From the NCBI GenBank assembly GCA_016214005.1, contig JACRPK010000006.1, positions 17,719 through 81,718 on the forward strand: a stretch of DNA of 64,000 nucleotides. The letters run 5' to 3'. Made by a program: the position numbers and the translations under genes. Shown here one piece after another: positions 1-64,000 of this stretch. This stretch comes from Candidatus Wolfebacteria bacterium (lineage in GTDB: Bacteria; Patescibacteriota; Minisyncoccia; UBA6257; UBA9933). The number at the start of each line of letters is the position of its first letter. Position 1 is the first letter of the stretch. The notes beneath the pieces are model-generated. The model did no database searches, was not told the origin of the DNA, and saw only the letters and a list, made by a program, of their open reading frames with translations.

Positions 1-212
1 ATTTTTGTTTTGCCGACGCCGGATTTTCCGATGATATAAAAATGGCGGCGGCGGTCTTTTCTTTTAATGCCGAAAATAAATCTTTTGGCTTCAAATTCAG
101 ATTCATAATTGGTGCGGCCGAAAAAAGAAACTTCTTTCGGATCGATTTGCCCGTAAATCGGCAAATCAGGCGGCGGCGGAGCGGATTTTATTATTTTAAC
201 TTTATCATCCAT
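1..212 (-). CDS. P-loop NTPase, 5' part only (gene continues off the left edge); HerA/VirB4/DUF87-like Walker A context
   Basis: Reverse strand reads MDDKVKIIKSAPPPPDLPIYGQIDPKEV...FGIKRKDRRRHFYIIGKSGVGKTK. The motif RRRHFYIIGKSGVGKT is a Walker A in the arrangement seen in HerA/VirB4-type ATPases. Start codon is CAT at 210-212. Confidence 0.45.
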   Translation of the reverse strand, partial: MDDKVKIIKSAPPPPDLPIYGQIDPKEVSFFGRTNYESEFEAKRFIFGIKRKDRRRHFYIIGKSGVGKTK

Positions 213-227
213 TATTTTTTAGCTAGA

Positions 228-818
228 TTATTTTTTAGTGATGATTTTTTCTTCATTGGCCTTGTTTTCTTCTAAAATTTTTTCGATATCTTTTGCAATT
301 TCAATTTTTTTAGAGAGAAGTTCTTCAAGCGCTTTGTGATATAGCCCGATGATTTTTTTCATTTCGTCAACGGGTAAAACAAGATCAGCTTCGTGGGCAA
401 GCTTGTTTCTTATTTTGTGCGCCTGCCAAAGGCCGTTAAGATTTTCCATTTCATATTCATTTAAAGATTTCAGCCGTTCGCCCATGTCTTCGCCCGGGTG
501 GTCATAGGCTATTAAAAGTTCATCAATGATGCTGTCGGCTTCAATAATCGCCAGCCGGTAATCGCGTTCGTCGCCGGATTTGATTTTTTCCAGAAGATTT
601 TTCCATTTTTTTGAAGAGACTTCTTTTTGTTTAATGATTTTTCTGTATTTGCCTTCGCTTACCTGCATGGTTTTGATGTAGTCAAGAGTTTCCGAGGGAG
701 TAAGTTTATAGCGAAGAGGTAAAGATTTTATCCAAAGCCAAACAATAGCGGCAATTAAGCCGATTATTGAAATAATAAGAAAAATTTTAACAACAGCGAT
801 AATGGTGTAGATAAGCAT
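228..818 (-). CDS. hypothetical membrane-anchored protein (N-terminal TM, coiled-coil-rich)
   Basis: 196-aa ORF with N-terminal hydrophobic helix IIAVVKIFLIISIIGLIAAIVWLW. No recognisable catalytic motif. Confidence 0.5.
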   Translation of the reverse strand: MLIYTIIAVVKIFLIISIIGLIAAIVWLWIKSLPLRYKLTPSETLDYIKTMQVSEGKYRKIIKQKEVSSKKWKNLLEKIKSGDERDYRLAIIEADSIIDELLIAYDHPGEDMGERLKSLNEYEMENLNGLWQAHKIRNKLAHEADLVLPVDEMKKIIGLYHKALEELLSKKIEIAKDIEKILEENKANEEKIITKK

Positions 819-870
819 TATTGGCTAAATTATAGTATTTTAAAGTTAAAAATCAAATTTATCCTCCCCA

Positions 871-931
871 ATTTTCGCCATTAACTTTTTTATTTTCGTG
901 AGTATAATACAGTGTAGAAACCTTGAAAAAT
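871..931 (+). promoter_or_regulatory. promoter cassette copy A (TTAACT 881-886, 16 nt, TATAAT 903-908, then GTAGAAACCTTGAAAAATA)
   Basis: Member of an 8-copy repeat family with near-consensus sigma70 -35/-10 and a conserved downstream box. Confidence 0.6.
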
Positions 932-992
932 AAAAATCTAGTCAATTTTTATTTTGACTAATTAACAAAGACTGGAAAGGAGAAGGTGAAAT

Positions 993-1097
993 ATGATAGG
1001 TCCTGAGGACTGGGACGACACTGCCTCAAAAGAGCAGGGGAACGATGGCGAGGATAGCGCCGATTCCAGTAGCAATTCCGATGGCTCTGACAGATAG
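993..1097 (+). CDS. small acidic peptide, 34 aa (MIGPEDWDDTASKEQGNDGEDSADSSSNSDGSDR); candidate precursor peptide
   Basis: ATG 8 nt after GGAGAAGGTGA. Followed by rho-independent terminator. Shares a DW motif with the peptides at 4399 and 6193. Confidence 0.4.
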   Translation: MIGPEDWDDTASKEQGNDGEDSADSSSNSDGSDR

Positions 1098-1146
1098 AGC
1101 CCCGCGCCATAATCCGCTTTCTCAAAAGGAAAGCGGATTTATATTT
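1098..1146 (+). terminator. rho-independent terminator (aatccgctttc...gaaagcggatt + T-run)
   Basis: Perfect 11-bp stem with 6-nt loop followed by TTTATATTTTT. Confidence 0.6.
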
Positions 1147-1156
1147 TTGGAACTTA

Positions 1157-2434
1157 ATGATATTATTTTTAAATATGGCTTTTTATAATAAACAATTCCA
1201 ATCATTTCAATTGAAGAATGGTTTGAATATCATTACTCGCCAAGATAATAATTCGGATATAGCGACATTATCATTTCGAATTAAGGCAGGCTCGCGATAT
1301 GAAAAAGAAAATGAGCTTGGTTATGCCCATCTTTTAGAACATATGCTTTTGAAAGGAACAAAAAATTTTCCTTCTCCTTTTGAAATTGGATATGCCGTTG
1401 ACAGGGCGGGGGCTTATTTAAATGCTTCTACTGGGCAGGAGTTGTCCAGCGTTTATATCCAAGTTGCCAAAGAAAAATGGCAAGAAATGTTTAAATTGCT
1501 TTGTGATATAATTTCAAACCCGATTTTTCAAAAAGAAATTTTTGAAAACGAGAAAAAAGTTATTTTTCAGGAAATCAAAAAAACGAATGATAATCCTAAT
1601 AAATATCTGTGGATCAAAACAATTAAAAATATTTTTAAAAATCATCCGCTTTCTCATCATCCGCTTGGTGATGAAGAAATTATCAAAAAAGCGGTCGTTG
1701 AAAATTTAATAGATTATCGGGAAAGATTATTTATTCCAAATAATATGGTTTTGATTGCCAATGGCGCGATTGATAATGAAGAATTGATAAGAATAACCGA
1801 ACAAGAATTTTCTGTTCAAGATAATATTCAACAAAAAAGCGGCCAGTTCGATTATTCTGTTCCTCAAATAAATAAAGGGGAAGGTTTCGAATATTTTAAT
1901 AGCAGTCAATCTTATTTTAATTTTAATTTTGTTTCCGCCAGGGCTGATTTAAAAGATTATCTGGCGCTTCAATTAATCTCTATTTTTTTGGGTTCTCTTA
2001 AAACATCAATTTTATATCAAGAGTTAAGGCAAAAAATGGGGTTAGTTTATAATGTTAACGCTTATAATACCGGCTATCAGGATGCAAATTTATTTTATAT
2101 TGAAACTTCCAGCAATTATCCGGACAAAGTTATCCCCATAGTAATTGAAAAATTGTTAAATTTTGAAAAATATTTTTCAGAGAGCCTTCTAAAAGAATAT
2201 CAAGAACAATATGTAAATTCTTTAATCCGTAAATTAAGCGATCCATTCAATGAAATAAAGTTTTTGTCAGAATATTGGTTTCTCTATAATGGCATTAATC
2301 AGCTTTCGGATTTAATCAATATTATAAATTCAATAAAATATGAAGATTTATTTAGGATTAAAAATCAATATTTGAACGAAAATAATCTGTTTATTATGAA
2401 AATCGGCAAAGATAATCCGCAAATCCCCGCATAA
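1157..2434 (+). CDS. M16-family (insulinase/pitrilysin-like) zinc metallopeptidase, 425 aa
   Basis: HxxEH zinc motif (HLLEHMLLKGT) near the N-terminus. Length is typical of an M16 subunit. Its stop codon TAA (2432-2434) lies inside promoter cassette B. Confidence 0.7.
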   Translation: MILFLNMAFYNKQFQSFQLKNGLNIITRQDNNSDIATLSFRIKAGSRYEKENELGYAHLLEHMLLKGTKNFPSPFEIGYAVDRAGAYLNASTGQELSSVYIQVAKEKWQEMFKLLCDIISNPIFQKEIFENEKKVIFQEIKKTNDNPNKYLWIKTIKNIFKNHPLSHHPLGDEEIIKKAVVENLIDYRERLFIPNNMVLIANGAIDNEELIRITEQEFSVQDNIQQKSGQFDYSVPQINKGEGFEYFNSSQSYFNFNFVSARADLKDYLALQLISIFLGSLKTSILYQELRQKMGLVYNVNAYNTGYQDANLFYIETSSNYPDKVIPIVIEKLLNFEKYFSESLLKEYQEQYVNSLIRKLSDPFNEIKFLSEYWFLYNGINQLSDLINIINSIKYEDLFRIKNQYLNENNLFIMKIGKDNPQIPA

Positions 2435-2506
2435 AACCTCGCTAATTCCCCCCATTGACTTTTTTGTTTTCGTGAGTATAATACAGGGTAGAAACTTTGA
2501 AAATAA
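2423..2506 (+). promoter_or_regulatory. promoter cassette copy B (ATCCCCGCATAAAACCTCGCTAATTCCCCCC + TTGACT 2455-2460, 16 nt, TATAAT 2477-2482 + TAGAAACTTTGAAAATA)
   Basis: Repeat family member including the conserved 5' extension. Confidence 0.6.
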
Positions 2507-2612
2507 TCAGAGGAAAATCTCTGTTTTTATATATGGCGAAATATCTAAATAAAAACGTGGCTAATTTTTATTTGGTTTTGATTAACTTATAGCTGGGAAG
2601 GAGGATGCGAAT

Positions 2613-2714
2613 ATGGGCGGTAAAGGCGGTTCGGGCGGTCATGGCGGTGGCAATGCTGGTTCTGGCGGGCAAAACGGTCAGGGTGGCATTCGCGGCGGTG
2701 GCAGAGGCCGATAA
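2613..2714 (+). CDS. small Gly-rich peptide, 33 aa (MGGKGGSGGHGGGNAGSGGQNGQGGIRGGGRGR); candidate precursor peptide
   Basis: ATG 8 nt after GGAGG. Leader is conserved with copy A (GGAG..G.GAATATG). Followed by terminator hairpin ccccgatgtgaac...gtttacatcgggg. Confidence 0.35.
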   Translation: MGGKGGSGGHGGGNAGSGGQNGQGGIRGGGRGR

Positions 2715-2716
2715 TT

Positions 2717-2762
2717 CGACCCCGATGTGAACAAATCAATGTTTACATCGGGGATTTTTTTA
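2717..2762 (+). terminator. rho-independent terminator
   Basis: ccccgatgtgaacaaatcaatgtttacatcgggg followed by a T-run. Confidence 0.6.
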
Positions 2763-2779
2763 TTTATACTTTATAAAAT

Positions 2780-3424
2780 ATGATAAAAATTCCTTTTTAT
2801 GAAAATTCGAAAGACGATACTCATTGTTTTCAGGCTTGCTTGAAATCAATATTGAAATTTTATTTTCCTAAAAAAAATTATAGTTTTAAATATTTAGACA
2901 GAGCGACGGCTCACAAAAAAAATAAATGGACATGGAATAGCGCCGTATTTTTATTTTTAGAAAAATTTGGTTTTGAAATTATAAATATTGAAGATTTTGA
3001 TTATGCAAAATTCGCGCGGCTCGGAGAGCAATACCTTAAGAGAATATGGATAGATGAAGTATTTCAGACTCAAAAAAAATTTTCGGATTTAAAAAATGAA
3101 CAGAAATTGGCTAAAAAGTTAATTAAAAATAAAAAAATTAAATTATTAAAACGGCCGGCAACGATAAGTGATATTAAAAAATTATTTATAAAAAATTATA
3201 TTATTTTAGTGAACATTAATCCTTTTATTTTAAATAATAAAAAAGGTTATTCATCTCATATTGTGATTATAACCGATATGAATAAATCAAAAATAACTTT
3301 TCATGATTCCGGTTTGCCTCCGCAAAAAAATAGGAAAGCCCCCATTAAACTTTTCTTAAAAGCGATGGAATATCCTTATAAAGAAGACGCTAGTATTATT
3401 GCATTAAGATTGTTTTTTCTGTAA
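2780..3424 (+). CDS. putative papain-fold cysteine peptidase (C39-like), 214 aa
   Basis: N-terminal DDTHCFQACLKSILKFYF (Cys in a C39-like context). Later GYSSHIVIITDMN (His) and FHDSG (Asp). The order Cys...His...Asp fits C39-like leader peptidases. Confidence 0.4.
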   Translation: MIKIPFYENSKDDTHCFQACLKSILKFYFPKKNYSFKYLDRATAHKKNKWTWNSAVFLFLEKFGFEIINIEDFDYAKFARLGEQYLKRIWIDEVFQTQKKFSDLKNEQKLAKKLIKNKKIKLLKRPATISDIKKLFIKNYIILVNINPFILNNKKGYSSHIVIITDMNKSKITFHDSGLPPQKNRKAPIKLFLKAMEYPYKEDASIIALRLFFL

Positions 3425-3436
3425 GTTTGTGCTTTA

Positions 3437-3490
3437 TCTTTAAAATATTTTTTGAATTAAATATATTCAATTTGCCCGCCCTTTTTTAAT
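3437..3490 (+). repeat. ~50 bp repeat AAATATTTTTTGAATTAAATATATT..TTTGCCCGCCCTTTTTTAATGAT (second copy 17484..17535)
   Basis: Near-identical string at both loci. At the second locus it contains the stop codon of the kinase-like gene. Confidence 0.5.
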
Positions 3491-3513
3491 GATCAAATTT
3501 AATGATCAAAAAT

Positions 3514-3672
3514 TACAGCGTCAAGAAAATATGTTTTTCAGAATGTCTCGGAGGCGCAAAAAGCTTGGTCTTTTGCGAAGCAAAAGTTTTTGCGCCGAGA
3601 GCCAAGCTCTTGATTTTTCGCTGGAAAAAAATCAAAGAGCGGTTCTGAAAAACATATTTTCTTGACGCTGTA
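3514..3672. mobile_element. MITE-like structured repeat copy 1 (30-bp perfect terminal inverted repeats TACAGCGTCAAGAAAATATGTTTTTCAGAA)
   Basis: Three copies in the window (also 41576..41711 and 55953..56112), each with internal nested inverted repeats. ORFs called inside it are spurious. Confidence 0.6.
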
Positions 3673-3699
3673 ATCCCCAAAAAGTTATCCACAGCCTGT

Positions 3700-3785
3700 T
3701 CTCTCCCCATTGACTTTTTCATTTTCCCAAGTATAATGTAGGATAGAAACTTTGAAAAATACCAGTTCTAAGGTTAGAAACTGGT
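3700..3785 (+). promoter_or_regulatory. promoter cassette copy C (TTGACT 3710-3715, 17 nt, TATAAT 3733-3738) plus leader hairpin CCAGTTCTAAGGTTAGAAACTGG
   Basis: Repeat family member. The hairpin-type leader is shared with copies E and H. Confidence 0.6.
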
Positions 3786-3820
3786 TAAAAAAAGAAAGAA
3801 AAGAAAGAGGGGATAGGAAA

Positions 3821-4399
3821 ATGAAATTTTCAACGCGCCATATTATTTTACGACCAATGGAGGAGAAAGATTTATCGATTTTACATCAATGGCGTAACGA
3901 TGGCGATTTTATTCAATATTGTTCCGTTCGTCGTTATCCCGTCGAATACGAAGAATTTATTAATGAGTTGCAAAAGGATTTTAAAAATGATAGGCATCGT
4001 CAATTTATCATAGAATTACAAAAAGAGCGTAAGGTTATCGGTACAACTTATTCTTACAATTTTAACTCAATAGATGGTTATGCGTTTATAACTATTTATC
4101 TCGAGGAAAGGTACCGCTATCGTGGATATGGAGCAGAAGCAGTCGCGCTATTTTTAAGATTTCTTTTTGAATCATATCCCCTCTATAAAATTTATATGGA
4201 AGTGTATGACTATAATCAGCACGCGCTTTCAATTTTGCAAAATGCTAGTTTTGAAGAAGAGGGAAGATTTAAGGAACACCGTTTTTTTCGTGAAGAACGA
4301 TATGATTTAATCAGATTTGCATTTTTTCAGAAATCATTAACAAAAGTTTTTGAATTTTTAGAGAATATAAAATTTTATCGGAAAGGAGGTGATGTCTAA
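3821..4399 (+). CDS. GNAT-family N-acetyltransferase, 192 aa
   Basis: MKFSTRHIILRPMEEKDLSILHQWRND... with acetyl-CoA binding motif region YRGYGAEAV. RBS GGATAGGAAAATG. Confidence 0.7.
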   Translation: MKFSTRHIILRPMEEKDLSILHQWRNDGDFIQYCSVRRYPVEYEEFINELQKDFKNDRHRQFIIELQKERKVIGTTYSYNFNSIDGYAFITIYLEERYRYRGYGAEAVALFLRFLFESYPLYKIYMEVYDYNQHALSILQNASFEEEGRFKEHRFFREERYDLIRFAFFQKSLTKVFEFLENIKFYRKGGDV

Positions 4400-4599
4400 T
4401 GGGTTGGTTTAGAGATAAGGGAAAAGAAGGCATATTTCTTGAGGGGAAATCCAGTCGAGAGCATACCCATAGAGATGGTTCTCATGGGCGCGATGTAGAA
4501 GCATATCGCAACACATATAATGAGGGTGAACAAGTCCACAGCGAGAAAGCGGATGACTGGGGAAAGGATCACGAAAGTTCTGGCGATAGCGGAAAATAA
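4399..4599 (+). CDS. small hydrophilic peptide, 66 aa (…EKADDWGKDHESSGDSGK); candidate precursor peptide
   Basis: TAATG stop/start overlap with the GNAT gene. GGAGGTGA sits 9 nt upstream. Homologous to the N-terminal part of the 6193 protein (HTxRD…DWGxxKD). Confidence 0.4.
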   Translation: MGWFRDKGKEGIFLEGKSSREHTHRDGSHGRDVEAYRNTYNEGEQVHSEKADDWGKDHESSGDSGK

Positions 4600-4616
4600 A
4601 GTGGCACTTAACTAAA

Positions 4617-4662
4617 TAGGGCAGAGAGCAAATACTCTCCGCCCTATATTTTATTTTGAGGT
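4617..4662 (+). terminator. rho-independent terminator (tagggcagagag…ctctccgcccta + T-run)
   Basis: Inverted repeat followed by TATTTTATTTT. Confidence 0.55.
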
Positions 4663-4697
4663 TTCATTTTAAGTAAGTTTAAATTATAATTTTTAAT

Positions 4698-5975
4698 ATG
4701 CGCGATACAAAACAAATATTAAAAAAACCATTATTCTATCTTGTTAATTTACCTCAAAAAACGGATAAGATTTATTTCGATATTTTTTATCGCAGGGGAA
4801 ACATATTCGATCCTCCAATGGCAATGGGCATGGCGCATATGCTTGAACATTATATGGTTGGGCATCTGAAACAAAAATACATTCGCGATCATTTTATGGT
4901 TGGGGGAAGCATAAGTAATAGCTTCACAAATTTTTATCTTATTTCCAGCACACGTCAATTATTGTTAGATTTGCAGATTTTTTTAAGCGGAATTTTTAGA
5001 CCAGAATTTTCAGATAAAACAATTTTTGAATATGAGCTTAAAGCAGTTCGGAATGAAATTGCCGAAAAAAAACACGACATTGAATCGCAGATATTTGATG
5101 TTATTTCAAAAAAAATATTTTTAGGCGATTGTCCGTATCGCGCGGCAAATAATGAAAAAAATAAATATTTTGAAAAATTTACTCTTCATGACATACAGCA
5201 ATTTTACTTAAAAGATTTTTCAACCATAGAACCTTTGTTTGTTATAGGCGGTTATAATATAAACGATCGTTTGCTTAAAGAAGTTATTATTCTTATTCGC
5301 GAATTTTTACCGCAACGATTGCACTTATTTAATCATTTCAATTTTCCCAAATGCATTCCTCGCAGTTTTAACGTTGAAGCGATAAAAAACAAAAACATTA
5401 AAAGTGGGGCATATTCAGTGTTCACTTTTCCCGGTTTTTCAATGCAAGATCATGATTTTCGCTTGAGAATGGGGTTGCATGTGTTGTTAAAAATACTCAC
5501 AGGAAGTTCGCCATTCGGTTTGTCCATAGAAACCCGCAAATTAGGAATCTATAATATTTCTTATAAAAATATTATGAGACCGAGGATAGGGATTGTTTCA
5601 TTATTTTCTTTTACTGAAAATAATCAAATTTTCGCTTTGGCAAAACTAATTAAAGATCATATCGATTTGTTAAAAAAAGATCTTATAAACGAACAATATA
5701 TTTCAAAAATTGTTAACGACGCAAAAAATAAGCAAAAGGCGATTTGGGAAAATAACGAGAATAAATATAATTGGATCATAGATGATTTTAAATATTTAAA
5801 GTTTAATATTAACATCACGGCGGAAAAGAAAATATTGGATTCAATAACGCCTCAGTTTTTGCGGGAAATTGCAAATACAATTTTTAATTGGAGGAAATTC
5901 AATATGTTTGTTATATATAATGATATAAATAATCCACAGATAGGAAAAATAAAAAAAATTTTTCAAAATAATTAA
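4698..5975 (+). CDS. M16-family zinc metallopeptidase paralog, 425 aa
   Basis: HxxEH motif (MAHMLEHYMVGHL). Same length as 1157..2434. Confidence 0.65.
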   Translation: MRDTKQILKKPLFYLVNLPQKTDKIYFDIFYRRGNIFDPPMAMGMAHMLEHYMVGHLKQKYIRDHFMVGGSISNSFTNFYLISSTRQLLLDLQIFLSGIFRPEFSDKTIFEYELKAVRNEIAEKKHDIESQIFDVISKKIFLGDCPYRAANNEKNKYFEKFTLHDIQQFYLKDFSTIEPLFVIGGYNINDRLLKEVIILIREFLPQRLHLFNHFNFPKCIPRSFNVEAIKNKNIKSGAYSVFTFPGFSMQDHDFRLRMGLHVLLKILTGSSPFGLSIETRKLGIYNISYKNIMRPRIGIVSLFSFTENNQIFALAKLIKDHIDLLKKDLINEQYISKIVNDAKNKQKAIWENNENKYNWIIDDFKYLKFNINITAEKKILDSITPQFLREIANTIFNWRKFNMFVIYNDINNPQIGKIKKIFQNN

Positions 5976-5986
5976 CTTTGATCCGA

Positions 5987-6070
5987 ATCCCCGCATAAAA
6001 CCTCGCTAATTTCGCCATTGACTTTTTCATTTTCCCAAGTATAATATAGTGTAGAAACTTTGAAAAATAA
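5987..6070 (+). promoter_or_regulatory. promoter cassette copy D (TTGACT 6018-6023, 16 nt, TATAAT 6040-6045)
   Basis: Repeat family member. Followed by type-II leader ACGCATCCCTGCCTGCCGGCAGGCAGGTTTGTGAATGTGTTAATAAGAAAACCGG. Confidence 0.6.
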
Positions 6071-6077
6071 CGCATCC

Positions 6078-6097
6078 CTGCCTGCCGGCAGGCAGGT
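6078..6097. repeat. 20-bp perfect palindrome CCTGCCTGCCGGCAGGCAGG (copy 1 of 4)
   Basis: Identical palindrome at 11152..11171, 41542..41561 and 55922-ish (core CCTGCCGGCAGG). Confidence 0.6.
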
Positions 6098-6136
6098 TTG
6101 TGAATGTGTTAATAAGAAAACCGGACTTCATATTTT

Positions 6137-6154
6137 GCTATCACTAATGATAGC
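6137..6154. promoter_or_regulatory. 18-bp palindromic operator-like site GCTATCACTAATGATAGC (copy 1 of 5)
   Basis: Same palindrome (GCTATCAC yRr GTGATAGC) at 25155, 42593, 43143 and 43461. Confidence 0.45.
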
Positions 6155-6192
6155 GTGGTCAAAAATAAGTAAAGAAAGAGAGGAATTGAATT

Positions 6193-6576
6193 ATGGGTGG
6201 ATATTCTGAAAAAGATGCGGCAAAAGATACTAATTCTAGTATGAAAGAAACAAAAGATGCTTGGCATACTGCAAGAGATGATGCTGCTGAAGAAGGCGAT
6301 TGGGGTGTGCCAAAAGACAGACATGGTGAAGGATGTTTTATAGCGACTGCGGCTTATGGAAGCTATTTCGAGCCTCACGTAAAAATTCTCAGGGATTTTA
6401 GAGATATTTTTCTTGTGGAGAGTATTTTGGGAAGATTATTCATAAAAATTTATTATTGTATCAGTCCGTTTATTTCCGGTATTATTGAAAAAAGTGAAAT
6501 TTTAAAGAAAATTATGCGAATAATTCTTTCGCCGATAGCATTGTTGATTGAACATATATTTATAAAGCGCTTTTAA
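6193..6576 (+). CDS. 127-aa protein: N-terminal hydrophilic DW-motif peptide region fused to a C-terminal GCFIATAAYGS…LRDFRD…hydrophobic module
   Basis: N-terminal 47 aa are homologous to the 4399 peptide. C-terminus carries CFIATAAYGS followed by LRDFRD and a hydrophobic stretch. I recall this as a conserved C-terminal module of secreted/anchored proteins but cannot name the family with certainty. Confidence 0.5.
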   Translation: MGGYSEKDAAKDTNSSMKETKDAWHTARDDAAEEGDWGVPKDRHGEGCFIATAAYGSYFEPHVKILRDFRDIFLVESILGRLFIKIYYCISPFISGIIEKSEILKKIMRIILSPIALLIEHIFIKRF

Positions 6577-6610
6577 GCGCTTTTTATTTTGGCAAAATTA
6601 TTCATAATAT

Positions 6611-6895
6611 GTGATAATAATAAATATGGGAAAAGAAAATCAAAAAAATCCTGCCTGCGTTATTTTGTGGCAAGATGCGGCATATTCATATGAGAAAGAA
6701 TTTCCGAAAGAATTTCCATTGCCACAATTAACAGCTGGTTTTATTATTTCCGCTAATGATGAAGACGATTTTATAAATATTGCCATGAATGTTGAATATG
6801 ATGAAAAAACCGGTAAATTATATCCGCTCGATGGATTTTTAATACCAAAAAAATCGAAAATTGAATTCAGGAATATGGGATTTTTTAATGAATAA
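6611..6895 (+). CDS. hypothetical protein, 94 aa
   Basis: ORF with ATG start. No recognisable motif. Confidence 0.35.
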   Translation: MIIINMGKENQKNPACVILWQDAAYSYEKEFPKEFPLPQLTAGFIISANDEDDFINIAMNVEYDEKTGKLYPLDGFLIPKKSKIEFRNMGFFNE

Positions 6896-6900
6896 AATTT

Positions 6901-7161
6901 ATGGATAAAAAGAGAATTAAAGTTTATTGGGCAGACGCTGTATTTTATAAAAAGAGTAAAAATATTGGCGATGGTCTGACTAAAATGATAACTATTGGGG
7001 AATTATTCATTGAAAATGAAAAATTTATTGTGATAAAATATCCAAAATCAATTAAAGAAAATAAGCCATTATTATTTCAATTATTTAAGAGATTCTTATC
7101 AAAAAAACCCACTTACTTATTTATTCCCCGCGGAATGATAAGAAACATTATTTTATATTAA
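6901..7161 (+). CDS. hypothetical protein, 86 aa
   Basis: ORF with ATG start. No recognisable motif. Confidence 0.35.
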   Translation: MDKKRIKVYWADAVFYKKSKNIGDGLTKMITIGELFIENEKFIVIKYPKSIKENKPLLFQLFKRFLSKKPTYLFIPRGMIRNIILY

Positions 7162-7164
7162 TAT

Positions 7165-7275
7165 ATCCCCGCATAAAACCTCGCTAATTCCCCCCCCATT
7201 AACTTTTTTGTTTTCGTGAGTATAATACAGTGTAGAAACCTTGAAAAACACCAGTTCTAAGGTTAGAAACTGGTT
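7165..7275 (+). promoter_or_regulatory. promoter cassette copy E (TTAACT 7199-7204, 16 nt, TATAAT 7221-7226) plus hairpin leader
   Basis: Repeat family member. Confidence 0.6.
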
Positions 7276-7310
7276 AAAAAAAGAGAGAAAAGAAAGAGAG
7301 GATAAGGAAA

Positions 7311-8444
7311 ATGGTTGAATCGGCTATTGTTACATCACCGCTTAAAACAATGGTTCCAATCATTAAGGTGGTGGGCGATTTTTGCAATTTAAATTGCAAA
7401 TATTGTTTTTATAATGCCAAGGACCAGATTATCCGCCATGTGATGAGCAATGATTTGCTTGAAAAATTTTTTAGCGAGTATCTAGATCTTTTTTCTGGCA
7501 ATCTTTTTATTATTTGGCATGGAGGAGAGCCTCTTCTCGCAGGACTTCGATATTTCGAACATATTGTTGAACTTGAAAAGAAATATCTCAAAAAAGGCCA
7601 AACGATTAAAAACGCCATTTAAACAAATGCTACATTGGTAAACGATGAGTGGGCGCAATTTTTTAAAGCGCATAATTTTAAAGTTGGCGTAAGTTTAGAC
7701 GGCGGACAAGAAAGTCATAATCTATTTCGCAAAAATCATGGAGGGAAAGGTTCTTTTGATCATGCTATGCGAGGAATTAAAATACTCCGTCGTTATGGAA
7801 TAGAGCCTGGGATTATTCAAACTTTGACTCGCGCCAATATTTCGCGTGTTCAAGAAGATTTCAATTTTTTTGTGAATGTTCTTGGAATCCATGCGTGGGG
7901 AACAAATTTTTATCTTGATCTTGATAATATTAATCAGCTCATGCTGGATCAGAATCTTACCAATTGTCAGCTTGCGGATTTTTTGAGAAAACAAATTGAT
8001 CTTTGGCTTGTTCGAAATGATAGAACTTTACGCATTAGAGAAATAGAAAATTTTATTTCTGGCGTGTTTAATAAAAAAACGCCAAGTTGCGCTTTTAGCG
8101 GATCTTGCAGTAAATATTTTTGTCTTGAATACGATGGCAAAATATATCCATGTGATAGATCTTCTGGCAAGTCAGATCTGTTATTGGGAGATTTCTCCAG
8201 ACAATCGTTGCAAGATGTTTTTAATAGCGTGAGCAAATTAAATTATGATAAGCAGATTAATAATTTGCCATCTGAATGTTCAATTTGTGAATGGCTGAAG
8301 TTTTGCAATAATGGATGCGTTATGAACAGGGAAGGCGGGATTGGCGGTAAATATTATTATTGCGAGATGCGAAAAGAGATTTTTGCTTATCTTAAAGAGA
8401 AAGTTGGCGAATATAATCGATCACTTATAACACAAACCGCCTGA
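7311..8444 (+). CDS. radical SAM / SPASM-domain peptide-modifying enzyme (anSME-like), interrupted by an in-frame TAA at 7620-7622
   Basis: CxxxCxxC (GDFCNLNCKYCFY) at residues 25-32, followed by GGEPLL. C-terminal Cys cluster CSKYFCLEYDGKIYPCD…CSICEWLKFCNNGCV matches SPASM. Both halves are in the same frame. The TAA falls where the conserved Q of the (I/V)QTNGTLL motif is expected (here AI*TNATLVNDEW). Confidence 0.75.
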
Positions 8445-8465
8445 AAAGGCAGAAAGGAGATAGCA

Positions 8466-8633
8466 ATGGATGGTAATATTGCAATAGAGGGAGCTTTCTT
8501 AAGAGCGGAAGAACGGTCAAATAACGATCTGTTAATTGAGACAGATTCAAAACGGCAGGAAGCTGTTTTGGATTTTTGCAAATGGCCAGATTGGAACAAT
8601 GCTCCGGATTTCACAGAGCTGGAGACGCTCTAA
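8466..8633 (+). CDS. small peptide, 55 aa (MDGNIAIEGAFLRAEERSNNDLLIETDSKRQEAVLDFCKWPDWNNAPDFTELETL); candidate rSAM substrate
   Basis: Starts 22 nt after the rSAM stop, with RBS AAAGGAGA. Contains a CKWPDW segment (Lys-Trp adjacent). Followed by a terminator. Confidence 0.4.
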   Translation: MDGNIAIEGAFLRAEERSNNDLLIETDSKRQEAVLDFCKWPDWNNAPDFTELETL

Positions 8634-8639
8634 TATATA

Positions 8640-8692
8640 AATATTCCGACAAAGGCTTATCAAAATTTTTGATAAGCCTTTTTTATTTTAAT
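8640..8692. terminator. bidirectional rho-independent terminator (ggcttatcaaaatttttgataagcc)
   Basis: Perfect inverted repeat flanked by T-runs on both strands, between convergent genes. Confidence 0.55.
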
Positions 8693-9585
8693 ATTCCTTT
8701 TAATTCAGAAATTGAAAAATATACTTTTTCTATATATTCGTTATCAAGCGGTTTATTTTTCTTAATGTAAATATTTATTAATTTTATTAATTCTTCGGTT
8801 TTAACATAGTTTTTTGGTATTTTGGCGTTTAACGTAATATTCTTGCTATTTAAAAATTTTCTGCCCAAGACGCCATTGGGGAAAAGAGAACTTATCGCCG
8901 ATTCTTTAATAAGATTTATGGTATCAAAATCATTCAGATATTTTTTATACAGCAAGGGAAGAAAATATTGTTTTTCAAAACATAGATGTATTGTTTCGTG
9001 CCAAATAATACCCATGGCATGATTTGCGTCATTTAACGGATAGCGAGAAATTTCAAGGCTGATACTTTTATTATCAATACTTGCTCCGCCGCCCGTTTGA
9101 ACGGGTGAAGAAAATAATAAATTAATGTTAATTTTAAATTCAGAAGGAGAAGTATTAAAAATAATGTTCAATATATCAACTATAGATTTTACCAAATGCG
9201 GTTCATTTATTTTGTCGCTTAATTTTTTTTGCCATTGAAGTAGGAGAGGCTCTTCTTTGTTCCAAAGCAAATTAAATTTTTTTTCCAACAAAGAAAAAAT
9301 ATTTTTGAGATTAATAAAATCTTCTTGCGATAATTTTTGTTCTAAAATAATCCAAGGATTTTTTTCGATAAAAAATTGGCGCCCTAAGTATGATTCTCCA
9401 AATGGATATCGTAAGTGGATTTCTTTAAATTCTTTCAGGGAGTTTTCTTCTTCTGGCGAAAATTGCCCGAGTTCTTCTCTCCATAAAATATTGTAATTTT
9501 TTCGGTTGCTAAAATGCCATTCGGAAAGGTTTTGGATAAAAAAATAAAAATTTGCCCATTTTGAAATTATAAATTCAAATTTCAT
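8683..9585 (-). CDS. hypothetical protein with HExxH motif (putative zinc-dependent peptidase-like), 300 aa
   Basis: MGIIWHETIHLCFE contains HETIH. No other recognisable domain. Confidence 0.4.
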   Translation of the reverse strand: MKFEFIISKWANFYFFIQNLSEWHFSNRKNYNILWREELGQFSPEEENSLKEFKEIHLRYPFGESYLGRQFFIEKNPWIILEQKLSQEDFINLKNIFSLLEKKFNLLWNKEEPLLLQWQKKLSDKINEPHLVKSIVDILNIIFNTSPSEFKININLLFSSPVQTGGGASIDNKSISLEISRYPLNDANHAMGIIWHETIHLCFEKQYFLPLLYKKYLNDFDTINLIKESAISSLFPNGVLGRKFLNSKNITLNAKIPKNYVKTEELIKLINIYIKKNKPLDNEYIEKVYFSISELKGILK

Positions 9586-9672
9586 ATTATTTATTTTACT
9601 AAATTTTCTTTATTTTAACCACTCCTTTTCTCATAATTTGTTTCCTACTATTATTTTTTCCCAAATCCTTTC

Positions 9673-9760
9673 GAATCCCCCGCATAAAACCTCGCTAATT
9701 CCCCCCATTAACTTTTTTATTTTCGTGAGTATAATCTAGGTAGAAACTTTGAAAAATAAC
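9673..9760 (+). promoter_or_regulatory. promoter cassette copy F (TTAACT 9708-9713, 16 nt, TATAAT 9730-9735)
   Basis: Repeat family member. The leader is a diverged type-II version. Confidence 0.6.
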
Positions 9761-9864
9761 GCATTCGCGAGGAGTGTGGCAACAACGGATAATTTTATTT
9801 ATTATAGACTATAGATGGAGCAGAATGGTTCTGTTCCGCCAAACACCTTAAAAAGGAGACGACC

Positions 9865-10443
9865 ATGATCCAGACAGTCGAAAGGAGTTCTTGTTCGAGA
9901 GGGTTTGAGCACTTCCATGGCGGAGTTGGAGTTCAGGGGATTCTCAGCGATCTGGTAATTCCCGCAATTCCAGGCGAGTACTACGCCTACTCCTCCGAGT
10001 TCACGAAGGAACGACCGCTGTACGCGCTCATGAAGTGCAAGGCGAACAAGGATCGTCCAATTACCGCCGCGGAAGACCTTGGTCAAGAGGCAAACCTGCT
10101 TTTCCTGTTTGGCAACCAGAACCAGGTTCAGGCCTGCGCGATCAGGACGGCGTACATTTCCGGTCTGCTCGGTGACTCCGTCAATGGTGAGTCATTCGGC
10201 GAGACGTGGATTGCTCCCGCCCGGATTACCGCCGAAGACTTCTACGAGCTTCGTTCGAGGAAAGATGTGACGAAGCTAGTGGAAATTTGCCAGGTGGCGT
10301 GCTCGGAGCGCAGGGCATCCATCGCGCTGGAACCAGGGGTGGTCATTGCTATGATGACTGACTGCGGAAAGTACGGTTTGTTCTTCGTGAGGCGGATCAC
10401 TCCAGCACTGATCCAAATTGATGCTTGCCACATCTTGCTTTAG
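9865..10443 (+). CDS. hypothetical protein, 192 aa, in a compositionally foreign high-GC segment
   Basis: The segment ~9800-10560 is ~55% GC against ~30% in the flanks. It has RBS AAGGAGA and a downstream terminator hairpin ccgccaaggggtatcccttggcgg. Confidence 0.5.
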   Translation: MIQTVERSSCSRGFEHFHGGVGVQGILSDLVIPAIPGEYYAYSSEFTKERPLYALMKCKANKDRPITAAEDLGQEANLLFLFGNQNQVQACAIRTAYISGLLGDSVNGESFGETWIAPARITAEDFYELRSRKDVTKLVEICQVACSERRASIALEPGVVIAMMTDCGKYGLFFVRRITPALIQIDACHILL

Positions 10444-10573
10444 CTCCACACGGCACGCGAGTAGCATCTGCCGCCAAGGGATACCCCTTGGCGGCAGATT
10501 TAATTTTAAAACCAGGTATAAAATAGGCACATCAGGGGATTTATGAATAGCATTAGAACCCACCCCCTTGTAT

Positions 10574-11044
10574 CTATAAAATTTTTCGCCACACTTGCCC
10601 GATATCATCATCCGGTGGTGTTATCTCTCCAGCTCTCTCAAAACCCAATTTGCCATGAAAGCGCCACGACTCACTGTGAGAATTAGGACTATATAAAAGG
10701 ATTTCAGTAAAACCAAGTCTGCGCGCTTCCTCAATTAGTTTTAATTTTAGTGTTTTTCCGATACCTCTTCTTTTATATTTTACCGCAATGACATAAAATT
10801 CAACAGGATTATTAGTTAGCGCATACGGCTTTAAGTAGTTAGCCAATTTTTTAAAACCAACAATTCCTAAAATTTCACTGTTTTCCGTTGCTACAAAAAA
10901 ACCGGAATCTTTCTTCGGAGTTTTTTTAACATATAATTGTAATTCACTTAAAAGCTCCTTAAGAAATTCTGGGTCTGTCCAATACAAAGCAAAAATTTCT
11001 TCCACCGCTTTTTGGTCGCTTTCCTGAAATTCTCGGATGATCAT
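10574..11044 (-). CDS. GNAT-family N-acetyltransferase, 156 aa
   Basis: RRGIGKTL acetyl-CoA binding motif and characteristic GNAT fold order. Confidence 0.7.
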   Translation of the reverse strand: MIIREFQESDQKAVEEIFALYWTDPEFLKELLSELQLYVKKTPKKDSGFFVATENSEILGIVGFKKLANYLKPYALTNNPVEFYVIAVKYKRRGIGKTLKLKLIEEARRLGFTEILLYSPNSHSESWRFHGKLGFERAGEITPPDDDIGQVWRKIL

Positions 11045-11087
11045 TTATATATACTAGCAAAATTTTGTGGGTTAGGAAACAAGCGCT

Positions 11088-11171
11088 GTCCATTGACTTT
11101 TTCATTTTCCCGAGTATAATATAGGGTAGAAACTTTGAAAAATAACGCATCCCTGCCTGCCGGCAGGCAGG
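11088..11171 (+). promoter_or_regulatory. promoter cassette copy G (TTGACT 11093-11098, 16 nt, TATAAT 11115-11120) with type-II leader containing the 20-bp palindrome
   Basis: Repeat family member. Confidence 0.6.
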
Positions 11172-11272
11172 TTTGTGAATGTGTTAATAAGAAAACCGGT
11201 ACTACTATTGATAGTAGTGCCAAAGATATTTCAGACAAAGAAAGAAAAGAAAAAGAAAGAGAGGATGGGAAA

Positions 11273-12253
11273 ATGAAAGAAGCAATTCTTATTTTAACTA
11301 ATTCCGAAGATGGTAAACATACGGATGTTGTGCTTGAGAAACTTCAACAGGCTGATCAGAATGTTTTTCGTTTTGATTCAGATCGTTTTGCAAATGGTGA
11401 GATTATAATTGATTTTGAGAATAACCATCGGAGATGCGAATTTGCGATGTATTCTCATGATCAAGTGATAAATTCAAGAAATATTAAAAGTGTTTGGTAT
11501 CGTAGGCCTAATCATTTTAACTTGCAAATTCAAGATCTCGTTCAGCGTAATTATGCCGAACAAGAGATTAAAAATTTGCTAGATGGATTATGGACGATGG
11601 TGCCGGATATTTTTTGGTTAAGCAATCCGAAAAGCCTTGAACAAGCGCGGAAAAAACTTTTTCAATTAAAACTTGCTCGCGAGCTTGGATTCTTAATACC
11701 AGAAACAATAGTTACCAATGACCCAAATCGTGTTCATGAATTTTTTAAGACCTACAATGGTAAGATAGTTTTTAAAGCTTTTTATCATGAATTTCTAAAT
11801 TATGGAGATCGCGCATTTAATATTCCGACTACGCTTATAACAGAAAAACACCTAGAAAAACTTGAGCTTGTCAAGAAAATGCCATGTCTATTTCAAGAAT
11901 TTATCGATAAAAAATACGAGCTAAGAATAACGGTTGTAGGACAAAAAATTTTTCCAGTCAAAATTTATTCTCAAGAAAATTCTCAAACAACTGTTGATTG
12001 GAGAAATCCGGAGTTTATTAATAAACTCCGTTATGAAGTTGTTAGTATCCCAGAAGCGCTTGTTAAAACCTGTTTAACTATGTTGAATGAGCTTGAGCTT
12101 TCGTTTGGAGCTTTTGATTTTGTAGTTGATAAAATAGGGGAAATCTTTTTTCTTGAAATTAACCCTAATGGACAATGGTATTGGATGGAAAGTCAAACAA
12201 ATGTGCCAATTTCTGATGCCATTGTTGATATTCTAAGTTTAGAAAGGAGGTGA
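11273..12253 (+). CDS. ATP-grasp ligase (RimK/MdnC-like; candidate peptide macrocyclase), 326 aa
   Basis: N-terminal MKEAILILTNSEDGKHTDVV and central/C-terminal ATP-grasp regions (ELRITVVGQKIF…FDFVVDKIGEIFFLEINPNGQW). The called ORF begins inside the leader, so the start is set at 11273. Confidence 0.6.
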   Translation: MKEAILILTNSEDGKHTDVVLEKLQQADQNVFRFDSDRFANGEIIIDFENNHRRCEFAMYSHDQVINSRNIKSVWYRRPNHFNLQIQDLVQRNYAEQEIKNLLDGLWTMVPDIFWLSNPKSLEQARKKLFQLKLARELGFLIPETIVTNDPNRVHEFFKTYNGKIVFKAFYHEFLNYGDRAFNIPTTLITEKHLEKLELVKKMPCLFQEFIDKKYELRITVVGQKIFPVKIYSQENSQTTVDWRNPEFINKLRYEVVSIPEALVKTCLTMLNELELSFGAFDFVVDKIGEIFFLEINPNGQWYWMESQTNVPISDAIVDILSLERR

Positions 12254-12259
12254 TAGATT

Positions 12260-12370
12260 ATGAGTCCTGAGATTTTTGCGGCAATTTGCGCCGTGGAATC
12301 ATCAGAACAACTCTCTGAAGTTACGGCGAGTTGGACTGGCCAGGGGTCTTTCAAACATCAAGACGACTAG
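12260..12370 (+). CDS. small peptide, 36 aa (MSPEIFAAICAVESSEQLSEVTASWTGQGSFKHQDD); candidate ATP-grasp substrate
   Basis: AAAGGAGGTGA overlaps the ATP-grasp stop and the ATG is 7 nt downstream. Ser/Thr and C-terminal Asp residues present. Terminator follows. Confidence 0.4.
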   Translation: MSPEIFAAICAVESSEQLSEVTASWTGQGSFKHQDD

Positions 12371-12392
12371 GCAGATTAGTCGGGGACCCAAA

Positions 12393-12432
12393 ATAGGGAG
12401 TGGCGATAAGCTGCTCCCTATATTTATTTTTA
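12393..12432 (+). terminator. rho-independent terminator (atagggagtggcgataagctgctccctat + T-run)
   Basis: Inverted repeat followed by ATTTATTTTT. Confidence 0.5.
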
Positions 12433-12457
12433 ATATAATATTCATTAAAATATAAAT

Positions 12458-13165
12458 ATGTTAAATATACATCTTGAAAATTCAAAACAAACTAAATTTA
12501 TTTTAATAGGAGAAATTCATGGCATAAAGGAAAATATTGAGATATTAAAATCAATAATACAATCATATTTAAAAAGTAAAAATAATAATAAATTAATTTT
12601 AGCATTGGAATGGCCATATCAATTAACAGATGAAATTAATAAATATATAGATAATAATCTGACACAATTAAAATGGCAGAAATGGGATTTTATTAAAAAT
12701 AATGATGGAAGAATATCTAAAGAACATATACTTTTTTTAAAGTGGCTTAAAAATATTAATCGCAATCTCTTAAAAAATAAAAAAATTAAAATTCAATGTT
12801 TTGATGTAATTGAAAAAAAATGGAATAAAAGGGATAAAAAAATGGCGAATATATTACTCAAGTTGAAAAAGAGAAAAAATATTCAATTAGTTGCGATTAT
12901 GGGGAATTTTCATGCTTCAAAAATGGTATTTTATTTTGGTGGCAACAAATATATTCCTCTTGGATCATATTTTCCTCTTGATACAACAATATCTATTAAA
13001 TTAGAATATTGTTCTGGTTATTTTTATAATGAATATTCTAAAAAAATTCCTTCTCACAAAAATATAAATACAATTAAAAAATCTAAATTGCAAAAGAATA
13101 AAAAATCTGAATATGATTATATTTTTTTAATAAAAAAAGCTCATTCAACAAAGCCGTTATATTAA
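12458..13165 (+). CDS. hypothetical protein, extremely AT-rich; possible Tiki/TraB/ChaN-like GxxH…E…GxxH metalloprotein
   Basis: IGEIHG … ALEWP … MGNFHA in that order resembles the Tiki/TraB/ChaN motif layout. Local GC is about 20%. Confidence 0.3.
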   Translation: MLNIHLENSKQTKFILIGEIHGIKENIEILKSIIQSYLKSKNNNKLILALEWPYQLTDEINKYIDNNLTQLKWQKWDFIKNNDGRISKEHILFLKWLKNINRNLLKNKKIKIQCFDVIEKKWNKRDKKMANILLKLKKRKNIQLVAIMGNFHASKMVFYFGGNKYIPLGSYFPLDTTISIKLEYCSGYFYNEYSKKIPSHKNINTIKKSKLQKNKKSEYDYIFLIKKAHSTKPLY

Positions 13166-13179
13166 TAAATTTAAAGTTA

Positions 13180-13716
13180 ATGAATAAAAATTTAGTAAAA
13201 ATTATAAATGAAATGGCCGCCATTGATCAAAAGATGAGAAGAAATGCGATGAAAACTGGAATTTGGGATAAGATGGTTGATAGAAAAAATATATTAAAAA
13301 TAAAAAAAATTATTAAAAAATTTGGTTGGCCGACGATTGGTCTTGTTGGTAAAAAAGCTAGTTGGAATGCGTGGTTAATTATTCAACACGCCGATCATGA
13401 TATTCGGTTTCAAAAAACTATTTTAAGTCTGCTCGAAAAAATTTATAATAAAAATTCATTAGAAATAGATAAAAATAATATAGCGTTTTTAAAAGATAGA
13501 ATTTTAATAAATGAAGGGAAGCATCAAGTATTTGGGACACAATTTTATACAAATAAAAAAGGAATTTTTGGACCGAGGTCGATAAAAGATATTAAAAATC
13601 TTGATAAAAAAAGAAAAGAATATAATCTGCCGCCATTTAGTGAATATAAAAAATTAATAAATAATTACAAAGTTGTTCCGATTAAAAAAAATAATAAAAA
13701 TAATCACCGCCATTGA
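13180..13716 (+). CDS. hypothetical protein, 178 aa, very AT-rich
   Basis: ORF only. Its 3' end abuts promoter cassette H. Confidence 0.35.
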   Translation: MNKNLVKIINEMAAIDQKMRRNAMKTGIWDKMVDRKNILKIKKIIKKFGWPTIGLVGKKASWNAWLIIQHADHDIRFQKTILSLLEKIYNKNSLEIDKNNIAFLKDRILINEGKHQVFGTQFYTNKKGIFGPRSIKDIKNLDKKRKEYNLPPFSEYKKLINNYKVVPIKKNNKNNHRH

Positions 13717-13788
13717 CTTTTTTATTTTCCCGAGTATAATATAAAATAGAAACTTTGAAAAATACCAGTTCTAAGGTTAGAAACTGGT
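13705..13788 (+). promoter_or_regulatory. promoter cassette copy H (TTGACT 13713-13718, 16 nt, TATAAT 13735-13740) plus hairpin leader
   Basis: Repeat family member. Confidence 0.6.
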
Positions 13789-13824
13789 AAAAAAAAGAAA
13801 GAAAAAGAAAGAGAGGATAAGGAA

Positions 13825-15134
13825 ATGAAAAAGGAAATGCAGTTGAAATTGCCTTGGTTCCCGATCTTAGATATCTTGCTGGTTATTTTGTTGGGTGTGG
13901 TTTTGTTTGGTTGCGGAAGCAAAAAGGACAACAACAATAACAACAACAATAACAACGTTGTTGTCCAAAAGCCCACAGTCATTTTAACCGCCTCCGAGAC
14001 AAGCATCTGGAGAGGAAAGAAAATAACTCTTAGCTGGGAAGCTAAGAACGCCAATAGCTGCAAAGCTGTGATGTTAATCCCACCGATACCACCACCTACA
14101 GCATCACTTGCTATGGGGAGGATGGCAATTCAGCAGACGATGCCAAAAGCATCAGTGTTGATCTCTGGAAACTGCCGACTAAGTGGCATGGGGGGAATAT
14201 TAATGTTCGCGTCGCTAGCTCTGCCAAAACCAGCGATGGTATTTGGTTCGGCGAATGGTATGCTCCCAATGTCGTCAAATTCAACCTTGCCGGCAAAGTT
14301 CAATGTTCCATAGCCAAAGGTTATTATGTAGAAACTATCGCTTCCTATAGCGACAAGATCTACGCTCTTTGGCATGATGGTGACAGCGCTAGCAGTCCAG
14401 GCCACATTTCCATTTTTGACAACAACTGCAAAGAGTTGCAAGTCATTGAACCGCCGACGGGATATGTCTTTGGCAGGCTTCTGGGTGGGGGAACAATGGT
14501 TGTTGATCAAAACGGCATTGTTGTCCTTGCTTCCAATAACCCCTCAGAAGAGCTGTTTCACCTTGATTTAAATGGAAATTTCATTGGACAGCCCTTTTCG
14601 ATTACAGGCAGTACAGCTGTAATGACATTTGGTGTGACTGTTAGCAATGGAATTTCTTATACAATCGGGTTGGATACCGTAAATGGCCTCACTACAGCAG
14701 TTATTGTCAGCCATACCCTTGACAGCGCTGGCAATAATTGGGTGAATAATTCTTGGCGCTCTACTGCTTTAACAGGAGAAGCGTATACCCAAGATCTTTT
14801 CTATGCTGTCGCAGTCGGCCAAGACGGAATATACGTAGGCGGAGCAGTGACTGTTACTTATCCCAATGGCAGCGGGGATTGGACTTATCTTCTCGTCAAA
14901 TACGATTTCTTGGGAAATCGGCTTTGGCTCGTAGAAGACCGAAAGAAGAAAACGATCAACGGCCTTGCTGTTGACAGCAATGGCTATCTTTACACCAATG
15001 TTGGTGAAAAGATAAACCCTGCCGATGGTTCCGTTGTCTGGAGCATTGGAAAAACCTGCGGAGAGTCTGTTATCGTAGACAATGGAATTTTCTATGCCCG
15101 CCCTTTTTTATTTTTTGCGGAATTTGACAAATGA
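13825..15134 (+). CDS. lipoprotein with Ig-like domain and beta-propeller-like repeats; reading frame broken near 14060 (frame switches by 1 nt)
   Basis: Lipobox LFGC|GS and an Asn run. Frame A up to ~14060 (…ITLSWEAKNANSC) continues in frame C as DVNPTDTTTYSITCYGEDG…, a typical Ig-like strand pattern, through to 15134. The ORF track splits this into 13825..14313 and 14436..15134. Confidence 0.55.
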
Positions 15135-15199
15135 ATTTAACTTGTTATGCTAAAATCAGCATTTAGCTCTTTTAAAATAAAATAAGGAGAATATCGGCA

Positions 15200-16399
15200 A
15201 TGTCGACAATTATATGGCGAAATGTTGGAGAATATACTCATTTTTTAAATTGTGTGAATGGGCACATTGTTTCTTTCAAAGTAGATAGCGCGGAAGCAAA
15301 GAAAATTATAAATAACCCCAATCATTATGAATTTGATTGCGAAGCGGAAAAAGTTTTTAGGACAACAGGCAATCAATATAATTCTAGATTATGCCGCGGA
15401 AATTTGATTAAACTTGGTTTAGAATTTAAATTTCCGACAATAGTGAATATTGAATTAAGCAGGAGATGCTCATTAAGATGCATCCATTGTTATATTGGAA
15501 ATAAAAATTTAAGTTCATCTGAATTAAGTGTTTTTGAAAAAATGGATGATTGCAATATAGACGGATTCTTAAAAAAACTTAAAGATTTGGGAGTTTTTCT
15601 TGTCGTAATAACTGGAGGAGAGCCGTTTATTAGCAAAAAACTTCAAAATTTTTTGCGGATAGCAACAGAAAAAGGATTTTTGATAGAAATATTCAGTAAT
15701 TTACAAAATTTACCCGATTGGTTTTTGCGTAATAAATATGAGGATTTTAGAATAGGTAGAATACAGACTTCAATTTATTCATCTATATTTAAAATTCACG
15801 ATGAAATAACAAAAAGTGCTGGTTCTTTAAAACGCAATCTTAAAAATCTTAATTTATTAATAAAAAATGGGTATTTTGTTGAAGTAGCTACGCCTTTAAT
15901 GAGAAAAAATATCATTTCATGGGAGAGAACTAAATTTTTCTTTGAAGAAAAGAAAATCTCTCAAAATTTTTCTTGGCCGATAGCCGATGAATATTATGGG
16001 ACAAAAAAGAAAAGCAGTTTAAATATTTTTGGTCAAAGTTTTAGTCATTTTATAGAAAAAAATTTAGATTTTCTTTTAGAAAAAAAGTGTTTTGAATCCG
16101 ACGAATATATCTGCGAAGCGGAGAAAGCTATATTCGCGGTATCTGCGACAGGCGACGTTTTCCCATGTAGTCAGATGCCATTACCAGTTGGAAATATATG
16201 CAATAAAAAAATTAAAGATATTATATATGGGAAAGATATGTCTAAAATTGGCTCATTAAAATGGAAAGATGTTTTAAAAGAAAAAGTTTTTAATTTTTGT
16301 CCTGGCATCAATTATACTGATGCAGGAGATGTTTTAATCAAACCAAAACATATGTTCGGCGCGATAGCAACTCTTAATAATAAAATGGAAAGGAGGTGA
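15200..16399 (+). CDS. radical SAM / SPASM-like enzyme with ~85-aa N-terminal extension (candidate RiPP recognition element), 399 aa
   Basis: CxxxCxxC (RRCSLRCIHCYIG) at residues ~89-96, GGEPF, and C-terminal Cys residues (CEAEKAIFAVSATGDVFPCSQMP). The extension before the core is typical of RiPP maturases. Confidence 0.7.
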   Translation: MSTIIWRNVGEYTHFLNCVNGHIVSFKVDSAEAKKIINNPNHYEFDCEAEKVFRTTGNQYNSRLCRGNLIKLGLEFKFPTIVNIELSRRCSLRCIHCYIGNKNLSSSELSVFEKMDDCNIDGFLKKLKDLGVFLVVITGGEPFISKKLQNFLRIATEKGFLIEIFSNLQNLPDWFLRNKYEDFRIGRIQTSIYSSIFKIHDEITKSAGSLKRNLKNLNLLIKNGYFVEVATPLMRKNIISWERTKFFFEEKKISQNFSWPIADEYYGTKKKSSLNIFGQSFSHFIEKNLDFLLEKKCFESDEYICEAEKAIFAVSATGDVFPCSQMPLPVGNICNKKIKDIIYGKDMSKIGSLKWKDVLKEKVFNFCPGINYTDAGDVLIKPKHMFGAIATLNNKMERR

Positions 16400-16405
16400 A
16401 TATTG

Positions 16406-16498
16406 ATGAAAAAATCAATAAAAACCGCGTGGTCATCAAGTAGGAGCAGTAAATCATCCACTTGCCCGGGATGTTCCTCGCGCAGTTCTACCCATTAA
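16406..16498 (+). CDS. small Ser/Cys-rich peptide, 30 aa (MKKSIKTAWSSSRSSKSSTCPGCSSRSSTH); candidate precursor
   Basis: AAAGGAGGTGA overlaps the rSAM stop and the ATG is 7 nt after. 12 Ser, 2 Thr, 2 Cys in 30 aa. Terminator hairpin gggagaatgatttaaacaattctccc follows. Confidence 0.4.
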   Translation: MKKSIKTAWSSSRSSKSSTCPGCSSRSSTH

Positions 16499-16551
16499 AA
16501 ATGGGATTTGGGAGAATGATTTAAACAATTCTCCCTTTTTTTATTTCATTA

Positions 16552-17508
16552 ATGAATGTTATCATTAAAATAATGAATTATTTGATAACAGAAAAGATTA
16601 AAAAAGAATATAATTTAAAGAATCCGGTTTTTCTAAAAAAATTTGAAACGCGAGGGCAGCGGCGCGTTTTTTTAATCATTGATAATAAAAATAAATATGT
16701 TATTAAAATTATTCCGAATAAAAAAGAATTAATTGCGAAATTGGAATTTATATCCAAGATCAAAAATAAAATAATCAATTTTCCTAGAATTATTGATACA
16801 AAATCAAATAAAAAATATTTTTTTCAGTCCGGTAATTTTTTTTTCTTATCGGAATTTATTGATGAAAAAGAAAATATGCCGTCACTGAATTTTTTTTCAA
16901 AATTAGGCTATGCTGTTGGAGAATTTCATAAAATTGAAACAGAAAATAGCAAAATTTTAAATTTAAATATTGGGGAAAAAATTAAAAAATTAAAAACATT
17001 ATTTTCAAAAAAGAATATAGATATTAAAATCAAAAATCAAATAATCAATTTTCTTGATTCATTCCCGCCAATATCTGGCGCGACAATTGGTCCAGTTCAT
17101 GGGGATATAAGCTATTTTAATGTTTTGGGCAAAGAAAAACTTTTTTTAATTGATTTTGATGATATATCGCGCGGTCCGATTGTTTATGATCTTGGGCAGA
17201 TGGTCGCTTTTATGTTTAATCTTATCCCTTTTGATTTTCTTAAGTTTGAGATGAAAATAAAACGTATATCGCAGCCCGTTTTTTTAATGAGCGGATTTAA
17301 AATTTTTTTAAAAAATTATTCTCGAAAAATAAAATTATCTCGCCATGATATAGAAATTTTACCAAAAATGGCTATGTTGGTGTGCTTGGAAAATGTTTAT
17401 TTAGAGTCAATTGACGGAATATTTAAATGGAATTTTAAGAGATTCAAAAAAATAGAAAAAGAACAAGATTTAATAAAACAATTATCTTTAAAATATTTTT
17501 TGAATTAA
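16552..17508 (+). CDS. aminoglycoside-phosphotransferase/protein-kinase-like fold protein, 318 aa
   Basis: Brenner-type motif VHGDISYFNV and LIDFDD (DxD) in the expected order. Confidence 0.5.
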   Translation: MNVIIKIMNYLITEKIKKEYNLKNPVFLKKFETRGQRRVFLIIDNKNKYVIKIIPNKKELIAKLEFISKIKNKIINFPRIIDTKSNKKYFFQSGNFFFLSEFIDEKENMPSLNFFSKLGYAVGEFHKIETENSKILNLNIGEKIKKLKTLFSKKNIDIKIKNQIINFLDSFPPISGATIGPVHGDISYFNVLGKEKLFLIDFDDISRGPIVYDLGQMVAFMFNLIPFDFLKFEMKIKRISQPVFLMSGFKIFLKNYSRKIKLSRHDIEILPKMAMLVCLENVYLESIDGIFKWNFKRFKKIEKEQDLIKQLSLKYFLN

Positions 17509-17535
17509 ATATATTTTGCCCGCCCTTTTTTAATG

Positions 17536-17610
17536 ATTTGGTTGCCTATTAAAATTTTATCTTATAAAATTTAATAATAGGCGCGACCAAATCATTAACC
17601 CGCCAAAATT
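17536..17610. repeat. long imperfect palindrome (gatttggttgcctatta…taataggcgcgaccaaatc)
   Basis: ~75-nt inverted repeat immediately after the 17484..17535 repeat. Confidence 0.45.
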
Positions 17611-17623
17611 TTTGAATTAATTT

Positions 17624-17893
17624 ATGTTTCATTTTGTCTACATATTATTTAGTCATAAAGATATGGGAATATATATTGGTTTTACAGATAATTTACCAAG
17701 AAGAATTAAGGAACATCATCAGGGAAATGTAAAATCAACTGAAAATCGCAGACCAATTGATTTAATATATTTTGAGGGTTATAAAAATAAAAAAGATGCT
17801 TTGCAAAGAGAAATGTATTTAAAAACAGGCTGGGGTAGAAATTATCTAAAGAAGATTATTAAAAATTATTTTCTAAATAATTCAAAAATTTAG
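17624..17893 (+). CDS. GIY-YIG nuclease superfamily protein (UPF0213/YhbQ-like), 89 aa
   Basis: GIYIGFTDNLPRRIKEHH…RRPIDLIYFE… matches the small stand-alone GIY-YIG family. Confidence 0.7.
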   Translation: MFHFVYILFSHKDMGIYIGFTDNLPRRIKEHHQGNVKSTENRRPIDLIYFEGYKNKKDALQREMYLKTGWGRNYLKKIIKNYFLNNSKI

Positions 17894-17994
17894 GCGGGCA
17901 CTCAATTTTATAGTTTCGCTTCGCTCAAATAAACTTGGCGAGTTATCCACAGCTTGCCTCTTGCAACTAATTTTACATATCTTATAATTAAAAA

Positions 17995-18738
17995 ATGATC
18001 AACAAACTAAAAATAAAACTTAACAGCATCAAACAATCAAACGTTTTTCAATTTGTGTTTCTGGCTCTTTTGAGCGTTTCTTTGACTTATTTTTTGGTGT
18101 ACGCGCAAGTTGGAGCTGTTAGTACATTAGATAGTAATTTAAAAACAGGCGATATCATAGCCAGTGGCAAAGCCACGATTGGTGGCGATTTAAGCGCGGC
18201 GACTTTAAGCGCGGCGAATGGTAGTTTCATAGTAAGCTCAATTGGCGACATCACTGGCCATGCGCTTAATATTAACAACAAATTGATAGTTGACTCAAAT
18301 GGTGTCTCGATTTCCGGTTTCAGTATGAAATATCTTTATTTGCCTGTTGCTTTTTCTAATCCGATTAATTTATCGAATGTTTCGGAGCCGGCTTATTCTC
18401 AAAAAACGACCGGCGGTGCTTATGAAGCTAGGCAAACTAGCGCAAACCGTTCACCAATAGGTAATTTTTATAAGATTGATAATCTTGCAACTTTATACAC
18501 CAATCCTTCTGGAACTGGAACTATTTGTGATGCGATAAATAGCGGAAATTGGGGAACACGGGGCAATAATTTAAAATTTATTCTTTCTGATAGAGATCTT
18601 GGCTCTACCGCAAGAATTGTTAATTATTTTGGTTATGCAGGAAGTGATGGTTCTAATGCTTGCACTCAAAAAACAAATGATTACGCCTATTTTGAATTTG
18701 TTGATTATCAAAGATTGGGACAAATTTATATTAAGTAA
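17995..18738 (+). CDS. hypothetical secreted/membrane-anchored protein, 247 aa
   Basis: N-terminal TM/signal (VFQFVFLALLSVSLTYFLVYA). Terminator caaggcaatcagagccttg follows. Confidence 0.45.
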   Translation: MINKLKIKLNSIKQSNVFQFVFLALLSVSLTYFLVYAQVGAVSTLDSNLKTGDIIASGKATIGGDLSAATLSAANGSFIVSSIGDITGHALNINNKLIVDSNGVSISGFSMKYLYLPVAFSNPINLSNVSEPAYSQKTTGGAYEARQTSANRSPIGNFYKIDNLATLYTNPSGTGTICDAINSGNWGTRGNNLKFILSDRDLGSTARIVNYFGYAGSDGSNACTQKTNDYAYFEFVDYQRLGQIYIK

Positions 18739-18786
18739 AAACAAGGCAATCAGAGCCTTGTTTTTTTGTTTGTCCCTTGTTTAACT

Positions 18787-18848
18787 CCTGTTTGCCTCCT
18801 GTTTGACTCCTGTTTGACTTCCGGGTTTTGGAGGTGATAAGATAAATT
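18787..18848 (+). promoter_or_regulatory. TA-module leader: tandem CCTGTTTG(A/C)C repeats, TTGACT, GGAGGTGATAAGATAAATTT (copy 1 of 3; also 19386..19437 and 19996..20063)
   Basis: The same leader precedes three toxin-antitoxin modules. Direct repeats x2-4. Confidence 0.5.
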
Positions 18849-18849
18849 T

Positions 18850-19110
18850 ATGGAAAAATTAAACACAAACACATCTTTTTATTCAATAATTATTGAAGCC
18901 TGCGAAGAGGGCGGATATTTTGCTTATTGTCCTATATTGCAAGGCTGTCATGCCGAAGGAGAGACTTATGGAGAAACAATAGATAATATTCGCGATGTTA
19001 TTAAGACTCATCTTGAATTGCGAAAAAAACATAAAGAATTGACTTCTTTTATTAAAGTTAAAAACAGATCAGATATAAATATTCAAATTCCTGTTCCAGT
19101 GGGAAATTAA
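18850..19110 (+). CDS. hicB: HicB-family antitoxin, 86 aa
   Basis: YSIIIEACEEGGYFAYCPILQGCHAEGETYGETIDNIRDVI is characteristic of HicB/UPF0150. Confidence 0.7.
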   Translation: MEKLNTNTSFYSIIIEACEEGGYFAYCPILQGCHAEGETYGETIDNIRDVIKTHLELRKKHKELTSFIKVKNRSDINIQIPVPVGN

Positions 19111-19116
19111 TTTTTT

Positions 19117-19359
19117 ATGGGCTTGAAATTTCCTGTTGTTAATTATCGCGATACAACAAAAATAGCCAAGAAACTTGGTTTTTATTTTTATCGTCAGGCT
19201 AAGGGCAGCCATGAAATTTGGAGAAGAGATATAGATGGCAGACAGACAACTATACCAAATCATGGCAGTAAAATTATTAAGCGCCGAACTTTAAAAGCAA
19301 TTTTTGAAGATTTTCAAATTTCGGCAGAGGAATTTTTTAAATTAAAAAAACATAAATAA
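19117..19359 (+). CDS. hicA: HicA-family toxin (mRNA interferase), 80 aa
   Basis: KGSHEIWRR…TTIPNHGSKIIKRRTLKAIFED matches HicA/YcfA. Confidence 0.7.
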   Translation: MGLKFPVVNYRDTTKIAKKLGFYFYRQAKGSHEIWRRDIDGRQTTIPNHGSKIIKRRTLKAIFEDFQISAEEFFKLKKHK

Positions 19360-19427
19360 CGGCATTGGGTGTTCTTTTATTTGATTCCTGTTTGACTTCC
19401 GGGTTTTGGAGGTGATAAGATAAATTT

Positions 19428-19655
19428 ATGAATACCATTACTATTCCAAAAAATTTAACCAGAGGGGCGGAGCTTGTTATAATACCCCGCGATGAGTATG
19501 AGGAATATTTGCAGTTGCGTAAAATTATTTCTGTTGTAAAAATGACTTCGGCTCAAAAACGCGATCTAGAACAGGCGAGGAAAGATTATAAACAAGAGAA
19601 ATATATTACTCTTGAGCAGCTTGAATATGAACTGGGTATTACACATAAGAAATAA
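19428..19655 (+). CDS. putative antitoxin (AbrB/MazE- or RHH-like), 75 aa
   Basis: Small ORF upstream of, and overlapping, a RelE/ParE-like gene. Preceded by the shared TA leader. Confidence 0.5.
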   Translation: MNTITIPKNLTRGAELVIIPRDEYEEYLQLRKIISVVKMTSAQKRDLEQARKDYKQEKYITLEQLEYELGITHKK

Positions 19656-19881
19656 GACAAAAAAAGAATTTTGCCGTTTTCCCATGAAAGATCGATGCTA
19701 TATTGCCGAGGCGCTTCGTGAAATAAAAGAGAACCCTTTCTTTGGCGATATTATAAAATTGGATGTAGAGAATTTTTGGCGTCGTCGCATTGGCGCTTAT
19801 CGGATTTTTTACGAAATAATTACCAGCAAAAAAATTGTTTATGTTTTTAGAATTGAACGGCGAAATTCAAAAACTTATTAG
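19612..19881 (+). CDS. RelE/ParE-family toxin (start uncertain; ATG at 19684 also possible)
   Basis: C-terminal YRIFYEIITSKKIVYVFRIERRN matches the RelE/ParE signature. Confidence 0.55.
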   Translation: MSSLNMNWVLHIRNKTKKEFCRFPMKDRCYIAEALREIKENPFFGDIIKLDVENFWRRRIGAYRIFYEIITSKKIVYVFRIERRNSKTY

Positions 19882-19888
19882 TAATATA

Positions 19889-19992
19889 ATGGAAAAATTA
19901 AACACAAACACATCTTTTTATTCAATAATTATTGAAGCCTGCGAAGAGGCGCGAAAAAAACATAAATAACGGCATTGGGTGTTCTTTTATTT
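19889..19992 (+). pseudogene. deleted hicBA remnant: first 60 nt of hicB fused to the 3' end/downstream flank of hicA
   Basis: 19889-19950 is identical to 18850-18911. 19955-19992 matches 19337-19380. The conceptual ORF is only 26 aa. Confidence 0.6.
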
Positions 19993-20063
19993 AACTCCTG
20001 TTTGCCTCCTGTTTGACTCCTGTTTGACTTCCGGGTTTTGGAGGTGATATATTAAAATAAATT

Positions 20064-20312
20064 ATGAACATTATTAAGCCAAAATTATCTTATGGTCGAC
20101 GGCTTCCTCTCCTAGTAGAAAAAGGGGAAGATAATTTTTATGTGGTTGAATGTCCACTTTTTGAAGGTTGTTACAGCCAGGGCAAAACCCTTGACGAGGC
20201 TTTGCATAATATTCGCGAGGTTATAGGGATAATTCTTGAAGAGAAGATTGCCAGAGAAATTCTAAAAAATTATAATCCCGAAGAAATAAGCCTTCATACT
20301 ATTGCGGTATAA
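20064..20312 (+). CDS. hicB: HicB-family antitoxin, 82 aa
   Basis: FYVVECPLFEGCYSQGKTLDEALHNIREVI. Confidence 0.7.
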   Translation: MNIIKPKLSYGRRLPLLVEKGEDNFYVVECPLFEGCYSQGKTLDEALHNIREVIGIILEEKIAREILKNYNPEEISLHTIAV

Positions 20313-20314
20313 AT

Positions 20315-20533
20315 ATGATAAAATTACCGATTATTTCTGGCCGTCAACTTATTAAACTTTTATCTAAATTAGGTTATCGCGAGGTTCGCCAGCGCGGCAG
20401 CCATATTCGTTTATCTTGTTTAAATAGAAAATCAGTAACTGTGCCGAATTACAAAGCTATAGATAGATCTTTGCTTAGAAAAATATTGAGAGATTCTGAA
20501 TTGAGCATAGATGAATTTTTAAATCTTTTTTAA
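20315..20533 (+). CDS. hicA: HicA-family toxin, 72 aa
   Basis: RGSHIRL…VTVPNYKAIDRSLLRKILRD. Terminator follows at 20575-20616. Confidence 0.7.
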   Translation: MIKLPIISGRQLIKLLSKLGYREVRQRGSHIRLSCLNRKSVTVPNYKAIDRSLLRKILRDSELSIDEFLNLF

Positions 20534-20732
20534 ATAAAAAATTAAAAATAAATTTTATAGATTAAATATTTTTTACAAAACAAGGCTCAAAAATAAAACA
20601 TTGAGCCTTGTTTTTATTAATTGACTTTGCGATAAAATTATGATATAAATTACGCAGTATGGTTTGGAAATGGTTTCCAAACTTTTTGACAAGTGAATAA
20701 GGGTGAATCAATAGACAGGAAGGGGGAAATCT

Positions 20733-20993
20733 ATGGATATTATAAAGAATGTAGAAAAAAAGCAGTGCGGTTTTTGTAAGGGTTCTGGCAACTGTTCTAA
20801 ATGCCATAATGGTATTTGTTCAAGATGTAAAGGTAAGGGTGAACTTAATACTACTTATTTAAGGGATGGTTTGTTGTTTTCGCATAGAGTTGAAAATCCC
20901 AATTATTGTCCTCTTTGCAGGGGTAATCATTTGTGCGTGTCGTGTAATGGTACACGACGTTGTAGCGCTTGTAACGGAAGCGGTTGGGTATAA
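20733..20993 (+). CDS. small Cys-rich protein with four CxxCxGxG-type repeats (DnaJ-like zinc-finger motif), 86 aa
   Basis: CGFCKGSGNC, CSRCKGKGEL, CPLCRGNHLC, CSACNGSGWV. RBS GGAAGGGGGAAA. Confidence 0.5.
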   Translation: MDIIKNVEKKQCGFCKGSGNCSKCHNGICSRCKGKGELNTTYLRDGLLFSHRVENPNYCPLCRGNHLCVSCNGTRRCSACNGSGWV

Positions 20994-21027
20994 TTGATAA
21001 TCAACTTTTGAAAGAAAGAGGTAGATT

Positions 21028-21960
21028 ATGAGTATGGATAAGCTTTTCGGAGGATTGGTTGGGATTCTTGACCCGGAAATTCGCAAATTGGCGGAAAAAA
21101 TGGTTGAGGGCGTTCCTAAAAATAGCTTTTTTCGAAGCGAAAAATTCGAACGCATTCTTGGTATTTTTAAGGGCTGGCTTGAAAGCAAGAGCAAAGGGAA
21201 ATCTCCGGGAATGGCAATGGCAATTGAAAAATTTACGGATTTTCTCAATTTTGTCGGAGTCAGCCTTTCAGTAAAAACTTGTAATGACGCTGGTTCTGGA
21301 AAAAAAGAGAAAAAAGTTGTTGAAATTGCCGACGATTGGATGTCATCGTTTTTTAAAGAGGCGAGCGATCGCATTGCGAAAAGCTCTGATCCAAAAACCG
21401 AATTTGCCAGATTGAAAGAAGAATTTGAACTTCGGTTGCAAATTCTTGAACTCGTAAAAAAAGCTCAAGAAGAAGCGCAGTCAAAGCAAGAGGTTTTTGA
21501 ACCAGCTGAACCAAGACCTGAAAAAAGCTGGGATGAACTCTTTGTTTTTTGTAATGAGAAATTCAATGAGTTCTACCGAAGATCTGACAAGGCTACGGCT
21601 GAGGCATTGTGGAATTTCTATGATTTAATATCTCCCAAAAAGCCAAAGATAAAAAGAATTTGGCATCTGGGGGATTGGTTTAATCTTTTTAAGCAATGGT
21701 GGTTAAAGCGTAAAAAGCCGCCTATTGTTGAAAAGGTTGAAGAACCAACTGTTGAAATTCACCATGAAGAAAAGCGGGTTCATGAAGATGGCAAATTTAA
21801 TAATAGCCATCAATTGTGGAAACCAAGAGGCTTTTTTAAAATTCCCGATGCCAATATCTATGGTGATGGGTTTTTTATAAAAAGATATCCTGGCACATTT
21901 TTTCTTCCGGAACATGTGGATCGAGAAGAAGGTCTTGTTGTTATAAAAAAACCTTTTTAA
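21028..21960 (+). CDS. hypothetical protein, 310 aa
   Basis: ORF with RBS AAGAGG. Charged, coiled-coil-like central region. Confidence 0.45.
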   Translation: MSMDKLFGGLVGILDPEIRKLAEKMVEGVPKNSFFRSEKFERILGIFKGWLESKSKGKSPGMAMAIEKFTDFLNFVGVSLSVKTCNDAGSGKKEKKVVEIADDWMSSFFKEASDRIAKSSDPKTEFARLKEEFELRLQILELVKKAQEEAQSKQEVFEPAEPRPEKSWDELFVFCNEKFNEFYRRSDKATAEALWNFYDLISPKKPKIKRIWHLGDWFNLFKQWWLKRKKPPIVEKVEEPTVEIHHEEKRVHEDGKFNNSHQLWKPRGFFKIPDANIYGDGFFIKRYPGTFFLPEHVDREEGLVVIKKPF

Positions 21961-21982
21961 AAGAAAGAAAAGAGAGGATAGA

Positions 21983-22888
21983 ATGGAAAGTTTACAGGCT
22001 TTTTTTGCAATTTTTTCGGAGATTTGGCAACTTGGGAACAGGTTTTGCCGGTGGGCGATTGCGATAATCGCTTTCTGGCCGATACTCATAATGGCTTCGG
22101 CGTTTTACGGAACGTCCGGAATCATTGCTATTGTTTCCATGGTGCCGATAGTGGCAATTGTTCTTTTGACAGCTGTTCATGCAGAAACCTATAAAAAGGT
22201 TGAACGCGAAGAAAATGGGCAGAATGTCGTTCGGCAGGTGCCGAATGTGAATATTTGGCCATTGGGATTTTTCGCTATCGCGGTTTATTCGGAAAAAGTC
22301 CGCGAGGCGATTAAAACGCTCACTGGAATTGCGGCTCTTGAGCTGTGTCTTGGCATTTATTTCGCGCTTGTTCCAGTTCAAAACGATCGCGATCTAATAC
22401 CGGTAGTGGTGCTTATTGTCATCGCTATGATCTTTATTTGGATCAGCGCGGAAGGAAAGACCCGAAGCCATTCGCTTATTTTTTTGGCTGTCGTTCTTAA
22501 AATTATTACGGTCATCTTTTTTATGGGTGGTCGCGATGAAATAAGAATAGATATGCCAAAAACTGCATTTGCTTCTGCGCCTTCTTTTTGGAATACTCCT
22601 CTTTGCGCTAATGGAAAAATTAGCATAGACATAAAAGAGGAGAACACGAAAGAAATTCAGATTAATTTCCGAAATGATTGTATTTCGGAAGTTAAACTTC
22701 CTCCGAATTTCAAGTATATACTTGACCCCGACAAAGATGTTCGGATTAAGTTCCTTGATGGTTCGGAGTATGTTGATGGGCCGGGGAAGATGGCCTGGCA
22801 AGGATTGCATAAAGGATTTTTTAAGATTCGCGGTGTTTCTGAATCCGGGATCTTAAAAATATCCTTGGAATCCCTGCAAAACAGTTAA
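21983..22888 (+). CDS. hypothetical integral membrane protein, 301 aa
   Basis: Several hydrophobic helices. RBS AAAGAGAGGATAG. Confidence 0.45.
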   Translation: MESLQAFFAIFSEIWQLGNRFCRWAIAIIAFWPILIMASAFYGTSGIIAIVSMVPIVAIVLLTAVHAETYKKVEREENGQNVVRQVPNVNIWPLGFFAIAVYSEKVREAIKTLTGIAALELCLGIYFALVPVQNDRDLIPVVVLIVIAMIFIWISAEGKTRSHSLIFLAVVLKIITVIFFMGGRDEIRIDMPKTAFASAPSFWNTPLCANGKISIDIKEENTKEIQINFRNDCISEVKLPPNFKYILDPDKDVRIKFLDGSEYVDGPGKMAWQGLHKGFFKIRGVSESGILKISLESLQNS

Positions 22889-22986
22889 ATATTCCGGATA
22901 TGGGGTTTTCCCCGTATCCGGATTTTTTATTCAGATTTTTTTATTTTCGCTTGACACTATTTATTAAATATCAGAAAATTATATTA

Positions 22987-23352
22987 ATGAATAAATTTAT
23001 TTTAACTATTATAGCGGCTTTATTTATTGTTGGCGTTAATAATGTTTTTGCTGTTAGCGGTGGAATCACTTCCGGTAGCGGGCTTACCAACCCTCTTGGA
23101 GCAGGAGCCACTATCTGGACTCTTCTTGACGGCTTAATTGGCTTTCTTATCAAAGTCGGATCTTTTATCTTGCCGATTATGGTTTTATATGGCGGTTATT
23201 TGATTTTGTCGGCTGGCGATGATCCGAAAAAAGTTGAAAGCGGGAGAGAAGTGATTCTCTGGGCTGTTGTCGGATTTATTATTATCTTGTGTTCATGGGG
23301 AGTTATTTATATAATTGGAGATGTGTTGGGAATCAGTATTCCGACGCAATAA
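22987..23352 (+). CDS. VirB2/TrbC-like small 2-TM secreted protein (paralog 1 of 5)
   Basis: Signal peptide, then two hydrophobic helices separated by a charged loop (SAGDDPKKVESGRE). Pattern shared with 23769, 24135, 25324 and 25960. Confidence 0.4.
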   Translation: MNKFILTIIAALFIVGVNNVFAVSGGITSGSGLTNPLGAGATIWTLLDGLIGFLIKVGSFILPIMVLYGGYLILSAGDDPKKVESGREVILWAVVGFIIILCSWGVIYIIGDVLGISIPTQ

Positions 23353-23356
23353 AATT

Positions 23357-23767
23357 ATGAAAAAACAAAAAATTAAAAAATCAAAAATGACATTGGATAA
23401 ATTGGCGTTGATAATAAAGCAAGAGATTGACACCAAGGTGTCCAAAGACGACTTAAAAAATGAATTACAAAGATTTGCCACCAAAGACGACTTAAAAAAT
23501 GAATTACAAAGATTTGTCACCAAAGATGATCTTAAAAACTTTAAAATAGAATTTAAGTCTGAAGTTGCCGATGAAATTAAATCAACGATTAAAGAAGAAC
23601 TCACTGATAATATAAATAAATTATTTACCAAAGCTGATATTATCATTTCTAAATTGGAAAAAAAAGAACAGGAAGATTTGATGCACACACAAGCTCATAG
23701 AAGAATCAATGACACTTTGGAAATTCACGATAAAAAAATAAAAAATTTAGAAATAAAAATAAATTAA
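23357..23767 (+). CDS. hypothetical coiled-coil protein with internal 14-aa tandem repeat (KDDLKNELQRFxTK)
   Basis: 42-bp DNA direct repeat x2.5 at ~23440-23545. Lys/Glu-rich. Confidence 0.45.
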   Translation: MKKQKIKKSKMTLDKLALIIKQEIDTKVSKDDLKNELQRFATKDDLKNELQRFVTKDDLKNFKIEFKSEVADEIKSTIKEELTDNINKLFTKADIIISKLEKKEQEDLMHTQAHRRINDTLEIHDKKIKNLEIKIN

Positions 23768-23768
23768 A

Positions 23769-24110
23769 ATGAATTTAATTAAAAAATCTGCGTTAATTTT
23801 ATCAATTTTATTTTTTAGTTTTTTAATTTTGAATTTTGCTTTTGCTCAGGCGGGTTCTTCTCCTGTTAAAAGCGCGAGCGATGTTTATAATATTTTAGGG
23901 AAAATCGTGAGCTGGATGTATACGATATTTTTTATTGTTTCAGTGTTTTTTGTTTTATTGGCGGCTTTTAAATTTTTAACGGCCGAAGACGATCCTGAAA
24001 AAATAAAAGGCGCCACAAAATCAATTATGTGGGCGGCGGTGGCGGTTGTTGTGGCTTTGCTTTCCGTTGGTTTCGGAAAAATTATTGAAAGTTTTATTAC
24101 AACACCATAA
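23769..24110 (+). CDS. VirB2/TrbC-like small 2-TM secreted protein (paralog 2)
   Basis: Signal peptide AFA|QA, TM1, loop TAEDDPEKIKGATKS, TM2. Confidence 0.4.
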   Translation: MNLIKKSALILSILFFSFLILNFAFAQAGSSPVKSASDVYNILGKIVSWMYTIFFIVSVFFVLLAAFKFLTAEDDPEKIKGATKSIMWAAVAVVVALLSVGFGKIIESFITTP

Positions 24111-24134
24111 TTTTTTATAATTAATAATTTTATT

Positions 24135-24518
24135 ATGTTAAATATTGCGCAGGCGGCATCTCAAATTCCTGATATTTCTCAATACGGCGGACCAAAAGCG
24201 GTTGGCCCAACGAATGTTGGCGGAATTGTTGATATTCTTGTAAAAGTGATGCAGTGGACTTATTCAATATTTTTTGTTGTGGCGGTTCTTTTTATTATTT
24301 TGGCGGCTTATGAATATCTTACTGGCGCTGAAGATCCGGAAAGAATTCGCGAAGCCCATAAAAGGATTATTTGGGCAGGAGTGGCGATAGCTGTGGCAAT
24401 TCTTGCTTTAAGCTTTAATTTGCTTGTGCAGAATTTTTTGGGCGCAAGCGGGGGAGGCGGCGGATCTAGTGGTGGGGGAGCTGGCGGAACAAATTATTCT
24501 GGCGGAGGGACTCCATAA
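24135..24518 (+). CDS. VirB2/TrbC-like small 2-TM protein (paralog 3) with Gly-rich C-terminal tail
   Basis: Same core (…YLTGAEDPERIREAHKRIIWAGVA…) plus a GGGGGSSGGGAGG tail. Confidence 0.4.
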   Translation: MLNIAQAASQIPDISQYGGPKAVGPTNVGGIVDILVKVMQWTYSIFFVVAVLFIILAAYEYLTGAEDPERIREAHKRIIWAGVAIAVAILALSFNLLVQNFLGASGGGGGSSGGGAGGTNYSGGGTP

Positions 24519-24584
24519 TCAGAAAAGTATTTAATCAAAAAAGAAAACCGCGAGTTGTTATTGAAAACAAACCCGCGGTGTTTT

Positions 24585-25127
24585 TTATTTGGAGGAGGCC
24601 GACAAGAAAGTCGCCCAATGCACTTTCTTCTCCTTAAAGTAGTGGATTGCGCCGGTAACGTGGAAAATCCAGCGAGCTTTTTCTTGTCCCTTAATGTTAA
24701 AAACAGCCGTGTATTCTCCGGGAAGGAGATAGTCTTCTTGCTCTTTTTCCGAATCAAGGGTGTAGCTTGTGGAAAGGCCAGTACTGTTGTTGATTATAAC
24801 AGCGGTAACGGTTTCTTTCGTTGAATTGACCACAATTCCTTTGAATCCCATTGATATGCCATTTTCTGTCTTTGTCATTGTGGGCTGAGCATATAGTTTG
24901 GCCATGGCCGTGTCAAAGCCATCTTTTTTTTGGCGAAGACTCTCTTTTTCGTTTTGAATTTTCGCCATTTCCTCGGCATCCGAAAAACCGCTATGATCGC
25001 CGCTGTTGTATTGCTCTTCACTGCCGTAGCGAGCTTTACCGCCGACATAAGCAATCCCCAGGGCGCCGGCGCAAGCGTTGAGGCTAACGACCGCAAGTAT
25101 CAAAAACAGAAATGCAAATCTTCTCAT
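24585..25127 (-). CDS. hypothetical lipoprotein, 180 aa
   Basis: Signal + lipobox LNAC|AG. Higher GC than the surroundings. Operator palindrome 28 bp upstream of its start. Confidence 0.5.
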   Translation of the reverse strand: MRRFAFLFLILAVVSLNACAGALGIAYVGGKARYGSEEQYNSGDHSGFSDAEEMAKIQNEKESLRQKKDGFDTAMAKLYAQPTMTKTENGISMGFKGIVVNSTKETVTAVIINNSTGLSTSYTLDSEKEQEDYLLPGEYTAVFNIKGQEKARWIFHVTGAIHYFKEKKVHWATFLSASSK

Positions 25128-25323
25128 ATATCCTCCTTAAATTCCTTAAATGTTGCTATCACTAGTGATAGCGTTTATTATTGAGTTTTCAAAAAAATTT
25201 AGAGTTCTTTTTTTATGTCGCGATGTTTCGTTCCCTAAATTAAACTATAAAAAATATAGCATACCTTAATGCAAAAGTCAATAGTTGCAAAGGATAATCA
25301 AATTAGTTAAAATAATATAATCA

Positions 25324-25899
25324 ATGATTAATAAATTTTCATTAATTGCATTGCTTATTATTGGTTTATTGCCGTCTTTTGTTCTTGCCATTTCTGCCGG
25401 TGATATTTTAGCGCCAGCCGATGTGGCTCCTCAAAATATCGGCGGTATTCAGGCCGGAAAAGTTGAGGTGAGTAGTGTTAATCAACTTTTCTCTTATTTA
25501 GAACTGCTTTTAAGATGGGTTTTTGGAATATTTTTTGCCGCTTCAGTCATTCTTATAATTTGGGCCGGCTATTATTATCTTATTGGAGGCGAAGACAGCG
25601 AAAATATCAATATTGCAAAAAGAAGAATTACTTGGGCGGCAGTGGCGATCGTTGTGGCGATTTTATCCGGCACTTTTGTTTTGCTGATTTCTAATTTTTT
25701 AGGAGCTCAAGGCGGAAGTTTTGGAACTGGCAACTCGGGCGGTTCTGGTGGCGCAGGAGGATCTTCTGACTATCCTGGGGGACCATATCAATCGCAGAGT
25801 CAATATTGGCAGCAATATCAATATACCTGCAAAGCAGGCGACACCTTGCCGTGTTGCAGCGGCCATGGAGCGGGTGACGTTGTCACTTGCTGGAAATAA
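25324..25899 (+). CDS. VirB2/TrbC-like 2-TM protein (paralog 4) with Gly-rich and Cys-rich C-terminal tail
   Basis: Core …YYLIGGEDSENINIAKRRITWAAVA…. Tail ends with CKAGDTLPCCSGHGAGDVVTCWK. Confidence 0.4.
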   Translation: MINKFSLIALLIIGLLPSFVLAISAGDILAPADVAPQNIGGIQAGKVEVSSVNQLFSYLELLLRWVFGIFFAASVILIIWAGYYYLIGGEDSENINIAKRRITWAAVAIVVAILSGTFVLLISNFLGAQGGSFGTGNSGGSGGAGGSSDYPGGPYQSQSQYWQQYQYTCKAGDTLPCCSGHGAGDVVTCWK

Positions 25900-25959
25900 T
25901 TTTATATGTTAGATTAAATTAAATTAAAAAGGTCGCAAAAATTATAATTAAATTTAGAA

Positions 25960-26298
25960 ATGACTAAAAAAATCGCGATTGCCTTGTTGGGGTTGTCTCC
26001 GCTTTTAGTTTTTGCCCAACCGAGTGTTCCGACCGTTACCGGATTATCAAGTTACGCCGGTATTATTACCACTATTGATACATTGGCTAATTGGATGCTT
26101 GGAATTCTTGTTGCGGTGGCGGCAATTTTTTATCTTTATGCAGGTTATCTCTATTTAATGGCTTCTGGAAATGAAGAACAATTTGCAGCCGCAAAAAGCT
26201 ATATAATTTACGCCACAGTGGCCGTTGCCGTTGGTTTGCTTTCAAAAACAATTACTGCTCTTTTGCAGAGTTTTCTTGGAACGGCAATTACTCCTTAA
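25960..26298 (+). CDS. VirB2/TrbC-like small 2-TM secreted protein (paralog 5)
   Basis: Signal VFA|QP, TM1, loop ASGNEEQFAAAKS, TM2. Confidence 0.4.
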   Translation: MTKKIAIALLGLSPLLVFAQPSVPTVTGLSSYAGIITTIDTLANWMLGILVAVAAIFYLYAGYLYLMASGNEEQFAAAKSYIIYATVAVAVGLLSKTITALLQSFLGTAITP

Positions 26299-26551
26299 TT
26301 TATTAAAATATAAATATAAAAGCCGCTGCTGATAAAATCTTTGGCAGAGGCTTTTATATTTATTATGGGGCTTGTATTTTTATTTTAATTGTTTATAATA
26401 TATTAGAGTCTTAGTTGTGATTTCCGGATCAAGGATTTATTTACGGGAAGGCAACAGCGCTTTGGCTCTTGGGTCAAAGTTGAGCCTGCCCACTTGGCGA
26501 AAGCCGGGATAATCCAACAGCTAAGGCTCATTAAGTTTTATATTTTAAATT

Positions 26552-26746
26552 ATGAGACAATGTAAAATTTGCGGAAAGGGTTCAATATTGTTCGCTAAAA
26601 GATTAAAACTTCGCGGCAATTATAATCCGATTCCGAAAACAAGAAAATATCCGAATATTCAATCAACCAGGCTTGAAAATGGCAAGCGGGTTTTGGCTTG
26701 CGTGAAGTGCATCAAAACTCAGAAAAAAAATCAAAAGAAAAAATAA
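26552..26746 (+). CDS. rpmB: 50S ribosomal protein L28
   Basis: MRQCKICGKG…LRGNYNPIPKTRKYPNIQ matches bL28. A structured ~130-nt leader lies upstream. Confidence 0.85.
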   Translation: MRQCKICGKGSILFAKRLKLRGNYNPIPKTRKYPNIQSTRLENGKRVLACVKCIKTQKKNQKKK

Positions 26747-26906
26747 TTTTATTTTTTTAAATATTGTTTATAATAAAATGGCTGATATAAGGTCATTTTA
26801 TTTTTAACGGGCTATAGTATAAAAGCAGTATACATGCATGGGGTGCATGAGGCCTCGGAGCATTACCGGGTAGCCCGAAAAAGTTAATTTTTAACGAGAA
26901 ATTTAT

Positions 26907-27317
26907 ATGATTAATGAATTAAAAAATAACGGAAAATTTTGGAAATATCTTACGAATTTTTGGGCGATTATTATTTACGCGGCAATTATTTATGATTTTA
27001 TAAAAGATAACGCTTTCGTTGAATTTCTCGGACCGATTACCGCGATTTATATTGCTGCGCTGGCGATTTATGCAGGAGACAAGGAATTCGAAAGATGGCA
27101 TCACAGCCACAACAAAAGGCATCCCGGAGAGATGTTCGTTGCCGCTTGGACAATATTGGTGGTTGGAATTTTAATTCTAGATTTTATTTTTAATAAACCT
27201 TACAAAATGCCCAGTGAAGTAATTTCGGCCTACATCGCGGTATTGGGTGTTTTAGCTATTACCAAAAAATCAAAATCGCTTTATAATGAAGATATAGAAA
27301 TTCATAAAGGTCGTTAA
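26907..27317 (+). CDS. hypothetical membrane protein, 136 aa
   Basis: Three predicted TM helices. Confidence 0.45.
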   Translation: MINELKNNGKFWKYLTNFWAIIIYAAIIYDFIKDNAFVEFLGPITAIYIAALAIYAGDKEFERWHHSHNKRHPGEMFVAAWTILVVGILILDFIFNKPYKMPSEVISAYIAVLGVLAITKKSKSLYNEDIEIHKGR

Positions 27318-27335
27318 ATTATTATAAATATAAAT

Positions 27336-27665
27336 ATGGAAACGAAACATAATCACGAAGATCATTGTTTTTTTTGCAAATGGAAAGGATTTGAAGGCGG
27401 TCACAAAAAAAATGTCGTCATCCGATGGGTTTTGGGAATTTTAATTCTTATCACTATATTTTATTTCGGAGTGAAGATCGGGCAGATTTCTTATTATGTT
27501 AGAAGCGGATTTGGTTATCCGATGATGGGAGGTTATCCGATGATGTGGGGAGGTTATGGCAGCTACGGCAAGGGATATTCTGATGACGGATATTATGGCG
27601 GAATGGGTCCGTGGATGATGAGGGGATGGTGGAATTATCCGACTCAAAATAATACGCAAAAATAA
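27336..27665 (+). CDS. hypothetical Gly/Tyr/Met-rich membrane protein, 109 aa
   Basis: One TM, then a GYPMMGGYPMMWGGYGSYGKGY low-complexity tail. Confidence 0.4.
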   Translation: METKHNHEDHCFFCKWKGFEGGHKKNVVIRWVLGILILITIFYFGVKIGQISYYVRSGFGYPMMGGYPMMWGGYGSYGKGYSDDGYYGGMGPWMMRGWWNYPTQNNTQK

Positions 27666-27757
27666 GTTTGCTTAAACAAAAAAATATCCCAAATGGGATA
27701 TTTTTTTATTCATTTTTATTTAAAATAAATTAATAGACCTTTTGAGATTCTACTTTT

Positions 27758-27831
27758 TGGCTGCGGGACAGGGAATCGAACCCCAATTTTCTGGTTCAGA
27801 GCCAGACGTGCTACCATTACACCATCCCGCA
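27758..27831 (-). tRNA. tRNA-Gln (anticodon CUG)
   Basis: Reverse complement folds as a cloverleaf. Acceptor stem TGCGGGA/TCCCGCA, anticodon stem TCTGG/CCAGA with loop CTCTGAA, T-loop TTCGATT, 3' GCCA. Confidence 0.8.
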
Positions 27832-27882
27832 ATATATTTAATTTGCTAACGAAAAAATTATAATCTATAATAATTTTAAATG

Positions 27883-29103
27883 CCAATGAATAAATTGGAA
27901 ATTGAAAAAGAGCTTCTTGCGCCGGCAAATGAAATTTCAATTATTAAGCTTGTGGATTCTTTGATTGATCATGCTTATGAATCGCGGGCTTCGGATATCC
28001 ATATTGATCCGGCTAGCGATAAGGTTACGGTTAGGCTTAGGATTGACGGCGTGATGCACGGCGCTTTTATTTTGCCGAAAGAAATTCAATCGGAAGTCAT
28101 CACTCGGCTTAAAGTTTTGTCTGGTCTTCGCACCGATGAGCACCAAATCGCCCAAGACGGCCGTTTTAAATTTATTGCCGAAGACAAAAAAGAATTTGAC
28201 ATAAGAATTTCCATAGTCCCAACTTATTATGAGGAAAATGCGGTTTTAAGGCTTTTGGTTGAGCAAGGACAGGCCCACAATCTTGATACTATTGGATTTT
28301 CCGAAAGAGATTTAAATATTGTTAAAAGCGCGATGCAAAAGCCTTACGGGATGATTTTGGCGACTGGCCCGACTGGGAGCGGGAAAACTACCACTCTTTA
28401 TACAATTTTAAAAATTCTTAATACCGATGATGTGGAAATTATCACGATTGAAGATCCGATTGAATATTCGCTTGAAAAAACCACTCAGATTCAGGTAAAT
28501 AATCAAACTAGTTTGACTTTTGCCAAAGGTCTTCGTTCAATTTTGAGGCAGGATCCGAATATTATTATGGTTGGTGAAATTCGTGATGAGGAAACAGCGA
28601 AGATTGCCGTTAACGCCGCTTTGACTGGTCATCTTTTGCTTTCCACTTTGCACACCAACGACGCGCCAACGGCTTTGCCTCGTTTGATTGATATGGGGGT
28701 GGAGCCGTTTTTAATCGTTTCAACCGTTAATGTTGTTATTGCCCAGCGTTTAGTAAGACAAATTTGTTCTGATTGCAAAATTGAGAAAAAATATTCTTTA
28801 AGCGCGTTGAAAACTTTAGGCGCTCATCTTCCGCCGGAATTCTTGTCGGATAATCAAAATTTTTTTGTCGGCGCGGGATGCAAAACTTGCGGCAATAGCG
28901 GCTATTTGGGAAGAGTCCCCATTCATGAAGTTTTTGAAATAACAGATGCCATCCGCGAAGCGATTGTTTCAAGAGTAGGAGCTCAAGAGATAAAAGAAAT
29001 AGCCAAAAAAGAAGGCATGACCACGATGTTTGAAGATGGCTTTAAAAAAGTGATAGCGGGTATAACCACCATGGAAGAGATATTAAGAGTTATCCATGAA
29101 TAA
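27883..29103 (+). CDS. pilB: type IV pilus assembly ATPase PilB/GspE family (short form)
   Basis: Walker A GPTGSGKTTTLY, Asp box and His box region, and a tetracysteine (CSDC…CKTCGNSGY). Confidence 0.85.
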   Translation, partial: PMNKLEIEKELLAPANEISIIKLVDSLIDHAYESRASDIHIDPASDKVTVRLRIDGVMHGAFILPKEIQSEVITRLKVLSGLRTDEHQIAQDGRFKFIAEDKKEFDIRISIVPTYYEENAVLRLLVEQGQAHNLDTIGFSERDLNIVKSAMQKPYGMILATGPTGSGKTTTLYTILKILNTDDVEIITIEDPIEYSLEKTTQIQVNNQTSLTFAKGLRSILRQDPNIIMVGEIRDEETAKIAVNAALTGHLLLSTLHTNDAPTALPRLIDMGVEPFLIVSTVNVVIAQRLVRQICSDCKIEKKYSLSALKTLGAHLPPEFLSDNQNFFVGAGCKTCGNSGYLGRVPIHEVFEITDAIREAIVSRVGAQEIKEIAKKEGMTTMFEDGFKKVIAGITTMEEILRVIHE

Positions 29104-30202
29104 TAATCATAAGGTTTCTTTATTGCAATCAGTCGCGAGAAAATTTGTTATTTTTTTTACACGCGTGCCGCTTTCGGAAAAAATTCTTTTTGCCAAGCAT
29201 TTGTCTATGATGGTCAATGCCGGTATGACCGAAGTTGAAAGCATTCGTTTGATAAGAAAACAGATAAAAAGCCGCGGTTTTGGAAAAATTTTGGATAAAA
29301 TTATCGCTGATTTGGAAAGCGGATTGTTTTTGTCCGTGTCCCTAAAACAATTTCCTCGCGCTTTCGGAGAAATTTTTATTAATTTGATAGAAATCGGTGA
29401 AATTACTGGCACGCTTTCTCAAAATTTAAATTTTCTTTCGGTGGAGCTTAAAAAATCTCAACAACTTCGTTCAAAAGTCCGTTCGGCTTTGATTTACCCG
29501 ATTGTCATATTGGCGGCGACTTTGGGAGTCGGCGGAATGCTGATATTTTTTGTTTTGCCGAAAATTCTTCCGGTTTTTTACAGCTTGCGCATTGAATTGC
29601 CGGTTGAAACAAAAATTTTAGTGGCTGCCAGCAATTTTCTTTTGCATTATTATCTTTGGGTTATTTTGGGATTTTTTGTTTTTTTTATTCTTATGGCTGG
29701 TTTATTAAAAATTCCTTTTATAAGATTTTATTATCATCGGCTGATTTTGGCATTGCCGATTATCGGAAAAATTGCGATTGCTTATAATATGGCCAATACC
29801 ACAAGAACGCTCGGTATTCTTTTAAAAAGCGGGATAAAAATCGTTGAGGCGATTTTAATTAACGCCAATATAACAAGCAACGATGTTTATAAAAAATCTT
29901 TTTATTTGGTAGCCGAAGAAATTAAAAAAGGAGAATCGTTTTATAAATATTTTGAAAATAATTCGAAAATTTTTCCTCCGACCATCACGCGGATGATTGA
30001 AGTCGGTGAAAATACGGGCAAGCTTGAAGAAAATCTTTTTTATTTGGCGGATTTTTATGAAAATGAAGTTGACGAAATTACCAAAGACCTTTCGAGTATT
30101 TTGGAGCCGGTTTTGCTTGTGGTAATGGGATCTCTGGTGGGTTTTGTGGTAGTTTCAATTATAAAACCAATTTATGAAGTTAGTCGAAGCATCACAAGAT
30201 AA
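29096..30202 (+). CDS. pilC: type IV pilus platform protein PilC/GspF family
   Basis: Two GspF-type repeats, polytopic membrane protein. Overlaps pilB stop. Confidence 0.8.
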   Translation: MNNNHKVSLLQSVARKFVIFFTRVPLSEKILFAKHLSMMVNAGMTEVESIRLIRKQIKSRGFGKILDKIIADLESGLFLSVSLKQFPRAFGEIFINLIEIGEITGTLSQNLNFLSVELKKSQQLRSKVRSALIYPIVILAATLGVGGMLIFFVLPKILPVFYSLRIELPVETKILVAASNFLLHYYLWVILGFFVFFILMAGLLKIPFIRFYYHRLILALPIIGKIAIAYNMANTTRTLGILLKSGIKIVEAILINANITSNDVYKKSFYLVAEEIKKGESFYKYFENNSKIFPPTITRMIEVGENTGKLEENLFYLADFYENEVDEITKDLSSILEPVLLVVMGSLVGFVVVSIIKPIYEVSRSITR

Positions 30203-30626
30203 CGCAAAAGGCCTGACGATGATTGAAATTATTGTTGCGATGGCAATTCTTTCCGTAATTGCCGGATTGGGTTTTTGGGTAAGCTTGGAATTTTATAAAA
30301 CATACAATCTTGATTCTGAATTTAATATTTTAACAAGCGCTTTAAGAAAAGTTAGAAATTTAAGCATGACTAATTTTAATGAATCAGCGCATGGAATTTA
30401 TATTGAGCCGAACCGATATGTTATTTTCCAGGGATCGTCTTATGTCGCCCGTAATCAGTCTTTTGATGAAATTTATGAACCGCTTAGCGTTAATTTTTCG
30501 GGAATTGGAGAAGCGGTTTTTAGTCAATTGAGCGGTGATTCAAGCGCTTCCGGAACGATTAAAATAAATTATGAAACAAAGAATCGGCAAGTTTTTATAA
30601 ATTATGATGGAAAAATTGATTGGTAA
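30174..30626 (+). CDS. prepilin-type (pseudopilin/minor pilin) protein
   Basis: Class III signal KG|LTMIEIIVAMAIL with Glu at +5. Confidence 0.6.
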   Translation: MKLVEASQDNAKGLTMIEIIVAMAILSVIAGLGFWVSLEFYKTYNLDSEFNILTSALRKVRNLSMTNFNESAHGIYIEPNRYVIFQGSSYVARNQSFDEIYEPLSVNFSGIGEAVFSQLSGDSSASGTIKINYETKNRQVFINYDGKIDW

Positions 30627-31974
30627 AAAAAATTGCGGGCAAAGCGTTTTGGAAACTCTTGTAGCTTTGGCGATTTTGGCTATCAGCGTTTTAAGCGGGT
30701 TTATTTTAATTTATAATAGCCAGTCTTTTTCAGTTGACGTTGATTTAGGCCAGCAAGCTATTTATTTGGCTCAAAAAGGATTGGAAACAGCTAGATATTC
30801 GGCAAAAAATAATTTTAATGATTTGGTTGGCAGCTCATCAATAACTGGAAATTTTACCCAAGAAACAATAATTGAAAATATTGACGCTTATTCAAAAAAA
30901 ATTATTAGCCGAACAAGTTGGAAAACAGATCTTTTGAGGCCGCAAAAAATTGAATTGACAACTTTGGTTACTAGCAGATCAAATATTATTGGATCCGGCG
31001 GCGATGCTGGGGGCAGCGCTCCGTTCGGCGATTGGAAAAATCCAAAAACTTTGGGAAGCATTGATTTGGGAGCCGGCGAATCGGCCACCGATTTAGACGT
31101 TAAAAATAAAATGGTTTATCTTACGGCCGAAGCTTCGGACAAGAAAAAATCTGATTTTTTTATTGTTAACGCCACTGACGGTCAAAATCCGTTTATTGTT
31201 TCTAGTCTTAATGTCGGAGACGGATTGAAAGGTGTCGATGTCGCCGGCAATTACGCTTATGTGGTCGGCAAAGATGATGATAAAGAATTTATTGTTATTG
31301 ATGTAAGCAATCAATCGGCGCCAATTGAAGTCGCTTCTCTTAATTTGTCCGGCAGCGCTGACGCTTTAACAATATTTTATTGGAATGGTTATGTTTATGT
31401 TGGCCGGGCCAGCGGCTCTTCGCAGGAATTTTTAATTATTGATGTTTCTAATCCTTTGGCGCCGAGCCTTGTTTCCGGTTTGTCGGGTGTTGGCAACGAA
31501 ATTAATGATATTTATGTTTTGAATAACCGCGTTTATTTGGGAACCGAAGATTCTAGCAGGGGAATGATTGTTATTAATGTAGCTAGTTCAACTTCACCTT
31601 CGGTTTTAGGATCAATTGATGTTGGCGATCATGTTTATGGCATTTATCCCAGAAGTGAAAATCAAGTATTGGTAGGCGAAAAAACAAAATTTTACATCGT
31701 TAACGCTTCCAGTACTTCTAAAATGGCGATTTTGGGTTCAGCTTCGATTGGAAGTAAAACCCGAGATATCGTTTCCTCTGGTTCTTTGGCTTTTTTGGCA
31801 ACAGAAGATTCTAATAAAGAATTTCAAGTTTATGATATTTCCAGTTCGACTAGACCTTCTTTTTGGAGTTCGTTTAATTTCCCTCAAATCGCGACGGGAA
31901 TTGATTATGAAGATAATATTGTTTATGTTTCGGTCCGCAGCAATGACGCGTTAAGAATTATTACTTCGCAATAA
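30604..31974 (+). CDS. prepilin-type N-terminus fused to LVIVD-repeat beta-propeller domain (pilus-associated adhesin-like), 456 aa
   Basis: G|QSVLETLVALAIL. Repeated FIVIDVSN/FLIIDVSNP/MIVINVAS units match LVIVD repeats. Confidence 0.6.
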   Translation: MMEKLIGKKNCGQSVLETLVALAILAISVLSGFILIYNSQSFSVDVDLGQQAIYLAQKGLETARYSAKNNFNDLVGSSSITGNFTQETIIENIDAYSKKIISRTSWKTDLLRPQKIELTTLVTSRSNIIGSGGDAGGSAPFGDWKNPKTLGSIDLGAGESATDLDVKNKMVYLTAEASDKKKSDFFIVNATDGQNPFIVSSLNVGDGLKGVDVAGNYAYVVGKDDDKEFIVIDVSNQSAPIEVASLNLSGSADALTIFYWNGYVYVGRASGSSQEFLIIDVSNPLAPSLVSGLSGVGNEINDIYVLNNRVYLGTEDSSRGMIVINVASSTSPSVLGSIDVGDHVYGIYPRSENQVLVGEKTKFYIVNASSTSKMAILGSASIGSKTRDIVSSGSLAFLATEDSNKEFQVYDISSSTRPSFWSSFNFPQIATGIDYEDNIVYVSVRSNDALRIITSQ

Positions 31975-31976
31975 AT

Positions 31977-32465
31977 ATGAAAAATCAAAAAGCTTTTACT
32001 TTAATTGAAACAATTATTTACGCTGTTTTAGTTTCTTTAATTGGCGGGTTTTCAATTTTTGTTCTTTATCAAATTATTGACAGCGGTGATCGCTTAAAAG
32101 CGAAAATTGACGTTGAGGGAGAAGCGAATTTTATTTTGCAAAAAGTTAATTGGGCTTTAAACGGAGCGACAGCCGTTAATCAGCCGGCAGCTGGCGCTAC
32201 TTCAACGATTCTATCAATCAATAAAAATAATTTTTCTTCCAATCCGATTGTTTTTGATTTAAATGAAGGCAATATTCGTTTGGCAAAAGGCGGAGGCGCT
32301 GCTTCGTTTTTAAACAATCAGAATATTTCAGTTGGCCAATTAGTTTTTGAACATTTGGCGGCCAGCGGAGGATCATCGGAGGCTATTAGGGCAACACTTT
32401 CCGTAAATTCTAAAATTTTCAATTATTCCAAAACCATTGAAATGCTTTATTATTTAAGAAATTAA
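31977..32465 (+). CDS. prepilin-type minor pilin
   Basis: KA|FTLIETIIYAVLVSL N-terminus. Confidence 0.55.
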   Translation: MKNQKAFTLIETIIYAVLVSLIGGFSIFVLYQIIDSGDRLKAKIDVEGEANFILQKVNWALNGATAVNQPAAGATSTILSINKNNFSSNPIVFDLNEGNIRLAKGGGAASFLNNQNISVGQLVFEHLAASGGSSEAIRATLSVNSKIFNYSKTIEMLYYLRN

Positions 32466-32475
32466 TATTTATAAA

Positions 32476-32868
32476 ATGAAAACAAATTTTCAAAAAGGTT
32501 ATATTGCTCTTACTTCGGCTGTGATTATTTCGGCTTTGATTATGATAATTGCTTTGACTTTGAGTTCGGGTTCTTTTTCCGGCCGTTTTGACATTTTGGG
32601 AGTGGAATTTAAGAAAATCAGCCGCGCCCTAGCCGAAGCTTGCGCTGAAACAGCTCTTCTAAAATTGGCGCAAAACAGCTCTTACTCTGGAGATGAAAAT
32701 ATTCAAATTGGTGATAAACAATGTTCAATTTTAGCGATTGAATCAGCAGGCGGACAAAAAATAATAAAAACAAAAGCGAATTTTCAAAATTTTATCACCA
32801 ACTTAAAAATAGCAGTGTCAATTTCAAACTTAGCAGTTGTTTATTGGGAAGAAGTGGCGAATTTTTAA
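32476..32868 (+). CDS. hypothetical pilus-associated protein (N-terminal TM)
   Basis: Location within the pilin operon. Hydrophobic N-terminus. Confidence 0.4.
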   Translation: MKTNFQKGYIALTSAVIISALIMIIALTLSSGSFSGRFDILGVEFKKISRALAEACAETALLKLAQNSSYSGDENIQIGDKQCSILAIESAGGQKIIKTKANFQNFITNLKIAVSISNLAVVYWEEVANF

Positions 32869-32929
32869 ATTATATAATATAATTAAATAAATTTGAAAAG
32901 GTCGAGATTGAAAATTATTAAATTTTGCA

Positions 32930-33385
32930 ATGAAAAAAATTAAAGGTTTTACATTGATTGAACTTTTGGTGGTTATTGGCATTATTGCGGTGTTAGCGGC
33001 AGTAGTTATTATTGCCATCAATCCGGCCAGGCAATTTGCTCAAGCCAGGAATACTCAGCGTTGGTCAAATGTTAATACCATTTTAAATAGTGTTGGGCAA
33101 AGATTGGCCGATAATAAGGGTGTGTTTGAAACCGGCTGCGTTGCTGGAGTTATTCCTGCGACTTCTACTATTATGAAAAGCAGCGGCGGTTATGATGTCG
33201 CTCCTTGTTTGGTGCCGACTTATATTTCAACATTTCCGTTTGATCCGACAACTTCCGGCGCTCATTATACAAGTAATACAGATTACGATACTGGTTATAC
33301 TATTTACAAAGATGCAACAACCGGGAGAATCACTGTCGGCGCTCCGACATCAGAACTTTCAGAAACAATTTCCGTAACAAGATAA
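32930..33385 (+). CDS. type IV pilin (major pilin candidate)
   Basis: KG|FTLIELLVVIGIIAVLAAVV canonical class III signal and pilin N-terminal helix. Confidence 0.7.
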   Translation: MKKIKGFTLIELLVVIGIIAVLAAVVIIAINPARQFAQARNTQRWSNVNTILNSVGQRLADNKGVFETGCVAGVIPATSTIMKSSGGYDVAPCLVPTYISTFPFDPTTSGAHYTSNTDYDTGYTIYKDATTGRITVGAPTSELSETISVTR

Positions 33386-33437
33386 AATAAAAGAAATAAA
33401 AAATCGGCTCCCTATTTTTTGATATTGAGCCGATTTT

Positions 33438-34277
33438 TTATTTCAAGATTTGAGGCTTTTCGCCTTCAACTTGGATTTTTTTGAGTTTTAATTTTCCTTC
33501 AAAAATTTCCGCTTCCAAAAATTTTACGCGCTTGTTGTTGATGAAGACATAAGCGCCGGGTTCGGGATTGAAAGCTTTGATTTTTCGCTCAATTTGAACG
33601 GCGATTTCGCCTCCCTGATTTTTAGCAATTTCCAAATCTTCCGAAGAAATCAAAGCATCTTCGGTTTTAAATTTTTTGGTAAAAGTTGCTCGGGATTCAT
33701 CTTGAATAGCTGCGGTTTTAATTTTATTCTCAATATCGGGCAAAATTTCAATCAATAAATCAGCGCTTAACTCGGCGAGTTTTTGTTGAAATTTTTTATA
33801 GTCGTCATTTTTGTCTATTGGGATATTTTTTAACGCCAATATCGGCCCATGATCAACTTTTTCATCCACCATAAATATGGCGGCGCCAGTTTCTTTTTCA
33901 TTGTTTAAAATGGCGGATTGAATTGGCGTTGCGCCGCGGTATTTTGGCAAAAGCGAAGGGTGGGCGCCGATTGCGCCGAGCCGCGGAATTTCCAGAATTT
34001 CTTTGGGAATAATTTTGGCGTAAGCGGCAACAATGGAAAAATCAAAATCTTTAATAGGGTGATTTTGAAAAAAATCTTTTGATAATTTTTCCGGTTGTAA
34101 AACAGGGATATTATATTTTTGAGCAATAGTTTTTGTCGGCGGGAAAGTGATGATTTTTTTTCTGCCGACCGGCTTATCTGGATTGCAAATAACGGCTTGC
34201 GGAACAAATCCGGCATTGATTAATTTTTCTAAAATTATTGAGGCGAATTCTGGTGTTCCGAAAAATGCGAATTTCAT
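33438..34277 (-). CDS. fmt: methionyl-tRNA formyltransferase
   Basis: MKFAFFGTPEFA… N-terminus and formyltransferase core. Adjacent to def. Confidence 0.85.
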   Translation of the reverse strand: MKFAFFGTPEFASIILEKLINAGFVPQAVICNPDKPVGRKKIITFPPTKTIAQKYNIPVLQPEKLSKDFFQNHPIKDFDFSIVAAYAKIIPKEILEIPRLGAIGAHPSLLPKYRGATPIQSAILNNEKETGAAIFMVDEKVDHGPILALKNIPIDKNDDYKKFQQKLAELSADLLIEILPDIENKIKTAAIQDESRATFTKKFKTEDALISSEDLEIAKNQGGEIAVQIERKIKAFNPEPGAYVFINNKRVKFLEAEIFEGKLKLKKIQVEGEKPQILK

Positions 34278-34287
34278 GGTTTCTATT

Positions 34288-34800
34288 TTATTGCTTGTTT
34301 TGATTATCTATTTTATGGAGACCATTTGCTTTGTCAATAAATAAAATTCCATTAAGATGATCTATCTCATGCTGAAAAACTCGAGCTTCTATTCCTTCTG
34401 CTTTAATTCTTATTTTTTTGTTGTTTTTGTCTCGACCGATTAAAGTGATTTTTTCCGGCCGCTCAACTTCGCCATAAATTTCTGGCACGCTTAAACACCC
34501 TTCTTCAACAAAAGATGTTTTTTCGGATGATTTTATAATTTCCGGATTAAAAATCGCGTAAAATTTTTCACCGATTATTTTATCGCCTTCAATTTTGGGA
34601 ATTTGAGCTATAAAAAATTTAAAATTCAATCCGATTTGATTGGCGGAAAGCCCGATGCCATTAGCTTTTATCATTGTTTCTTTCATTTGTTTTAATAATT
34701 CGTTAATTTCTTTTTTGGAAAATTTTGAGAAATCAAAATCCGCGGTCTTGGTCCGCAAGAATTTCTCTTCTTTTTTATTGTTGATTGTCAGAATTTTCAT
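34288..34800 (-). CDS. def: peptide deformylase
   Basis: EGCLSVP and QHEIDHLNG motifs. Confidence 0.9.
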   Translation of the reverse strand: MKILTINNKKEEKFLRTKTADFDFSKFSKKEINELLKQMKETMIKANGIGLSANQIGLNFKFFIAQIPKIEGDKIIGEKFYAIFNPEIIKSSEKTSFVEEGCLSVPEIYGEVERPEKITLIGRDKNNKKIRIKAEGIEARVFQHEIDHLNGILFIDKANGLHKIDNQNKQ

Positions 34801-35078
34801 TTTTTCTTTTTTAAATTTTTTAACAAATACGGATGGGTTTGCGTTAAAACTTTCATAAAATAACCGCCTTTATTTTCAATATTTTTTCTTTCGGAAACAT
34901 CTTTGGCGATGCTGAGCAAATGTTCATTATTATGTTCTTTGGCGAGCTTGATATAAAGAGCTTTGTGTTTTTCGTCATCAAGAAGCTGGGCGATCATTAG
35001 GCCTATCATTTGATATTTTCTGTAAACATGAGATTTTTTCCCGCGCTCTTTGAGAATTTCCAAATAATTTTTTTCCAT
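34797..35078 (-). CDS. hypothetical protein, 93 aa
   Basis: ORF overlapping def start by 4 nt. Confidence 0.4.
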   Translation of the reverse strand: MEKNYLEILKERGKKSHVYRKYQMIGLMIAQLLDDEKHKALYIKLAKEHNNEHLLSIAKDVSERKNIENKGGYFMKVLTQTHPYLLKNLKKKK

Positions 35079-35252
35079 AAAATTATTTTAGCATAAAAAA
35101 CTGATAAAAAAATTAGTAAAAAAATCGGCGTCCAGAGCGGAAAAATGCTCGTGGACGCCCTAGGGATGGGTGCTATCTTCGAATGAAGATAGCGGGTGGG
35201 CCGTATTTAAGAAATATATTAATAATATAAAATTATATTTTTTTATCAATAG

Positions 35253-35468
35253 TTATTTGGTGGTTTTGGCTTTGGCGCGGCGGGCTTTGAATTTTTCAAC
35301 TCGGCCAGCGGTGTCAATTAAATTTGTTCTGCCGGTAAAAAAAGGATGGCATTGGCTGCAAATTTCAACTTGAATTTCCGGGTTGGTTGAGCCGATGGAA
35401 AATTTAGCGCCGCAAGCGCATTGAATTTTCGCATTTTTATGATATTGGGGATGAACGTCTTTTTTCAT
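35253..35468 (-). CDS. rpmE: 50S ribosomal protein L31
   Basis: [10 protein letters not shown]…CxxC…[10 protein letters not shown] matches bL31. The ORF track extends upstream, but the start is set at MKKDV. Confidence 0.85.
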
Positions 35469-35739
35469 AATTTTGATAGTTTGAATACTATCACGGCTTT
35501 TTTCTCTTGACAAGGGGCAGGGCATTCATATAATGGGTAGATATCTGAAAACGGAACGAATCTGATTTTTGGAGAGAACTGATTTTTGGAGAGGACCTTG
35601 AAAAATTAAAAGTTAAAATTAAATCAGAATTTTTTTAGTTGTCCCAATTTTTATTCAAAATAGAAATGTAGTTGGTAGTGAGTAGCTGGCAAATTTTTGC
35701 TTTCTGCTTACTGCTTTCTACTTCTATTTTTATTTGAGA

Positions 35740-37322
<1,583 letters not shown>

Positions 37323-37459
37323 AAATTAATAAAAATGTTGTCGATCACAGAAGGCGTTGACCGAGGAGCCTCAAGTTTCGGTTAAAATTGGGCAACTGAA
37401 AAAGTTCTGACTAAAATCCGCCTTGCATGGCGGATTTAAATTTTGTATTATAAATTTAT

Positions 37460-37837
37460 ATGGCTAAAATACTTTTAGTTGAAGACGATCAATTTTTATC
37501 TTCATTATTAAAAAACAGGCTTCAAAAAGAAAATTATGAAGTTGTTTTGGCGACCGACGGAGAAGCGGCGATAAATTATTTAAGAACGGCTGATTTTGAT
37601 TTAATATTGCTTGATATTATCTTGCCGAAAAAAACCGGTTTTGAAGTTTTGGAAGAAATTAATTTAGATCCGCGCTTTCAAGCAAAAAAACCGCCGATAA
37701 TTATAATTTCAAATTTGGGCCAGGTGGAAGACATTAAAAGAGGTCAGGAATTGGGCGTAATAGAATATCTTATTAAAGCAAAAATTTCTATTGACGATTT
37801 GATCAATAAGGTTAAAGAATTTTTAAAAAATAAATAG
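37460..37837 (+). CDS. stand-alone response-regulator receiver domain protein (CheY-like)
   Basis: LLVEDD…D…LLDIILPKKTG…K signature. Confidence 0.7.
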   Translation: MAKILLVEDDQFLSSLLKNRLQKENYEVVLATDGEAAINYLRTADFDLILLDIILPKKTGFEVLEEINLDPRFQAKKPPIIIISNLGQVEDIKRGQELGVIEYLIKAKISIDDLINKVKEFLKNK

Positions 37838-37839
37838 AA

Positions 37840-38388
37840 ATGAAGAAAGGTTTTACTCTTCTAGAACTTTTGATCGTCATAAGCATTTTGGCTATTTTAA
37901 TGGTAATTGTTGCTGTAGTTTTAAACCCGGGCGAGCTTATAGCTCAAGCGCGCGATGCTCAAAGAATCAGCGATTTAAGTTCTTTACGAAGCGTTTTACC
38001 GCTTTATATGGCGAGTATCTCTCCGAATTCTTTAGGCGCTTGCAATAGACGCTGTACTTTATCGGGCGTTACTCCCTTTGGGACGGATATTTCTCCTGTT
38101 GGATGTGCAACAATTTCCACTTCAACGCTAATAAACAGCGCAGGTTGGGTTGACGTGAATTTTAACGATATTTCAGGAGGCTCTCCATTTTCTAAATTGC
38201 CGATAGATCCCGTTAATAAAAATGGCTATTATTATGGCTACGCCTGCGACGACAGCGCTAAAACTTTTGAATTGGTTGCTGTGCTTGAAAGTGAAAAATA
38301 TACAATTAAAGAAGATTTTGACGGCAAAGATGGCGGCAATAGAGCGAATATTTATGAGATTGGCACTGACCCGGGATTAGATTTATAA
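37840..38388 (+). CDS. type IV pilin
   Basis: KG|FTLLELLIVISILAIL N-terminus. Confidence 0.7.
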   Translation: MKKGFTLLELLIVISILAILMVIVAVVLNPGELIAQARDAQRISDLSSLRSVLPLYMASISPNSLGACNRRCTLSGVTPFGTDISPVGCATISTSTLINSAGWVDVNFNDISGGSPFSKLPIDPVNKNGYYYGYACDDSAKTFELVAVLESEKYTIKEDFDGKDGGNRANIYEIGTDPGLDL

Positions 38389-38468
38389 TAAATTAGTTAT
38401 CCACATTGTTTTTTTAAATTATCATTCTATACTTAAAAATAAATTAGTCGATTATATAAAATAAATAT

Positions 38469-39035
38469 ATGCAAAAAGAAAACACACAAATTATAAGAAT
38501 TTCTAAGCGGGGTTTTACATTATTAGAGCTTTTAATCGTTATCGGTATTTTGGCGATTTTAACAACGGTCGTGGCAATTACTTTAAATCCGGCGCAACTT
38601 TTAGCTCAAGCGCGCGATAGCCAACGATTATCAGATTTAAATTCAGTAAATAGCGCTGTTGGATTATATGTGGCAAGCGCTTCGACTACGCCAGCTATTG
38701 GCGCTGGTCCGACTTGCACTGCTGGTACTACTTCTGGATTCGGTTTTGGAGGAAATGAAGCTTGCACGACCAATGCTTCAACAACAATTAGCGGCACTGG
38801 TTGGGTGCTAGTTGATTTCAGAAATATTTCCAGCGGTTCTCCGTTGTCTAAATTGCCGCTTGATCCGGTTAATAGCGCTACTTATTTTTATGCCTATAAA
38901 GGAGATACAACTAATTTAACAATTGAATTAAATACTAAATTGGAAAGCAATAAATATACCGGCTTAATGACTACAGATGGCGGAAGTAATAATTCTTTTT
39001 ACGAAATTGGTTCTGATCCAGGATTAGATTTGTAA
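38469..39035 (+). CDS. type IV pilin
   Basis: RG|FTLLELLIVIGILAIL. Paralog of 37840 (shared SDLxSxxS and LPxDPVN motifs). Confidence 0.7.
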   Translation: MQKENTQIIRISKRGFTLLELLIVIGILAILTTVVAITLNPAQLLAQARDSQRLSDLNSVNSAVGLYVASASTTPAIGAGPTCTAGTTSGFGFGGNEACTTNASTTISGTGWVLVDFRNISSGSPLSKLPLDPVNSATYFYAYKGDTTNLTIELNTKLESNKYTGLMTTDGGSNNSFYEIGSDPGLDL

Positions 39036-39037
39036 AA

Positions 39038-39664
39038 ATGATTTTTTATTTTTCTTTGGGAATTTTAATATTAACTCTGTTTATCTTTTTGGGAGCGTCT
39101 TCTTTGGGAAGGCGCTTCTTTAATATTGGAGATAATTTTTATAAATATATTTTTAAATATTTTTATTTTGCGTCAATTATAATTATTTTTTTTATTCTCA
39201 TTTATCAATCATTTGAGCAATATCAACTATGGAAATCGGATAATTTATCAAAATATCTGCTTCCGCCATACGTAAACATAAATTATTTTTTTAAATATGT
39301 CGGTTTTAGATTTTTTGGACCTTATTTGATTTCGTTTGCGGCTTCAATTTTACTTTTGTTTTCTTTAAATCGTTTAAATAAAAAATATGAAGAAAGATTT
39401 TTTTATTCCGAAGAACCGCAGATCGCGGCCTTGGCGATGTTTTTGAGCGGCTGGCCGGGATGTTTATTTTATTTTATCGGTTTAATTTTGGCTTATCTGA
39501 TAATTCATTTTTTAGTCTCGTTTTATTATAAGTTTTTTTTAAAAATAGGCCCAAGCGAGGTTCGGGTAAGTTTGCGTTATTGGTGGATTCCAATGGCTAT
39601 TGTTGCTATAATAATTAATAAATGGTTGGTTGGCTTAGATTTATGGAAGTTATTGAAAATATAA
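39038..39664 (+). CDS. hypothetical polytopic membrane protein (no clear prepilin-peptidase motifs)
   Basis: Several TM helices. Sits directly after the pilin genes. Confidence 0.4.
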   Translation: MIFYFSLGILILTLFIFLGASSLGRRFFNIGDNFYKYIFKYFYFASIIIIFFILIYQSFEQYQLWKSDNLSKYLLPPYVNINYFFKYVGFRFFGPYLISFAASILLLFSLNRLNKKYEERFFYSEEPQIAALAMFLSGWPGCLFYFIGLILAYLIIHFLVSFYYKFFLKIGPSEVRVSLRYWWIPMAIVAIIINKWLVGLDLWKLLKI

Positions 39665-39745
39665 AGCAATCGCGAATAATGCGAATATTAATTTAATTAT
39701 TAGCATTATTTGCTTAAAATTCGTATTATTGGAGAATACCCTATT

Positions 39746-40966
39746 ATGTCGATTTTTGTTTATAAAGCTTTAAATAAAGAAGGCGGTCAGCAACATGGGG
39801 AAGTTCAGGCAGATAGCCGTCAGACAGCGATTGATTTTTTAAGGCGGGATAATTTAACGCCTATTTTTATTGAAGAAAAAGGGAAATTTGAAAAAAAACA
39901 ATTGTCATTTTTAAAAATTACTTTCGGCGGTATCAGCAATGTTGATAAAATTTTTATTACTCGTCATTTGGCGGCGATTTTAAAATCAGGGATTAATTTG
40001 ATTGAGGCTTTGCAAATTCTTGAAGAGGACGTTCAAAAGCCATTGATGAAAAAAATTTTAAGAGACGCAAAAGTTAATCTTGAAAAAGGCCAGCCCCTTT
40101 CAACGACTTTTGCTTCTTATGAGAAATATTTTTCGCCGGTTTTTGTTGGGCTTATAAAAGCCGGAGAGGCTTCCGGCACTCTTGAAGACAGCCTTGAGGG
40201 ATTGGGCGAACAGCTTCAGCGCGATTATGACATTAAGAAAAAAGTTCAATCAGCTATGATTTATCCGCTGATTCTTTTAACAGCGACTTCATTGATAATT
40301 ATTTTGCTCATGACATTTGTGATGCCGCGTTTGATAAAAGCTTTGTCGCAAACAAAAATCACCCTGCCGTTAATTACAAGAATTTTAATAAATATCAGCA
40401 ATGTTTTATCGGCAAATCCCCTGATGACAATATTAATTTTCCTAACTTTGATTTTTTTAATATTTATTTTTTATAGAAGTAAATTCGGAAAGCAAATTAT
40501 TTTTTCTTTGTTTGAAAAATTTCCCGTAAGCGGAGAGTTAATTAAAAAGTTGGCTTTGGCAAGATTTTCCATAACCTTGCGCAATTTGCTCAAGAGCGGC
40601 ATGCCGGCGTTGCAGGCCATTGATTTGACGGCAAAAACAGTTGGTAATATTAAATATGAGAATGCTCTTGTGGCGATCGGCTCTGAATTGCGGCGAGGCG
40701 CTCCGCTCCATGAAACTTTCAGAAGGCGAAGCGAGCTTTTTCCCCAAATGGTTGTGAGTGTTTTGACAGTCGGCGAGCGCACCGGCACTTTAGAGCGCTC
40801 GCTTTTAGTCATTTCTAATTATTATAATGAAGAAGTTGACCGAGCTTTGAAAAATTTGATCGTGCTTTTGGAACCATTGCTTTTGATTATTATGGGTTTT
40901 GTGGTTGCGGGAATCGCTTTGTCAATTTTATTGCCGATTTATCAATTAGTAAGTTCGTTTAGATAA
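39746..40966 (+). CDS. pilC: type IV pilus platform protein PilC/GspF family (second copy)
   Basis: MSIFVYKALNKEGG… and duplicated GspF domains. Start moved to the internal ATG. Confidence 0.75.
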   Translation: MSIFVYKALNKEGGQQHGEVQADSRQTAIDFLRRDNLTPIFIEEKGKFEKKQLSFLKITFGGISNVDKIFITRHLAAILKSGINLIEALQILEEDVQKPLMKKILRDAKVNLEKGQPLSTTFASYEKYFSPVFVGLIKAGEASGTLEDSLEGLGEQLQRDYDIKKKVQSAMIYPLILLTATSLIIILLMTFVMPRLIKALSQTKITLPLITRILINISNVLSANPLMTILIFLTLIFLIFIFYRSKFGKQIIFSLFEKFPVSGELIKKLALARFSITLRNLLKSGMPALQAIDLTAKTVGNIKYENALVAIGSELRRGAPLHETFRRRSELFPQMVVSVLTVGERTGTLERSLLVISNYYNEEVDRALKNLIVLLEPLLLIIMGFVVAGIALSILLPIYQLVSSFR

Positions 40967-40968
40967 AT

Positions 40969-41430
40969 ATGAAGGGTTTTACTTTAATTGAATTGATTTT
41001 AGTTATTGGAATTTTGGGGATTTTAGGAGGAATCGGTTTCGGAGTTTATTATAATTTTCAAACTAATGTTAAGGTTGAAGAAGAGGCGAATAAAATTGTT
41101 GAGATTTTGCGGGGAACCCAACAAAAAGCCATTAGCGGAGAAAATTTAAATCAATGGGGCATAAGATTTGTAAATTCAACCAGCAGTCAATATTATGATG
41201 TGTTTGAAGGTGGAAATTATTTGACCGGAACAAGCACAGAAAGAAATTATTTGCCGGAAAGCGTTATTTTTATAAATCCTTCGACAAGCTCAACAATTGA
41301 CACGATTTTTAATATTCGTTCTGGCAACGCCGCAACAAGTTCAAATATAATCATTACTATTACAAGTTCTGTTTCAAGTTCAACAAAAAATATCACTATT
41401 ACGCCAAGGGGATTAATTTCAAGAGATTAA
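40969..41430 (+). CDS. prepilin-type pseudopilin
   Basis: MKG|FTLIELILVIGILGIL. Confidence 0.65.
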   Translation: MKGFTLIELILVIGILGILGGIGFGVYYNFQTNVKVEEEANKIVEILRGTQQKAISGENLNQWGIRFVNSTSSQYYDVFEGGNYLTGTSTERNYLPESVIFINPSTSSTIDTIFNIRSGNAATSSNIIITITSSVSSSTKNITITPRGLISRD

Positions 41431-41575
41431 ATATAAAGATTAAAAATAAGATGCAGAAAAAAATTTTTATTAATATAAATATTTTTGATTTTATAAGAAA
41501 ACATGCGTTAATCTCTCCAGCGAGGAATTTGCGCTTGGCTCCCTGCCTGCCGGCAGGCAGGTCGACTTCGCTCGT

Positions 41576-41711
41576 CAAGAAAATATGTTTTTCAGAATGT
41601 CTCGGAAGGCTAAAAAGCTTGGTCTCCGAAGGAGTTTTTAGCCTGAGAGCCAAGCTCTTGATTTTTCGCTGGAAAAAATCAAAGAGCGGTTCTGAAAAAC
41701 ATATTTTCTTG
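41576..41711. mobile_element. MITE-like structured repeat copy 2 (with 20-bp palindrome flank at 41542..41561)
   Basis: Terminal inverted repeat CAAGAAAATATGTTTTTCAGAA / TTCTGAAAAACATATTTTCTTG. Internal GGCTAAAAAGCTTGGTCTCCGAAGGAGTTTTTAGCC hairpin. Confidence 0.6.
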
Positions 41712-41801
41712 GTATCATACCCGCTCGGTCTGCGTATGATTTTTTTAATAAAATCAAAAATATTTATATATCAAATTATAAAATATTACAGGAATAGTTT
41801 T

Positions 41802-42497
41802 GTGAATAATCGCGGACAAATTTTAACAGAGCTTATTGTTGCCATATCTATTACCGCCATTATTGTGGCGATTGGAGCGCAGATGATAGGCGTAAGTTTA
41901 TATTCGGCCGGATCTTCGGGAGATCGGCAAACCGCGAGCAGATTGTCCGAAGAAGTTTTTGAAGCGCTTCGCGCTATCACCCAAGGCAATGATGCGGCAA
42001 GTCAAGGCTGGAATAGGCTTTATTTGCCTCCGGACGGCAATGGCAATGCGTCAACTTCAAAAGGTGTGGCTAATCCGTATAAATTAACAATTGTTTCAAA
42101 TGCTTGGAAGGTTGCCACTGGCACGGAAGAAATTATTTTAGACGGCAATTCGTATTCTCGTTATTTTATTATTGAAAATGTTTCGCGAGCTTCTTCAACC
42201 GGAGCGATTGAAGATGTTTATAATCCCAGCAATGACGATCCGCATACTCAAAAAGTGATTGTAGATGTTTCTAAAATAAGCGGAATTGCCCAAGGCCAAA
42301 CGGACTTCGTTTTTTCGCAATATTTTACAAGATATTTAAATGAAGCCACGGCTCAAAATAATTGGACTCTTTCTGGTCAATGCGGTTCGGTAAGCGCCAC
42401 CTCAACTTCAATAGGAAATTGTTCAAATACTGGAGGAGATATCAGCAATTCATCTTGCGGCGGCGGAGTTTCTGCTTGTTTGAAAATTTCCCAGTGA
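41802..42497 (+). CDS. prepilin-type minor pilin (GTG start; the ORF track start lies inside the MITE)
   Basis: VNNRG|QILTELIVAISITAIIVAIG class III signal with Glu +5. Confidence 0.5.
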   Translation: MNNRGQILTELIVAISITAIIVAIGAQMIGVSLYSAGSSGDRQTASRLSEEVFEALRAITQGNDAASQGWNRLYLPPDGNGNASTSKGVANPYKLTIVSNAWKVATGTEEIILDGNSYSRYFIIENVSRASSTGAIEDVYNPSNDDPHTQKVIVDVSKISGIAQGQTDFVFSQYFTRYLNEATAQNNWTLSGQCGSVSATSTSIGNCSNTGGDISNSSCGGGVSACLKISQ

Positions 42498-42592
42498 TTT
42501 TTTCCGGAATTTTTTAAGCATTTTCTGAGTGATTTTTACAAAGCGATTTTAATAAAGCATTTTTTTAAATTTTTTATGTTTAAAATATTCTT

Positions 42593-42610
42593 GCTATCAC
42601 TAGTGATAGC
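42593..42610. promoter_or_regulatory. palindromic operator-like site TTCTTGCTATCACTAGTGATAGCAAGAA (28-bp perfect palindrome) upstream of the regulator gene
   Basis: Copy 3 of 5. Identical extended copy at 43139..43164, just downstream of the same gene. Confidence 0.5.
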
Positions 42611-42660
42611 AAGAATGATATAATTATTATATAATGCAATAAAATAAAAATAATAATTTT

Positions 42661-43131
42661 ATGGAAAATCTTTCTAATTTTAAATCAAGAAAAGAATGGG
42701 AAGAATTTATTTGGCATAAATTTTTAGAAGGTCTTAAGGATGCTAAAACAACGGGGCAGTTAAAAGAAATTTTAGAAAGCGTTTTAGACGGTCGCGAGAA
42801 AAATTTTATGATTAAGCGATTGATTGTGATTGCCTCAATCAGCCAAAATAAAACATATCGGGAAATCAGCGAACTTTTATGGCTGTCTCCGAATACAATT
42901 AGTTCAATTAAAAAAAGTTTATTTAAGAAAACAATTTATAGCGGTTATAAAAAATCAAATGCTAAATTTAATAAAAATAATAAAGAAGTTTCAAAGAAAA
43001 AATGGGGAGATGTCGCTTTTGATTTATTGGAATCATTTTCTCGCATTCCATTGCCGCCATTTATAGGAAAAAATCGCTGGCGTTATTTGGATGTAGATTA
43101 TCAAGACAAGATAAAATACGGTAAAAAATGA
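42661..43131 (+). CDS. TrpR/YerC-YecD-like HTH transcriptional regulator, 156 aa
   Basis: TYREISELLWLSPNTISSIKKSL helix-turn-helix as in the TrpR-related YerC family. Flanked by the palindromes. Confidence 0.55.
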   Translation: MENLSNFKSRKEWEEFIWHKFLEGLKDAKTTGQLKEILESVLDGREKNFMIKRLIVIASISQNKTYREISELLWLSPNTISSIKKSLFKKTIYSGYKKSNAKFNKNNKEVSKKKWGDVAFDLLESFSRIPLPPFIGKNRWRYLDVDYQDKIKYGKK

Positions 43132-43164
43132 TAAATTTTCTTGCTATCACTAGTGATAGCAAGA

Positions 43165-43545
43165 AAAGAGAGGGGGAAAAGATGGGGGAATGAAGAAAAA
43201 ATGAGGGGAAAAGATGGGGGGGGGAGAAAAGATGAGAAAATAAAGAAAAAATGGGGAAAAAAATAATAAAATTTTTTATTATCACTGATGATAACATGGA
43301 GAAAAGATATGGAAAAAAGAGAGATAAATAAAGAGAATATAAGAGAGAAAAAAGGGGGGGAGAAGAAGGTAATTGATGGGAGAGAAAATAATAAAATAAA
43401 TTAATCATTGCGCGGTATTGTTATAATTAATAAAAAATAGTAATTGATTAAAAAATAGATGCTATCACCAGTGATAGCGCTAAAAAGAAAAACAAGAGGG
43501 GGAGGGAAAACAAAGAATAAATTTAAGAATATTTAAGAATAAAAA
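43165..43545 (+). repeat. purine-only low-complexity tract with G-homopolymers and GAAAAGATGGGG repeats
   Basis: ~380 bp almost devoid of pyrimidines on the + strand. Contains G9 and G8 runs. Operator copy 5 is at 43461..43478. Confidence 0.6.
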
Positions 43546-43550
43546 ATAAA

Positions 43551-44540
43551 ATGGTTTATAAAAAGGAGAACAATTTAATGGAAAATAATTTTAATTTAGT
43601 TAAATATAAAAAATATGCCGCGGTTTTTGGAATTTTGGCGGCGATTTTTGTTATAACAAGCGCGGCGATGGCGTATTTATGGCAGAAAGCAGAACGAGTT
43701 AATGAAAAAGGAATAATGCGGAGTGATAAATTTAATTTACTCAATCCGGCGAGAAAATTTGTAAAACAGGAAGATTTGATTATCAATTTTCAGCCTCTGC
43801 GGAATTATTTGAATGACAAATACGAAGCCGACCCGAATGTTTCCATTTATTTTGAATACTTGCCGACAGGTTCTAACATATCAATAAATAAAGACGCGGA
43901 GTTTTGGCAGGCGAGCTTGCTCAAATTGCCGGTTGCGTTGGCAGTGGCGAAAAAAATAGAAAAAGGCGAGTGGAAATGGACCAATGAACTGGTGATTATG
44001 ACGTCTGATAAAAATGGCGGGTTTGGCGATTTGTATAAGAAGCCGATCGGAACAAAACTTACGATTGAAAAATTAGTTCAGCTTTCCCTTTCGGAATCCG
44101 ACAATACGGCGAATTTCGTTTTGGTAAGAAATTTAGAGCCTTCGGATTATCAGGATATTTATGATCATCTTGGCTTAAGCGATTTTTTGTCAAATGAAGG
44201 CAAAATAAGCTCCAAGAAGTATTCAGTAATGCTGCGGGCGCTTTACAATTCTTCTTATCTTTCGGATGAAAATTCTCAAAAGCTTTTGGATTTTTTAAAT
44301 GAAACGTTGTTTAAGGAATATCTTGGCAGCGGCTTGCCCGATGATATTGAATTTTCTCATAAAATCGGCGTAAGCGACGACCAAAAAGTTTTTCTTGATT
44401 CCGGAATTGTCTTTGTCAAAAATCGTCCGTATATTTTGACTGCTATAATTAAAACTCAAAATAAAGAATATGCCGAAAAAGTTATGAAAGATATTTCAGA
44501 AAAAACTTATCAATATATTATGAATTATAATAGTAAATAA
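43551..44540 (+). CDS. membrane-anchored serine beta-lactamase-like (class A / PBP-fold) protein
   Basis: SxxK (ASLLK), SDN (SESDNTA) and K(T/I)G (HKIGVS) in the canonical order, after an N-terminal TM. Confidence 0.55.
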   Translation: MVYKKENNLMENNFNLVKYKKYAAVFGILAAIFVITSAAMAYLWQKAERVNEKGIMRSDKFNLLNPARKFVKQEDLIINFQPLRNYLNDKYEADPNVSIYFEYLPTGSNISINKDAEFWQASLLKLPVALAVAKKIEKGEWKWTNELVIMTSDKNGGFGDLYKKPIGTKLTIEKLVQLSLSESDNTANFVLVRNLEPSDYQDIYDHLGLSDFLSNEGKISSKKYSVMLRALYNSSYLSDENSQKLLDFLNETLFKEYLGSGLPDDIEFSHKIGVSDDQKVFLDSGIVFVKNRPYILTAIIKTQNKEYAEKVMKDISEKTYQYIMNYNSK

Positions 44541-44597
44541 ATTTGATGAATAAAATTTTAAAACGATGTATAATTTAAAAATAATGCAAATTCAACG

Positions 44598-47500
44598 ATG
44601 ATTTTTTTAAAAAAAACAATTAAATCGATTTTCATATTTTTGATGATTTTTGGCTTGGCATTTTCTAATTTGCCTTATGACGCGGCAATGTTAGCGTTGC
44701 AATCTTATGTTAAAAATCGCAATGTTGTCGATAAAATCTGGCTGACTAGTAATGACACAAATGTGGTTGATAAATTCGTGCCGTTTGAAAATGTAATCAG
44801 AAATTTGAAAATTAAAGACGCTTTGGCTGTGTCAAACGGCGATGGCAAGATATTTTACAGCATTTCCGCCAATGCCACCCCGAGTACGCGCGATTATATT
44901 TCATCAACCAATACTTTTAATGTGGCAGCAACAACGGTTGCTGGCGTAACAGCTTTGCAGGCGGTAACCAAGGCGTCGCCGACGCAAGACGAAATGATCG
45001 CCGGTTATGTGAATTCAGCCGGCACTTTGCAGGTAATGTGCTGGAATGGCGCTACGTGGAGCAACGAATGGTCAGTAGCGGTTGGCGGTACAGGAACAAC
45101 TAGAAGATTTGATATTGCTTATGAAACTAATTCCGGCGATGCGATGGTGCTTTATTCTACGAACGTCGGCACTACAAATGAACTTGCTTATCGCACAAAG
45201 CCTGGGGCATCAGTTTGCGGAAGCGCAAATTGGTCAGCAGCGACGAATCTTGATCCAGTGCGAACAACAGGCATCGTGCATTGGGTAAAAATGGCTTGGG
45301 ATAGGCGAGCGGCTCAAAATTTAATCACTGCTATCTGGGCGGACGCTAATGCCGGCCTTTCGGCAATGGTCTGGTCGGGGACCGCATGGGGGAATGAGCC
45401 GACGGCTGCGCTTGAAACAGCTTTGGAAATAGTTGCCGCAGGACAAGATGTTGAGTCGTTTGACGTGGAATATGAATCGCTTTCCGGCGATGTAATGATA
45501 GTGCGCGGGTCTGGGGGAACAAATGGCACAAATGGAGGATATTATTCGGTTTGCACGGGCGGAACATCCACTTGCGTATGGGGGACTAGAACCGCAATGC
45601 CGACTATTTTAGACGATGTTACTCATCTTGATATTTCCGCTGATCCGAATTCCGATTCAATTCTTTTTGGCGCGATTGGCAATGCTGGGAGTGACTTATC
45701 GATAGGCGTTTGGTCGGGATCTGCGTGGACTAATACCGCCAATGCAGATATATCTTGCGCTACGCCTCTTGCGGGAACAAAATTTGTTTCTACCGGCTGG
45801 CTTATTTCAGGCGCCAATACCAGAGGAGTGTTGGTTTATTATGACTCGGCAGCCACAAACATTGGTTGGATGACCTTAAGCGGCACCACTTGGACCGCGC
45901 AAACTGACTGGGCCCCGACTCCGGTTTTCGGCGTTCAAAAAAATTATGATATTAAAATGGACCCGATTAACAAAGACAGGTTGATTTTTACCGTTAATGA
46001 TGCCAATTCTGATATATTTGCCAAACGTTTGATCTTATCGGGCACAACATTTACATGGTCTAATGCCGACGGCGGAGTAGCGATTGAAGCCAATACCGGT
46101 TCAGCCGCATATAAAACTTTTGATTTTGAATATAATAGATATATTCCAGCGCCGTCAGCATCTTTAACAATTGGCGCGACAGCCGGTTCTAAGACAATAA
46201 ATTTGGATTCCGGCGCAGCCAGCCAATATGCGAACACGACAACTTGCAACAGCGCGGCGACTTGCAGCGCGTTCACGCTTTTATTAAATACCGGATCAGA
46301 AACAATCACTTCAATAAAAATTACGGAAACCGGCACTGCTGACGCGACAAACAATTTGGCAAATCTTGCTCTTTTTTATGACACTGACGGCAATTATTCC
46401 AATGGCGTGACCGGTCAATATGGAACAACGGTTGCGGCGTTTACGGCTGAAGCGGCAAATGTTTCCGGATCTCTCGCGATTTCCGCTGGCACCACTTATT
46501 ATTTTTATGTTCGTTTTGATTTGGCAAAAACCGGAACATATCCTTCGGGAGGACAGACAATAAATTTTCAGATTGCGGCTAATGCCGATGTCGGCACATC
46601 CGGCGCTCCGACAAAAACCGGCGCTCCGGCAACTTTGGCAGGCGCAACAACTATCAGTCCGAATGCTACGGGAATTACTTATACAACCGGCGGCGACGGA
46701 GGAATATCCGGAAGTTCGGCAACAATTTCCGGCTATGGTTTCGGAACACCGGCAGCAGGAGCGGCCCGCGAAGATTGCGCAGCCGCGACAGTTAATTATG
46801 GCTGTGTGAAATTTATTGTTGGCGGAACAACCAATGTGGCAAACGCCAATATTTCTTCTTGGGGTAATACGCAAATTGTTTTTAGCGTGGCAACTAATTT
46901 GGTAACAGAAGGCGGAGCCAGCGCTGTTGAAGTGAGAGCCGCCAATCAAGCTGACGCAACGCCGCTCACTTATTATGTTTATCCGAATATCACATCCTTG
47001 ACTGTGCCAACGGCTGTGGCTAATGCGGCTCGGGAATATTCAGCGTCTGATTCTGAAGGAATTTTTACCGCCAATGGAGATCATTTTGGATCTGCTGGTT
47101 CAGTAACAATTTTAGGCTCAACCGCTACTCAACAGACAACAGCTGCTTGCGCAGGCAGCGCTTATCAAACGACTTGCGTCGGGTTGCAAGCGCCGACAGC
47201 TATTGCTGATAATTCTTATACTGGAAATATTGTTTTAACGAGGACATCGGACTCAAAAACAAGCACTTACGCTGGCTTTAGGATTTTGCCGCGTATTGTC
47301 AGTTTAAATCCTTCTTCGCAGTCTGTTGGATCGGCAATAGAAATTATTGGTAATCATTTATGTCAAAATGGAGGGGTTTGTCCTTCGGCTTTTGACGCAA
47401 ACAATAAAGCCACTTTTTATAATGCGGTTGACGCAACAGCATTAAATTCCTGGACTAACGGCGATTCTCTTCTTACCGGCATTAATGTTAATGTGCCGAC

Positions 47501-48665
47501 TGGCGCGCAAACCGGCAATCTTATAATTAAATCAAATGGCTATGACTCAAACGCAGCGGCTTTCAGCCTTCTTTCGACAATTCCCAGCGATCCAAATGTT
47601 TCTGGAAATAGGCAATATCAATCTGATAATTCAACAATAATTTCTATCGGCGGATATGCCAGTAGCAGTTCGGTTATTTTAAAAGCCGATATTAGCGCCG
47701 GATTAAATATTAATATGGCTTTGCAGGTTGAAGTTCAATCGGTTGGCGCGGCTTTTACTTGCGGAGCGGGAAATTGCGCCAGCGCTGTTGAAGGAACGGT
47801 TGTCGGCGGCGGAGCTTGCACGCTTTGCACTTCTCTTTTAAACGCTAAAATCACTTTAACCGGAATTTCTGACGGGCAAAAACATTGGCAAGCTCGAGTA
47901 AGAAACACGACAACAAATGAATATTCTAATTGGGCAAGTTTTGGCGCGAATGCTGAATCGGTTGCGGATTTTATAATAGACACTGCGGCGCCCGTTATAA
48001 CTGGTCCGTCATCAAGCAATATTCTGTCAAATTCCGCTACCATAAGCTGGACAACCGGCGAATCGTCTGACACGCGCGTTCAATACAATAAAACAGGAAG
48101 CTTCGGCGCTTGTTCAACTGACTGCACAACAATAACCGATGCGGTTCCGCCGGGATCGACTAATCATAGCGTTAATTTGAGCAACTTGGATTCAGCAACA
48201 ACTTATTATTATCGCGTTCGCTCAAAAGATGCGGCTGGCAATGAAGCGATAAGTTCTGTGAATAATTTTATAACTGTCAGCGTTGGCAATCCGGCGAAAA
48301 CAACAAAATTTTATATTGCCGGCGTCGCTGGATCAATTACAGCGGCAAGCACAGCCTCATCAACTTTTTCTGTTTTGGCGCCTGAAACATCGGCAACTGT
48401 TCAGGGGGCTTTTGTGGAGATCTCTGGCATATCCAATAGCGGCGGAACTAATAATATTCAAGTTTGGGTTAATTCTCAGGCCACGAAAACTTATGCGATA
48501 AACGCATCATCTAAAACATTTTTTAGAATTATTTATTACGTGTCTTCGGGAAATTTGAATCTTAATGATAGCCCGACAATTAATGTGTTTTATATCAGTC
48601 CGCAAAATTATAATATTTTTATAACATCGGCAAAGGTCATCACAACATATACTTACGCGCCGTAA
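44598..48665 (+). CDS. very large secreted surface protein (1355 aa) with Ig-like repeats and C-terminal fibronectin type III domain
   Basis: Signal peptide. Thr/Ser/Gly/Ala-rich beta repeats. FN3 signature …ISWTTGESSDTRVQYNKTGSF…TTYYYRVRSKDAAGNE. Confidence 0.6.
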   Translation: MIFLKKTIKSIFIFLMIFGLAFSNLPYDAAMLALQSYVKNRNVVDKIWLTSNDTNVVDKFVPFENVIRNLKIKDALAVSNGDGKIFYSISANATPSTRDYISSTNTFNVAATTVAGVTALQAVTKASPTQDEMIAGYVNSAGTLQVMCWNGATWSNEWSVAVGGTGTTRRFDIAYETNSGDAMVLYSTNVGTTNELAYRTKPGASVCGSANWSAATNLDPVRTTGIVHWVKMAWDRRAAQNLITAIWADANAGLSAMVWSGTAWGNEPTAALETALEIVAAGQDVESFDVEYESLSGDVMIVRGSGGTNGTNGGYYSVCTGGTSTCVWGTRTAMPTILDDVTHLDISADPNSDSILFGAIGNAGSDLSIGVWSGSAWTNTANADISCATPLAGTKFVSTGWLISGANTRGVLVYYDSAATNIGWMTLSGTTWTAQTDWAPTPVFGVQKNYDIKMDPINKDRLIFTVNDANSDIFAKRLILSGTTFTWSNADGGVAIEANTGSAAYKTFDFEYNRYIPAPSASLTIGATAGSKTINLDSGAASQYANTTTCNSAATCSAFTLLLNTGSETITSIKITETGTADATNNLANLALFYDTDGNYSNGVTGQYGTTVAAFTAEAANVSGSLAISAGTTYYFYVRFDLAKTGTYPSGGQTINFQIAANADVGTSGAPTKTGAPATLAGATTISPNATGITYTTGGDGGISGSSATISGYGFGTPAAGAAREDCAAATVNYGCVKFIVGGTTNVANANISSWGNTQIVFSVATNLVTEGGASAVEVRAANQADATPLTYYVYPNITSLTVPTAVANAAREYSASDSEGIFTANGDHFGSAGSVTILGSTATQQTTAACAGSAYQTTCVGLQAPTAIADNSYTGNIVLTRTSDSKTSTYAGFRILPRIVSLNPSSQSVGSAIEIIGNHLCQNGGVCPSAFDANNKATFYNAVDATALNSWTNGDSLLTGINVNVPTGAQTGNLIIKSNGYDSNAAAFSLLSTIPSDPNVSGNRQYQSDNSTIISIGGYASSSSVILKADISAGLNINMALQVEVQSVGAAFTCGAGNCASAVEGTVVGGGACTLCTSLLNAKITLTGISDGQKHWQARVRNTTTNEYSNWASFGANAESVADFIIDTAAPVITGPSSSNILSNSATISWTTGESSDTRVQYNKTGSFGACSTDCTTITDAVPPGSTNHSVNLSNLDSATTYYYRVRSKDAAGNEAISSVNNFITVSVGNPAKTTKFYIAGVAGSITAASTASSTFSVLAPETSATVQGAFVEISGISNSGGTNNIQVWVNSQATKTYAINASSKTFFRIIYYVSSGNLNLNDSPTINVFYISPQNYNIFITSAKVITTYTYAP

Positions 48666-48668
48666 TTT

Positions 48669-49331
48669 ATGAACAAAAAAATAATTTTATTTATATTGGT
48701 TGCAATAATTATTTTAGCAAGCGCTGGAATTTATTTTGGTTTGCCTTCGAAGTTATTTAAGCGCGTTGAAATATTAAAAAACGGAGGAGTGGTTGTTGAG
48801 GAAAATTTGGTTATTCCGGATACGAAAAAAATCAGTTTGATTGAAAGCAGAATTGTCACGGCCGGCAATTTTGAAACGACTTTAATGCCAAAAAATGACG
48901 GAGAAAAAATTATTGTTTCAGGAGCGGTTTTAACTATTAAGGGAAGCTATGAAGTTTCGATTGTTGAAGCAAAAAAGTGGGCGAATGACGCCAAATTGGT
49001 TTTTATCAAATCATTGGGGGCCGTAAATTTGGAAGGAAAATCAAGCGAATGGCAGGCAATTTTTGGTTCAAAAGAAAAAAAGAAAGGATATGAAATAATT
49101 ATTCAGGCCGATAAAATAGTTTCGCAAAAAGAAATTGAATCGGAATTGGGCGGATTTGATTTGCCACAAATTTGGCAAGATTCCGGATTTGCCGTAGCTG
49201 CTTTGCAGGCGCTTCCGCAATTTTCTGACGCGACAATTTCGTCAATAACTTTTTATTATAGCAATGATGCTCAAAAGTGGGGATACGCTTTTGCCACTTC
49301 CAAAGGAACGACATCTATGTATGCGAGGTAA
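48669..49331 (+). CDS. hypothetical protein with N-terminal TM, 220 aa
   Basis: ORF directly downstream of the large surface protein. Confidence 0.45.
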   Translation: MNKKIILFILVAIIILASAGIYFGLPSKLFKRVEILKNGGVVVEENLVIPDTKKISLIESRIVTAGNFETTLMPKNDGEKIIVSGAVLTIKGSYEVSIVEAKKWANDAKLVFIKSLGAVNLEGKSSEWQAIFGSKEKKKGYEIIIQADKIVSQKEIESELGGFDLPQIWQDSGFAVAALQALPQFSDATISSITFYYSNDAQKWGYAFATSKGTTSMYAR

Positions 49332-49340
49332 AATTGAATT

Positions 49341-50287
49341 ATGAATTTTGATTTAAGAAAAAATCAAAAAAAAACGTTAATTTTTGCGATTTCCGCGGCA
49401 ATTTGTTTTATTTTTTTGGCGGCAATAAATGTTTTTGCCGTTAATAATCAGATCAAAACCACCGAATCATTCATCATCGGCTCAGACGTTCAAATTTCAA
49501 CAGCCACTAATGCCGCTGTCAATCTTTACATCGGCGATAATCTGGCGGGCATCACCAATCCGGTAAAATCAGTTTATTTTATTATCTCCGGAATATATAC
49601 AGACACCGGCGCTGGCGGAACATTAGAATTCAAAATTAACGATAATCCTTCTTCTTCCAAAATATTCACTTTGCCGACAGCGGGGACAACACCCACTCCT
49701 TTTGAAATAATTTACAAAGACGATTCAAATACAATCAATTCAACTTCAGCCGGAAGCTATGCTTATACTCTCAACATTATTCCCACCAATATCACTATTT
49801 CCAGTTTGAGCGGGAAAATGGAGGAGACGCAATCACTATTTCCAGTTTGAGCGGGAAAATGGAGGAGACGCACAGATATAAGCCGCCATCTTGCGGCATA
49901 GGCTATCAGCCAACTGGCACAATTGAATCTTCGGTTTTTGACACTGGCGCGGCAAACGGTGTTGGATTTAATTTTATAATGGCGTCCGGCACCACGCCTT
50001 TTGGCACAAAATTCAGAGCGCAAATTGCCACATCAAATAATTCCAGCGGACCGTGGAATTATTTAGGTCCAAGCTGCACAAACAGCGATTATTATTTTGA
50101 TGCCGGATTTGCTCCTTTTCCTGGAATAGGGGATTCTCCTGCAACGGCTGAAATTGGCTGCCAGAATAATCATAATAATAAAAGATATTTTAAATATAAG
50201 ATTATTCTTTGTTCTGCTAACGATTGTGTTAGTCAAGGAACAGATACGCCCCAGATCGATAAGATTATTATAAATTGGTCTCCATAA
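49341..50287 (+). pseudogene. secreted protein gene split by a 41-bp perfect tandem duplication (49791..49831 = 49832..49872)
   Basis: The two ORFs (49341..49850 and 49847..50287) are contiguous once one repeat copy is removed: …NITISSLSGKMEETHRYKPPSCGIGYQ…. Confidence 0.6.
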
Positions 50288-50402
50288 TTCTTTCCGAGTT
50301 TTTCCCCTTGACATTCTATGGGTATTTAAGTTCTAATCAATATAGAAACTTTCAATAAAAAATAAGAATTGTGAAAAGCATTTTCAAAGCAAGGAGGAAC
50401 TT

Positions 50403-50789
50403 GTGTCTGATATAAAGATTCTTTTTGTTGATGATGACGAAATGCTTCGTATGATAATTCCTTCCTGTTTAAAAGGAGTTTTTGGAGGAAAATATCAGGT
50501 AATTTGCGCCGCAGATGGTTTTGGGGCGCTGGAGATTGTTAAGAATGAAAAAGGTATTCGGCTTGTAATCACTGATTGTGATATGCCGAAAATGAATGGC
50601 CTTGATTTGGATGCTAATATTGAAAAATATTATCCTGATATCAAAGTTATTATGATGTCAGGAATGCACCACGAAGAAGATATAGCAAACCGCGGACTCC
50701 ATTGTTATTTTATTTTAAAAGGAATTGATGGCGATAGAAAGCTCTGCGATGCAATTCGGGAATTATTGGAAAACACGCCGGCGGTCTGA
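50403..50789 (+). CDS. stand-alone response-regulator receiver domain protein (GTG start)
   Basis: ILFVDDDE…D…ITDCDMPKMNG…K. RBS AAGGAGGAAC. Confidence 0.65.
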   Translation: MSDIKILFVDDDEMLRMIIPSCLKGVFGGKYQVICAADGFGALEIVKNEKGIRLVITDCDMPKMNGLDLDANIEKYYPDIKVIMMSGMHHEEDIANRGLHCYFILKGIDGDRKLCDAIRELLENTPAV

Positions 50790-50831
50790 CCGCCGGTTTT
50801 TCTTTTGTTTTTTTGGAGTTATAATTTAAAA

Positions 50832-52577
50832 ATGTTAAATCGCGAGCTTGCCAAAATTTTTCGCAATATGGCGTTTTATCTTGAAATGGAAGGTGTTTCT
50901 TTTAAACCGCAGGCTTATGAAAAAGCGGCTGATGTAATTGAGTCTTTGTCGCAGGACATTGAAAATGTTTATAAATCCGGCGGTTTGAAATCTTTGGAAG
51001 AACTTTCGGGAATCGGGAAAAACATTGCGGCTCATATTGAGGAATACATAAAAACCGGAAAAATAAAAAATTATTCGGATTTTAAGAAAAAAATTCCAGT
51101 TGATATTGATGAGCTTTCGCAGGTTGAAGGTTTGGGTCCAAGAAAAATAAAAGCTCTTTATTCCGAATTAAAAATCAAAAATTTAATTGATCTTGAAAAA
51201 GCGGCAAAGCTTGGGAAAATAAGGAATTTGCCGCAATTCGGCTTGAAAAGCGAAATAAATATTTTAGAAAGTTTGGAGTTTTTAAAAAAAAGCAGGGGCA
51301 GATTTTTGTTGGCGGAAATTTTACCAGTAGCCGATAAAATCATTGATAATCTTAAAAATTTAAAAGAAATCAGAAGAGATGTCTTGGAAATTTCTTTTGC
51401 CGGATCTTTAAGGCGCAGAAAAGAAACTATCGGCGATGCGGATATTTTAATTGCCGCTGCAAATCCCGCGGCTTCCAGAAAAATTATTGGCAGCTTTTTA
51501 AAATTTCCCGGAATTGCAAAAATTTGGGGCAAGGGCGAAACAAAAATCTCCGCAAGAATGGAGGATGGCTTTGACATTGATATCAGGATTTTAGCGCAGG
51601 AAAGTTTTGGCGCCGGACTTCAATATTTTACCGGATCAAAAGAGCATAATATAGTTTTGCGTAAAGCCGCCATTGGAAAAGGGCTAAAGCTCAATGAATA
51701 CGGGCTGTTTAAGGGGAATAAAATGATTGCCGGCAAAACGGAAAAAGAAATTTATCAGGCTTTAGGTATGGATTATATAGAGCCGGAACTTCGTGAAAAT
51801 AGCGGCGAAATTGAAGCGGCGTTAATCGGAGAATTGCCGAAATTGATAAATAATAAAGATATTTTGGGCGATTTGCATATTCACTCAAATTGGAACGGCG
51901 GAGAAAATTCAATTGAAGAATTGGCAAAAGAAGCCATGGGTATGGGTTATCAATATATTGGCATTTCCGATCATACGAAATTTTTAAAAATTGAAAACGG
52001 GCTTGACGAAAAACAATTGGAAAAGCGAAATAAAGAAATTGACAGGCTCAATTCGGGATTTAAAATTCAGGATTCAGGATTCAGGATTTTGCGGGGCTGT
52101 GAAGCGAATATAATGCCCGATGGCTCAATTGATATTAAAGATTCAGTTTTAAAAAAATTAGATTATGCGATTGCGGGAATCCATCATCAAATGAAAATGA
52201 ATGAAAATGAAGTGACAGAAAGAATTATTAAGGCGATGAAAAACAAAAATGTTGATATTATATCCCACCCAACCGGAAGAATTTTAAAAGCTCGCGAGGC
52301 TTATGAAATTGATTTTGATAAAATTTTGGAAGCTGCCAAAAAAACCGGCACAATTTTAGAAATTAACGCATATCCATCAAGATTGGATTTAAACGATATC
52401 AATATCAAAAAAGCCAAACAAATGGGCGTAAAAATGATAATTAATTCAGACGCTCACGAAAAAAGCCAAATGCGATTTATAGAATACGGCGTTTTTCAGG
52501 CGCGCCGTGGCTGGGCAGAAAAAAAAGATATTGTTAATTGCTGGCAGATTGACAAGTTGAAAAGATTTTTTAAGTGA
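50832..52577 (+). CDS. polX: DNA polymerase X family protein with C-terminal PHP domain
   Basis: HhH motifs, Pol-beta nucleotidyltransferase GSLRRRKETIGDADILIA, PHP histidines (DLHIHSNWNGG…). Confidence 0.8.
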   Translation: MLNRELAKIFRNMAFYLEMEGVSFKPQAYEKAADVIESLSQDIENVYKSGGLKSLEELSGIGKNIAAHIEEYIKTGKIKNYSDFKKKIPVDIDELSQVEGLGPRKIKALYSELKIKNLIDLEKAAKLGKIRNLPQFGLKSEINILESLEFLKKSRGRFLLAEILPVADKIIDNLKNLKEIRRDVLEISFAGSLRRRKETIGDADILIAAANPAASRKIIGSFLKFPGIAKIWGKGETKISARMEDGFDIDIRILAQESFGAGLQYFTGSKEHNIVLRKAAIGKGLKLNEYGLFKGNKMIAGKTEKEIYQALGMDYIEPELRENSGEIEAALIGELPKLINNKDILGDLHIHSNWNGGENSIEELAKEAMGMGYQYIGISDHTKFLKIENGLDEKQLEKRNKEIDRLNSGFKIQDSGFRILRGCEANIMPDGSIDIKDSVLKKLDYAIAGIHHQMKMNENEVTERIIKAMKNKNVDIISHPTGRILKAREAYEIDFDKILEAAKKTGTILEINAYPSRLDLNDINIKKAKQMGVKMIINSDAHEKSQMRFIEYGVFQARRGWAEKKDIVNCWQIDKLKRFFK

Positions 52578-52594
52578 TTTATAATTTGTAAATT

Positions 52595-52981
52595 ATGGAA
52601 AAGCCATTAGTTTTAATTATTGATGACGAAGCTGATATACGAGATGCTTTAAGCCTAAAATTAAAAGCTTCGGGTTTTAATGTCCATGAAGCTAATAATG
52701 GAGAAGAGGGAGTCAGATTGGCTAACGCTTTAAAGCCGGACATTATTATTTTAGATGTGGTGATGCCGATTATGGACGGCGTAACTGCGTTTTTTAAAAT
52801 GAAAGAAAATGACAACTTGGCAAATGTCAAATTTTTCTTTTTTACCGGCAAGGGAGATTCGCGGGAAAGGATTATTGAAATTAACAGAAAATTTGCCAAA
52901 GGCAGCGGGGCAATAGATTTTATCAGGAAAGAAACTGATTTGGATGAATTAGTGGGGAAACTTAAAATGTTTTCAAATTAA
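52595..52981 (+). CDS. stand-alone response-regulator receiver domain protein
   Basis: LIIDDEADIRD…D…ILDVVMPIMDG…K. Confidence 0.65.
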   Translation: MEKPLVLIIDDEADIRDALSLKLKASGFNVHEANNGEEGVRLANALKPDIIILDVVMPIMDGVTAFFKMKENDNLANVKFFFFTGKGDSRERIIEINRKFAKGSGAIDFIRKETDLDELVGKLKMFSN

Positions 52982-53026
52982 AAATAAAATGAGAAAGCCG
53001 GACTTTTTGAGTCCGGCCGTGAGATG

Positions 53027-53239
53027 TCATTCCTTGAAGCCCTTGAAGCCAAGGATACCAACCTTGAATTTTTTTCCCTCGTTGATGTTGTTGTAATGGT
53101 GCCTTGCAAAGGAGAATATGTCCGGGAATTCTTTCGTTGGAGTGAACGACACCCACCCCTTTCCCGGGTTATGTTTTTCTTTTTCAGGTGTTATTAACAC
53201 CAGATACTTCCCCGCTTTCGTTCCCTGCCCGTGATCCAT
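53027..53239 (-). CDS. hypothetical small protein, 70 aa
   Basis: GGAGG 7 nt upstream of ATG on the minus strand. Hairpin gccggactttttgagtccggc downstream acts as a bidirectional terminator. Confidence 0.4.
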   Translation of the reverse strand: MDHGQGTKAGKYLVLITPEKEKHNPGKGWVSFTPTKEFPDIFSFARHHYNNINEGKKFKVGILGFKGFKE

Positions 53240-53329
53240 AATATGTCCTCCTTACAATTTTAATGTTAACTTATTAAGTTGTTAATTTGCTAATAAAATA
53301 TTATAATCTATTAAAATAATTTTGTCAAT

Positions 53330-55816
53330 ATGAAGGATAAAATCATCATCAAAGGCGCGAAAGTGCATAATTTAAAAAATGTCAGTCTGGAAATTCCCAA
53401 AAACAAAATAGTTGTTTTTACCGGAGTTTCGGGAAGCGGAAAATCCAGCCTGGCTTTTGATACGATTTTTGCCGAAGGCCAGAGAAGATATATTGAATCT
53501 TTAAGTCCGTACGCAAGGCAGTTTTTGGGGCAAATGGAAAGGCCGGATGTTGATGAAATTATCGGGCTTTCACCGGCAATCGCCATTGACCAAAGAGCTC
53601 TTTCGCATAATCCGCGTTCGATTGTCGGCACGCTCACGGAGGTTTTTGATTATTTAAGAGTTTTATACGCCAGGCTCGGCGAAGTTTATTGTCCGCAATG
53701 CCAAACAAAAATTGAAAAACTTTCAATTGATGAAATGGCGGATATTATTATGACAAAAGCCAAAGAATTGCAAAGCGAAACAATTGAAATTTTATCGCCG
53801 GTAGTTATCGGCAGAAAAGGGGAATATTACCAATTGCTTTATAATTTTCTTTCGCTGGGATTTTCACAGGCGCGCATAGACGGCAAAATTATTTCACTCC
53901 ATGACAAGATAGAATTGTCGCGCTATAAGGCGCATACCATTGAAATTATTATTGATAAAATAATTTCAAATGATGAAGGTCGTTTGTTTGAAGCCATTGA
54001 AACTGCCATTGAATATAGCAAGGGATTAGTTATAGCGGTTTTGGGAAAAGAAGAGACCCTTCTTTCTTCAAAATGGACTTGTCCGAACGATAATTTTTCT
54101 TTTCCCGAAGTTGAGCCGCGCCTTTTTTCTTTCAACAGCCCCTATGGCGCTTGCGAAAACTGCCATGGTTTGGGGAAAACCGATTTAATGCTTAAAACAA
54201 TCTGTAACATCTGCGAAGGCAAAAGATTAAAACCCGAAGCGCTTAATGTGAAAATCAAAGGTAAAAATATTTGGGATATTTCAAATTTAACAATAGACAA
54301 AGCTTATGAATTTTTATCAAATTATGAAAAAAAATTAAGCGAAAGGGACAAAAAAATTGCGGAAAATATTTTGAAAGAAATTTTAGGCAGGCTTAATTTT
54401 TTGCTTGAAGTCGGGCTTGATTATTTGTCTTTAGGCAGGGAAGCGGAAACATTATCCGGCGGCGAAGCGCAAAGGATAAGATTGGCGTCGCAAATCGGCT
54501 CGCAACTTTCAAACACTCTTTATGTTTTAGATGAGCCGACAATCGGACTTCATGAGCGTGACACCGAGCGCTTGATTAAAACATTGAAAGCTCTAAATAA
54601 TCAAAATAACACTTTGATTGTTGTTGAACATGACGAAAAAACAATTCAGGCGTCGGATTATTTGGTTGACTTGGGGCCGATGGCCGGCCGGCATGGCGGT
54701 GAAATTATGGCAAGCGGAGCAATTAAAGATTTACTTAAAAACAAGACGGAATCTTTAACCGTTCAATATTTAAAAGGAGAAAGAAAAATTGAATTGCCGA
54801 AAGAAAGGCGCTTAAAAGCAATGGAAAAAATAAAAATTATCGGCGCCCGGGCGAATAATCTGAAAAACATTGATGTTGAAATTCCATTGAGAAAATTGGT
54901 GTGTTTTACCGGAGTTTCCGGAAGCGGAAAATCTTCTTTGATGTATGATGTTTTATATGAGAACCTCGCGCTTTTAAAAGCTCGCTTTAATGAACCTCTT
55001 AAAAACGCCAGTAAACTTTTGGGAAGCGAATATATTGATAAAATCGTGATGGTTGATCAATCACCCATAGGCCGCACGCCGCGTTCAAATCCGGCGACTT
55101 ATACCGGAATTTGGAGCCCGATCAGGGATTTTTACTCTTCCTTGGAAGAATCGCGCGCCAAAGGATTTTCAGCTTCAAGATTTTCTTTTAATGTTGCCGG
55201 AGGAAGATGCGAGGCTTGCCAGGGAGCTGGGTCTAATTTAATTGAAATGCATTTTTTGCCGCCGGTGATGGTTCAGTGCGATGTTTGCCGCGGCAAAAGA
55301 TTTAACCGCGAAACTTTACAAATAAAATACAAGAGAAAAAATATTCACGATATTTTAGAAATGACGATTGACGAGGCGGTGGATTTTTTTGACGGCATAT
55401 ATCTGATAACCGACAAGCTGAAAGTTTTGCAGGAAGTCGGACTCGGCTATCTTCAACTTGGTCAGTCAGCTACAACGCTTTCCGGCGGTGAAGCGCAAAG
55501 AATAAAACTTGGCCGCGAGCTTACGCATCCTTTGGGCAAGCGGGCGATTTATCTTCTTGATGAGCCGACGGTCGGACTTCATTATCATGATGTTGAAATG
55601 CTTTTGAAGGTTTTAAATAAATTGGTTGATAAAGGGAATACGGTTATTGTGATTGAACATAATATGCATATAATCCAATCCGCTGATTATGTGATTGATT
55701 TAGGGCCGGAAGGCGGGGCAGGCGGAGGGAAAGTGGTTGCCAAAGGAACGCCCGAAGAAATCGCTAAAAATAAAAATTCATGGACAGGCGCATATTTAAA
55801 AGATTATTTAAAATAA
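53330..55816 (+). CDS. uvrA: excinuclease ABC subunit A (short 828-aa form)
   Basis: Two ABC ATPase modules (GVSGSGKSSL twice), zinc-finger Cys pairs, LSGGEAQRI signature. Confidence 0.9.
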   Translation: MKDKIIIKGAKVHNLKNVSLEIPKNKIVVFTGVSGSGKSSLAFDTIFAEGQRRYIESLSPYARQFLGQMERPDVDEIIGLSPAIAIDQRALSHNPRSIVGTLTEVFDYLRVLYARLGEVYCPQCQTKIEKLSIDEMADIIMTKAKELQSETIEILSPVVIGRKGEYYQLLYNFLSLGFSQARIDGKIISLHDKIELSRYKAHTIEIIIDKIISNDEGRLFEAIETAIEYSKGLVIAVLGKEETLLSSKWTCPNDNFSFPEVEPRLFSFNSPYGACENCHGLGKTDLMLKTICNICEGKRLKPEALNVKIKGKNIWDISNLTIDKAYEFLSNYEKKLSERDKKIAENILKEILGRLNFLLEVGLDYLSLGREAETLSGGEAQRIRLASQIGSQLSNTLYVLDEPTIGLHERDTERLIKTLKALNNQNNTLIVVEHDEKTIQASDYLVDLGPMAGRHGGEIMASGAIKDLLKNKTESLTVQYLKGERKIELPKERRLKAMEKIKIIGARANNLKNIDVEIPLRKLVCFTGVSGSGKSSLMYDVLYENLALLKARFNEPLKNASKLLGSEYIDKIVMVDQSPIGRTPRSNPATYTGIWSPIRDFYSSLEESRAKGFSASRFSFNVAGGRCEACQGAGSNLIEMHFLPPVMVQCDVCRGKRFNRETLQIKYKRKNIHDILEMTIDEAVDFFDGIYLITDKLKVLQEVGLGYLQLGQSATTLSGGEAQRIKLGRELTHPLGKRAIYLLDEPTVGLHYHDVEMLLKVLNKLVDKGNTVIVIEHNMHIIQSADYVIDLGPEGGAGGGKVVAKGTPEEIAKNKNSWTGAYLKDYLK

Positions 55817-55952
55817 TTTTAAATTTGTATAATACAATCATATTTTGGATTTTATTCTCGCTAACGTTTCGCGCAAAAACACGCTATCATTTCGTTACAG
55901 GCGGAATGCGCTCGGCTCCATGCCTGCCGGCAGGCAGGTCGACCTCGCTCGC

Positions 55953-56112
55953 CAAGAAAATATGTTTTTCAGAATGTTCCCTCACCCTTGAACAAGGGTG
56001 AGGGAGAAGGCTAAAAAGCTTGGTCTCCGAAGGAGTTTTTAGCCTGAGAGCCAAGCTCTTGATTTTTCGCTGGAAAAAATCAAAGAGCGGTTCTGAAAAA
56101 CATATTTTCTTG
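55953..56112. mobile_element. MITE-like structured repeat copy 3 (extra internal hairpin CCCTCACCCTTGAACAAGGGTGAGGG)
   Basis: Same TIRs and core as copies 1 and 2. Palindrome flank at ~55922. Confidence 0.6.
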
Positions 56113-56247
56113 GCATCATATCCATTCGGCCTGCGAGACGATTTTTTAGCGAAACGCTGGCGGAGATATTATTGGCATATAGTCTAAGATAGGGTTGCAT
56201 TATACAATATTTTGACAATTATTTAATTTTGAGTATAATTGAAAAAT

Positions 56248-56630
56248 CGGCAAGGAAACGATAGCCCGCCAAAATTTTGTTTTGCAAAATTTAGGCGGGA
56301 GGAAGGTCCGGACACTCATAAAAACAAATACGGGTTAACGGCCCGCCGTGGCAATACGAGAGGTGCGAGCAGTGACGCTTTGATTTGAAAAAATTAAAGG
56401 AGCCATATCCCAACGTAAAGGTTTAATTCCGCCATAGGGATAAAAAAGCGGAAGTGAAACGGCTAAATCCTTATTGGGTGCAAGGCCGAACCTGCTAAAA
56501 TTCTTTTAGGAATTTAGGCAGGGGTGCCGCTAGAACTTGCGAGCAATCGCAGGTCCAGATAAATTATCGTTAGGATTCTTAAAGAGTCCGTACACAGAAT
56601 CCGGCCTATCACTTGCCGATTTTTAGTTGA
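56248..56630 (+). ncRNA. rnpB: RNase P RNA (bacterial type), with its own TTGACA-16-TATAAT promoter at 56212-56239
   Basis: GGAGGAAGGTCCGGAC (P4 5' strand region) and ACAGAATCCGGCCTATC (P4 3' strand). The P1 pairing is CGGCAAG…GATAGCC with GGCCTATC…CTTGCCG. Confidence 0.65.
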
Positions 56631-56665
56631 CAAAAATAATTTAATTTTGATAAACTGAAAACTCA

Positions 56666-57079
56666 ATGCCAACAATTAATCAACTAATTAAAAAGAAAAG
56701 AAAAAGCGTGGAGAAAAAATCAAAATCCGCGGCTTTGGGTTTTTATTTTAATAATATTTTAAACAGGCCGGTTTATTCCGAATCTCCTTTTAAGCGCGGC
56801 GTTTGTTTGAAAGTTTTTACTACTACTCCGAAAAAACCGAACTCAGCGCTTCGTAAAGTCGCAAGAGTAAGACTTTCAAACGGCATGGAAGTAACCGCTT
56901 ATATTCCCGGTGTCGGACATAATTTGCAGGAACACTCTGTGGTGATGATAAGAGGCGGCAGGGTGAAAGATTTGCCTGGCGTAAGATATCATATTGTCCG
57001 CGGTGTTTTAGACGCCACTGGCGTTGACGGAAGAAAACAGGAAAGAAGTAAATATGGAGTCAAAAAACCTAAAAAATAA
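56666..57079 (+). CDS. rpsL: 30S ribosomal protein S12
   Basis: PTINQLI…[15 protein letters not shown]…[10 protein letters not shown]. Confidence 0.9.
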
Positions 57080-57082
57080 TTT

Positions 57083-57550
57083 ATGAGAAAAAAGAAAAAA
57101 TATAAAAGAGACCACGAACCGGATATTAATTTTAACAGCGTAATAGTTGGGCGTTTTGTTAATTTTTTAATGAAAGACGGGAAAAAATCAACGGCTGAAA
57201 AAATTTTGTATGATTGCTTTGAAAACGTTAAAAGAGAAACAAAACAAGAGCCGCTTGAAGTTTTTGAAAAAGCGATAAATAACGCTTCGCCGATGCTTGA
57301 AGTGATTTCAAAAAGAGTGGGCGGGGCCAATTATCAGGTGCCTCGCGAAATCCGTCCGGACAGAAAATTCTTTTTGGCTTGCAATTGGATAATTAACGCC
57401 GCTAAATCAAAGAAAGGGAAAGAAATGAGCAAAAAATTGGCCGAAGAGCTGATTTTGGCCCTTAAAAATGAAGGAACGGCAATTAAGAAAAAACAAGATA
57501 TGCACAGAATGGCGGAAGCTAATCGCGCTTTCGCGCATTTTGCAAGATAA
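57083..57550 (+). CDS. rpsG: 30S ribosomal protein S7
   Basis: RFVNFLMKDGKKSTAEKI and C-terminal conserved region. Confidence 0.9.
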   Translation: MRKKKKYKRDHEPDINFNSVIVGRFVNFLMKDGKKSTAEKILYDCFENVKRETKQEPLEVFEKAINNASPMLEVISKRVGGANYQVPREIRPDRKFFLACNWIINAAKSKKGKEMSKKLAEELILALKNEGTAIKKKQDMHRMAEANRAFAHFAR

Positions 57551-57596
57551 AGCAGCGGTATGTTTAAAAGTTTAAACGCCGCTGGTTTTTAATTTT

Positions 57597-59705
57597 ATGA
57601 GACAATACGCTCTGGAAAAATATAGAAATATTGGGATCATCGCTCACATTGACGCAGGAAAAACAACCGTTTCTGAGCGCGTTCTTTTTTATACTGGAAT
57701 GTCTCATAAAATCGGTGAAGTTCACGAGGGTTCAACAACAATGGATTGGATGGAGCAAGAAAGAGAACGCGGCATCACAATCACTTCAGCGGCCACTACT
57801 TGCTTTTGGACGCCGACTTATCGACAAGGCGATAAAAAATACGAACACAGAATTAATTTGATAGATACTCCCGGACATATTGATTTTACGGTTGAAGTTA
57901 AAAGATCTTTAAGAGTTCTTGATGGCGCGGTGGTTGTTTTTGACGGAGTTTCCGGAGTGGAACCGCAATCAGAAACAAATTGGCATTATGCCGATGAGTA
58001 TCGCGTGCCGAGAATTTGTTTTATCAATAAATTAGACAGAATGGGAGCGAGTTTCGAAAGATCATATCAGTCAATTCTTGATCGCTTAACTAAAAATGCT
58101 TTTCCGATTCAGTTGCCGATCGGCCTGGAATCGGTTTTTGAAGGAGTAATTGATTTGATAAAAATGAAAGCCTATCGCTTTGAAGGCGAGCTCGGCGAAA
58201 AAATCATTGAAAGTGAAATTCCTGAAAATATGAAATCAGAAGCGCAAATAGCCCGCGCGACTTTGCTTGAAAAAATCGTTGAGTACGACGATGTTTTGAT
58301 GGAAAAATATTTAGGTCAAGGAGAATTAACCGAAGAAGAAATTGTAAAAACAATTCGCAAGGCGACAATCAACGACGGATTCGTGCCGGTTTTGTGCGGT
58401 TCAGCTTTGAAAAATAAAGGAGTGCAATTGATGCTTGACGCGGTTTTAAATTATTTGCCGTCTCCTTTGGATTTAGCGCAAATTAAGCCAATCAAAGGCA
58501 TTGATTTGAAAACTAACGAAGAAATTATCCGCCAGCCAGATGATGCCGAACCTTTTACCGCTTTGGCTTTTAAAATTGCCACTGATCCATATGTCGGCAG
58601 TTTGACTTTTTTCAGAATTTATTCAGGTTCAATTAAAAAAGGCAGCTATATTTTAAATTCAGTCAAAGACAACCAAGAGCGCGTTTCTCGTATTATGCGC
58701 ATGCATGCCAATAAGCGGGAAGAAGTTGATGAATTTTATACTGGAGATATTGGCGCCATTGTCGGTTTGAAAGATACGACCACCGGCGATACTCTTTGCG
58801 ATCCGGATAAGCCGGTGATTTTGGAAAAAATCATTTTCCCGAATCCGGTTATTTCAATTAGGATTGAACCTAAAACCAAAGCTGACCAGGAAAAAATCGG
58901 CATTGCTTTGAGGCGCCTGGCTGATGAAGATCCGACATTTAAAGTTGCGGGTGATCCGGAAACTGGCGAAACAATTATTTCCGGAATGGGCGAACTTCAT
59001 TTGGAAATTATCGTTGATAGAATGAAGCGCGAATTTGGCGTTGAAGCTAACGTCGGCCGGCCGCAAGTGGCTTATAAAGAAACTATTAAAGGCGCGTCTG
59101 AAGCCGAAGGAAAATATATCAGGCAATCCGGCGGACGCGGACAATACGGCCATGTTTGGATTAAAATTAAAGCCTTGGAACGCGGCAAGGGCTTTGAATT
59201 TGTTGATGAAATTAAGGGGGGAACTATTCCTCAGGAATTTATTGCGCCGGTTGGAAAAGGCGTTAAAGAAGCGCTGGACAAAGGCGTTGTTGCAGGTTAT
59301 CCTATTGTTGATGTTGAGGTAACGCTTTTTGACGGATCTTTTCATGAAGTTGATTCTTCGGAATCGGCTTTTAAAATAGCCGGATCAATCGCTTTACAAG
59401 AAGCGGTGAAAAATGCTAAGCCGATTATTTTAGAGCCGATTATGAAAGTTCAGGTTCTAGCGCCTCAAGATTTTTTGGGTGATATTACCGGAGATTTGCA
59501 AAGCAAGCGCGGCAAAATTGAATCATTGGGAGAGAGGGGAAATGCAAAGGTTATTGATGTCAAAGTTCCTCTTTCGGAAATGTTTGGTTATGCCACAAAG
59601 CTTCGTTCAATGACTCAGGGCCGCGGAAGTTTTTCAATGGAATTTGATACCTATGAAGAAGTTCCGAAAAATATAGAAGCTCAAATTATTGAAGGTAAAA
59701 AATAA
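57597..59705 (+). CDS. fusA: elongation factor G
   Basis: [22 protein letters not shown], and the full five-domain length of 702 aa. Confidence 0.95.
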
Positions 59706-59707
59706 TT

Positions 59708-60049
59708 ATGGAACACATAATTGACGCAACAAATAAAAAAATTGGAAGATTAGCTTCAGAAATAGCTGTTATTTTGCAAGGCAAAAAAAGCGCTAAATAT
59801 GAGCCGCGTCTTGAAGGCGATGCAAAAGTAATTGTTAAAAATATCGGCAAAGTTGAAGTGGGCCAGAAAAAAGAAACTCAAAGAATTTACTATCGCCACA
59901 CGACTCAAATCGGTCATTTGAAGGAGCAGTCTCTTGGCATGCTTATTGAAAAAAAAGGCGTTGGGGCGGCTTTGAAAAAAATGGTGATGGGCATGCTTCC
60001 GAAAAATAAATTAAGAATCAGAAGAATTAAAAAATTAATTATAGAATAA
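59708..60049 (+). CDS. rplM: 50S ribosomal protein L13
   Basis: IIDATNKKIGRLASEIA…YYRHTTQIGHLK…GMLPKNKL. Confidence 0.85.
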   Translation: MEHIIDATNKKIGRLASEIAVILQGKKSAKYEPRLEGDAKVIVKNIGKVEVGQKKETQRIYYRHTTQIGHLKEQSLGMLIEKKGVGAALKKMVMGMLPKNKLRIRRIKKLIIE

Positions 60050-60540
60050 TGGAAAAAACAATAAAACCAAAAGTTAAAAAAGTTGTTGAAAAAGCAGAAA
60101 AAAGCGAGAAAGCGGCAAAACCGGCCGTTAAAAAAATTTCTCCAGAAAAAAAAGAAAAATATTTTGAAGCTGTCGGCAGAAGAAAAACCGCTGTTGCTCG
60201 CGTAAGGCTTTATACAAAAAAAGACGGCATTATCGTTAATGGAAAAAATTATACCGATTATTTTCCATTGCTTCGTTGGCAAAAAGAAATTGTTGCGCCG
60301 ATTGAAAAAATGAAAATCAACGATAAGCTTGGCGCGACTATCATAGTAAAAGGCAGCGGCGTTTCAGCTCAGGCGATAGCTGTCCGCCATGGAATTTCCA
60401 GGGCTTTGGTTAAATTCAATGCCGAATTTAAAAAGCGTTTGCGCAAAGCTGGATATTTATTAAGAGATCCGCGGGCTGTGGAAAGGAAAAAATACGGGCG
60501 TCACAAGGCCAGAAGAGGTCATCAGTGGAGGAAGAGATAG
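60049..60540 (+). CDS. rpsI: 30S ribosomal protein S9 with Lys-rich N-terminal extension
   Basis: GRRKTAVARVRL…C-terminal GHQWRKR-type tail. ~35-aa basic extension. Confidence 0.85.
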   Translation: MEKTIKPKVKKVVEKAEKSEKAAKPAVKKISPEKKEKYFEAVGRRKTAVARVRLYTKKDGIIVNGKNYTDYFPLLRWQKEIVAPIEKMKINDKLGATIIVKGSGVSAQAIAVRHGISRALVKFNAEFKKRLRKAGYLLRDPRAVERKKYGRHKARRGHQWRKR

Positions 60541-60576
60541 TTCTATCGATTATTTCTTAATTTCTTATATAATCCT

Positions 60577-60951
60577 ATTGTTGTTAATGAAGTTGGGGAA
60601 ATTATTCTTGTTCGTCATAAATACGGAGAAGGATTATTTTTGCCAGGCGGCAAAGTACGTAAAAATGAAAAAGATGAAGATGCTTTGCGTCGCGAACTTA
60701 AAGAAGAAATTGGTCTTGAAATTAATGGACTTGTTGAAAAATTTGGCGAATATCAAAATAATTACGAATATAAAAAAGATACGATTATTATATTTGTCGT
60801 TAAATCGTTTAATATTTCGCCAAAATACCACTTTGAAATTGACGAGTGGAAATTTGTTAATCCAAAAGATCTTCCGAGAGGAACTTCTCCGGGAACGCGT
60901 CGAAGAATAGGGGAGTGGCTTAATCAGCGACCGATTAGCGGTCAATGGTAA
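60577..60951 (+). CDS. Nudix hydrolase, no canonical start codon
   Basis: Nudix box GGKVRKNEKDEDALRRELKEEIGLE. Frame is open from 60541, right after the rpsI TAG. In-frame upstream codons are PIVVNEVGEIILVRHKYGEGLF. No ATG/GTG in frame, only TTG (60640) or ATT (60577). Confidence 0.55.
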   Translation: MVVNEVGEIILVRHKYGEGLFLPGGKVRKNEKDEDALRRELKEEIGLEINGLVEKFGEYQNNYEYKKDTIIIFVVKSFNISPKYHFEIDEWKFVNPKDLPRGTSPGTRRRIGEWLNQRPISGQW

Positions 60952-60964
60952 AAAGGAGGTTATT

Positions 60965-61969
60965 GTGATGTTTGAAAAGAGGTTGTGCGGCTGTTGTAGC
61001 GGAGCCAATGAAATTTTTATTGGCGGAACAGAAAGCGATATTAAATATATTGAAAATTATCTTTCAAATATTAGAGCGCTTGATCCAATAGAAATTGCAA
61101 TTCTTCCAAATCCGATAAATTTAGCATCAATAAATTCCAATATTTTAAATGAAATTATTGATGTTGGATTATTTCGCAGATCAATTGATTTTTGTTTTAA
61201 ATTGTGCCGTGAAATATATGCTGTAAAAATTTATCCGATTAAGGATGATCGTTATTATATTGCCCAACCACCAGATGATGACATCGGAGGATTTTATAGT
61301 TCGCATATATTGGGATATCAATATTGGTATCATGCGGCGTTTGTTGTAGTTCTTAATTCAAGAGTTGCGGATAAAAAACTTCGGACAATTGAATTGGTTC
61401 GCGGCGTTTTGCATGATTATTTGCATCATTCAACTTTCAGATCGTTTAAAAGAGCTATTCGTATGCCATCTATATCGTCAAAAATAGCTAAACATCGAAT
61501 TCCTGAAATATATCGCGAACAATACGGAATTAATTTTAGAAATCAAGGCGGTCTTTCATATTCTTCGGTATCGCTCACATGCCAATCTCCGGAAACAATA
61601 AATCTTAATCTTTTAATGGATGGAGTTATTATTTTGATTGTCGCCGATCTTATAAAAAGATTTTGTGATAGCTATGCTTTTGGCAATAAAAGTGAAATTG
61701 AAAAAGAGATTTTAAAAGAAATCATTCTTGATCAATTTGACGCGTCAATATTGCCGTCGGCTTTTAATTTTTATAAAGAAATTATTGAACCGACAAAATT
61801 ATTTATTGATCGTTGGGGCGGTCAAGATTTTATGGTTCTTATTTTACAGGCGATGATAAGCGGTGAACTTTCGAAATTAAAAAAATTTTTCGAAAAAGAA
61901 ACTGGCATTATCAATGCTTGGGAAAAAAAATTTAAGCGCTTAAACTTTAATTTACCATTCAGTTTTTAG
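60965..61969 (+). CDS. hypothetical protein, 334 aa
   Basis: RBS AAAAGGAGG, then GTGATG. No recognisable motif. Confidence 0.5.
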   Translation: MMFEKRLCGCCSGANEIFIGGTESDIKYIENYLSNIRALDPIEIAILPNPINLASINSNILNEIIDVGLFRRSIDFCFKLCREIYAVKIYPIKDDRYYIAQPPDDDIGGFYSSHILGYQYWYHAAFVVVLNSRVADKKLRTIELVRGVLHDYLHHSTFRSFKRAIRMPSISSKIAKHRIPEIYREQYGINFRNQGGLSYSSVSLTCQSPETINLNLLMDGVIILIVADLIKRFCDSYAFGNKSEIEKEILKEIILDQFDASILPSAFNFYKEIIEPTKLFIDRWGGQDFMVLILQAMISGELSKLKKFFEKETGIINAWEKKFKRLNFNLPFSF

Positions 61970-62063
61970 ATTTAATGAATTTATAAGGCGTCCAATGACG
62001 CCTTTTTTTATTAAATTAAATTTAAAGTTGACAAAGATTATTTTATTTTGATATTATTTAAAA

Positions 62064-62330
62064 ATGCTTACAACTCGCCAAAAACTAAACGTTATAAAAG
62101 AGTCAGCCCTGCATGATACCGATACCGGTTCGGTTGAAATTCAGGTTTCGCTTTTGACAAAACAAATCAGCGAATTGACTGATCACTTAAAAACCCACAA
62201 GAAAGATAACCATTCTCGTCGGGGACTTTTAAAAATGGTTGGCAAAAGAAAAAAACTTCTCAGTTATCTTGAAAAAAATAATCCTAAAAGTTATGCGTCT
62301 TTGATAAGAAAATTGGGATTGAAAAAATAA
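62064..62330 (+). CDS. rpsO: 30S ribosomal protein S15
   Basis: …DTGSVEIQVSLLTKQI…HLKTHKKDNHSRRGLL…. Confidence 0.9.
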   Translation: MLTTRQKLNVIKESALHDTDTGSVEIQVSLLTKQISELTDHLKTHKKDNHSRRGLLKMVGKRKKLLSYLEKNNPKSYASLIRKLGLKK

Positions 62331-62333
62331 GAT

Positions 62334-62834
62334 ATGATTCATCGCAACCAGCGTGTCGGAATATTTATAGACGTTCAGAATTTATATCATTCCACAAAAC
62401 ATCTTTATAGCGGCCGCGTTAATTATCGCGAACTTATAAAATCTTTGACAGCCGGCCGGCAACTTATTAGGGCAATCGGCTATGTTGTTAAAAGTGAAAC
62501 CGCTTTTGGAGAAACTTCTTTTTTTGAAGCTTTGAAAAAATCCGGCGTTGAGCTAAGAATGAAAGATCTGCAAATTTTTCCGGGAGGAGTTAAAAAGGCT
62601 GATTGGGATGTCGGCATGGCGGTTGACGCCATCAGGATGGCGGGCTCGCTTGATACTGTTGTGCTTGCAACCGGAGACGGAGATTTTGTTCCTTTGGTTG
62701 AATATTTAAAATGGGGGCTGGGAAAAGAGGTTGAAGTGGCGGCTTTTAGCAGAAGCTCTTCGGCCAAATTAAAAGAAGCAGCCGATTTTTTCATTGATCT
62801 GGAAAGATTGCCAAGAATGATAATAAAAAAATAA
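62334..62834 (+). CDS. NYN-domain (LabA-like) protein
   Basis: VGIFIDVQNLY…DWDVGMAVDAI…VVLATGDGDFVPLVEYL… matches the NYN/LabA family. Confidence 0.7.
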   Translation: MIHRNQRVGIFIDVQNLYHSTKHLYSGRVNYRELIKSLTAGRQLIRAIGYVVKSETAFGETSFFEALKKSGVELRMKDLQIFPGGVKKADWDVGMAVDAIRMAGSLDTVVLATGDGDFVPLVEYLKWGLGKEVEVAAFSRSSSAKLKEAADFFIDLERLPRMIIKK

Positions 62835-62839
62835 AAATA

Positions 62840-64000
62840 TGAGTTTAAATAAAAAAGAATTTAAAATTGATTTTGCGGGACAGCCTTTGACTTTGGCTGT
62901 TTCAAAAATAGCCGAACAGGCCAATGCCGCGGTTTTGGGAACCTATGGAGATACTTCGGTTTTAGCAACCGTTGTTATTGGAAAAAATGATAAGCCGATT
63001 GATTTTTTCCCATTAACCGTTGATTATGAAGAAAAATTTTACGCTGCCGGAAAAATTATCGGCAGTCGTTTTGTGCGCCGCGAAGGCAGGCCGTCGGAGG
63101 CCGCTGTTTTGTCGGGCCGATTGATTGATCGCACCATCAGGCCGCTTTTTGATCACAGAATGCGCCGCGATGTCCAGGTTGTCATTACGGTTCTTTCTTA
63201 TGATGAAGAAAATGATCCGGATTTCATCGCTTTGCTTTCAGCCTCAACCGCTTTGGCGATTTCCGATATTCCTTGGAATGGGCCGGCCGCCGGCGTAAGA
63301 ATTGCGCGGACAAAAGATGACAAAACTATTATCAATCCGTTGAATTCTGTTTTTTCCGATTTAACAAAAATTTCTTTTGACGCTTTCGCATCCGGAACAA
63401 AAGAAAAATTGAATATGATTGAATTGGGCGGTTATGAAGCAGTTGAAAGCGGCGTGGTTGAAAGTTTTGATGAAGCTCATAAAGAAATCGGCAAGCTGGT
63501 TGATTTTCAAAAAGAAATTGTCGCTAAAATCGGCAAGAAAAAATTATTAATTCCATTGGCTGAACCGGAAAAAGAAATCAAAGAAAAAGCAGAAGCGTTT
63601 TTAAGCAACAAATTGGAAGAAGCGGTTTATGTCAAAGATAAAGTTGAAAGGCAAAATAAAATAGACGAAGTAAAAGAATCATTTAAAAAACATTTGGAGG
63701 AAATTTCCGAGGAAGCCGCCAAATTAACAGACCATTTATTTGAAGAAAAACTTGACGAAATCGTCCATAAAAATATTATTCAAAGCGATAAACGGCCGGA
63801 CGGAAGAAGGCTTGATGAGGTAAGAGAACTTTACGCTGAAATTGGCTTATTCAAGCGCCTTCACGGGTCAGCGTTGTTTTGCCGCGGCAATACGCAATCT
63901 TTGGCTGTGACGACCTTAGCGGCTCCCGGAGCCGAACAATTAGTTGAAACAATGGAAATTTCCGGCAAGCGCAGGTTTATGCTTCATTATAATTTCCCCC
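62840..64000 (+). CDS. pnp: polynucleotide phosphorylase, 3' part missing (gene continues off the right edge)
   Basis: N-terminal RNase PH-like domain FAGQPLTLAVSKIAEQANAAVLG…RREGRPSEAAVLSGRLIDRTIRPLF. No stop before the window end. Confidence 0.9.

Follow-up and report, generated by a model that had tools for sequence, protein, structure and literature searches.

What kind of element heads eight unrelated gene modules within 13 kb of a groundwater Wolfebacteria genome, and does the sequence box that all of its copies carry act as DNA, in the manner of an operator, or as part of the transcript?

Eight promoter cassettes and their cargo

Repeat search and alignment in the window (the whole 64-kb stretch of DNA analysed) bore out the original prediction that eight near-identical promoter cassettes each head a gene module of their own (Table 1). 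The copies, A to H, are 60-125 nt long and lie as direct repeats on the same strand, and pairwise identity of their 61-nt core was 77-90% (mean 83%). Every cassette has a near-consensus sigma70 promoter (TTGACT or TTAACT, 16 nt, TATAAT) followed by TAGAAACYTTGAAAA, and these eight promoters are the top-ranked sigma70-like sites across the first 18 kb of the window. The pattern TATAAT-N6-TAGAAACYTTGAAAA was matched seven times against 0.03 expected from shuffles. The 17-nt spacer formerly assigned to copy C was not recovered, as the spacer measures 16 nt in all eight copies; the sole length variant is copy F, in which 5 nt, not 6, separate TATAAT from the box. The 5' extension CCCCGCATAAAACCTCGCTAATT, described earlier as common to four copies, is indeed exact in B, D, E, and F, but a diverged yet recognisable form also exists in A, while C, G, and H are without it. 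The stop codon of the upstream M16 gene (2432-2434) falls inside extension B, as had been noticed. The distance to the genes, given previously as 60-190 bp, was computed as 83-152 nt, counted from the last nucleotide of TATAAT up to the ATG.

The cargo consists of RiPP-type genes that are mutually non-paralogous, with one separate unit per cassette, and each of the eight units is closed by an intrinsic terminator (a terminator-like hairpin in D). The radical SAM/SPASM maturase gene of unit E contains an in-frame TAA at 7620-7622. The proposed search for the cassette elsewhere was also carried out: no extra copies were found in 14-64 kb of the window, and related loci totalling ~0.7 Mb gave no match to the cassette profile, nor did public viral, genome, and metagenome collections.

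Table 1 Cassettes, cargo, terminators, and reference features, in window positions
Feature	Position	Strand	Elements and neighbours
Cassette A	851-960	+	core 873-932; diverged 5' extension 851-880; -35 TTAACT 881-886; -10 TATAAT 903-908; box TAGAAACCTTGAAAAATA 915-932; hairpin TAGTCAA..TTGACTA 939-960
Cargo A	993-1097		34-aa acidic peptide ORF
Terminator A	1111-1139	+	intrinsic; 18 nt upstream of M16 peptidase ORF 1157-2434
Cassette B	2425-2523	+	core 2447-2506; 5' extension 2425-2447; -35 2455-2460; -10 2477-2482; box 2489-2506; hairpin CAGAGGAAAATCTCTG 2508-2523
Cargo B	2613-2714		33-aa Gly-rich peptide ORF
Terminator B	2720-2753	+	intrinsic; directly precedes C39-like gene 2780-3424
Cassette C	3699-3820	+	core 3702-3761; -35 3710-3715; -10 3732-3737; box 3744-3761; hairpin 3762-3784; shared A/G-rich RBS leader reaching ATG at 3821
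Cargo C	3821-4399; 4399-4599		GNAT; 66-aa peptide ORF
Terminator C	4618-4647	+	intrinsic; fold -19.9 kcal/mol, then T-run; followed by second M16-like gene 4698-5975
Cassette D	5989-6124	+	core 6010-6069; 5' extension 5989-6011; -35 6018-6023; -10 6040-6045; box 6052-6069; palindrome CCTGCCTGCCGGCAGGCAGG 6077-6096
Cargo D	6193-6576		CFI-box-CTERM protein
Terminator-like hairpin D	6564-6583	+	end of CFI-box gene
Cassette E	7167-7310	+	core 7191-7250; 5' extension 7167-7189; -35 7199-7204; -10 7221-7226; box 7233-7250; hairpin 7251-7273; then shared RBS leader
Cargo E	7311-8444; 8466-8633		radical SAM/SPASM peptide maturase; 55-aa peptide ORF
Terminator E	8651-8681	+	intrinsic
Cassette F	9678-9778	+	core 9700-9758; 5' extension 9678-9700; -35 9708-9713; -10 9730-9735; box 9741-9758; G.U-containing hairpin CGCAUUC-GCGAG-GAGUGUG 9760-9778
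Native leader of gene F	9777-9864	+	kept 3' of cassette F
Relic native promoter of gene F	9777-9805		TGGCAA-17-TATTAT; degenerate, intact in L214 (TTGACA...TATTGT)
Cargo F	9865-10443		192-aa gene, 55% GC
Terminator F	10466-10499	+	intrinsic; stem 15 bp with 10 G-C pairs
Cassette G	11085-11272	+	core 11085-11144; -35 11093-11098; -10 11115-11120; box 11127-11144; palindrome 11152-11171; second hairpin 11198-11221; shared A/G-rich RBS module 11237-11272
Cargo G	11273-12253; 12260-12370		MvdD-type ATP-grasp; 36-aa peptide ORF
Terminator G	12393-12421	+	intrinsic; precedes ChaN-like gene 12458-13165 and DUF6624 gene 13180-13716
Cassette H	13702-13824	+	core 13705-13764; -35 13713-13718; -10 13735-13740; box 13747-13764; hairpin 13765-13787; shared RBS leader; overlaps 3' end of DUF6624 gene
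Cargo H	13825-15134; 15200-16399; 16406-16498		disrupted lipoprotein ORF; radical SAM/SPASM enzyme; 30-aa peptide ORF
Terminator H	16510-16535	+	intrinsic; precedes APH-family kinase gene 16552-17508
16S rRNA promoter and leader (reference, outside cassettes)	35508-35648	+	TTGACA 35508-35513; 17 nt; TATAAT 35531-35536
BoxA-position block in 16S leader	35593-35612		GGACCTTGAAAAATTAAAAG
Leader-trailer helix	35637-35648; 37387-37397		AGTTGTCCCAAT pairs with ATTGGGCAACT past 16S gene

The box and rRNA-leader boxA

The original prediction regarded TAGAAACTTTGAAAAATA as the DNA operator of a dedicated regulon. Under that explanation, a dedicated repressor or activator would bind the box at +1 to +18 and join the eight promoters in one regulon, with the hairpin of C, E, and H as a second palindromic operator. 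An operator overlapping +1 is in the classic repressor position. The box is near-invariant and its distance from the -10 is fixed in all eight copies, give or take the single nucleotide in F, and both arms of the inverted repeat downstream of the box in C, E, and H repeat the half-site TAGAAACT, making three half-sites. Nevertheless, the motif also occurs in rRNA leaders, where a RiPP-specific operator would make no sense. Within the 128 kb formed by both strands of the window, ACCTTGAAAAAT was found only twice, once in cassette A and once in the leader of the 16S rRNA, the one rRNA leader available for comparison within the same genome, with which the cassette box shares 12-nt identity. There it lies ~52 nt into the leader, flanked by the rrn promoter and the leader-trailer helix, i.e., in the canonical boxA position, and the remaining CYTTGAAAA sites in the window are all within ORFs. 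The same block occupies the same place in four further CPR rRNA leaders.

Furthermore, the rRNA operon of the Firmicute Priestia megaterium has GAACUUUGAAAACU in its leader and GUUCUUUGAAAACU in its 16S-23S spacer, where the motifs GAACUUUGAAAAC (leader) and GUUCUUUGAAAAC (spacer) match the box closely; going by the title of Berg et al. 1989, leader and spacer are the two classic boxA positions. Leaders of peptide-module genes in other CPR lineages, ATP-grasp and radical-SAM genes among them, were found to contain GNNCYUUGAAAA(A)UA and then a hairpin, on the sense strand in every case and at a variable 13-29 nt from the -10, which also speaks against an operator. The box is without dyad symmetry, the palindromes downstream of it are wholly different (A, B, D/G, and F), some of them requiring G.U pairs, and no DNA-binding regulator was found encoded in or beside the island. 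We therefore consider the operator claim not supported and a DNA operator unlikely. As the invariant box matches boxA in the rRNA leader of the same organism, it is probably a transcribed RNA signal (boxA, the loading site of NusB/NusE), which fits better than a repressor site.

Alternatively, the cassettes could be recent duplicates of one strong promoter region, in which the box is a functionless hitch-hiker. Their high pairwise identity would be expected in that case, as would the failure of the cassette profile to match outside the island, and the mosaic of modules described below suggests ongoing gene conversion, which is able to homogenise copies without selection. Variability is not uniform, however: variable positions number 0/6 in the -10, 1/15 in the box, and 5/6 in the 6 nt in between (box versus gap, Fisher p=0.0017; box versus spacer plus discriminator, p=0.014). 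A near-invariant box beside six highly variable nucleotides shows that the box is selected and not merely young. Moreover, it is the box, not the promoter part, that recurs in other lineages and in rRNA leaders, and we regard the hitch-hiker explanation as very improbable.

A further possibility is that box and hairpin form an element of the transcript that the rRNA leader has as well, but with a role other than Nus loading, for instance as a site of RNase entry or processing, a stabiliser of the 5' end, a standby site for ribosomes or S1-binding enhancer, or the target of an RNA-binding protein. The occurrence on the sense strand only, the variable promoter distance, and the variable stems with G.U pairs are compatible with such roles, as is the box itself, which is A-rich and predicted to be single-stranded at the 5' end of every cassette leader; processing signals, too, occur in rRNA leaders. 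Crystallised Aquifex BoxA (GGCUCCUUGGCA) has critical G2, C5, and C6/U6 (PMC3177189). In the cassettes of the window, G stands 4 nt before C (GAAAC), not 3 nt (GNNC), and because of this displacement the position equivalent to G2 is A. G2 is thus absent from the window copies, which favours a role other than Nus loading, and the displacement is absent from the boxes of relatives and from the rrn box. On the other hand, the box shares the CYUUG core of Aquifex BoxA and has close matches at both boxA positions of the Firmicute operon. In rrn leaders, it lies upstream of the leader-trailer processing helix and apart from it, and no Rfam family matched. Taken jointly, these other RNA roles are possible but appear rather doubtful to us.

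Hairpins and a candidate RNA mechanism

The two leader types that had been predicted exist, hairpin-type in C, E, and H and palindrome-type in D and G (98% identity of the D and G leaders over 110 nt), but A, B, and F have hairpins of their own. The leader of F has AACGCAT in common with D/G and continues into its own G.U-containing hairpin, and that of B is homologous to L109. Stem sequences vary from copy to copy and from lineage to lineage, with G.U pairs in some of them (F; L109 versus B), and this speaks for a hairpin that works as RNA. A stem of at least 6 bp also follows 23-33% of chance boxes, and statistical support for the adjacency of box and hairpin is modest. NusB-NusE has a dsRNA-binding surface adjoining its BoxA site (PMC3177189).

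We lean, if by little, towards each copy being a propagated, nut-like expression cassette of promoter, boxA, and hairpin. Its four modules would be an optional C-rich 5' extension, the near-consensus sigma70 promoter, a boxA-type sequence, and a stem-loop. RNA polymerase is predicted to start ~7 nt downstream of TATAAT, so that GAAACYUUGAAAAAUA, matching the rRNA-leader boxA of the organism, would stand at the very start of the transcript, with the stem-loop 3-10 nt beyond it and, in four copies (C, E, G, and H), the A/G-rich ribosome-binding leader next. As happens in rRNA operons and at lambda nut sites, the nascent boxA RNA would recruit NusB-NusE(S10) together with the remaining Nus factors, and the modified elongation complex may resist premature (Rho-type) termination over the 80-150 nt of untranslated leader as well as over the short peptide ORFs. 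Partial read-through of the terminator past each precursor gene into closely spaced peptidase or accessory genes may also be possible. If true, a housekeeping boxA would serve short specialised peptide (RiPP-type) units. It is not obvious why transcription units this short should need processive anti-termination. The rRNA-type boxA complexes of E. coli target mainly Rho-dependent, not intrinsic, terminators. BoxA can repress too, as at suhB (PMC5725501). No Rho, NusB, or SuhB genes were found encoded within the 64-kb window.

Known systems offer partial parallels to such a cassette. Lambdoid nut sites consist of boxA, a spacer, and a boxB hairpin, and work with N protein plus NusA/B/E/G. As in the cassettes, boxA is followed by a stem-loop within ~10 nt near a strong promoter, and a termination-resistant elongation complex would be expected in both. 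The cassettes differ in their CPR host, their biosynthetic cargo, and their varying stems and loops without a single boxB, and no N-like protein was identified in the window. LoaP and RfaH are NusG paralogues acting on antibiotic and polysaccharide operons through elements such as ops/JUMPStart. They resemble the present case in that a modifying effect on the elongation complex is proposed for a conserved element in transcribed leaders of specialised-metabolite clusters, but they involve a dedicated NusG paralogue, ops DNA or a leader hairpin, and long operons, whereas the cassettes have a housekeeping boxA and short units. With rRNA operon signals (boxB-boxA-boxC in leader and spacer; Berg et al. 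1989), the likeness is the box sequence itself; in rRNA leaders, the hairpin, if any, precedes a boxA located tens of nucleotides from the start, while in the cassettes boxA is 5' and the hairpin follows.

Outside rRNA, boxA is known from suhB and a ParE-like toxin gene (Baniulyte et al. 2017, PMC5725501), where only few targets were expected per species, and from CRISPR arrays (Stringer et al. 2020, PMC7665894), where candidates were validated by comparison with the rRNA leader of the same organism, as also done here. In each case, the motif is single-stranded, on the sense strand of a 5' leader, and differs little or not at all from the boxA in the rRNA leader of the same organism. Unlike these, the candidate boxA of Wolfebacteria is fused to a consensus promoter, begins at ~+2 of the predicted transcript, is followed by a hairpin, and has its G2 shifted by one nucleotide; instead of one site per locus, there are eight portable copies in 13 kb before RiPP-type genes of a CPR host.

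Portability and junctions with resident DNA

The earlier suggestion of a portable promoter unit is supported by the non-paralogous cargo, by breakpoints against relatives, and by a relic promoter. Gene F, its native leader, and the adjoining GNAT are shared with relatives at 85-92% nucleotide identity, and homology with two of them, L214 and L215, breaks precisely at the boundaries of these two cassettes, F and G, starting at 9777 (cassette F) and ending at 11063 and 11083, respectively (cassette G). Extension, spacer type, and leader type are assorted as a mosaic among the copies. Within the island, recombination or gene conversion may have placed the cassette before unrelated resident genes (promoter capture), and the eight RiPP-type modules would then have a common output level and a common dependence on the Nus machinery.

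A miniature element of the MITE or Correia type, or an IS or integron fragment with an outward promoter, would likewise yield many dispersed copies at gene boundaries, with B overlapping one gene end and H another, and Correia, ERIC, and REPIN elements are known promoter carriers (PMC3575422). Yet the copies share no terminal inverted repeats or target duplications, all have one orientation relative to their cargo, and their boundaries vary with the mosaic modules. Integron cassettes are promoterless, whereas the present ones are promoters. No transposase or integrase was found within the island, and the viral, genome, and metagenome collections gave no matches. The possibility of a known IS or integron fragment, raised earlier, was thus checked; the cassette is no fragment of a known IS, MITE, or integron, and we hold a mobile element of this type to be extremely improbable.

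Closer to the propagated cassette are the putative mobile promoters surveyed by Matus-Garcia, Nijveen, and van Passel (2012; PMC3488235, PMC3575422), which have no associated transposase. These, too, are upstream regions of at least 50 nt with ~80% or more similarity before non-paralogous genes of one genome. The survey is earlier than CPR genomes, and the Wolfebacteria copies differ from its examples in being clustered (8 in 13 kb), in their modular mosaic, defined transcribed signal, and identifiable insertion junctions, and in their confinement to a RiPP island. The best reading of these comparisons is that the cassette may be a variant in which mobile promoters and non-rRNA boxA control, both of them known kinds, come together. 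Gene F had been described as a foreign high-GC gene; its GC content is 55%, as noted, but it is not foreign to the CPR group, since the family is widespread in CPR bacteria and the gene pair is conserved in relatives.

Copies, modules and cargo of the cassettes

Repeat-family search and alignment recovered eight direct cassettes (A to H), all on one strand. The pattern TATAAT-N6-TAGAAACYTTGAAAA, which joins the -10 hexamer to the 15-nt box behind it, matched seven times in the window against 0.03 expected, and copy F carries N5 instead, so the eight copies of the original prediction stand with minor corrections. No further copy was found in the remaining 50 kb of the window, a stretch of housekeeping genes (16S rRNA, RNase P, EF-G, and UvrA). 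The eight cassettes are also the best sigma70-type sites of the first 18 kb. Their spacer is 16 nt in all eight copies, including copy C, in which 17 nt had been read mistakenly.

Over the 61-nt aligned core, pairwise identity averaged 83% (range 77-90%) and reached at least 80% in 22 of the 28 pairs. Cassettes D and G are 98% identical along 110 nt, and C, E, and H have the whole 123 nt from promoter to ATG in common at 79-85% identity. An optional 5' extension had been reported in four copies; an exact 23-nt core of it is indeed shared by B, D, E, and F, but A also has a diverged version. The modules of the cassette (extension, spacer, leader, and RBS) do not co-segregate among the copies, and at the sequence level this mosaic structure points to recombination or gene conversion between them.

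Modules and downstream genes (cargo) of the eight cassettes
Cassette	5' extension	Spacer type	Leader type	A/G-rich RBS module	Cargo
A	diverged	CGTGAG	own hairpin		34-aa acidic peptide ORF
B	present	CGTGAG	own hairpin		33-aa Gly-rich peptide ORF
C		CCCRAG	hairpin	present	GNAT and 66-aa peptide ORF
D	present	CCCRAG	palindrome		CFI-box-CTERM protein (NF041770, 90 bits)
E	present	CGTGAG	hairpin	present	radical SAM/SPASM maturase, anSME/DynA/DarW type, and 55-aa peptide ORF
F	present	CGTGAG	palindrome, in part		192-aa protein, family not assigned
G		CCCRAG	palindrome	present	MvdD-type ATP-grasp and 36-aa peptide ORF
H		CCCRAG	hairpin	present	lipoprotein, radical SAM/SPASM, and 30-aa peptide ORF

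The cassettes head a dense array of RiPP-type modules (ribosomally made, post-translationally modified peptides), and each of the eight units is closed by a predicted intrinsic terminator. Genes for two M16 peptidases, a C39-like protein, a ChaN-like protein, DUF6624, and an APH kinase begin only ~20-50 nt past unit terminators. All-vs-all BLASTP of the island proteins indicated that the cargo genes are mutually unrelated and not paralogues; the top pair was M16-1/M16-2 (26% over 102 aa, E=0.005), neither of which lies directly under a cassette. Domain scans of the island and flanking ORFs detected no regulator, transposase, or integrase encoded within or beside the island, and nusA, nusB, nusG, rpsJ, and rho are not encoded within the 64-kb window.

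Several features of the island and its surroundings were observed besides. Just upstream of cassette C lies a perfect 32-nt inverted repeat (ATTACAGCGTCAAGAAAATATGTTTTTCAGAA) with arms 99 nt apart and two smaller terminator-like hairpins between them. The spacer of cassettes C and G, TTTCATTTTCC(C), could pair without a mismatch with GG(G)AAAATGAAA, the RBS/start region of the gene ~90-155 nt downstream; since a promoter spacer should not be transcribed, this may be a compositional coincidence. The radical SAM/SPASM gene under cassette E is interrupted by a single in-frame TAA, and its two halves, in one frame, jointly match one maturase; the gene could be recoded, a pseudogene, or affected by a sequencing error. 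Under cassette H, the lipoprotein-like gene is split into two ORFs and has a GC content of 45%, against ~30% in its neighbours. The MvdD-type ATP-grasp, a 36-38-aa peptide ORF, and DUF6624 form a module kept across CPR relatives at 55-69% identity (L106-L112, L109-L111, retrieved related loci), which is probably a graspetide-type RiPP system in which DUF6624 is conserved as a partner. On the 3' side of the island are a HicB/HicA toxin-antitoxin pair, a GIY-YIG nuclease gene, and three tandem T4SS-pilin-like (TrbC/VirB2) paralogues, and a similar pilin array occurs in the related locus L214.

Positions of features in the window and in related loci
Feature	Sequence	Position
Cassettes A to H	window	851-13790
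Arms of 32-nt inverted repeat	window	3512-3543 / 3643-3674
Spacer and RBS/start complementarity, cassette C	window	3717-3727 / 3816-3826
Radical SAM/SPASM gene, cassette E	window	7311-8444
Halves of this gene	window	7311-7622; 7635-8444
In-frame TAA of this gene	window	7620-7622
Start of nucleotide homology with L214	window	9777
End of homology with L214	window	11063
End of homology with L215	window	11083
Cassette G core edge	window	11085-11090
Spacer and RBS/start complementarity, cassette G	window	11100-11111 / 11267-11278
ATP-grasp/peptide/DUF6624 module	window	11273-13716
Lipoprotein-like gene, cassette H	window	13825-15134
ORFs of this gene	window	13825-14313; 14436-15134
GIY-YIG nuclease gene	window	17624-17893
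HicB/HicA pair	window	18850-19359
TrbC/VirB2-like paralogues	window	22900-24518
16S gene region	window	35253-37837
16S promoter	window	35508-35536
First transcribed bases of rrn promoter	window	35531-35560
Tandem repeat of rrn leader	window	~35561-35590
CYTTGAAAA site of rrn leader	window	35596
Terminator of 16S gene	window	37415-37437
Bacillus cereus-group site	L002	1150-1290
Small hydrophobic peptide ORF	L109	8937-9116
Histidine-kinase 3' fragments	L109	14112-15672
Histidine-kinase 3' fragments	L125	1-140; 1987-2127
Duplicated 241-nt segment	L134	9017-9278 / 9741-10001

Junctions and portability

Gene F and the divergent neighbouring GNAT gene form a conserved pair in the relatives L214 (82% amino-acid identity) and L215 (86%), which allowed the edges of two cassettes to be located. 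Nucleotide homology between the window and L214 (85%) begins directly 3' of the cassette F hairpin, and on the other side it stops in both relatives just short of the cassette G core. The stretch shared with L214 contains the native promoter of that locus (TTGACA...TATTGT), of which the window retains a degenerate remnant (TGGCAA-17-TATTAT). Judged from these junctions, the cassette is a unit added onto resident genes. Together with the non-paralogous cargo and the mosaic copies, they support the earlier view of the cassettes as portable strong promoters. The set is an unusually clear case of natural promoter capture: its junctions are visible, the displaced native promoter has left a relic, and promoter, 5' leader, and RBS are combined in a standard form like an expression cassette of synthetic biology.

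Putative mobile promoters (PMPs) have been defined as upstream regions of non-paralogous genes that are at least 80% identical across 50 nt or more (PMC3488235, PMC3575422). The cassettes correspond to them numerically in identity level, upstream position, and non-paralogous downstream CDSs, with the core at -121 to -61 in A, C, E, and H and at ~-189 to -106 in B, D, F, and G, where it overlaps the PMP window only in part. We also considered origin from a known mobile element, the outcome that had been named as fatal to the original prediction. A MITE or Correia-like element was rejected because no shared inverted repeats surround the copies, which display just internal leader hairpins and low-complexity A/T matches. 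An integron cassette with attC was rejected as well, since each unit has its own consensus promoter and no integrase or recombinase domain was detected in the scanned island and flanking ORFs.

Database searches were in line with this. An nhmmer profile of the 61-nt core gave no significant match in 0.69 Mb of related loci, and a stricter cassette pattern had no match in JGI metagenomes. In GTDB representative genomes, TATAAT-N5-6-TAGAAACYTTGAAAA returned 38 single matches, mostly one orthologous B. cereus-group site not adjoining rRNA, and no genome with multiple copies. The box alone gave 66 single matches in IMG/VR, which equals background. The lack of terminal inverted repeats and of matches in the genomes, metagenomes, and viral contigs searched indicates that the cassette is not a fragment of a MITE, IS, or integron, and that its promoter part is lineage-specific.

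The B. cereus-group site (~30 loci) consists of TTCACA-17-TATAAT, 5 nt, TAGAAACTTTGAAAAG, and a terminator-like hairpin, flanked by genes for a membrane protein and a citrate-synthase-like protein. It may encode a small RNA with a 5' end like a Firmicute boxA.

Repeats of other kinds occur in the related loci. The L106 family and L134 have their own repeated promoter cassettes, from which the box is absent. In L134 a 241-nt segment (terminator, promoter, and RBS) is duplicated at 89% identity, once ahead of an ORF for a 65-aa His-rich peptide and once ahead of the ATP-grasp gene; it is a lineage-specific cassette without a boxA-like motif. Several repeats upstream of ATP-grasp genes in relatives, those of L121, L125, L126, and L129, proved to be multiplied 3' pieces of histidine-kinase genes and not promoters, and do not count as support. 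Such fragments (the HATPase_c end, 60-240 nt) occur in 2-5 copies around the ATP-grasp module in these loci (five in L126) and in L109, and may be gene remnants or recombination scars.

The box and the boxA of rRNA leaders

Variation among the eight copies is not uniform. None of the six positions of the -10 hexamer and one of the six of the -35 hexamer vary, compared with 5 of 16 in the spacer, 5 of 6 between the -10 and the box, and only 1 of 15 in the box (Fisher tests: box vs discriminator, p=0.0017; box vs spacer and discriminator, p=0.014). The copies have therefore diverged enough to expose constraint, and by this measure the box is as strongly constrained as the promoter hexamers and under selection.

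The motif CYTTGAAAA occurs 15 times on both strands of the window: in the eight cassettes, six times within ORFs, and once in the leader of the 16S rRNA, behind a TTGACA-17-TATAAT promoter. This rrn box (GGACCTTGAAAAATTAAAAG) lies ~52 nt into the 16S transcript and is followed by AGTTGTCCCAAT, whose complement 3' of the 16S gene would form a leader-trailer helix. Its predicted place between promoter and processing helix is the classic position of boxA. Searched on both strands, ACCTTGAAAAAT has exactly two occurrences in the window, namely cassette A and the 16S leader. Further CPR rRNA leaders were found via the conserved synteny of L31, 16S, and a response regulator, and all four examined carried this block at the corresponding position (GCAGTTTGAAAATTTAA in L193, GCAGCTTGAAAATTTAA in L203, GAAACTTGTCAAC in L198, and GGAACTTAAAAGC in L154).

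Comparison with described boxA elements gave a similar picture. The BoxA of Aquifex is GGCUCCUUGGCA, with critical G2, C5, and C6/U6, then UU (PMC3177189), and a gamma-proteobacterial search pattern is GYTCTTTAANA (PMC5725501). All eight cassette boxes have C5, Y6, U7, U8, and G9, the last as in Aquifex and Firmicutes. Their G stands 4 nt rather than 3 nt before C5 (GAAAC), so that the position equivalent to the critical G2 is A; the rRNA leader of L198 likewise reads GAAACUUG. The rrn box GGACCUUG and the leader boxes of relatives (GUACCUUG, GAACUUUG, GUUCUUUG, GCACUUUG, and GGUCUUUG) fit the boxA core fully. A plasmid rRNA operon of Priestia megaterium, inspected directly, carries GAACUUUGAAAACU close behind a small hairpin of its leader, and its 16S-23S spacer contains GUUCUUUGAAAACU; leader and spacer are the two places at which boxA is known (Berg et al. 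1989). CRISPR-associated boxA was validated through comparison with the rRNA leader of the same organism (PMC7665894), and by the same comparison, based on one rRNA leader of this genome, the cassette box agrees with the putative boxA of that leader.

Rfam at the gathering threshold returned only 16S rRNA, RNase P, and one tRNA in the window and no cis-regulatory RNA in the cassettes, and a permissive scan of 800-14000 gave no leader match, only two below threshold that fall on terminators. Two other roles for the box were discarded. An upstream ORF or leader peptide starting from its TTG would vary in frame and length (sharing the frame of the gene in C and G, spanning 25 aa in E, and stopping at once in H), and for a second -35 (TTGAAA) no -10 recurs at 16-18 nt in the different copies or lineages.

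The 16S gene is a separate unit: it has a promoter, leader-trailer helix, and terminator of its own, and no 23S gene is nearby. Its flanks, a divergent L31 gene and a single-domain response regulator gene, are kept in distant CPR lineages (L154, L193, and L203), and its leader has a tandem repeat (CTGATTTTTGGAGAG, two copies). The -10 of the rrn promoter and the first bases transcribed from it (TATAAT GGGTAGAtatcTGAAAAc) are similar to TATAAT (ata)GGGTAGAaacttTGAAAAa of the cassettes (local alignment, p ~0.01). The cassette could have been derived from the rrn promoter and leader by condensation.

Box and hairpin as a putative RNA signal

The box starts 6 nt past TATAAT (5 nt in F), so that transcripts begun 6-8 nt behind the -10 would contain it. 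In all eight copies a hairpin begins 3-10 nt past the box, the order seen in nut sites, and the copies carry five distinct stem/loop sequences. Statistical support for this adjacency is modest, as a stem of at least 6 bp follows 23-33% of chance boxes. The lambda nut likewise has boxA and then a stem-loop within ~10 nt, but it has a single conserved boxB and a cognate N-type protein, whereas the cassette stems vary; domain scans of the island found no candidate gene for an N-like protein. A riboswitch-like alternative, in which the box pairs with the 5' arm of the hairpin in C, E, and H, was rejected as a general mechanism, being 7 bp against the 10 bp of the hairpin and missing from the other leader types.

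We surveyed 80 loci retrieved through the ATP-grasp, and a few others, for GNNCYUUGAAAA(A)UA followed directly by a hairpin, and found the combination in 5' leaders of several CPR loci, including L193. The leader in L109 is homologous to cassette B, and its stem CAGGG/CUCUG still pairs via G.U. L114 (box GAACUUUG) and L115 (box GUUCUUUG) have the hairpin AACGGC/GCCGUU behind the box and then the RBS of the ATP-grasp gene. In the L136-139/147 family the box is GUACCUUG and the hairpin CCUUCUAAU/AUUAGAAGG, upstream of the ATP-grasp gene and of a gene for a 650-aa secreted protein. In L125 the box is directly followed by RBS and start codon, and in L215 GGUCUUUGAAAACUAG lies 38 nt upstream of a radical SAM gene. 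The distance from -10 to box in these other lineages is 13-29 nt. Box instances are strongly enriched in intergenic sequence (12% of total), and all intergenic ones in CPR loci are oriented like the downstream gene.

The box had been proposed as the operator of a dedicated regulon. Its variable distance from the promoter, its restriction to the sense strand, the variable stems with G.U pairs, and its presence in rRNA leaders speak against a DNA operator, which it probably is not, and argue for a signal acting at the RNA level. The best explanation, which we favour by a modest degree, is that a nut-like expression cassette of promoter, boxA, and hairpin has been propagated. Transcription would begin ~7 nt after TATAAT, and the boxA RNA (~+2 to +17) would recruit NusB-S10 and other Nus factors. 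The adjacent stem-loop may assist their loading; a dsRNA-binding surface lies beside the BoxA site on NusB-NusE (PMC3177189). The modified polymerase would then be protected from premature termination across an untranslated leader of 80-150 nt and very short ORFs, and might partly read through the terminators of precursor genes into the closely abutting peptidase and accessory genes. In E. coli, rRNA-type boxA complexes act mainly on Rho-dependent terminators. The effect of the cassette boxA could be of either sign, as boxA can also repress, for example at suhB (PMC5725501).

Gene regulation in CPR/Patescibacteria, which cannot be grown alone, is almost unstudied. Full-text literature searches returned no paper linking boxA or Nus factors to RiPP or other biosynthetic clusters, or to CPR/Patescibacteria. 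boxA outside rRNA is already known from suhB and a ParE-like toxin gene (PMC5725501) and from CRISPR arrays (PMC7665894). Given that propagated promoters are known too, and that the searches returned neither such a paper nor a matching Rfam family, the novelty is one of combination and not of category: a consensus promoter joined directly to a boxA and a hairpin behind it, the whole copied eightfold as a portable cassette over a RiPP island. If the box is a working boxA, the island would mark the largest known non-rRNA Nus-factor target set in one genome and the first link of Nus-dependent elongation control to RiPP biosynthesis. More tentatively, and with appreciable doubt, we suggest that CPR/Patescibacteria turned a housekeeping rRNA anti-termination signal into a portable promoter, boxA, and hairpin cassette and copied it onto modules for peptide natural products and secreted proteins. 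This would tie the output of RiPP islands to the Nus and ribosome-synthesis machinery in small genomes with few transcription factors, possibly with an N-like partner binding the hairpin. If so, the island would be without precedent both as a multi-copy cellular nut-like regulon and as a described regulatory logic of CPR secondary metabolism.

The cassette is a potential ready-made strong expression part for heterologous CPR RiPP work, for instance in Firmicutes hosts, given their nearly identical boxA. GNNCYUUGAAAA with a hairpin is a potential search handle for small unannotated CPR peptide genes, and the leader motif may flag missed small genes. In L109, a boxA-plus-hairpin leader precedes an unannotated ORF for a hydrophobic peptide of 48-59 aa (MKKILANAAVNVMAMVGWITVIALGLVVWCLWKF...), which overlaps the over-extended 3' end of an annotated gene on the opposite strand.

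Follow-up and report, generated by a model that had tools for sequence, protein, structure and literature searches.

At least five peptide, modifying-enzyme and protease sets within 17 kb of an ultra-small Candidatus Wolfebacteria genome: a probable mosaic of RiPP-like modules

A 17-kb stretch of the ultra-small genome of a Candidatus Wolfebacteria bacterium holds at least five separate sets of peptide, modifying-enzyme and protease genes, most of them unannotated. The stretch lies within the 64-kb window (the whole of the DNA analysed here) of an 84-kb host contig with locus tags HZC33_*; positions below are those of the window, and features lie on the + strand unless stated otherwise. The six small ORFs proposed in an earlier note, here termed pepA to pepF, were all found where that note had placed them, each with a Shine-Dalgarno (SD) site and, as it had also proposed, an intrinsic terminator, visible as a terminator-like hairpin and T-run behind all six. 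A scan of both strands of the window for ORFs of 25–70 aa that start with ATG and have an SD as well as a terminator no more than 90 nt away returned only eight distinct ORFs, five of which are island peptides, with pepE absent solely because the mismatches in its terminator stem exceed the filter.

Eight near-identical promoter-leader repeats of ~80–120 nt, spread over 851-13824, lie at the start of transcription units one to seven and of the one directly upstream of the last set, compared with 0 matches expected. By their sequence these cassettes are sigma-70-type promoters, predicted to be strong, several with leader hairpins of type A or type B: P1 (851..992; TTAACT-16-TATAAT with TAGAAACCTTGAAAAATA and a leader hairpin behind it), P2 (2425..2612), P3 (3680..3820; type-A leader hairpin ACCAGTTCTAAGGTTAGAAACTGGT and a purine-rich RBS), P4 (5988..6192; type B), P5 (7169..7310; type A), P6 (9678..9864), P7 (11063..11272; type B, two hairpins), and P8 (13683..13824; type A). 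P4 and P7 share 98% identity over 110 nt. A perfect SD, GAAAGGAGGTGA, is found at exactly three places in the 64-kb window (4381, 12242, and 16388), only at enzyme-to-peptide junctions, and a shorter core, AAGGAGGTGA, is present at the same junctions in the comparison loci L002, L005, L008, and L010. The coupling arrangement suggested earlier for three enzyme-peptide pairs holds in that the motif is present at all three, however its TGA forms the enzyme stop at only two; at the GNAT1-pepC junction the motif overlaps the last enzyme codons, with the stop being the TAA of TAATG. The peptide ATG lies 6 nt past the motif in every case, rather than the 7–9 nt proposed.

Two of the small genes, pepA and pepB, are mini-ORFs that each precede a peptidase gene. 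pepA (993-1097, SD AAGGAGAAGGTGA, terminator 1111-1139) encodes a 34-aa acidic peptide, MIGPEDWDDTASKEQGNDGEDSADSSSNSDGSDR, for which no relatives were found in the homologue and synteny comparison, and precedes the M16 metallopeptidase gene M16a (1157-2434; HLLEH motif, PF00675, PF05193), whose last five codons fall within P2. pepB (2613-2714, terminator 2720-2753) encodes a 33-aa basic peptide, MGGKGGSGGHGGGNAGSGGQNGQGGIRGGGRGR, that is ~60% Gly with an RGG-like C-terminal end, GGIRGGGRGR. Relatives of pepB in L021 and L023 are likewise Gly-rich, lie directly 5' of C39-like genes with their own promoter and terminator, and keep an invariant His and a GGIR.G.RG end. The adjacent gene (2780-3424) encodes a stand-alone C39-like, papain-fold cysteine peptidase or transpeptidase, identified from homologues and an AF2 model; its Pfam match (E 1e-4) falls under the gathering score, with C16, H160, and D176 invariant among homologues. 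The AF2 model and its Foldseek matches, together with this conservation, support the predicted fold and catalytic triad, and the enzyme may process the Gly-rich pepB.

The next set comprises the acetyltransferase GNAT1 (3821-4399), the stop of which overlaps the pepC ATG, followed by pepC (4399-4599, terminator 4616-4647), a 66-aa hydrophilic small protein rich in His, Asp, and Gly, and a divergent M16-like peptidase, M16b (4698-5975). Family matches of M16b are weak (E 0.015 and 0.029; BLAST E 4e-4 against M16a), with an HxxEH motif present as HMLEH. The conserved pepC family has 14 cluster representatives in a set of 1.84e9 proteins; H22, G30, and Y40 are invariant, and conservation extends over the full length, as in a small folded protein and without the usual leader/core split. 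Its members adjoin GNAT1 homologues in L014-L017, a partial GNAT ORF 5' of the pepC relative in L019 and L020, and M16b homologues in L014 and L020. GNAT1 may acylate pepC, with M16b trimming it.

The radical SAM (rSAM)/SPASM enzyme rSAM1 (7311-8444) belongs to an anSME/DynA-like clade, its nearest families being anSME, DynA, DarW, and GrrM, and is interrupted by an in-frame TAA (7620-7622) that stands in place of the Gln of ‘AIQTNATL’. It is followed by pepD (8466-8633, terminator 8651-8681), encoding 55 aa with CKWPDWNNAPDF as a C-terminal patch, and, convergent with pepD, by a gene on the – strand (8683-9585) encoding an HExxH protein recognised by its motif, WHETIHL. L010 carries an intact rSAM1 orthologue, behind which come a Trp/Asp-rich peptide of 68 aa and, in convergent orientation, an HExxH orthologue (50% identical). 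The same locus has a paralogous trio that includes an HExxH paralogue in the same position. Alignment of the three pepD-family sequences shows a conserved W-x-D-W-x-N-like Trp/Asp patch. The earlier suggestion of a streptide-like Lys-Trp crosslink is not supported, as the Lys is conserved in neither relative, the families nearest to rSAM1 are those named above, and the enzyme gene is interrupted. rSAM1 would be expected to cross-link the Trp/Asp patch, but is probably inactivated here by the nonsense codon.

An MvdC/MvdD-type ATP-grasp peptide ligase (11273-12253; PF21068 E 2e-17; TIGR04187/04185/04184 219–249 bits; PDB MdnC/MdnB E 4e-51) ends ...ERR-TGA within GAAAGGAGGTGA; the GenBank model, of 372 aa, starts at a TTG and extends into the P7 leader. 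Downstream lie pepE (12260-12370, terminator 12393-12421), a 36-aa graspetide-type precursor candidate, MSPEIFAAICAVESSEQLSEVTASWTGQGSFKHQDD, a ChaN/Tiki-superfamily protein (12458-13165; GC 0.21, weak Pfam match), and a DUF6624 protein (13180-13716), whose association with the ATP-grasp and peptide is conserved. The triad of ATP-grasp, 37–38-aa ORF (MNPQIFAAVCAVESVAQLPQVSASWTTGSGTGSDPDDL and MDPEIFAALCAVELVDPVSKVGGSWTTGSGTGSDPDD), and DUF6624 is kept in relatives, with enzyme identities of 67–69%. The ligase would form side-chain ester or amide rings from Thr/Ser to Asp in the pepE core (SWTGQGSFKHQDD). Graspetide loci of CPR bacteria with Tiki/TraB, zincin, SPASM, and ‘cluster 23’ genes have been described (Makarova 2022, PMC8939145), and their accessory genes are the same as those seen here. 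This module therefore belongs to a described class, and the earlier description of the system as of a new kind is too strong for it.

In the last set, the rSAM/SPASM enzyme rSAM2 (15200-16399), with an auxiliary-cluster domain and 63 homologues, ends ...ERR-TGA within GAAAGGAGGTGA and is followed by pepF (16406-16498, terminator ~16510-16535), a 30-aa Ser-rich peptide, MKKSIKTAWSSSRSSKSSTCPGCSSRSSTH, ending CPGCSSRSSTH, and an APH/CotS-type kinase-fold protein (16552-17508), which is conserved 3' of pepF relatives. This gene order is maintained across genomes, and the pepF family retains a C.GC.SR(S/G)STH C-terminus in four lineages. In the AF2 model of rSAM2 (pLDDT 89.5) the N-terminal domain consists of three strands and three helices and is RRE-like, with the RiPP maturases SkfB, SuiB, and CteB as the best PDB fold matches. 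rSAM2 may thus bind the pepF leader via its RRE-like domain and introduce cross-links around the conserved CxxCxxRSSTH end, with the kinase perhaps phosphorylating Ser/Thr.

The remaining genes of the island encode a CFI-box-CTERM protein (6193..6576; NF041770, E 5e-26) in which a hydrophilic N-terminal stretch of 47 aa precedes a CFIATAAYGS domain, two small ORFs (6626-6895 and 6901-7161) that matched no family in profile searches, a 192-aa ORF (9865..10443, terminator 10466-10499) with a GC of 0.55 versus 0.21–0.33 in its surroundings, a second GNAT acetyltransferase (10574-11044, – strand), and a lipoprotein-like protein (13825..15134) with a signal peptide, ...LFGC, and one frameshift near 14055-14075.

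The enzyme families claimed in the earlier note were confirmed, with the caveats of the rSAM1 stop codon and the strong divergence of M16b; by sequence, the island enzymes are members of peptide-modifying families, all with NCBIfam scores under the curated cut-offs. No island peptide matched a curated precursor family in the profile search, and the non-graspetide modules match no curated family. Judged by their SD sites, terminators, and conservation, the small genes are real: five of the six have relatives that, in other Patescibacteria lineages, sit beside enzymes of the same families, the exception being pepA. The proposed pairing of enzymes with precursor-like genes is thus supported for all but pepA, and is also backed by the MvdD-type ATP-grasp and the rSAM2 model. 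Given these relatives, the island is probably a mosaic of RiPP-like modules, at least five in number and independent of one another, each combining a small precursor-like gene with its cognate modifying enzyme and a putative enzyme for processing, and not the single system first envisaged; elsewhere, the modules occur apart or in other combinations. The likeness drawn earlier to AlbA/AlbE/AlbF of subtilosin is an analogy only, as neither M16 gene here follows an rSAM gene, coming instead after pepA and pepC/GNAT.

Each cassette would give a strongly transcribed short mRNA with a 5' stem-loop, ending at the terminator right after the peptide gene, and peptide translation would be far more efficient than that of the upstream enzyme. 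The peptidase and other genes past the terminators (M16a, C39-like, M16b, Tiki-like, DUF6624, and kinase) would be reached by read-through transcripts only. Together, these features are proposed to yield a high substrate-to-enzyme ratio, resembling that of lantibiotic operons.

The small products, above all pepA, pepB, and pepC, could instead be cellular proteins, for example stress proteins that are disordered or bind metals, or nucleic-acid binders of an RGG-like type, with the GNAT and peptidases serving ordinary intracellular regulation or turnover. This fits the full-length conservation of pepC, with its invariant His/Gly/Tyr/Trp positions and no clear leader/core split, the RGG-like end of pepB, the extreme hydrophilicity of the peptides, and the ORF and family annotation of the island, which revealed no transporter gene. 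However, we consider it rather unlikely in view of the tight, repeated linkage of the small genes with peptidases (M16b and C39-like), the promoter and SD architecture shared with the clear RiPP modules of pepE and pepF, and the fact that several genomes carry these modules together with bona fide RiPP maturases; in L020, moreover, a 581-aa ORF that reads by eye as a putative ABC-type transporter directly follows the M16b-like gene. That pepA and pepB are attenuator leader peptides, with the terminator before a peptidase gene controlled by translating a mini-ORF rich in Gly or in Asp/Ser, would suit their promoter-proximal position, the immediate terminators, and the Gly content of pepB. It is nevertheless very improbable, as pepB relatives preserve peptide-level features rather than a mere codon bias, the downstream genes encode peptidases and not amino-acid biosynthesis, and the same layout stands behind enzymes in other modules, where attenuation would be senseless.

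The two disrupted genes, rSAM1 and the lipoprotein-like gene, mean that the island may be partly decaying, or that the MAG contains errors. The 16S gene also lacks its 3' tail, same-sample short-read (Logan) contigs end near the repeats, and the ~100-nt promoter repeats could have misled the assembler on module order. A decaying or partly mis-assembled region in which neither the repeats nor the small ORFs function today is improbable, however, given that the majority of genes are intact, that none of the promoters, perfect SDs, or terminators has been lost, that the segment with rSAM2, pepF, and the kinase is matched at 99.9% identity by an independent same-sample contig, and that the modules are conserved across lineages. 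Scarcely credible is the proposal that rSAM1 serves primary metabolism as an anaerobic sulfatase-maturating enzyme, with pepD unrelated to it. Whilst its top NCBIfam match is TIGR03942 (256.6 bits) and its best PDB sequence match an anSME (E 4e-47), this score lies below the curated cut-off of 349.45, DynA, DarW, GrrM, and other RiPP maturases score nearly equally, the island contains no sulfatase gene, the enzyme-peptide-HExxH trio recurs twice in L010, and no C/S-x-P/A-x-R motif is common to the three aligned pepD-family peptides.

On the preferred reading of the island as a mosaic of RiPP-like modules, its products would be small, very hydrophilic peptides, presumably released and acting on a host or competitors. 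This suggests a heavy investment in modified peptides even by these minimal bacteria.

All six of the small peptide ORFs that the earlier note had read into the island were recovered, namely pepA (993-1097), pepB (2613-2714), pepC (4399-4599), pepD (8466-8633), pepE (12260-12370), and pepF (16406-16498), each carrying a purine-rich Shine-Dalgarno (SD) sequence and, downstream, a terminator-like hairpin and T-run. A scan of both strands of the whole window for ATG-initiated ORFs of 25-70 aa, with an SD present and a terminator within 90 nt, returned eight distinct ORFs, five of which are among these six, with pepE lying outside the scan result and its terminator (12393-12421) located by tool scan. 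GenBank annotation covers pepD alone among the six, pepA and pepC are called on Logan contigs only, and a collection of 15 billion proteins contains none of pepB, pepE, and pepF. No family in NCBIfam or Pfam matches any of the six, E values up to 1 included. Searches with Pfam and NCBIfam models recovered the proposed rSAM/SPASM, M16, ATP-grasp, C39-like, GNAT, and kinase-fold assignments, two of them weakly (the C39-like peptidase and the M16 protein M16b), and relatives of five of the six peptides were found beside enzymes in related genomes. These results show that the small genes are real and that several lineages pair them with peptide-modifying enzymes; their signals, as read from the sequence, are those of strong transcription and translation. 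The island proteins that fall into no family gave no match in PHROGs or PADLOC, and so show no sign of phage or defence origin.

The ATP-grasp module falls within the graspetide loci of CPR bacteria, and is of an already known kind. In these loci, of ‘branch 1/2’, the ligase is accompanied by ‘cluster 23’, Tiki/TraB, zincin, and SPASM genes and the precursor core has the signature TxxxTx(6-10)Dx(1-4)D, although most branch-2 loci yielded no precursor (Makarova et al. 2022, Biol Direct 17:7, PMC8939145). The ligase of the window (11273-12253, + strand) is of the MvdC/MvdD type, with the pre-ATP-grasp domain of graspetide clusters (PF21068, E = 2e-17), scores of 249, 238, and 219 bits to TIGR04187, TIGR04185, and TIGR04184 respectively, all below the curated cut-offs of 350-475, and PDB matches to 5ig8 and 5ig9 (E = 4e-51 and 1e-45), the match to MdnC being at E = 4e-51. 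In GenBank it is modelled as 372 aa (HZC33_01175) from a TTG that belongs to the repeated leader (11135-11272), whereas the conserved protein begins at the ATG at 11273. Homologues number 586 matches, many in Patescibacteria, and in two lineages with a 67-69% identical ATP-grasp protein a gap of 5 nt leads to an ORF of 37-38 aa and then to DUF6624. In the window, genes for a ChaN/Tiki-like protein (12458-13165, +; weak Pfam match) and a DUF6624 protein (13180-13716, +; family match) lie beyond pepE. Alignment of pepE with its relatives gives a common start, M.P.IFAA.CAVE, and a common end, SWT.G.G...DD. The start resembles, without identity, the leader motif reported in PMC8939145 (Phhx(1,2)h, PFFARFL-like), and Thr/Ser and Asp/Glu (or Lys) side chains placed to allow rings, as in a graspetide core, are present, by sequence alone, in SWTGQGSFKHQDD of the window and SWTTGSGTGSDPDD(L) of the relatives.

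The likeness to CPR graspetide loci covers an MvdC/MvdD-type ligase with its pre-ATP-grasp domain, a tiny adjoining precursor that combines a Thr/Ser...Asp core with a hydrophobic leader similar to the reported motif, and accessory Tiki/TraB-like, zincin, and SPASM genes together with a conserved uncharacterised partner, the DUF6624 protein here probably being ‘cluster 23’. Unlike those loci, however, the module is part of a larger island under a repeated promoter, and the core spacing of pepE departs from TxxxTx(6-10)Dx(1-4)D; a search of the stored supplement text of PMC8939145 gave no pepE-type sequence (..P.IFAA.CAVE....SWT.G.G...DD). The ligase would be expected to form ester or amide rings in pepE, and, if it belongs to those branches, the pepE family would represent the precursors missing for most branch-2 loci in the 2022 survey.

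The remaining modules contain enzymes of known superfamilies that reach no curated family cut-off, with peptides that match no curated precursor family. The radical SAM/SPASM enzyme rSAM2 (15200-16399, +), which has no close family, is encoded ahead of pepF and an APH/CotS-type kinase fold (16552-17508, +; family match). PF04055 (E = 7e-10) and PF13186 (E = 4e-6) match its core and auxiliary domains, as in SPASM/twitch enzymes; 63 homologues were found, and C90/C94/C97 and C305/C323/C367 are invariant. In the AF2 model (pLDDT 89.5), residues 4-76 form an RRE-like N-terminal domain of three strands and three helices, with no PqqD match in Pfam, and the best PDB fold matches of the full-length model are the RiPP maturases SkfB, SuiB, and CteB. 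Sequence similarity to SkfB is marginal (E = 8.5e-5), and rSAM2 lies outside the curated families of AlbA, SkfB, PapB, StsB, and CteB type, with best NCBIfam scores of 30-63 bits against cut-offs of 300-850. A small ORF lies 3' of the rSAM2 homologue in three comparison loci (L008, L010, and L012), followed in L008 and L010 by an APH-type kinase gene. As Cys-containing peptides adjoining the enzyme, pepF and its relatives end in C.GC.SR(S/G)STH, and IK..W is kept in four of the six aligned peptides of the family, one variant being without it.

This module is like the SkfB/CteB/SuiB (sactipeptide, ranthipeptide, streptide) type in the CxxxCxxC core, auxiliary Cys-cluster domain, and modelled N-terminal beta3-alpha3 domain of rSAM2, and in the Cys-containing peptide gene directly 3' of it. 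Unlike that type, rSAM2 has just three further invariant cysteines, and, in contrast to RRE-rSAM classes, it has a conserved APH-type kinase partner, unusual for them, and a Ser-rich, very hydrophilic peptide with an invariant R(S/G)STH end. rSAM2 may introduce Cys- or Trp-centred radical cross-links into pepF, with the kinase contributing a phosphorylation.

The C39-like peptidase (2780-3424, +), assigned from a weak Pfam match (E = 1e-4), its homologues, and its AF2 fold, is a stand-alone enzyme of 214 aa. Some of the 38 homologues match PF03412 or PF13529, and C16, H160, and D176 are invariant and form a Cys/His/Asp triad. The AF2 model (pLDDT 96) gives papain-fold Foldseek matches including PCAT1, ComA, and LahT at TM ~0.5, and further matches to the isopeptidase PeiR and the amide-forming AziU3/U2, CtaG, and phytochelatin synthase. 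As the best folds include isopeptidase and amide-forming enzymes, ligase or transpeptidase chemistry is equally possible, and the enzyme may either cleave or ligate pepB. The papain fold with its triad is shared with the double-glycine leader peptidases (PCAT1/ComA, LahT150), and pepB, a small peptide full of GG pairs, has its gene directly upstream. However, unlike PCAT1, ComA, and LahT150, the C39-like enzyme stands alone and pepB is without a recognisable leader; an ABC transporter was found neither in the island nor in L021-L026, its related loci, and the PCAT reading fails on fusion or pairing with such a transporter. Gly-rich basic peptides (MGKKGPSPHGKGSGGGKGGGGKPGKPGH and ...SSGKGGHGKGKDGSGGGNKSNAGGIRSGTRGK) with their own promoter and terminator are encoded directly upstream of the C39-like gene in L021 and L023, and no Gly-rich ORF lies upstream in L024, a third lineage with the gene.

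GNAT proteins are encoded at 3821-4399 (+; GNAT1) and 10574-11044 (-), both by family matches, with GNAT1 directly ahead of pepC. Among 1.84 billion representatives, 14 relatives of pepC were detected, 52-150 aa long, in which H22, G30, and Y40 are invariant, and an alignment of six sequences served as query in a metagenome scan for further loci. Here the pepC relatives adjoin a GNAT1 homologue, present as a partial GNAT ORF only in L019 and L020, and in L014 and L020 they also adjoin a homologue of M16b; in L020 this is followed by a 581-aa ORF, whose reading as an ABC-type transporter is by eye only. GNAT1 has no close relatives in GTDB genomes. M16b (4698-5975, +) is a very divergent M16 protein, with weak Pfam matches in the right order, an HMLEH motif, and a BLAST E value of 4e-4 to M16a (1157-2434, +; PF00675, PF05193). 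In this module pepC may be acylated and trimmed. A CFI-box-CTERM protein (NF041770, E = 5e-26) is encoded downstream of M16b (6193-6576, +) and has no match in viral contigs; a relation of its N-terminus to the pepC family through a DWG.KD.H motif was dismissed, with a profile comparison probability of 0.2%.

No relative was found for pepA, which we do not retain as a supported precursor; its only analogue, by composition, is an acidic 44-aa ORF between an rSAM gene and an M16a-like gene in L013. The presence of rSAM/SPASM enzymes and two M16-family peptidases in one locus is like the subtilosin alb cluster (AlbA rSAM, AlbE/AlbF M16). In contrast to alb, the M16 genes of the window go with pepA and with GNAT1/pepC rather than with an rSAM gene, and the score to the AlbA family is 43.8 bits against a cut-off of 850.

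The other radical SAM/SPASM gene, rSAM1 (7311-8444, +), had been taken as intact, but is interrupted by an in-frame TAA at 7620-7622. The TAA replaces the Gln of a conserved AIQTNATL, and since the intact orthologue in L010 reads AIQTNATL it represents a Gln-to-stop change or a sequence error, making rSAM1 either a pseudogene or the site of a MAG sequence error. An alternative genetic code is rejected, as TAA also stops several island genes and the orthologue has Gln. In L010, the intact orthologue is accompanied by a 68-aa peptide ending ...GWDDQWLNWDKLDDEDDGHGWGDIGD and a convergent HExxH orthologue, and a second, paralogous trio has a peptide ending ...EPIWDVDWDNGVDHSHSD. The feature common to these three pepD-family sequences is a Trp/Asp(Asn) patch, with aromatic motifs WPD-WNN in the window and WDD-Q-WLN-WDK and WDV-D-WDN in L010. 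The streptide-like K-W pair proposed for pepD (CKWPDW) does not hold, as K39 is not kept in the two relatives, whilst the Trp and Asp positions are.

The nearest family of rSAM1 is anSME, with DynA, DarW, GrrM, and others following. The anSME reading fails at 256.6 bits to TIGR03942, below the trusted cut-off of 349.45, and there is no sulfatase substrate among the island proteins and no C/S-x-P/A-x-R common to the pepD relatives. Membership of a cyclophane or darobactin-type family fails likewise (DynA 211.8 vs 450, DarW 163 vs 650, GrrM 143 vs 310 bits), and no streptide StrB-type family is among the best 25 of 74 NCBIfam matches of rSAM1, which anSME, DynA, DarW, and GrrM lead; SuiB is a fold match of rSAM2 only. 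The Trp-x-Asp/Asn-rich C-terminal patch of the pepD family, known from three sequences, is reminiscent of the aromatic cross-link motifs of cyclophane-type classes. rSAM1 is akin to the DynA, DarE/DarW, and GrrM/XyeB cyclophane enzymes in scoring 143-257 bits to anSME-like SPASM families. However, unlike in those systems, all rSAM1 scores are below cut-off, the gene is interrupted in the window, and the convergent HExxH partner is particular to the rSAM1/pepD set.

The modules are placed behind eight + strand promoter-leader repeats of 80-120 nt, 65-98% identical, which are confined to the island and lie between 851 and 13824, with none expected in shuffled sequence. The eight copies of the ~80-nt repeat itself fall between 851 and 13764. 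By repeat alignment, these cassettes (P1-P8) start at 851, 2425, 3680, 5988, 7169, 9678, 11063, and 13683, and contain ATT(G/A)ACTTTTT...TATAAT with a 16-nt spacer, then TAGAAAC(T/C)TTGAAAAA. A C-rich upstream element, CCCCGCATAAAACCTCGCTAATTCCCCCC, is found in five copies, full in P2, P4, P5, and P6 and partial in P1 or P3; a hairpin (ACCAGTTCTAAGGTTAGAAACTGGT) and a purine-rich ribosome-binding site are common to the leaders of P3, P5, and P8, and P4 and P7 are 98% identical over 110 nt with two hairpins apiece. All + strand genes of the island are downstream of a cassette promoter, with each cassette starting one transcription unit, and P2 contains the last five codons of M16a. A terminator closes the promoter-proximal gene or enzyme-peptide pair, and the AT-rich peptidase, kinase, and DUF genes (GC 0.21-0.30) come after terminators. 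The pattern TTTTCNNNAGTATAATN{5,6}TAGAAACYTTGAAAA gave no match in genome, metagenome, and viral contig collections, the source genome not being among the GTDB representatives, and as far as these three collections show the promoter repeat is specific to this genome and lineage-specific. Positions 1-18000 gave no Rfam match at E values up to 0.1, with the leaders and a 163-nt palindrome (3512-3674) fitting no known RNA family.

Related Patescibacteria loci have repeated promoter-leaders of their own ahead of RiPP-like or accessory genes, of different, lineage-specific sequence, with five units in L010 (5384-5497, 10511-10624, 15847-15960, 7904-7986, and 13134-13216), three in L014 (3872-3987, 6454-6569, and 7587-7638), and two each in L008 (5461-5532 and 11895-11966), L002 (2663-2756 and 4804-4897), L005 (8814-8864 and 9880-9930), and L023 (3670-3778 and 5369-5477); those of L005 and L010 are alike in form (TTGACAAA...TACTAAAATCAG).

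A second signal marks the enzyme-peptide junctions. The 12-mer GAAAGGAGGTGA occurs exactly three times in the 64 kb, each on the + strand, at the GNAT1-pepC, ATP-grasp-pepE, and rSAM2-pepF junctions, and in all three the peptide ATG follows after 6 nt. Its TGA is the enzyme stop in two of the three (ATP-grasp and rSAM2, both ending ...ERR), the GNAT1 stop being the TAA of TAATG. The SD core AAGGAGGTGA similarly lies over the enzyme stop at enzyme-peptide junctions of L002, L005, L008, and L010, and almost nowhere else there. An ...ERR-stop inside GAAAGGAGGTGA with an ATG 6 nt later is a practical handle for finding such precursors, and led to a candidate in L010 (6921-7040): an uncalled ORF of 34 aa, MQKTQQKQQRPALKVKPLPKLKVLCTCQQPSNCH, which comes after a further rSAM of 478 aa whose ...ERR-stop lies within AAGGAGGTGA. 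Together, terminators and SD sequences would be expected to give a high ratio of precursor to enzyme.

Several features of the region are set down here as observations. Behind P6, a 192-aa ORF (9865-10443) of GC 0.55 lies in an island of GC 0.33 (0.329, against 0.364 for the whole window), is closed by a terminator with a 15-bp stem, and could be assigned to no family with Pfam, NCBIfam, PHROGs, or PADLOC; it is probably a recent foreign acquisition. The lipoprotein-like gene behind P8 (13825-15134) needs one frameshift near 14055-14075, with a signal peptide and Ig-like start in one frame and a repeat-rich remainder in another. The 163-nt element between the C39-like gene and P3 contains internal hairpins and is bounded by inverted arms of 32 nt that match perfectly (ATTACAGCGTCAAGAAAATATGTTTTTCAGAA). 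A 3' flank, TTATCTTTAAAATATTTTTTGAATTAAATATATT...TTTGCCCGCCCTTTTTTAATGAT, follows the C39-like gene (3434-3493) and the kinase gene (17482-17537) with 100% identity over 34 nt, with a shorter copy after the lipoprotein gene (15081-15115), and beyond the kinase-gene flank lies a hairpin with 16-nt arms (17530-17598). Just downstream of the island, 18802-20000 holds tandem duplicated units of ~580-1040 nt (18802-18852/19380-19430, 98%; 18843-18910/19882-19949, 96%), in which an 86-aa ORF (18850-19110), HicB-like by eye only, adjoins a GIY-YIG gene (17624-17893). By exact protein matches, the window belongs to an 84-kb contig of a Candidatus Wolfebacteria MAG (Patescibacteria/CPR; locus tags HZC33_*). 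An Rfam scan of the whole window reported 16S rRNA and RNase P RNA but no match for 23S rRNA. The 16S gene end (37310-37330) reads ...GCGTGGATCA then TTTAAATT, with the canonical CCTCCTT anti-Shine-Dalgarno tail missing, and the only instances of CACCTCCTT in the window are the complements of the three perfect SD sites; the tail may really have been lost, or the assembly may be at fault. Two Logan contigs from the same sample, L027 (1489 nt) and L001 (2732 nt), have ends close to promoter repeats. Across rSAM2, pepF, and the kinase, L001 matches the window at 99.9% identity, and it has an extra ~89 nt upstream. As short-read contigs end near them, the repeats seem to break assemblies, and the module order of the MAG may be affected.

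The earlier note had regarded the island as one candidate multi-precursor RiPP-like system. In substance the RiPP-like reading stands for five of the six peptides, whilst the single system, the K-W cross-link, and the intact rSAM1 fall away. The ATP-grasp triad occurs alone in L002 and L005, the C39-like pair lies amid housekeeping genes in L021, and L008, L010, and L012 have other rSAM combinations; with modules alone or differently combined elsewhere, the island is an aggregate rather than one pathway. None of the streptide, anSME, subtilosin, and PCAT readings fits in every defining feature. Bacteriocin loci show a likeness in their layout. Multi-operon bacteriocin loci with a shared promoter include pln of Lactobacillus plantarum and the pneumococcal blp, and in lantibiotic operons a leaky terminator follows the precursor gene. 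Several transcription units of the island likewise have a common conserved promoter region, and a terminator comes right after the precursor gene and before processing genes. However, in contrast to pln and blp, identity spans 80-120 nt including the 5' leader, far beyond the need of a regulator site, and the island has no regulator, pheromone, or histidine kinase gene. The island has no transporter, two of its genes are disrupted, and pepC is conserved over its whole length, all of which argue against a classical bacteriocin. An integron-like cassette array is rejected, with no integrase among the island proteins, no conserved 3' site found, and the repeat acting as a promoter that heads every unit.

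A tentative and rather unlikely reading is that the eight promoter-leader modules are a lineage-specific ‘plug-in expression platform’ for independently acquired payloads in Patescibacteria. RiPP modules, the GC-55% foreign ORF, and the lipoprotein gene would sit behind copies of a strong promoter, 5' hairpin, and ribosome-binding site, and recombination between copies would shuffle, add, and delete modules. Such a platform would be a functional analogue of the integron, but with one promoter per cassette. The different repeated promoter-leaders in L010, L008, L014, L002, L005, and L023, the variation of module combinations among genomes, and the M16a gene end overwritten by a cassette all fit this proposal. 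A second reading, likewise tentative, is that the GNAT/pepC/M16, C39-like/pepB, and rSAM/pepF/kinase sets represent three new RiPP classes with unusually hydrophilic products.

We consider the novelty moderate: the general kind is known, and what is new are the sets of precursor and enzyme and the repeated architecture of promoter and leader; a literature search on the CFI-box and on RiPPs in Patescibacteria found nothing specific besides PMC8939145. The pepB/C39-like, pepC/GNAT/M16, and pepF/rSAM/kinase sets are three conserved candidate enzyme-substrate pairs without a curated family and provide mining handles, and the products of the modules may be released. Patescibacteria get by on tiny genomes, attached to other microbes, and to our knowledge almost nothing is known of the molecules that they use on hosts or competitors, and few of their regulators are known. 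In this genome, ~17 kb of island, with the strongest promoters and ribosome-binding sites of the window, is devoted to modules for small peptides of predicted modification, and the promoter-leader repeats may help to show how genes are controlled and islands put together in Patescibacteria.

Follow-up and report, generated by a model that had tools for sequence, protein, structure and literature searches.

Organization of the locus

The window, the whole stretch of 64,000 nucleotides analysed here, comes from a Candidatus Wolfebacteria genome and contains a 17-kb island, the left part of which is described in Table 1. Eight copies of one promoter are repeated across the island, where they drive the small-peptide genes and the peptide-maturase-type genes that they precede. 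The gene content of the island includes two rSAM/SPASM enzymes, an MvdC/D-type ATP-grasp, M16 and C39-like peptidases, and GNATs, and the leader of the CFI gene (6015-6124) is 98% identical to that of the ATP-grasp gene. The ORFs p993, p4399 and 6193 were found with the coordinates and sequences given in the original prediction, including the EDWDD motif of p993; a copy of the repeated promoter and a Shine-Dalgarno sequence precede each of them, and a terminator-like hairpin comes after it. The palindrome upstream of 6193, proposed earlier to be an operator, is present, but it is located in the 5'-UTR, palindromes of this quality are numerous (167 within the window vs 46 in shuffles) and it is not conserved upstream of the orthologues compared (L003 and L005); an operator role is not supported.

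Table 1. Features in the left part of the island (window coordinates).
Feature	Position	Strand	Remarks
Promoter copy 1 of 8	878..908	+	TTAACT-N16-TATAAT inside repeated element
Left part of the 17-kb island	993-8444		Candidatus Wolfebacteria genome
p993	993..1097	+	acidic 34-aa ORF with EDWDD
Terminator-like hairpin after p993	1111..1139	+	
M16 peptidase	1157..2434	+	425 aa, HLLEH motif; Pfam Peptidase_M16 and M16_C
Promoter copy 2	2452..2482	+	
p2613	2613..2714	+	Gly-rich 33-aa ORF; strong Shine-Dalgarno sequence
Terminator after p2613	2720-2753		
C39-like cysteine peptidase	2780..3424	+	DUF3335 match, weak
Promoter copy 3	3707..3737	+	
GNAT acetyltransferase	3821..4399	+	Acetyltransf_3
p4399	4399..4599	+	conserved 66-aa small protein ending SGDSGK; own ATG overlaps GNAT stop (TAATG)
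Terminator-like hairpin after p4399	4617..4646	+	L004 keeps structure, not sequence
Divergent M16-like peptidase	4698..5975	+	425 aa, HMLEH motif
Promoter copy 4	6015..6045	+	
Perfect 20-nt palindrome CCTGCCTGCCGGCAGGCAGG	6077..6096		in leader; second copy at 11152-11171
Palindrome GCTATCA-CTAA-TGATAGC	6137..6154		5'-UTR hairpin; 7-bp arms, 4-nt spacer
6193 ORF	6193-6576		127 aa; GCFIATAAYGS-x5-V-x2-LRDFRD starts at residue 47
6193 N-terminal module	6193..6333	+	DW family
CFI-box-CTERM domain of 6193 protein	6334..6576	+	NF041770; four helices predicted
s94	6626..6895	+	conserved small all-beta protein; always after genes of 6193 N-terminal type
s86	6901..7161	+	second conserved small partner protein
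Promoter copy 5	7196-7226		upstream of radical SAM/SPASM gene
Radical SAM/SPASM enzyme	7311..8444	+	anSME/DynA-like; one in-frame TAA, 7620-7622

The 6193 protein joins a DW module to a CFI box

The 6193 protein consists of two modules, a DW module (residues 1-47) and a CFI box. The latter had correctly been taken, from its CFIATAAYGS...LRDFRD sequence, for a module conserved at the C-termini of secreted or surface proteins, and the HMM search proposed for this part of the protein named the family: NCBIfam model NF041770 (CFI-box-CTERM) matches residues 48-115 with 90.3 bits (cutoff 40, E = 5e-26), nearly end to end (model positions 1-68 of 69). C-F-I-A-T-A..Y is invariant in the CFI-box alignment, and the 86 homologues carry diverse passenger domains and a Gly-rich linker; outside this phylum the box forms the C-terminus of S8 peptidases, PKD/CARDB giants and FN3 proteins. 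The CFI box is a hydrophobic four-helix module of ~70 aa, C-terminal on large surface proteins in other phyla, and the AF2 model of the box in 6193 reaches pLDDT values of 78-93 across the four helices. Membrane anchoring of the 6193 protein is uncertain, since the box of 6193 is without the strongly hydrophobic TM segment and basic tail in which many members end, and its hydropathy maxima are only 1.6-1.7. In contrast to most family members, there is no signal peptide ahead of the box. Our literature search found no paper on the function of CFI-box-CTERM.

The N-terminal 47 aa, rightly described before as peptide-like, belong to a family of free-standing small hydrophilic proteins, here called DW, which has no name and no matching Pfam or NCBIfam model. 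The family comprises at least 54 clusters (54 representatives at E <= 1e-3, most of them 45-77 aa long), largely stand-alone proteins of 45-90 aa, and is almost restricted to Patescibacteria, which account for nearly all of the 19 GTDB loci in which it occurs. A conserved body, with the consensus Y-T-E-K-D-A-A-K-D-T...A-W-H-x-A-R-D-D-A-A...G-W-G-V-P-x-D-R-H, is followed by a variable flexible tail, which in six of the 54 cluster representatives, the window protein included, is replaced by a CFI box; in the window protein the swap occurs immediately after DRHG. In the model search, 5 of the 54 representatives matched the CFI-box model as well. Genes of the GWGVPxDRH subtype, to which the window protein belongs, have s94 and s86 downstream and often a SpeG/RimJ-like GNAT gene upstream, and the products preceded by a GNAT gene end in ...[D/G/S]SGK. 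The order DW, s94, s86 was observed in the window, in L002, L003, L005-L010 and L019 and in at least ten metagenome loci, while DW followed by s94 was found in L046 and L070, where the contigs stop. The model of s94 was of low confidence (pLDDT 61), and a fold search with it gave no match.

p4399 is a conserved gene and p993 a doubtful one

The p4399 gene, which is absent from the NCBI annotation, is a real gene under purifying selection. It is 78.5% identical to its relative P0088, with a dN/dS of 0.125 at a pS of 0.64, and within the shared GNAT-peptide-M16 arrangement this identity exceeds that of the GNAT (58%) and the M16-like gene (47%). Beyond P0088, three more members of the p4399 family were found. 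The linkage of an M16-like peptidase gene with a small SGK-tailed protein is kept in L004 and L038/L039, and M16 peptidases repeatedly adjoin these small genes (twice in the window, and in L004, L038/L039, L017, L019/L045 and L011); in L033, a p4399-type gene occurs with no M16 peptidase. The p993 ORF is doubtful as a gene, because its GC3 is 0.60 vs ~0.25 for the genome and no conserved counterpart was found, the support being limited to a promoter, a ribosome-binding site and a terminator.

Comparison of the three peptides

The original prediction placed the three peptides in one family, citing HTxRD and DWG segments shared by p4399 and 6193 and the EDWDD of p993. The strings exist (HTHRD/HTARD and DWGKDH/DWGVPKDRH), but they are no better than expected by chance, and pairwise alignment, family HMM and profile-profile comparison all gave noise. 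BLASTP among the three peptides yielded E values of ~10, Smith-Waterman scores compared with shuffles gave p = 0.39, 0.96 and 0.68, and the HMM of the 6193 N-terminal family scored p4399 at -0.4 bits and p993 at 1.3 bits, within the noise of 1387 window ORF segments. Moreover, the letters common to 6193 and p4399 differ from the positions conserved within each family, which are W-H-x-A-R-D and G-[WH]-G-V-P in the 6193 family and H-x-H and D-[WY]-G-K-x-H in the p4399 family. The conserved feature common to the DW and p4399 classes is not the DW and HTxRD motifs but the SGK tail; both classes fill one functional slot, immediately behind an orthologous GNAT, and end in [DGS]SGK. The 6193 N-terminal type and p4399 are linked by gene context, not by homology, and p993 is not demonstrably related to either.

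A GNAT gene is followed by SGK-tailed small proteins

The nearest solved relatives of the window GNAT are SpeG spermidine/diamine N-acetyltransferases. Across CPR metagenomes, the gene behind the orthologous GNAT almost always encodes a small hydrophilic protein with [D/G/S]SGK at its C-terminus (~17 of the 21 distinct readable cases); the orthologues in L029, L030 and L035 have other genes downstream. These tails are carried by at least four unrelated body types, including the 6193 N-terminal and p4399 types, which have no mutual similarity (p >= 0.18), and hhalign between body types confines the alignment to the last six columns, sGDSGK; the chance of an SGK tail is 0.6-2e-3 per body type. 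Selection on the tail acts on the protein, as Ser is specified by AGY as well as TCN codons, Gly codons of all four kinds are used, and the genes end in any of the three stop codons. SGK-tailed small proteins beside a dedicated acetyltransferase are a previously undescribed class. The 6193 protein, which does not have the SGK tail, has lost it.

Interpretation and alternative explanations

The best overall explanation, to which we assign a probability of about 60%, combines a two-module 6193 protein, an unrelated SGK-tailed p4399, the pairing of GNAT and tail, and a mechanism. The mechanism itself is put forward tentatively, at clearly less than even odds: the GNAT would recognise the free ...SGK end and acetylate the epsilon-amine of the terminal lysine, whose side chain chemically resembles the polyamine ends acetylated by SpeG; M16 peptidases, possibly as an M16a/M16L heterodimer, would process the short disordered proteins; the DW body would act together with s94 and s86; and the CFI box would tether 6193, making it a membrane-associated, GNAT-independent variant, with p4399 retaining the role of GNAT partner. 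N-terminal acetylation, an inhibitor or antitoxin role of the tail, or plain co-regulation would account for the observations just as well.

A leader/core arrangement (RiPP or bacteriocin-like), also raised in the original prediction, seems unlikely to us. The DW body would act as a long leader domain of a new kind and the C-termini (SGK tails rich in S/D/G, amphipathic AMP-like tails, tails with Cys, the CFI box) as cores matured by the island enzymes and exported, p4399, p993 and p2613 being further precursors. The conserved N-terminus and hypervariable C-terminus of DW, with amphipathic (e.g. ...GSILYSIFKAVFGKD) and Cys-rich tails, would agree with it, as would the enzymes of the island, the nearly identical leaders of the CFI and ATP-grasp genes, the ABC exporters adjoining DW genes in L011 and L072, and small ORFs with strong promoter, Shine-Dalgarno sequence and hairpin before a peptidase gene, a layout typical of precursor genes. 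However, the CFI box is not a core peptide but a folded helical domain of 70 aa, found elsewhere at the end of large surface proteins; only s94 and s86, and no maturase, travel with DW::CFI (L003, L005, L070); the adjacent rSAM gene has an in-frame stop; known precursor or leader families gave no match; and the SGK class conserves the extreme C-terminus on unrelated bodies, the reverse of a shared leader.

Less probable still is a GNAT toxin with a small-protein antidote or regulator, in which the GNAT would acetylate a cellular amine (polyamine, aminoacyl-tRNA or antibiotic-like compound) and the translationally coupled small protein would plug or regulate its active site, the lysine of ...SGK serving as a pseudo-substrate. 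The GNAT is SpeG/AAC(6')-like and tightly coupled to the small gene, with overlapping stop and start codons, and conservation of the tail alone on unrelated bodies would follow if the enzyme were touched by nothing but the tail. Known GNAT toxin systems consist of Acetyltransf_1-type toxins with RHH or DUF1778 antitoxins encoded upstream; unlike these antitoxins, the small proteins here have no detectable DNA-binding domain, and their bodies have conserved partners of their own (s94/s86, M16 peptidases) that would be superfluous for an antidote.

That one very divergent family unites all three peptides, with p4399 and p993 as eroded DW paralogues, is the least probable reading: p4399 occupies the same slot after the orthologous GNAT, all three peptides are hydrophilic and His/Asp/Gly/Lys-rich, DW and p4399 share an aromatic-Gly...His element just before the tail, and the S/D/G-rich tail of p993 resembles DW tails, but similarity stays at p = 0.18-0.96 and <= 2 bits, hhalign aligns the tail only, and p993, with its atypical GC3, has no SGK tail, GNAT neighbour or conserved counterpart. 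Given such short proteins, a very remote shared origin of the DW and p4399 bodies is possible.

Comparison with known systems

As in other NF041770 proteins, the match in 6193 opens with G-C-F-I-A-T-A-A-Y-G-S and is C-terminal, after a short Gly-containing junction. A typical NF041770 protein carries a signal peptide, an extracellular passenger of large size (FN3, PKD/CARDB, S8 peptidase, TPR) and a poly-Gly linker, and it terminates in a strongly hydrophobic TM segment whose end is Arg-rich, whereas 6193 has a 47-aa hydrophilic, cytoplasmic-looking module and neither signal peptide nor terminal TM segment.

NHLP/Nif11 long-leader RiPPs and microviridin-type clusters (ATP-grasp plus the GNAT MdnD) are similar in their conserved N-terminal domain and variable C-terminus and in having small-peptide genes among rSAM/SPASM, ATP-grasp, GNAT and peptidase genes. 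In contrast to NHLP/Nif11, there is no sequence match to the leaders and the locus has no GG cleavage motif or PCAT transporter, and the conserved partners s94, s86 and GNAT are not known maturases of these systems.

LysW (...EDWGE) and Pup (...GGQ/E) are likewise small, acidic and largely disordered, with an invariant extreme C-terminus and a gene adjoining the enzyme that acts on it. Here the chain ends in Lys and not in Glu, Gln or Gly, neither an ATP-grasp LysX nor a PafA-type ligase adjoins the gene, a zinc ribbon is missing, and the DWG string is internal and not conserved as such.

Finally, as a precedent for the proposed reaction, GNATs acetylate the Lys of a C-terminal ...GK motif, PX4GK, in acyl-CoA synthetases (PMC11619455). 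In the system described here the putative target lysine would be at the extreme end of a small disordered protein, the motif has no Pro at -6, the GNAT is SpeG/RimJ-like instead of Pat-like, and the pairing is known from sequence and gene context; what both systems have in common is that a GNAT goes together with a lysine, here a putative target, that belongs to a ...(S)GK motif close to the C-terminus.

CFI-box module and passenger of the 6193 protein

The CFIATAAYGS segment of the 6193 protein (coordinates of all features are collected in the table), which the original prediction had taken for a conserved C-terminal module, proved to be one. In an HMM search residues 48-115 scored 90.3 bits (cutoff 40; E = 5.1e-26) over positions 1-68 of the 69 of NF041770 (CFI_box_CTERM), and a Pfam search yielded no model for it. 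The domain is C-terminal, with 12 residues between its end and the stop codon. Residues C48, F49, I50, A51, T52, A53 and Y55 are invariant in a 53-sequence alignment, and among 86 CFI-box homologues the string C-F-I-A-T-A-A-Y-G is invariant and preceded by a poly-Gly linker. The N-terminal parts of these homologues are mutually unrelated and include signal peptides, FN3, TPR and Big-like domains; signal peptides as well as FN3, PKD or S8 domains are found in other members. The assignment itself is already known, as a database family, and literature searches on CFI-box and CFIATAA returned no paper on the function of the domain. The 6193 protein is a CFI-box protein with an unprecedented passenger, and with this fusion, context for the first time gives a hint about the CFI-box-CTERM domain.

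The 47-aa passenger is hydrophilic and has no signal-peptide-like hydrophobic leader. Many CFI-box homologues end in a very hydrophobic helix followed by an Arg-rich end; such a terminal transmembrane segment with basic tail is absent from the 6193 protein, which ends ...IFIKRF and has hydropathy maxima of 1.6-1.7 versus 2.1-2.3 in typical members (19-aa maximum 1.68 versus 2.1-2.3 in the homologues P0003 and P0021). Its relatives from CPR genomes (P0002 and the one of locus L005) likewise have no terminal transmembrane segment. At two loci of other phyla the CFI-box ORF evidently closes a large surface protein, in one case an S8 peptidase and in the other a PKD/CARDB protein of 7253 aa, and a methanogen has an almost stand-alone copy of 96 aa. 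A signal-less, cytoplasmic-type 47-aa module and the near-stand-alone occurrence argue for an anchoring role of the CFI box and against a sorting signal that is cleaved off. Across five loci from other phyla no conserved partner enzyme was found; a radical SAM gene adjoins the methanogen copy, with no recurrence in the other loci. The junction recalls the G|CF autoprocessing site of hedgehog proteins and inteins, whose defining features are absent here, the CFI box being helical and not a Hint fold.

The DW family and its partner genes

HZC33_01130 of a Candidatus Wolfebacteria bacterium, annotated as a hypothetical protein, has exactly the sequence of the 6193 protein. The original prediction had suggested a search of related genomes for more small ORFs with the DW motif. 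An exhaustive phmmer search with residues 1-47 returned 54 cluster representatives at E <= 1e-3 (among them P0115, a 575-aa repeat protein treated as spurious), here called the DW family, and the same N-terminal type occurs in 19 GTDB loci. Most representatives are free-standing proteins of 45-77 aa, with the consensus Y-(T/S)-E-K-D-A-A-K-D-T-x-x-S-x-K-E-V-x-x-A-W-H-x-A-R-D-D-A-A-x-E-G-G-W-G-V-P-x-D-R-H followed by a variable tail, and neither Pfam nor NCBIfam, both searched, holds a model for them. The GTDB loci, found with a 14-sequence subset of the alignment, are nearly all from Patescibacteria (Wolfebacteria, Paceibacterota, Staskawiczbacteria, WWE3, Saccharibacteria and Jorgensenbacteria). 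The CFI box is also matched by 5 of the 54 aligned DW sequences, making six fusions when the window protein is counted (P0001, P0002, P0093, P0103, P0104 and P0105).

Behind genes of the GWGVPxDRH subtype come two small partner genes, s94 and s86, as in the window. This order was found in about 20 loci overall (L002, L003, L005-L010, L019 and at least ten metagenome loci), and in L046 and L070 the DW gene is followed by s94 alone, the contigs ending there. Directly upstream of many of these cassettes lies a SpeG/RimJ-like GNAT acetyltransferase gene, whose product is 41-60% identical to its orthologue in the window. One protein, P0076, looks like a fusion of DW, transmembrane segment and s94; it runs straight on from ...SDSSGK, where related DW proteins stop, a hint that the DW stop codon has been read through.

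A second DW subtype (...SGELxERN...) has an amphipathic tail, e.g. GSILYSIFKAVFGKD, and occurs without s94, s86 or GNAT. In L011 it adjoins an ABC exporter of about 600 aa (3924-5729 / 6004-6198), and in L072 a related exporter adjoins a DW::CFI-like gene (5001-5516 / 5652-7466), a layout resembling a bacteriocin locus. A DUF6624 protein stands beside the latter gene (L072, 2609-3124) and, with 40% identity, in the window. In one Saccharibacteria genome the DW gene is frameshifted in two independent assemblies (L019 / L045, around 6087).

Relationship of the three small proteins

All three ORFs of the original prediction, encoding p993, p4399 and the 6193 protein, are present exactly as quoted, each with a Shine-Dalgarno sequence and a terminator-like hairpin behind it. 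The short strings on which their kinship had been proposed are present too, without statistical support (BLASTP E of about 10), and Smith-Waterman, BLASTP, HMM and hhalign comparisons alike gave no support for a single family. Smith-Waterman scores against shuffled sequences gave p = 0.39 (p993/p4399), 0.96 (p993/6193 N-terminus) and 0.68 (p4399/6193 N-terminus), and taking the maximum over the family left them non-significant (p = 0.18, 0.40 and 0.21). The DW-family HMM scored p4399 at -0.4 bits, its counterpart P0088 at 1.8 bits and p993 at 1.3 bits; of the window's 1387 stop-to-stop segments, it matched only the 6193 ORF (2e-35).

p4399 is nevertheless a real gene, of another body type than DW. 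In locus L004 the same arrangement of GNAT, peptide, hairpin and M16-like gene is found, and P0088 is 78.5% identical to p4399, a higher conservation than that of the flanking GNAT (58%) and M16-like gene (47%), with dN/dS of 0.125 at pS 0.64. The hairpin behind the gene is kept in structure and not in sequence. The ATG of p4399 overlaps the GNAT stop codon, and its product ends ...GDSGK. The gene call was found only in Logan, and the gene is therefore unannotated in the GenBank record.

No relative of p993 was found, and upstream of the M16a orthologue of L011 (39% identical) there is no p993-like ORF. Its GC3 is 0.60 versus about 0.25 for genes of this genome, and one pipeline only called it as a gene. 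Rfam gave nothing above noise on window positions 1-20000; RNA folding z-scores were -2.6 for the p993 unit and -3.5 for that of p2613, another small ORF, with most of the predicted stability in the terminator hairpins. p993 may encode a peptide that pairs with M16a, may have been acquired recently, or may be a transcript without coding function.

Small proteins ending in SGK follow an orthologous GNAT

Contigs were scanned with an alignment of the GNAT, and in the resulting 41 metagenome loci the ORF immediately 3' of the GNAT gene was read. This ORF is of DW type in L026, L036, L040, L041/43, L046, L049/50, L052, L055 and L059, of p4399 type in L032, L033 and L051, as in the window and L004, and of two further body types in L028 and in L037/39. 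Nearly all end in [D/G/S]-S-G-K, with the variants SSSK, DSSK and SGGK and the exceptions L035, L029 and L030. The rule, that behind an orthologous GNAT comes a small protein with an SGK end irrespective of body type, holds for roughly 17 of the 21 distinct cases that could be read. In the GTDB loci, GNAT-adjoining DW proteins (L006-L009) end in SGK, whereas those without a GNAT neighbour (L010-L018, L020-L023) do not.

The four body types show no mutual similarity (shuffle p >= 0.18), and composition alone would give the tail with a probability of 0.6-2e-3 per body type. When the p4399 family was aligned to the DW-SGK family with hhalign, only the last six columns (sGDSGK) aligned. An HMM of the GWGVP...SGK tails misses p4399 (-1.6 bits, p = 0.37), and therefore the shared element is limited to these few residues. 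What p4399 and the DW family share is thus a functional slot and a terminal motif, without detectable common ancestry. That SGK is a DNA element which happens to be translated was rejected on codon diversity: Ser is encoded 12 times by AGY and 6 times by TCN, Gly by each of its four codons and Lys by both of its own, every one of the three stop codons occurs, and the DNA downstream of the tails is unrelated between loci. Therefore, selection acts on the peptide.

Two associations can be clearly told apart, the DW body going with s94 and s86 and the SGK tail with the GNAT. The 6193 gene has no GNAT directly upstream, lying 1.8 kb downstream of it under its own promoter, and the GNAT slot of the window is occupied by p4399. 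The 6193 protein has lost the SGK tail: the CFI box begins right after DRHGEG, where relatives continue ...S-D-D-S-G-K. The link of the DW body to s94 and s86 extends to DW::CFI loci with no GNAT within the available flank (6 kb on each side in L005; contigs shorter than 2 kb in L003 and L070). p993 neither lies behind a GNAT nor carries the tail, ending ...SDGSDR.

Organization of the island

AT-rich sequence makes up the window (GC about 0.31-0.35 near the three small genes), and its first 17 kb form an island of peptide-maturase-type genes. Every transcription unit of the island is headed by one of eight near-identical copies of a sigma-70-type promoter element of 31-80 nt (CCATTRACTTTTTYRTTTTCSYRAGTATAAT); outside the island the 64 kb contain no copy, and none is expected by chance. 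The genes so headed encode two M16 peptidases, a C39-like peptidase, two GNATs, two radical SAM/SPASM enzymes, an MvdC/D-type ATP-grasp peptide maturase, an APH-like kinase and several small ORFs.

The promoter and leader of the CFI-box gene and those of the ATP-grasp gene are 98% identical over 110 nt, past which each leader carries a different small hairpin; this suggests that the two genes are co-regulated. This shared segment includes a perfect 20-nt palindrome, a more striking element than the one proposed as an operator. The palindrome that had been proposed as an operator just upstream of the 6193 gene does exist, about 90 nt downstream of the -10 hexamer, but such palindromes are commonplace in this window (167 observed versus 46 in shuffled sequence), and it is not conserved: the orthologues in L003 and L005 have no such palindrome upstream.

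Several other features of the island were noted. p2613, just upstream of the C39-like cysteine peptidase gene, is called by no pipeline; with its strong Shine-Dalgarno sequence and a terminator with a 14-bp stem, it looks like a candidate precursor peptide. In an anSME/DynA-like radical SAM/SPASM gene, one in-frame TAA interrupts the reading frame at the codon that in relatives specifies the Gln of I-Q-T-N-G, which could mean a pseudogene, a sequencing error or a polymorphism. Directly behind one promoter copy is a sharply bounded GC-rich block (GC 0.55-0.57 versus 0.31 in the flanks) with a 192-aa ORF of GC3 0.66 and overlapping ORFs in other frames; neither block nor ORF has a Pfam, NCBIfam or Rfam match, and the block must be a gene of foreign origin or else a structured RNA. 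240-300-aa proteins with HExxH-type motifs (HETIH, HEMLH, HELMH) and a weak SprT-like Pfam hint lie near small-protein cassettes in the window, in L028 (1820-2551, minus strand) and in L011 (8387-9208, plus strand); tblastn found no similarity.

Coordinates of the features of the island (window positions)
Feature	Position	Strand	Remark
Promoter copies	878, 2452, 3707, 6015, 7196, 9705, 11090, 13710	+	sigma-70-type
p993	993-1097	+	34 aa
Hairpin behind p993	1111-1139		terminator-like
M16a	1157-2434		M16 peptidase
p2613	2613-2714		33-aa Gly-rich ORF, MGGKGGSGGHGGGNAGSGGQNGQGGIRGGGRGR
C39-like cysteine peptidase	2780-3424
GNAT	3821-4399		acetyltransferase
p4399	4399-4599	+	66 aa
Hairpin behind p4399	about 4617-4646		terminator-like
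M16L	4698-5975		divergent M16-like
Promoter and leader, CFI-box gene	6015-6124		110 nt
Perfect palindrome	6077-6096		CCTGCCTGCCGGCAGGCAGG
Proposed operator palindrome	6137-6154
6193 protein	6193-6576	+	127 aa
Hairpin at 6193 gene end	6564-6583		terminator-like
s94	6626-6895
s86	6901-7161
Radical SAM/SPASM enzyme	7311-8444		split gene
In-frame TAA	7620-7622
HExxH-type protein	8683-9585	-
GC-rich block	9850-10500		behind promoter copy 9705
ORF in GC-rich block	9865-10443		192 aa
Promoter and leader, ATP-grasp gene	11090-11199		110 nt
ATP-grasp gene	11273-12253		MvdC/D-type
DUF6624 protein	13180-13716

Proposed mechanism and its meaning

We are highly confident of the descriptive anatomy of the region. 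As for mechanism, the GNAT would modify the lysine of the SGK tail, M16 enzymes would process the small proteins, and the CFI box would render the DW protein membrane-associated; this three-step scheme is tentative, and we rate it at rather less than even odds. M16 enzymes act on short unstructured peptides, and M16 peptidases adjoin these small genes in the window (twice), L004, L038/39, L017, L019/45 and L011. Both window M16 proteins are exactly 425 aa long, keep HxxEH and come after a small-peptide gene, and they may form a heterodimeric M16B pair.

The data could be read to mean that [D/G/S]SGK is a tail, transferable between proteins, by which a dedicated SpeG-like GNAT recognises its partners, and which the DW scaffold can swap for the CFI membrane module; it would then be part of a Patescibacteria-confined, undescribed modification or recognition system, grafted onto at least four unrelated scaffolds. 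We give this reading a probability of about 0.3. If it is true, the swap would also show the CFI box to be a self-sufficient membrane-association domain and not a cleaved sorting signal, and if the tail is a modification handle, small proteins of an uncultivated superphylum would be regulated in a way that is new. The GNAT-SGK rule points to a specific, testable enzyme-tail interaction. Patescibacteria genomes are small and full of unannotated genes such as p4399, and the analysis yields a defined new small-protein family, DW, with conserved partners. In the libraries and papers searched, no description was found of the DW family, the s94/s86 partners or the GNAT-SGK rule.

Comparison with known systems

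The original prediction had also considered a leader/core architecture with the peptides as related substrates. None of the peptides matched a RiPP precursor or leader family in Pfam or NCBIfam, and a literature search on Patescibacteria with RiPP returned nothing relevant. The GNAT and M16 associations of the small genes are conserved across genomes; those with radical SAM, ATP-grasp and C39-like enzymes were seen only in this island. A LysW-type carrier was rejected: LysW has a C-terminal EDWGE, a zinc ribbon and an adjacent LysX-type ATP-grasp, and in the small proteins DWG is internal, there is no Cys4 motif, and the only ATP-grasp is the MvdC/D-type one about 7 kb downstream of the p4399 gene. 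For a GNAT toxin-antitoxin pair, the small proteins gave no RHH, DUF1778 or other domain match. A likeness to Pup was dropped, the defining features being absent.

Among solved structures, the GNAT clade is closest to SpeG spermidine/diamine N-acetyltransferases and AAC(6') enzymes. The substrate group of both is a primary amine that terminates an aliphatic chain, of which the side chain of a terminal lysine is the peptide equivalent. A GNAT is also known to acetylate the lysine in a C-terminal ...GK motif (PX4GK) of acyl-CoA synthetases (PMC11619455); that motif has a proline at -6, which the SGK tails do not have. A GNAT with a cognate small protein is a pairing of a kind already known, and the pair in the window is a variant of it.
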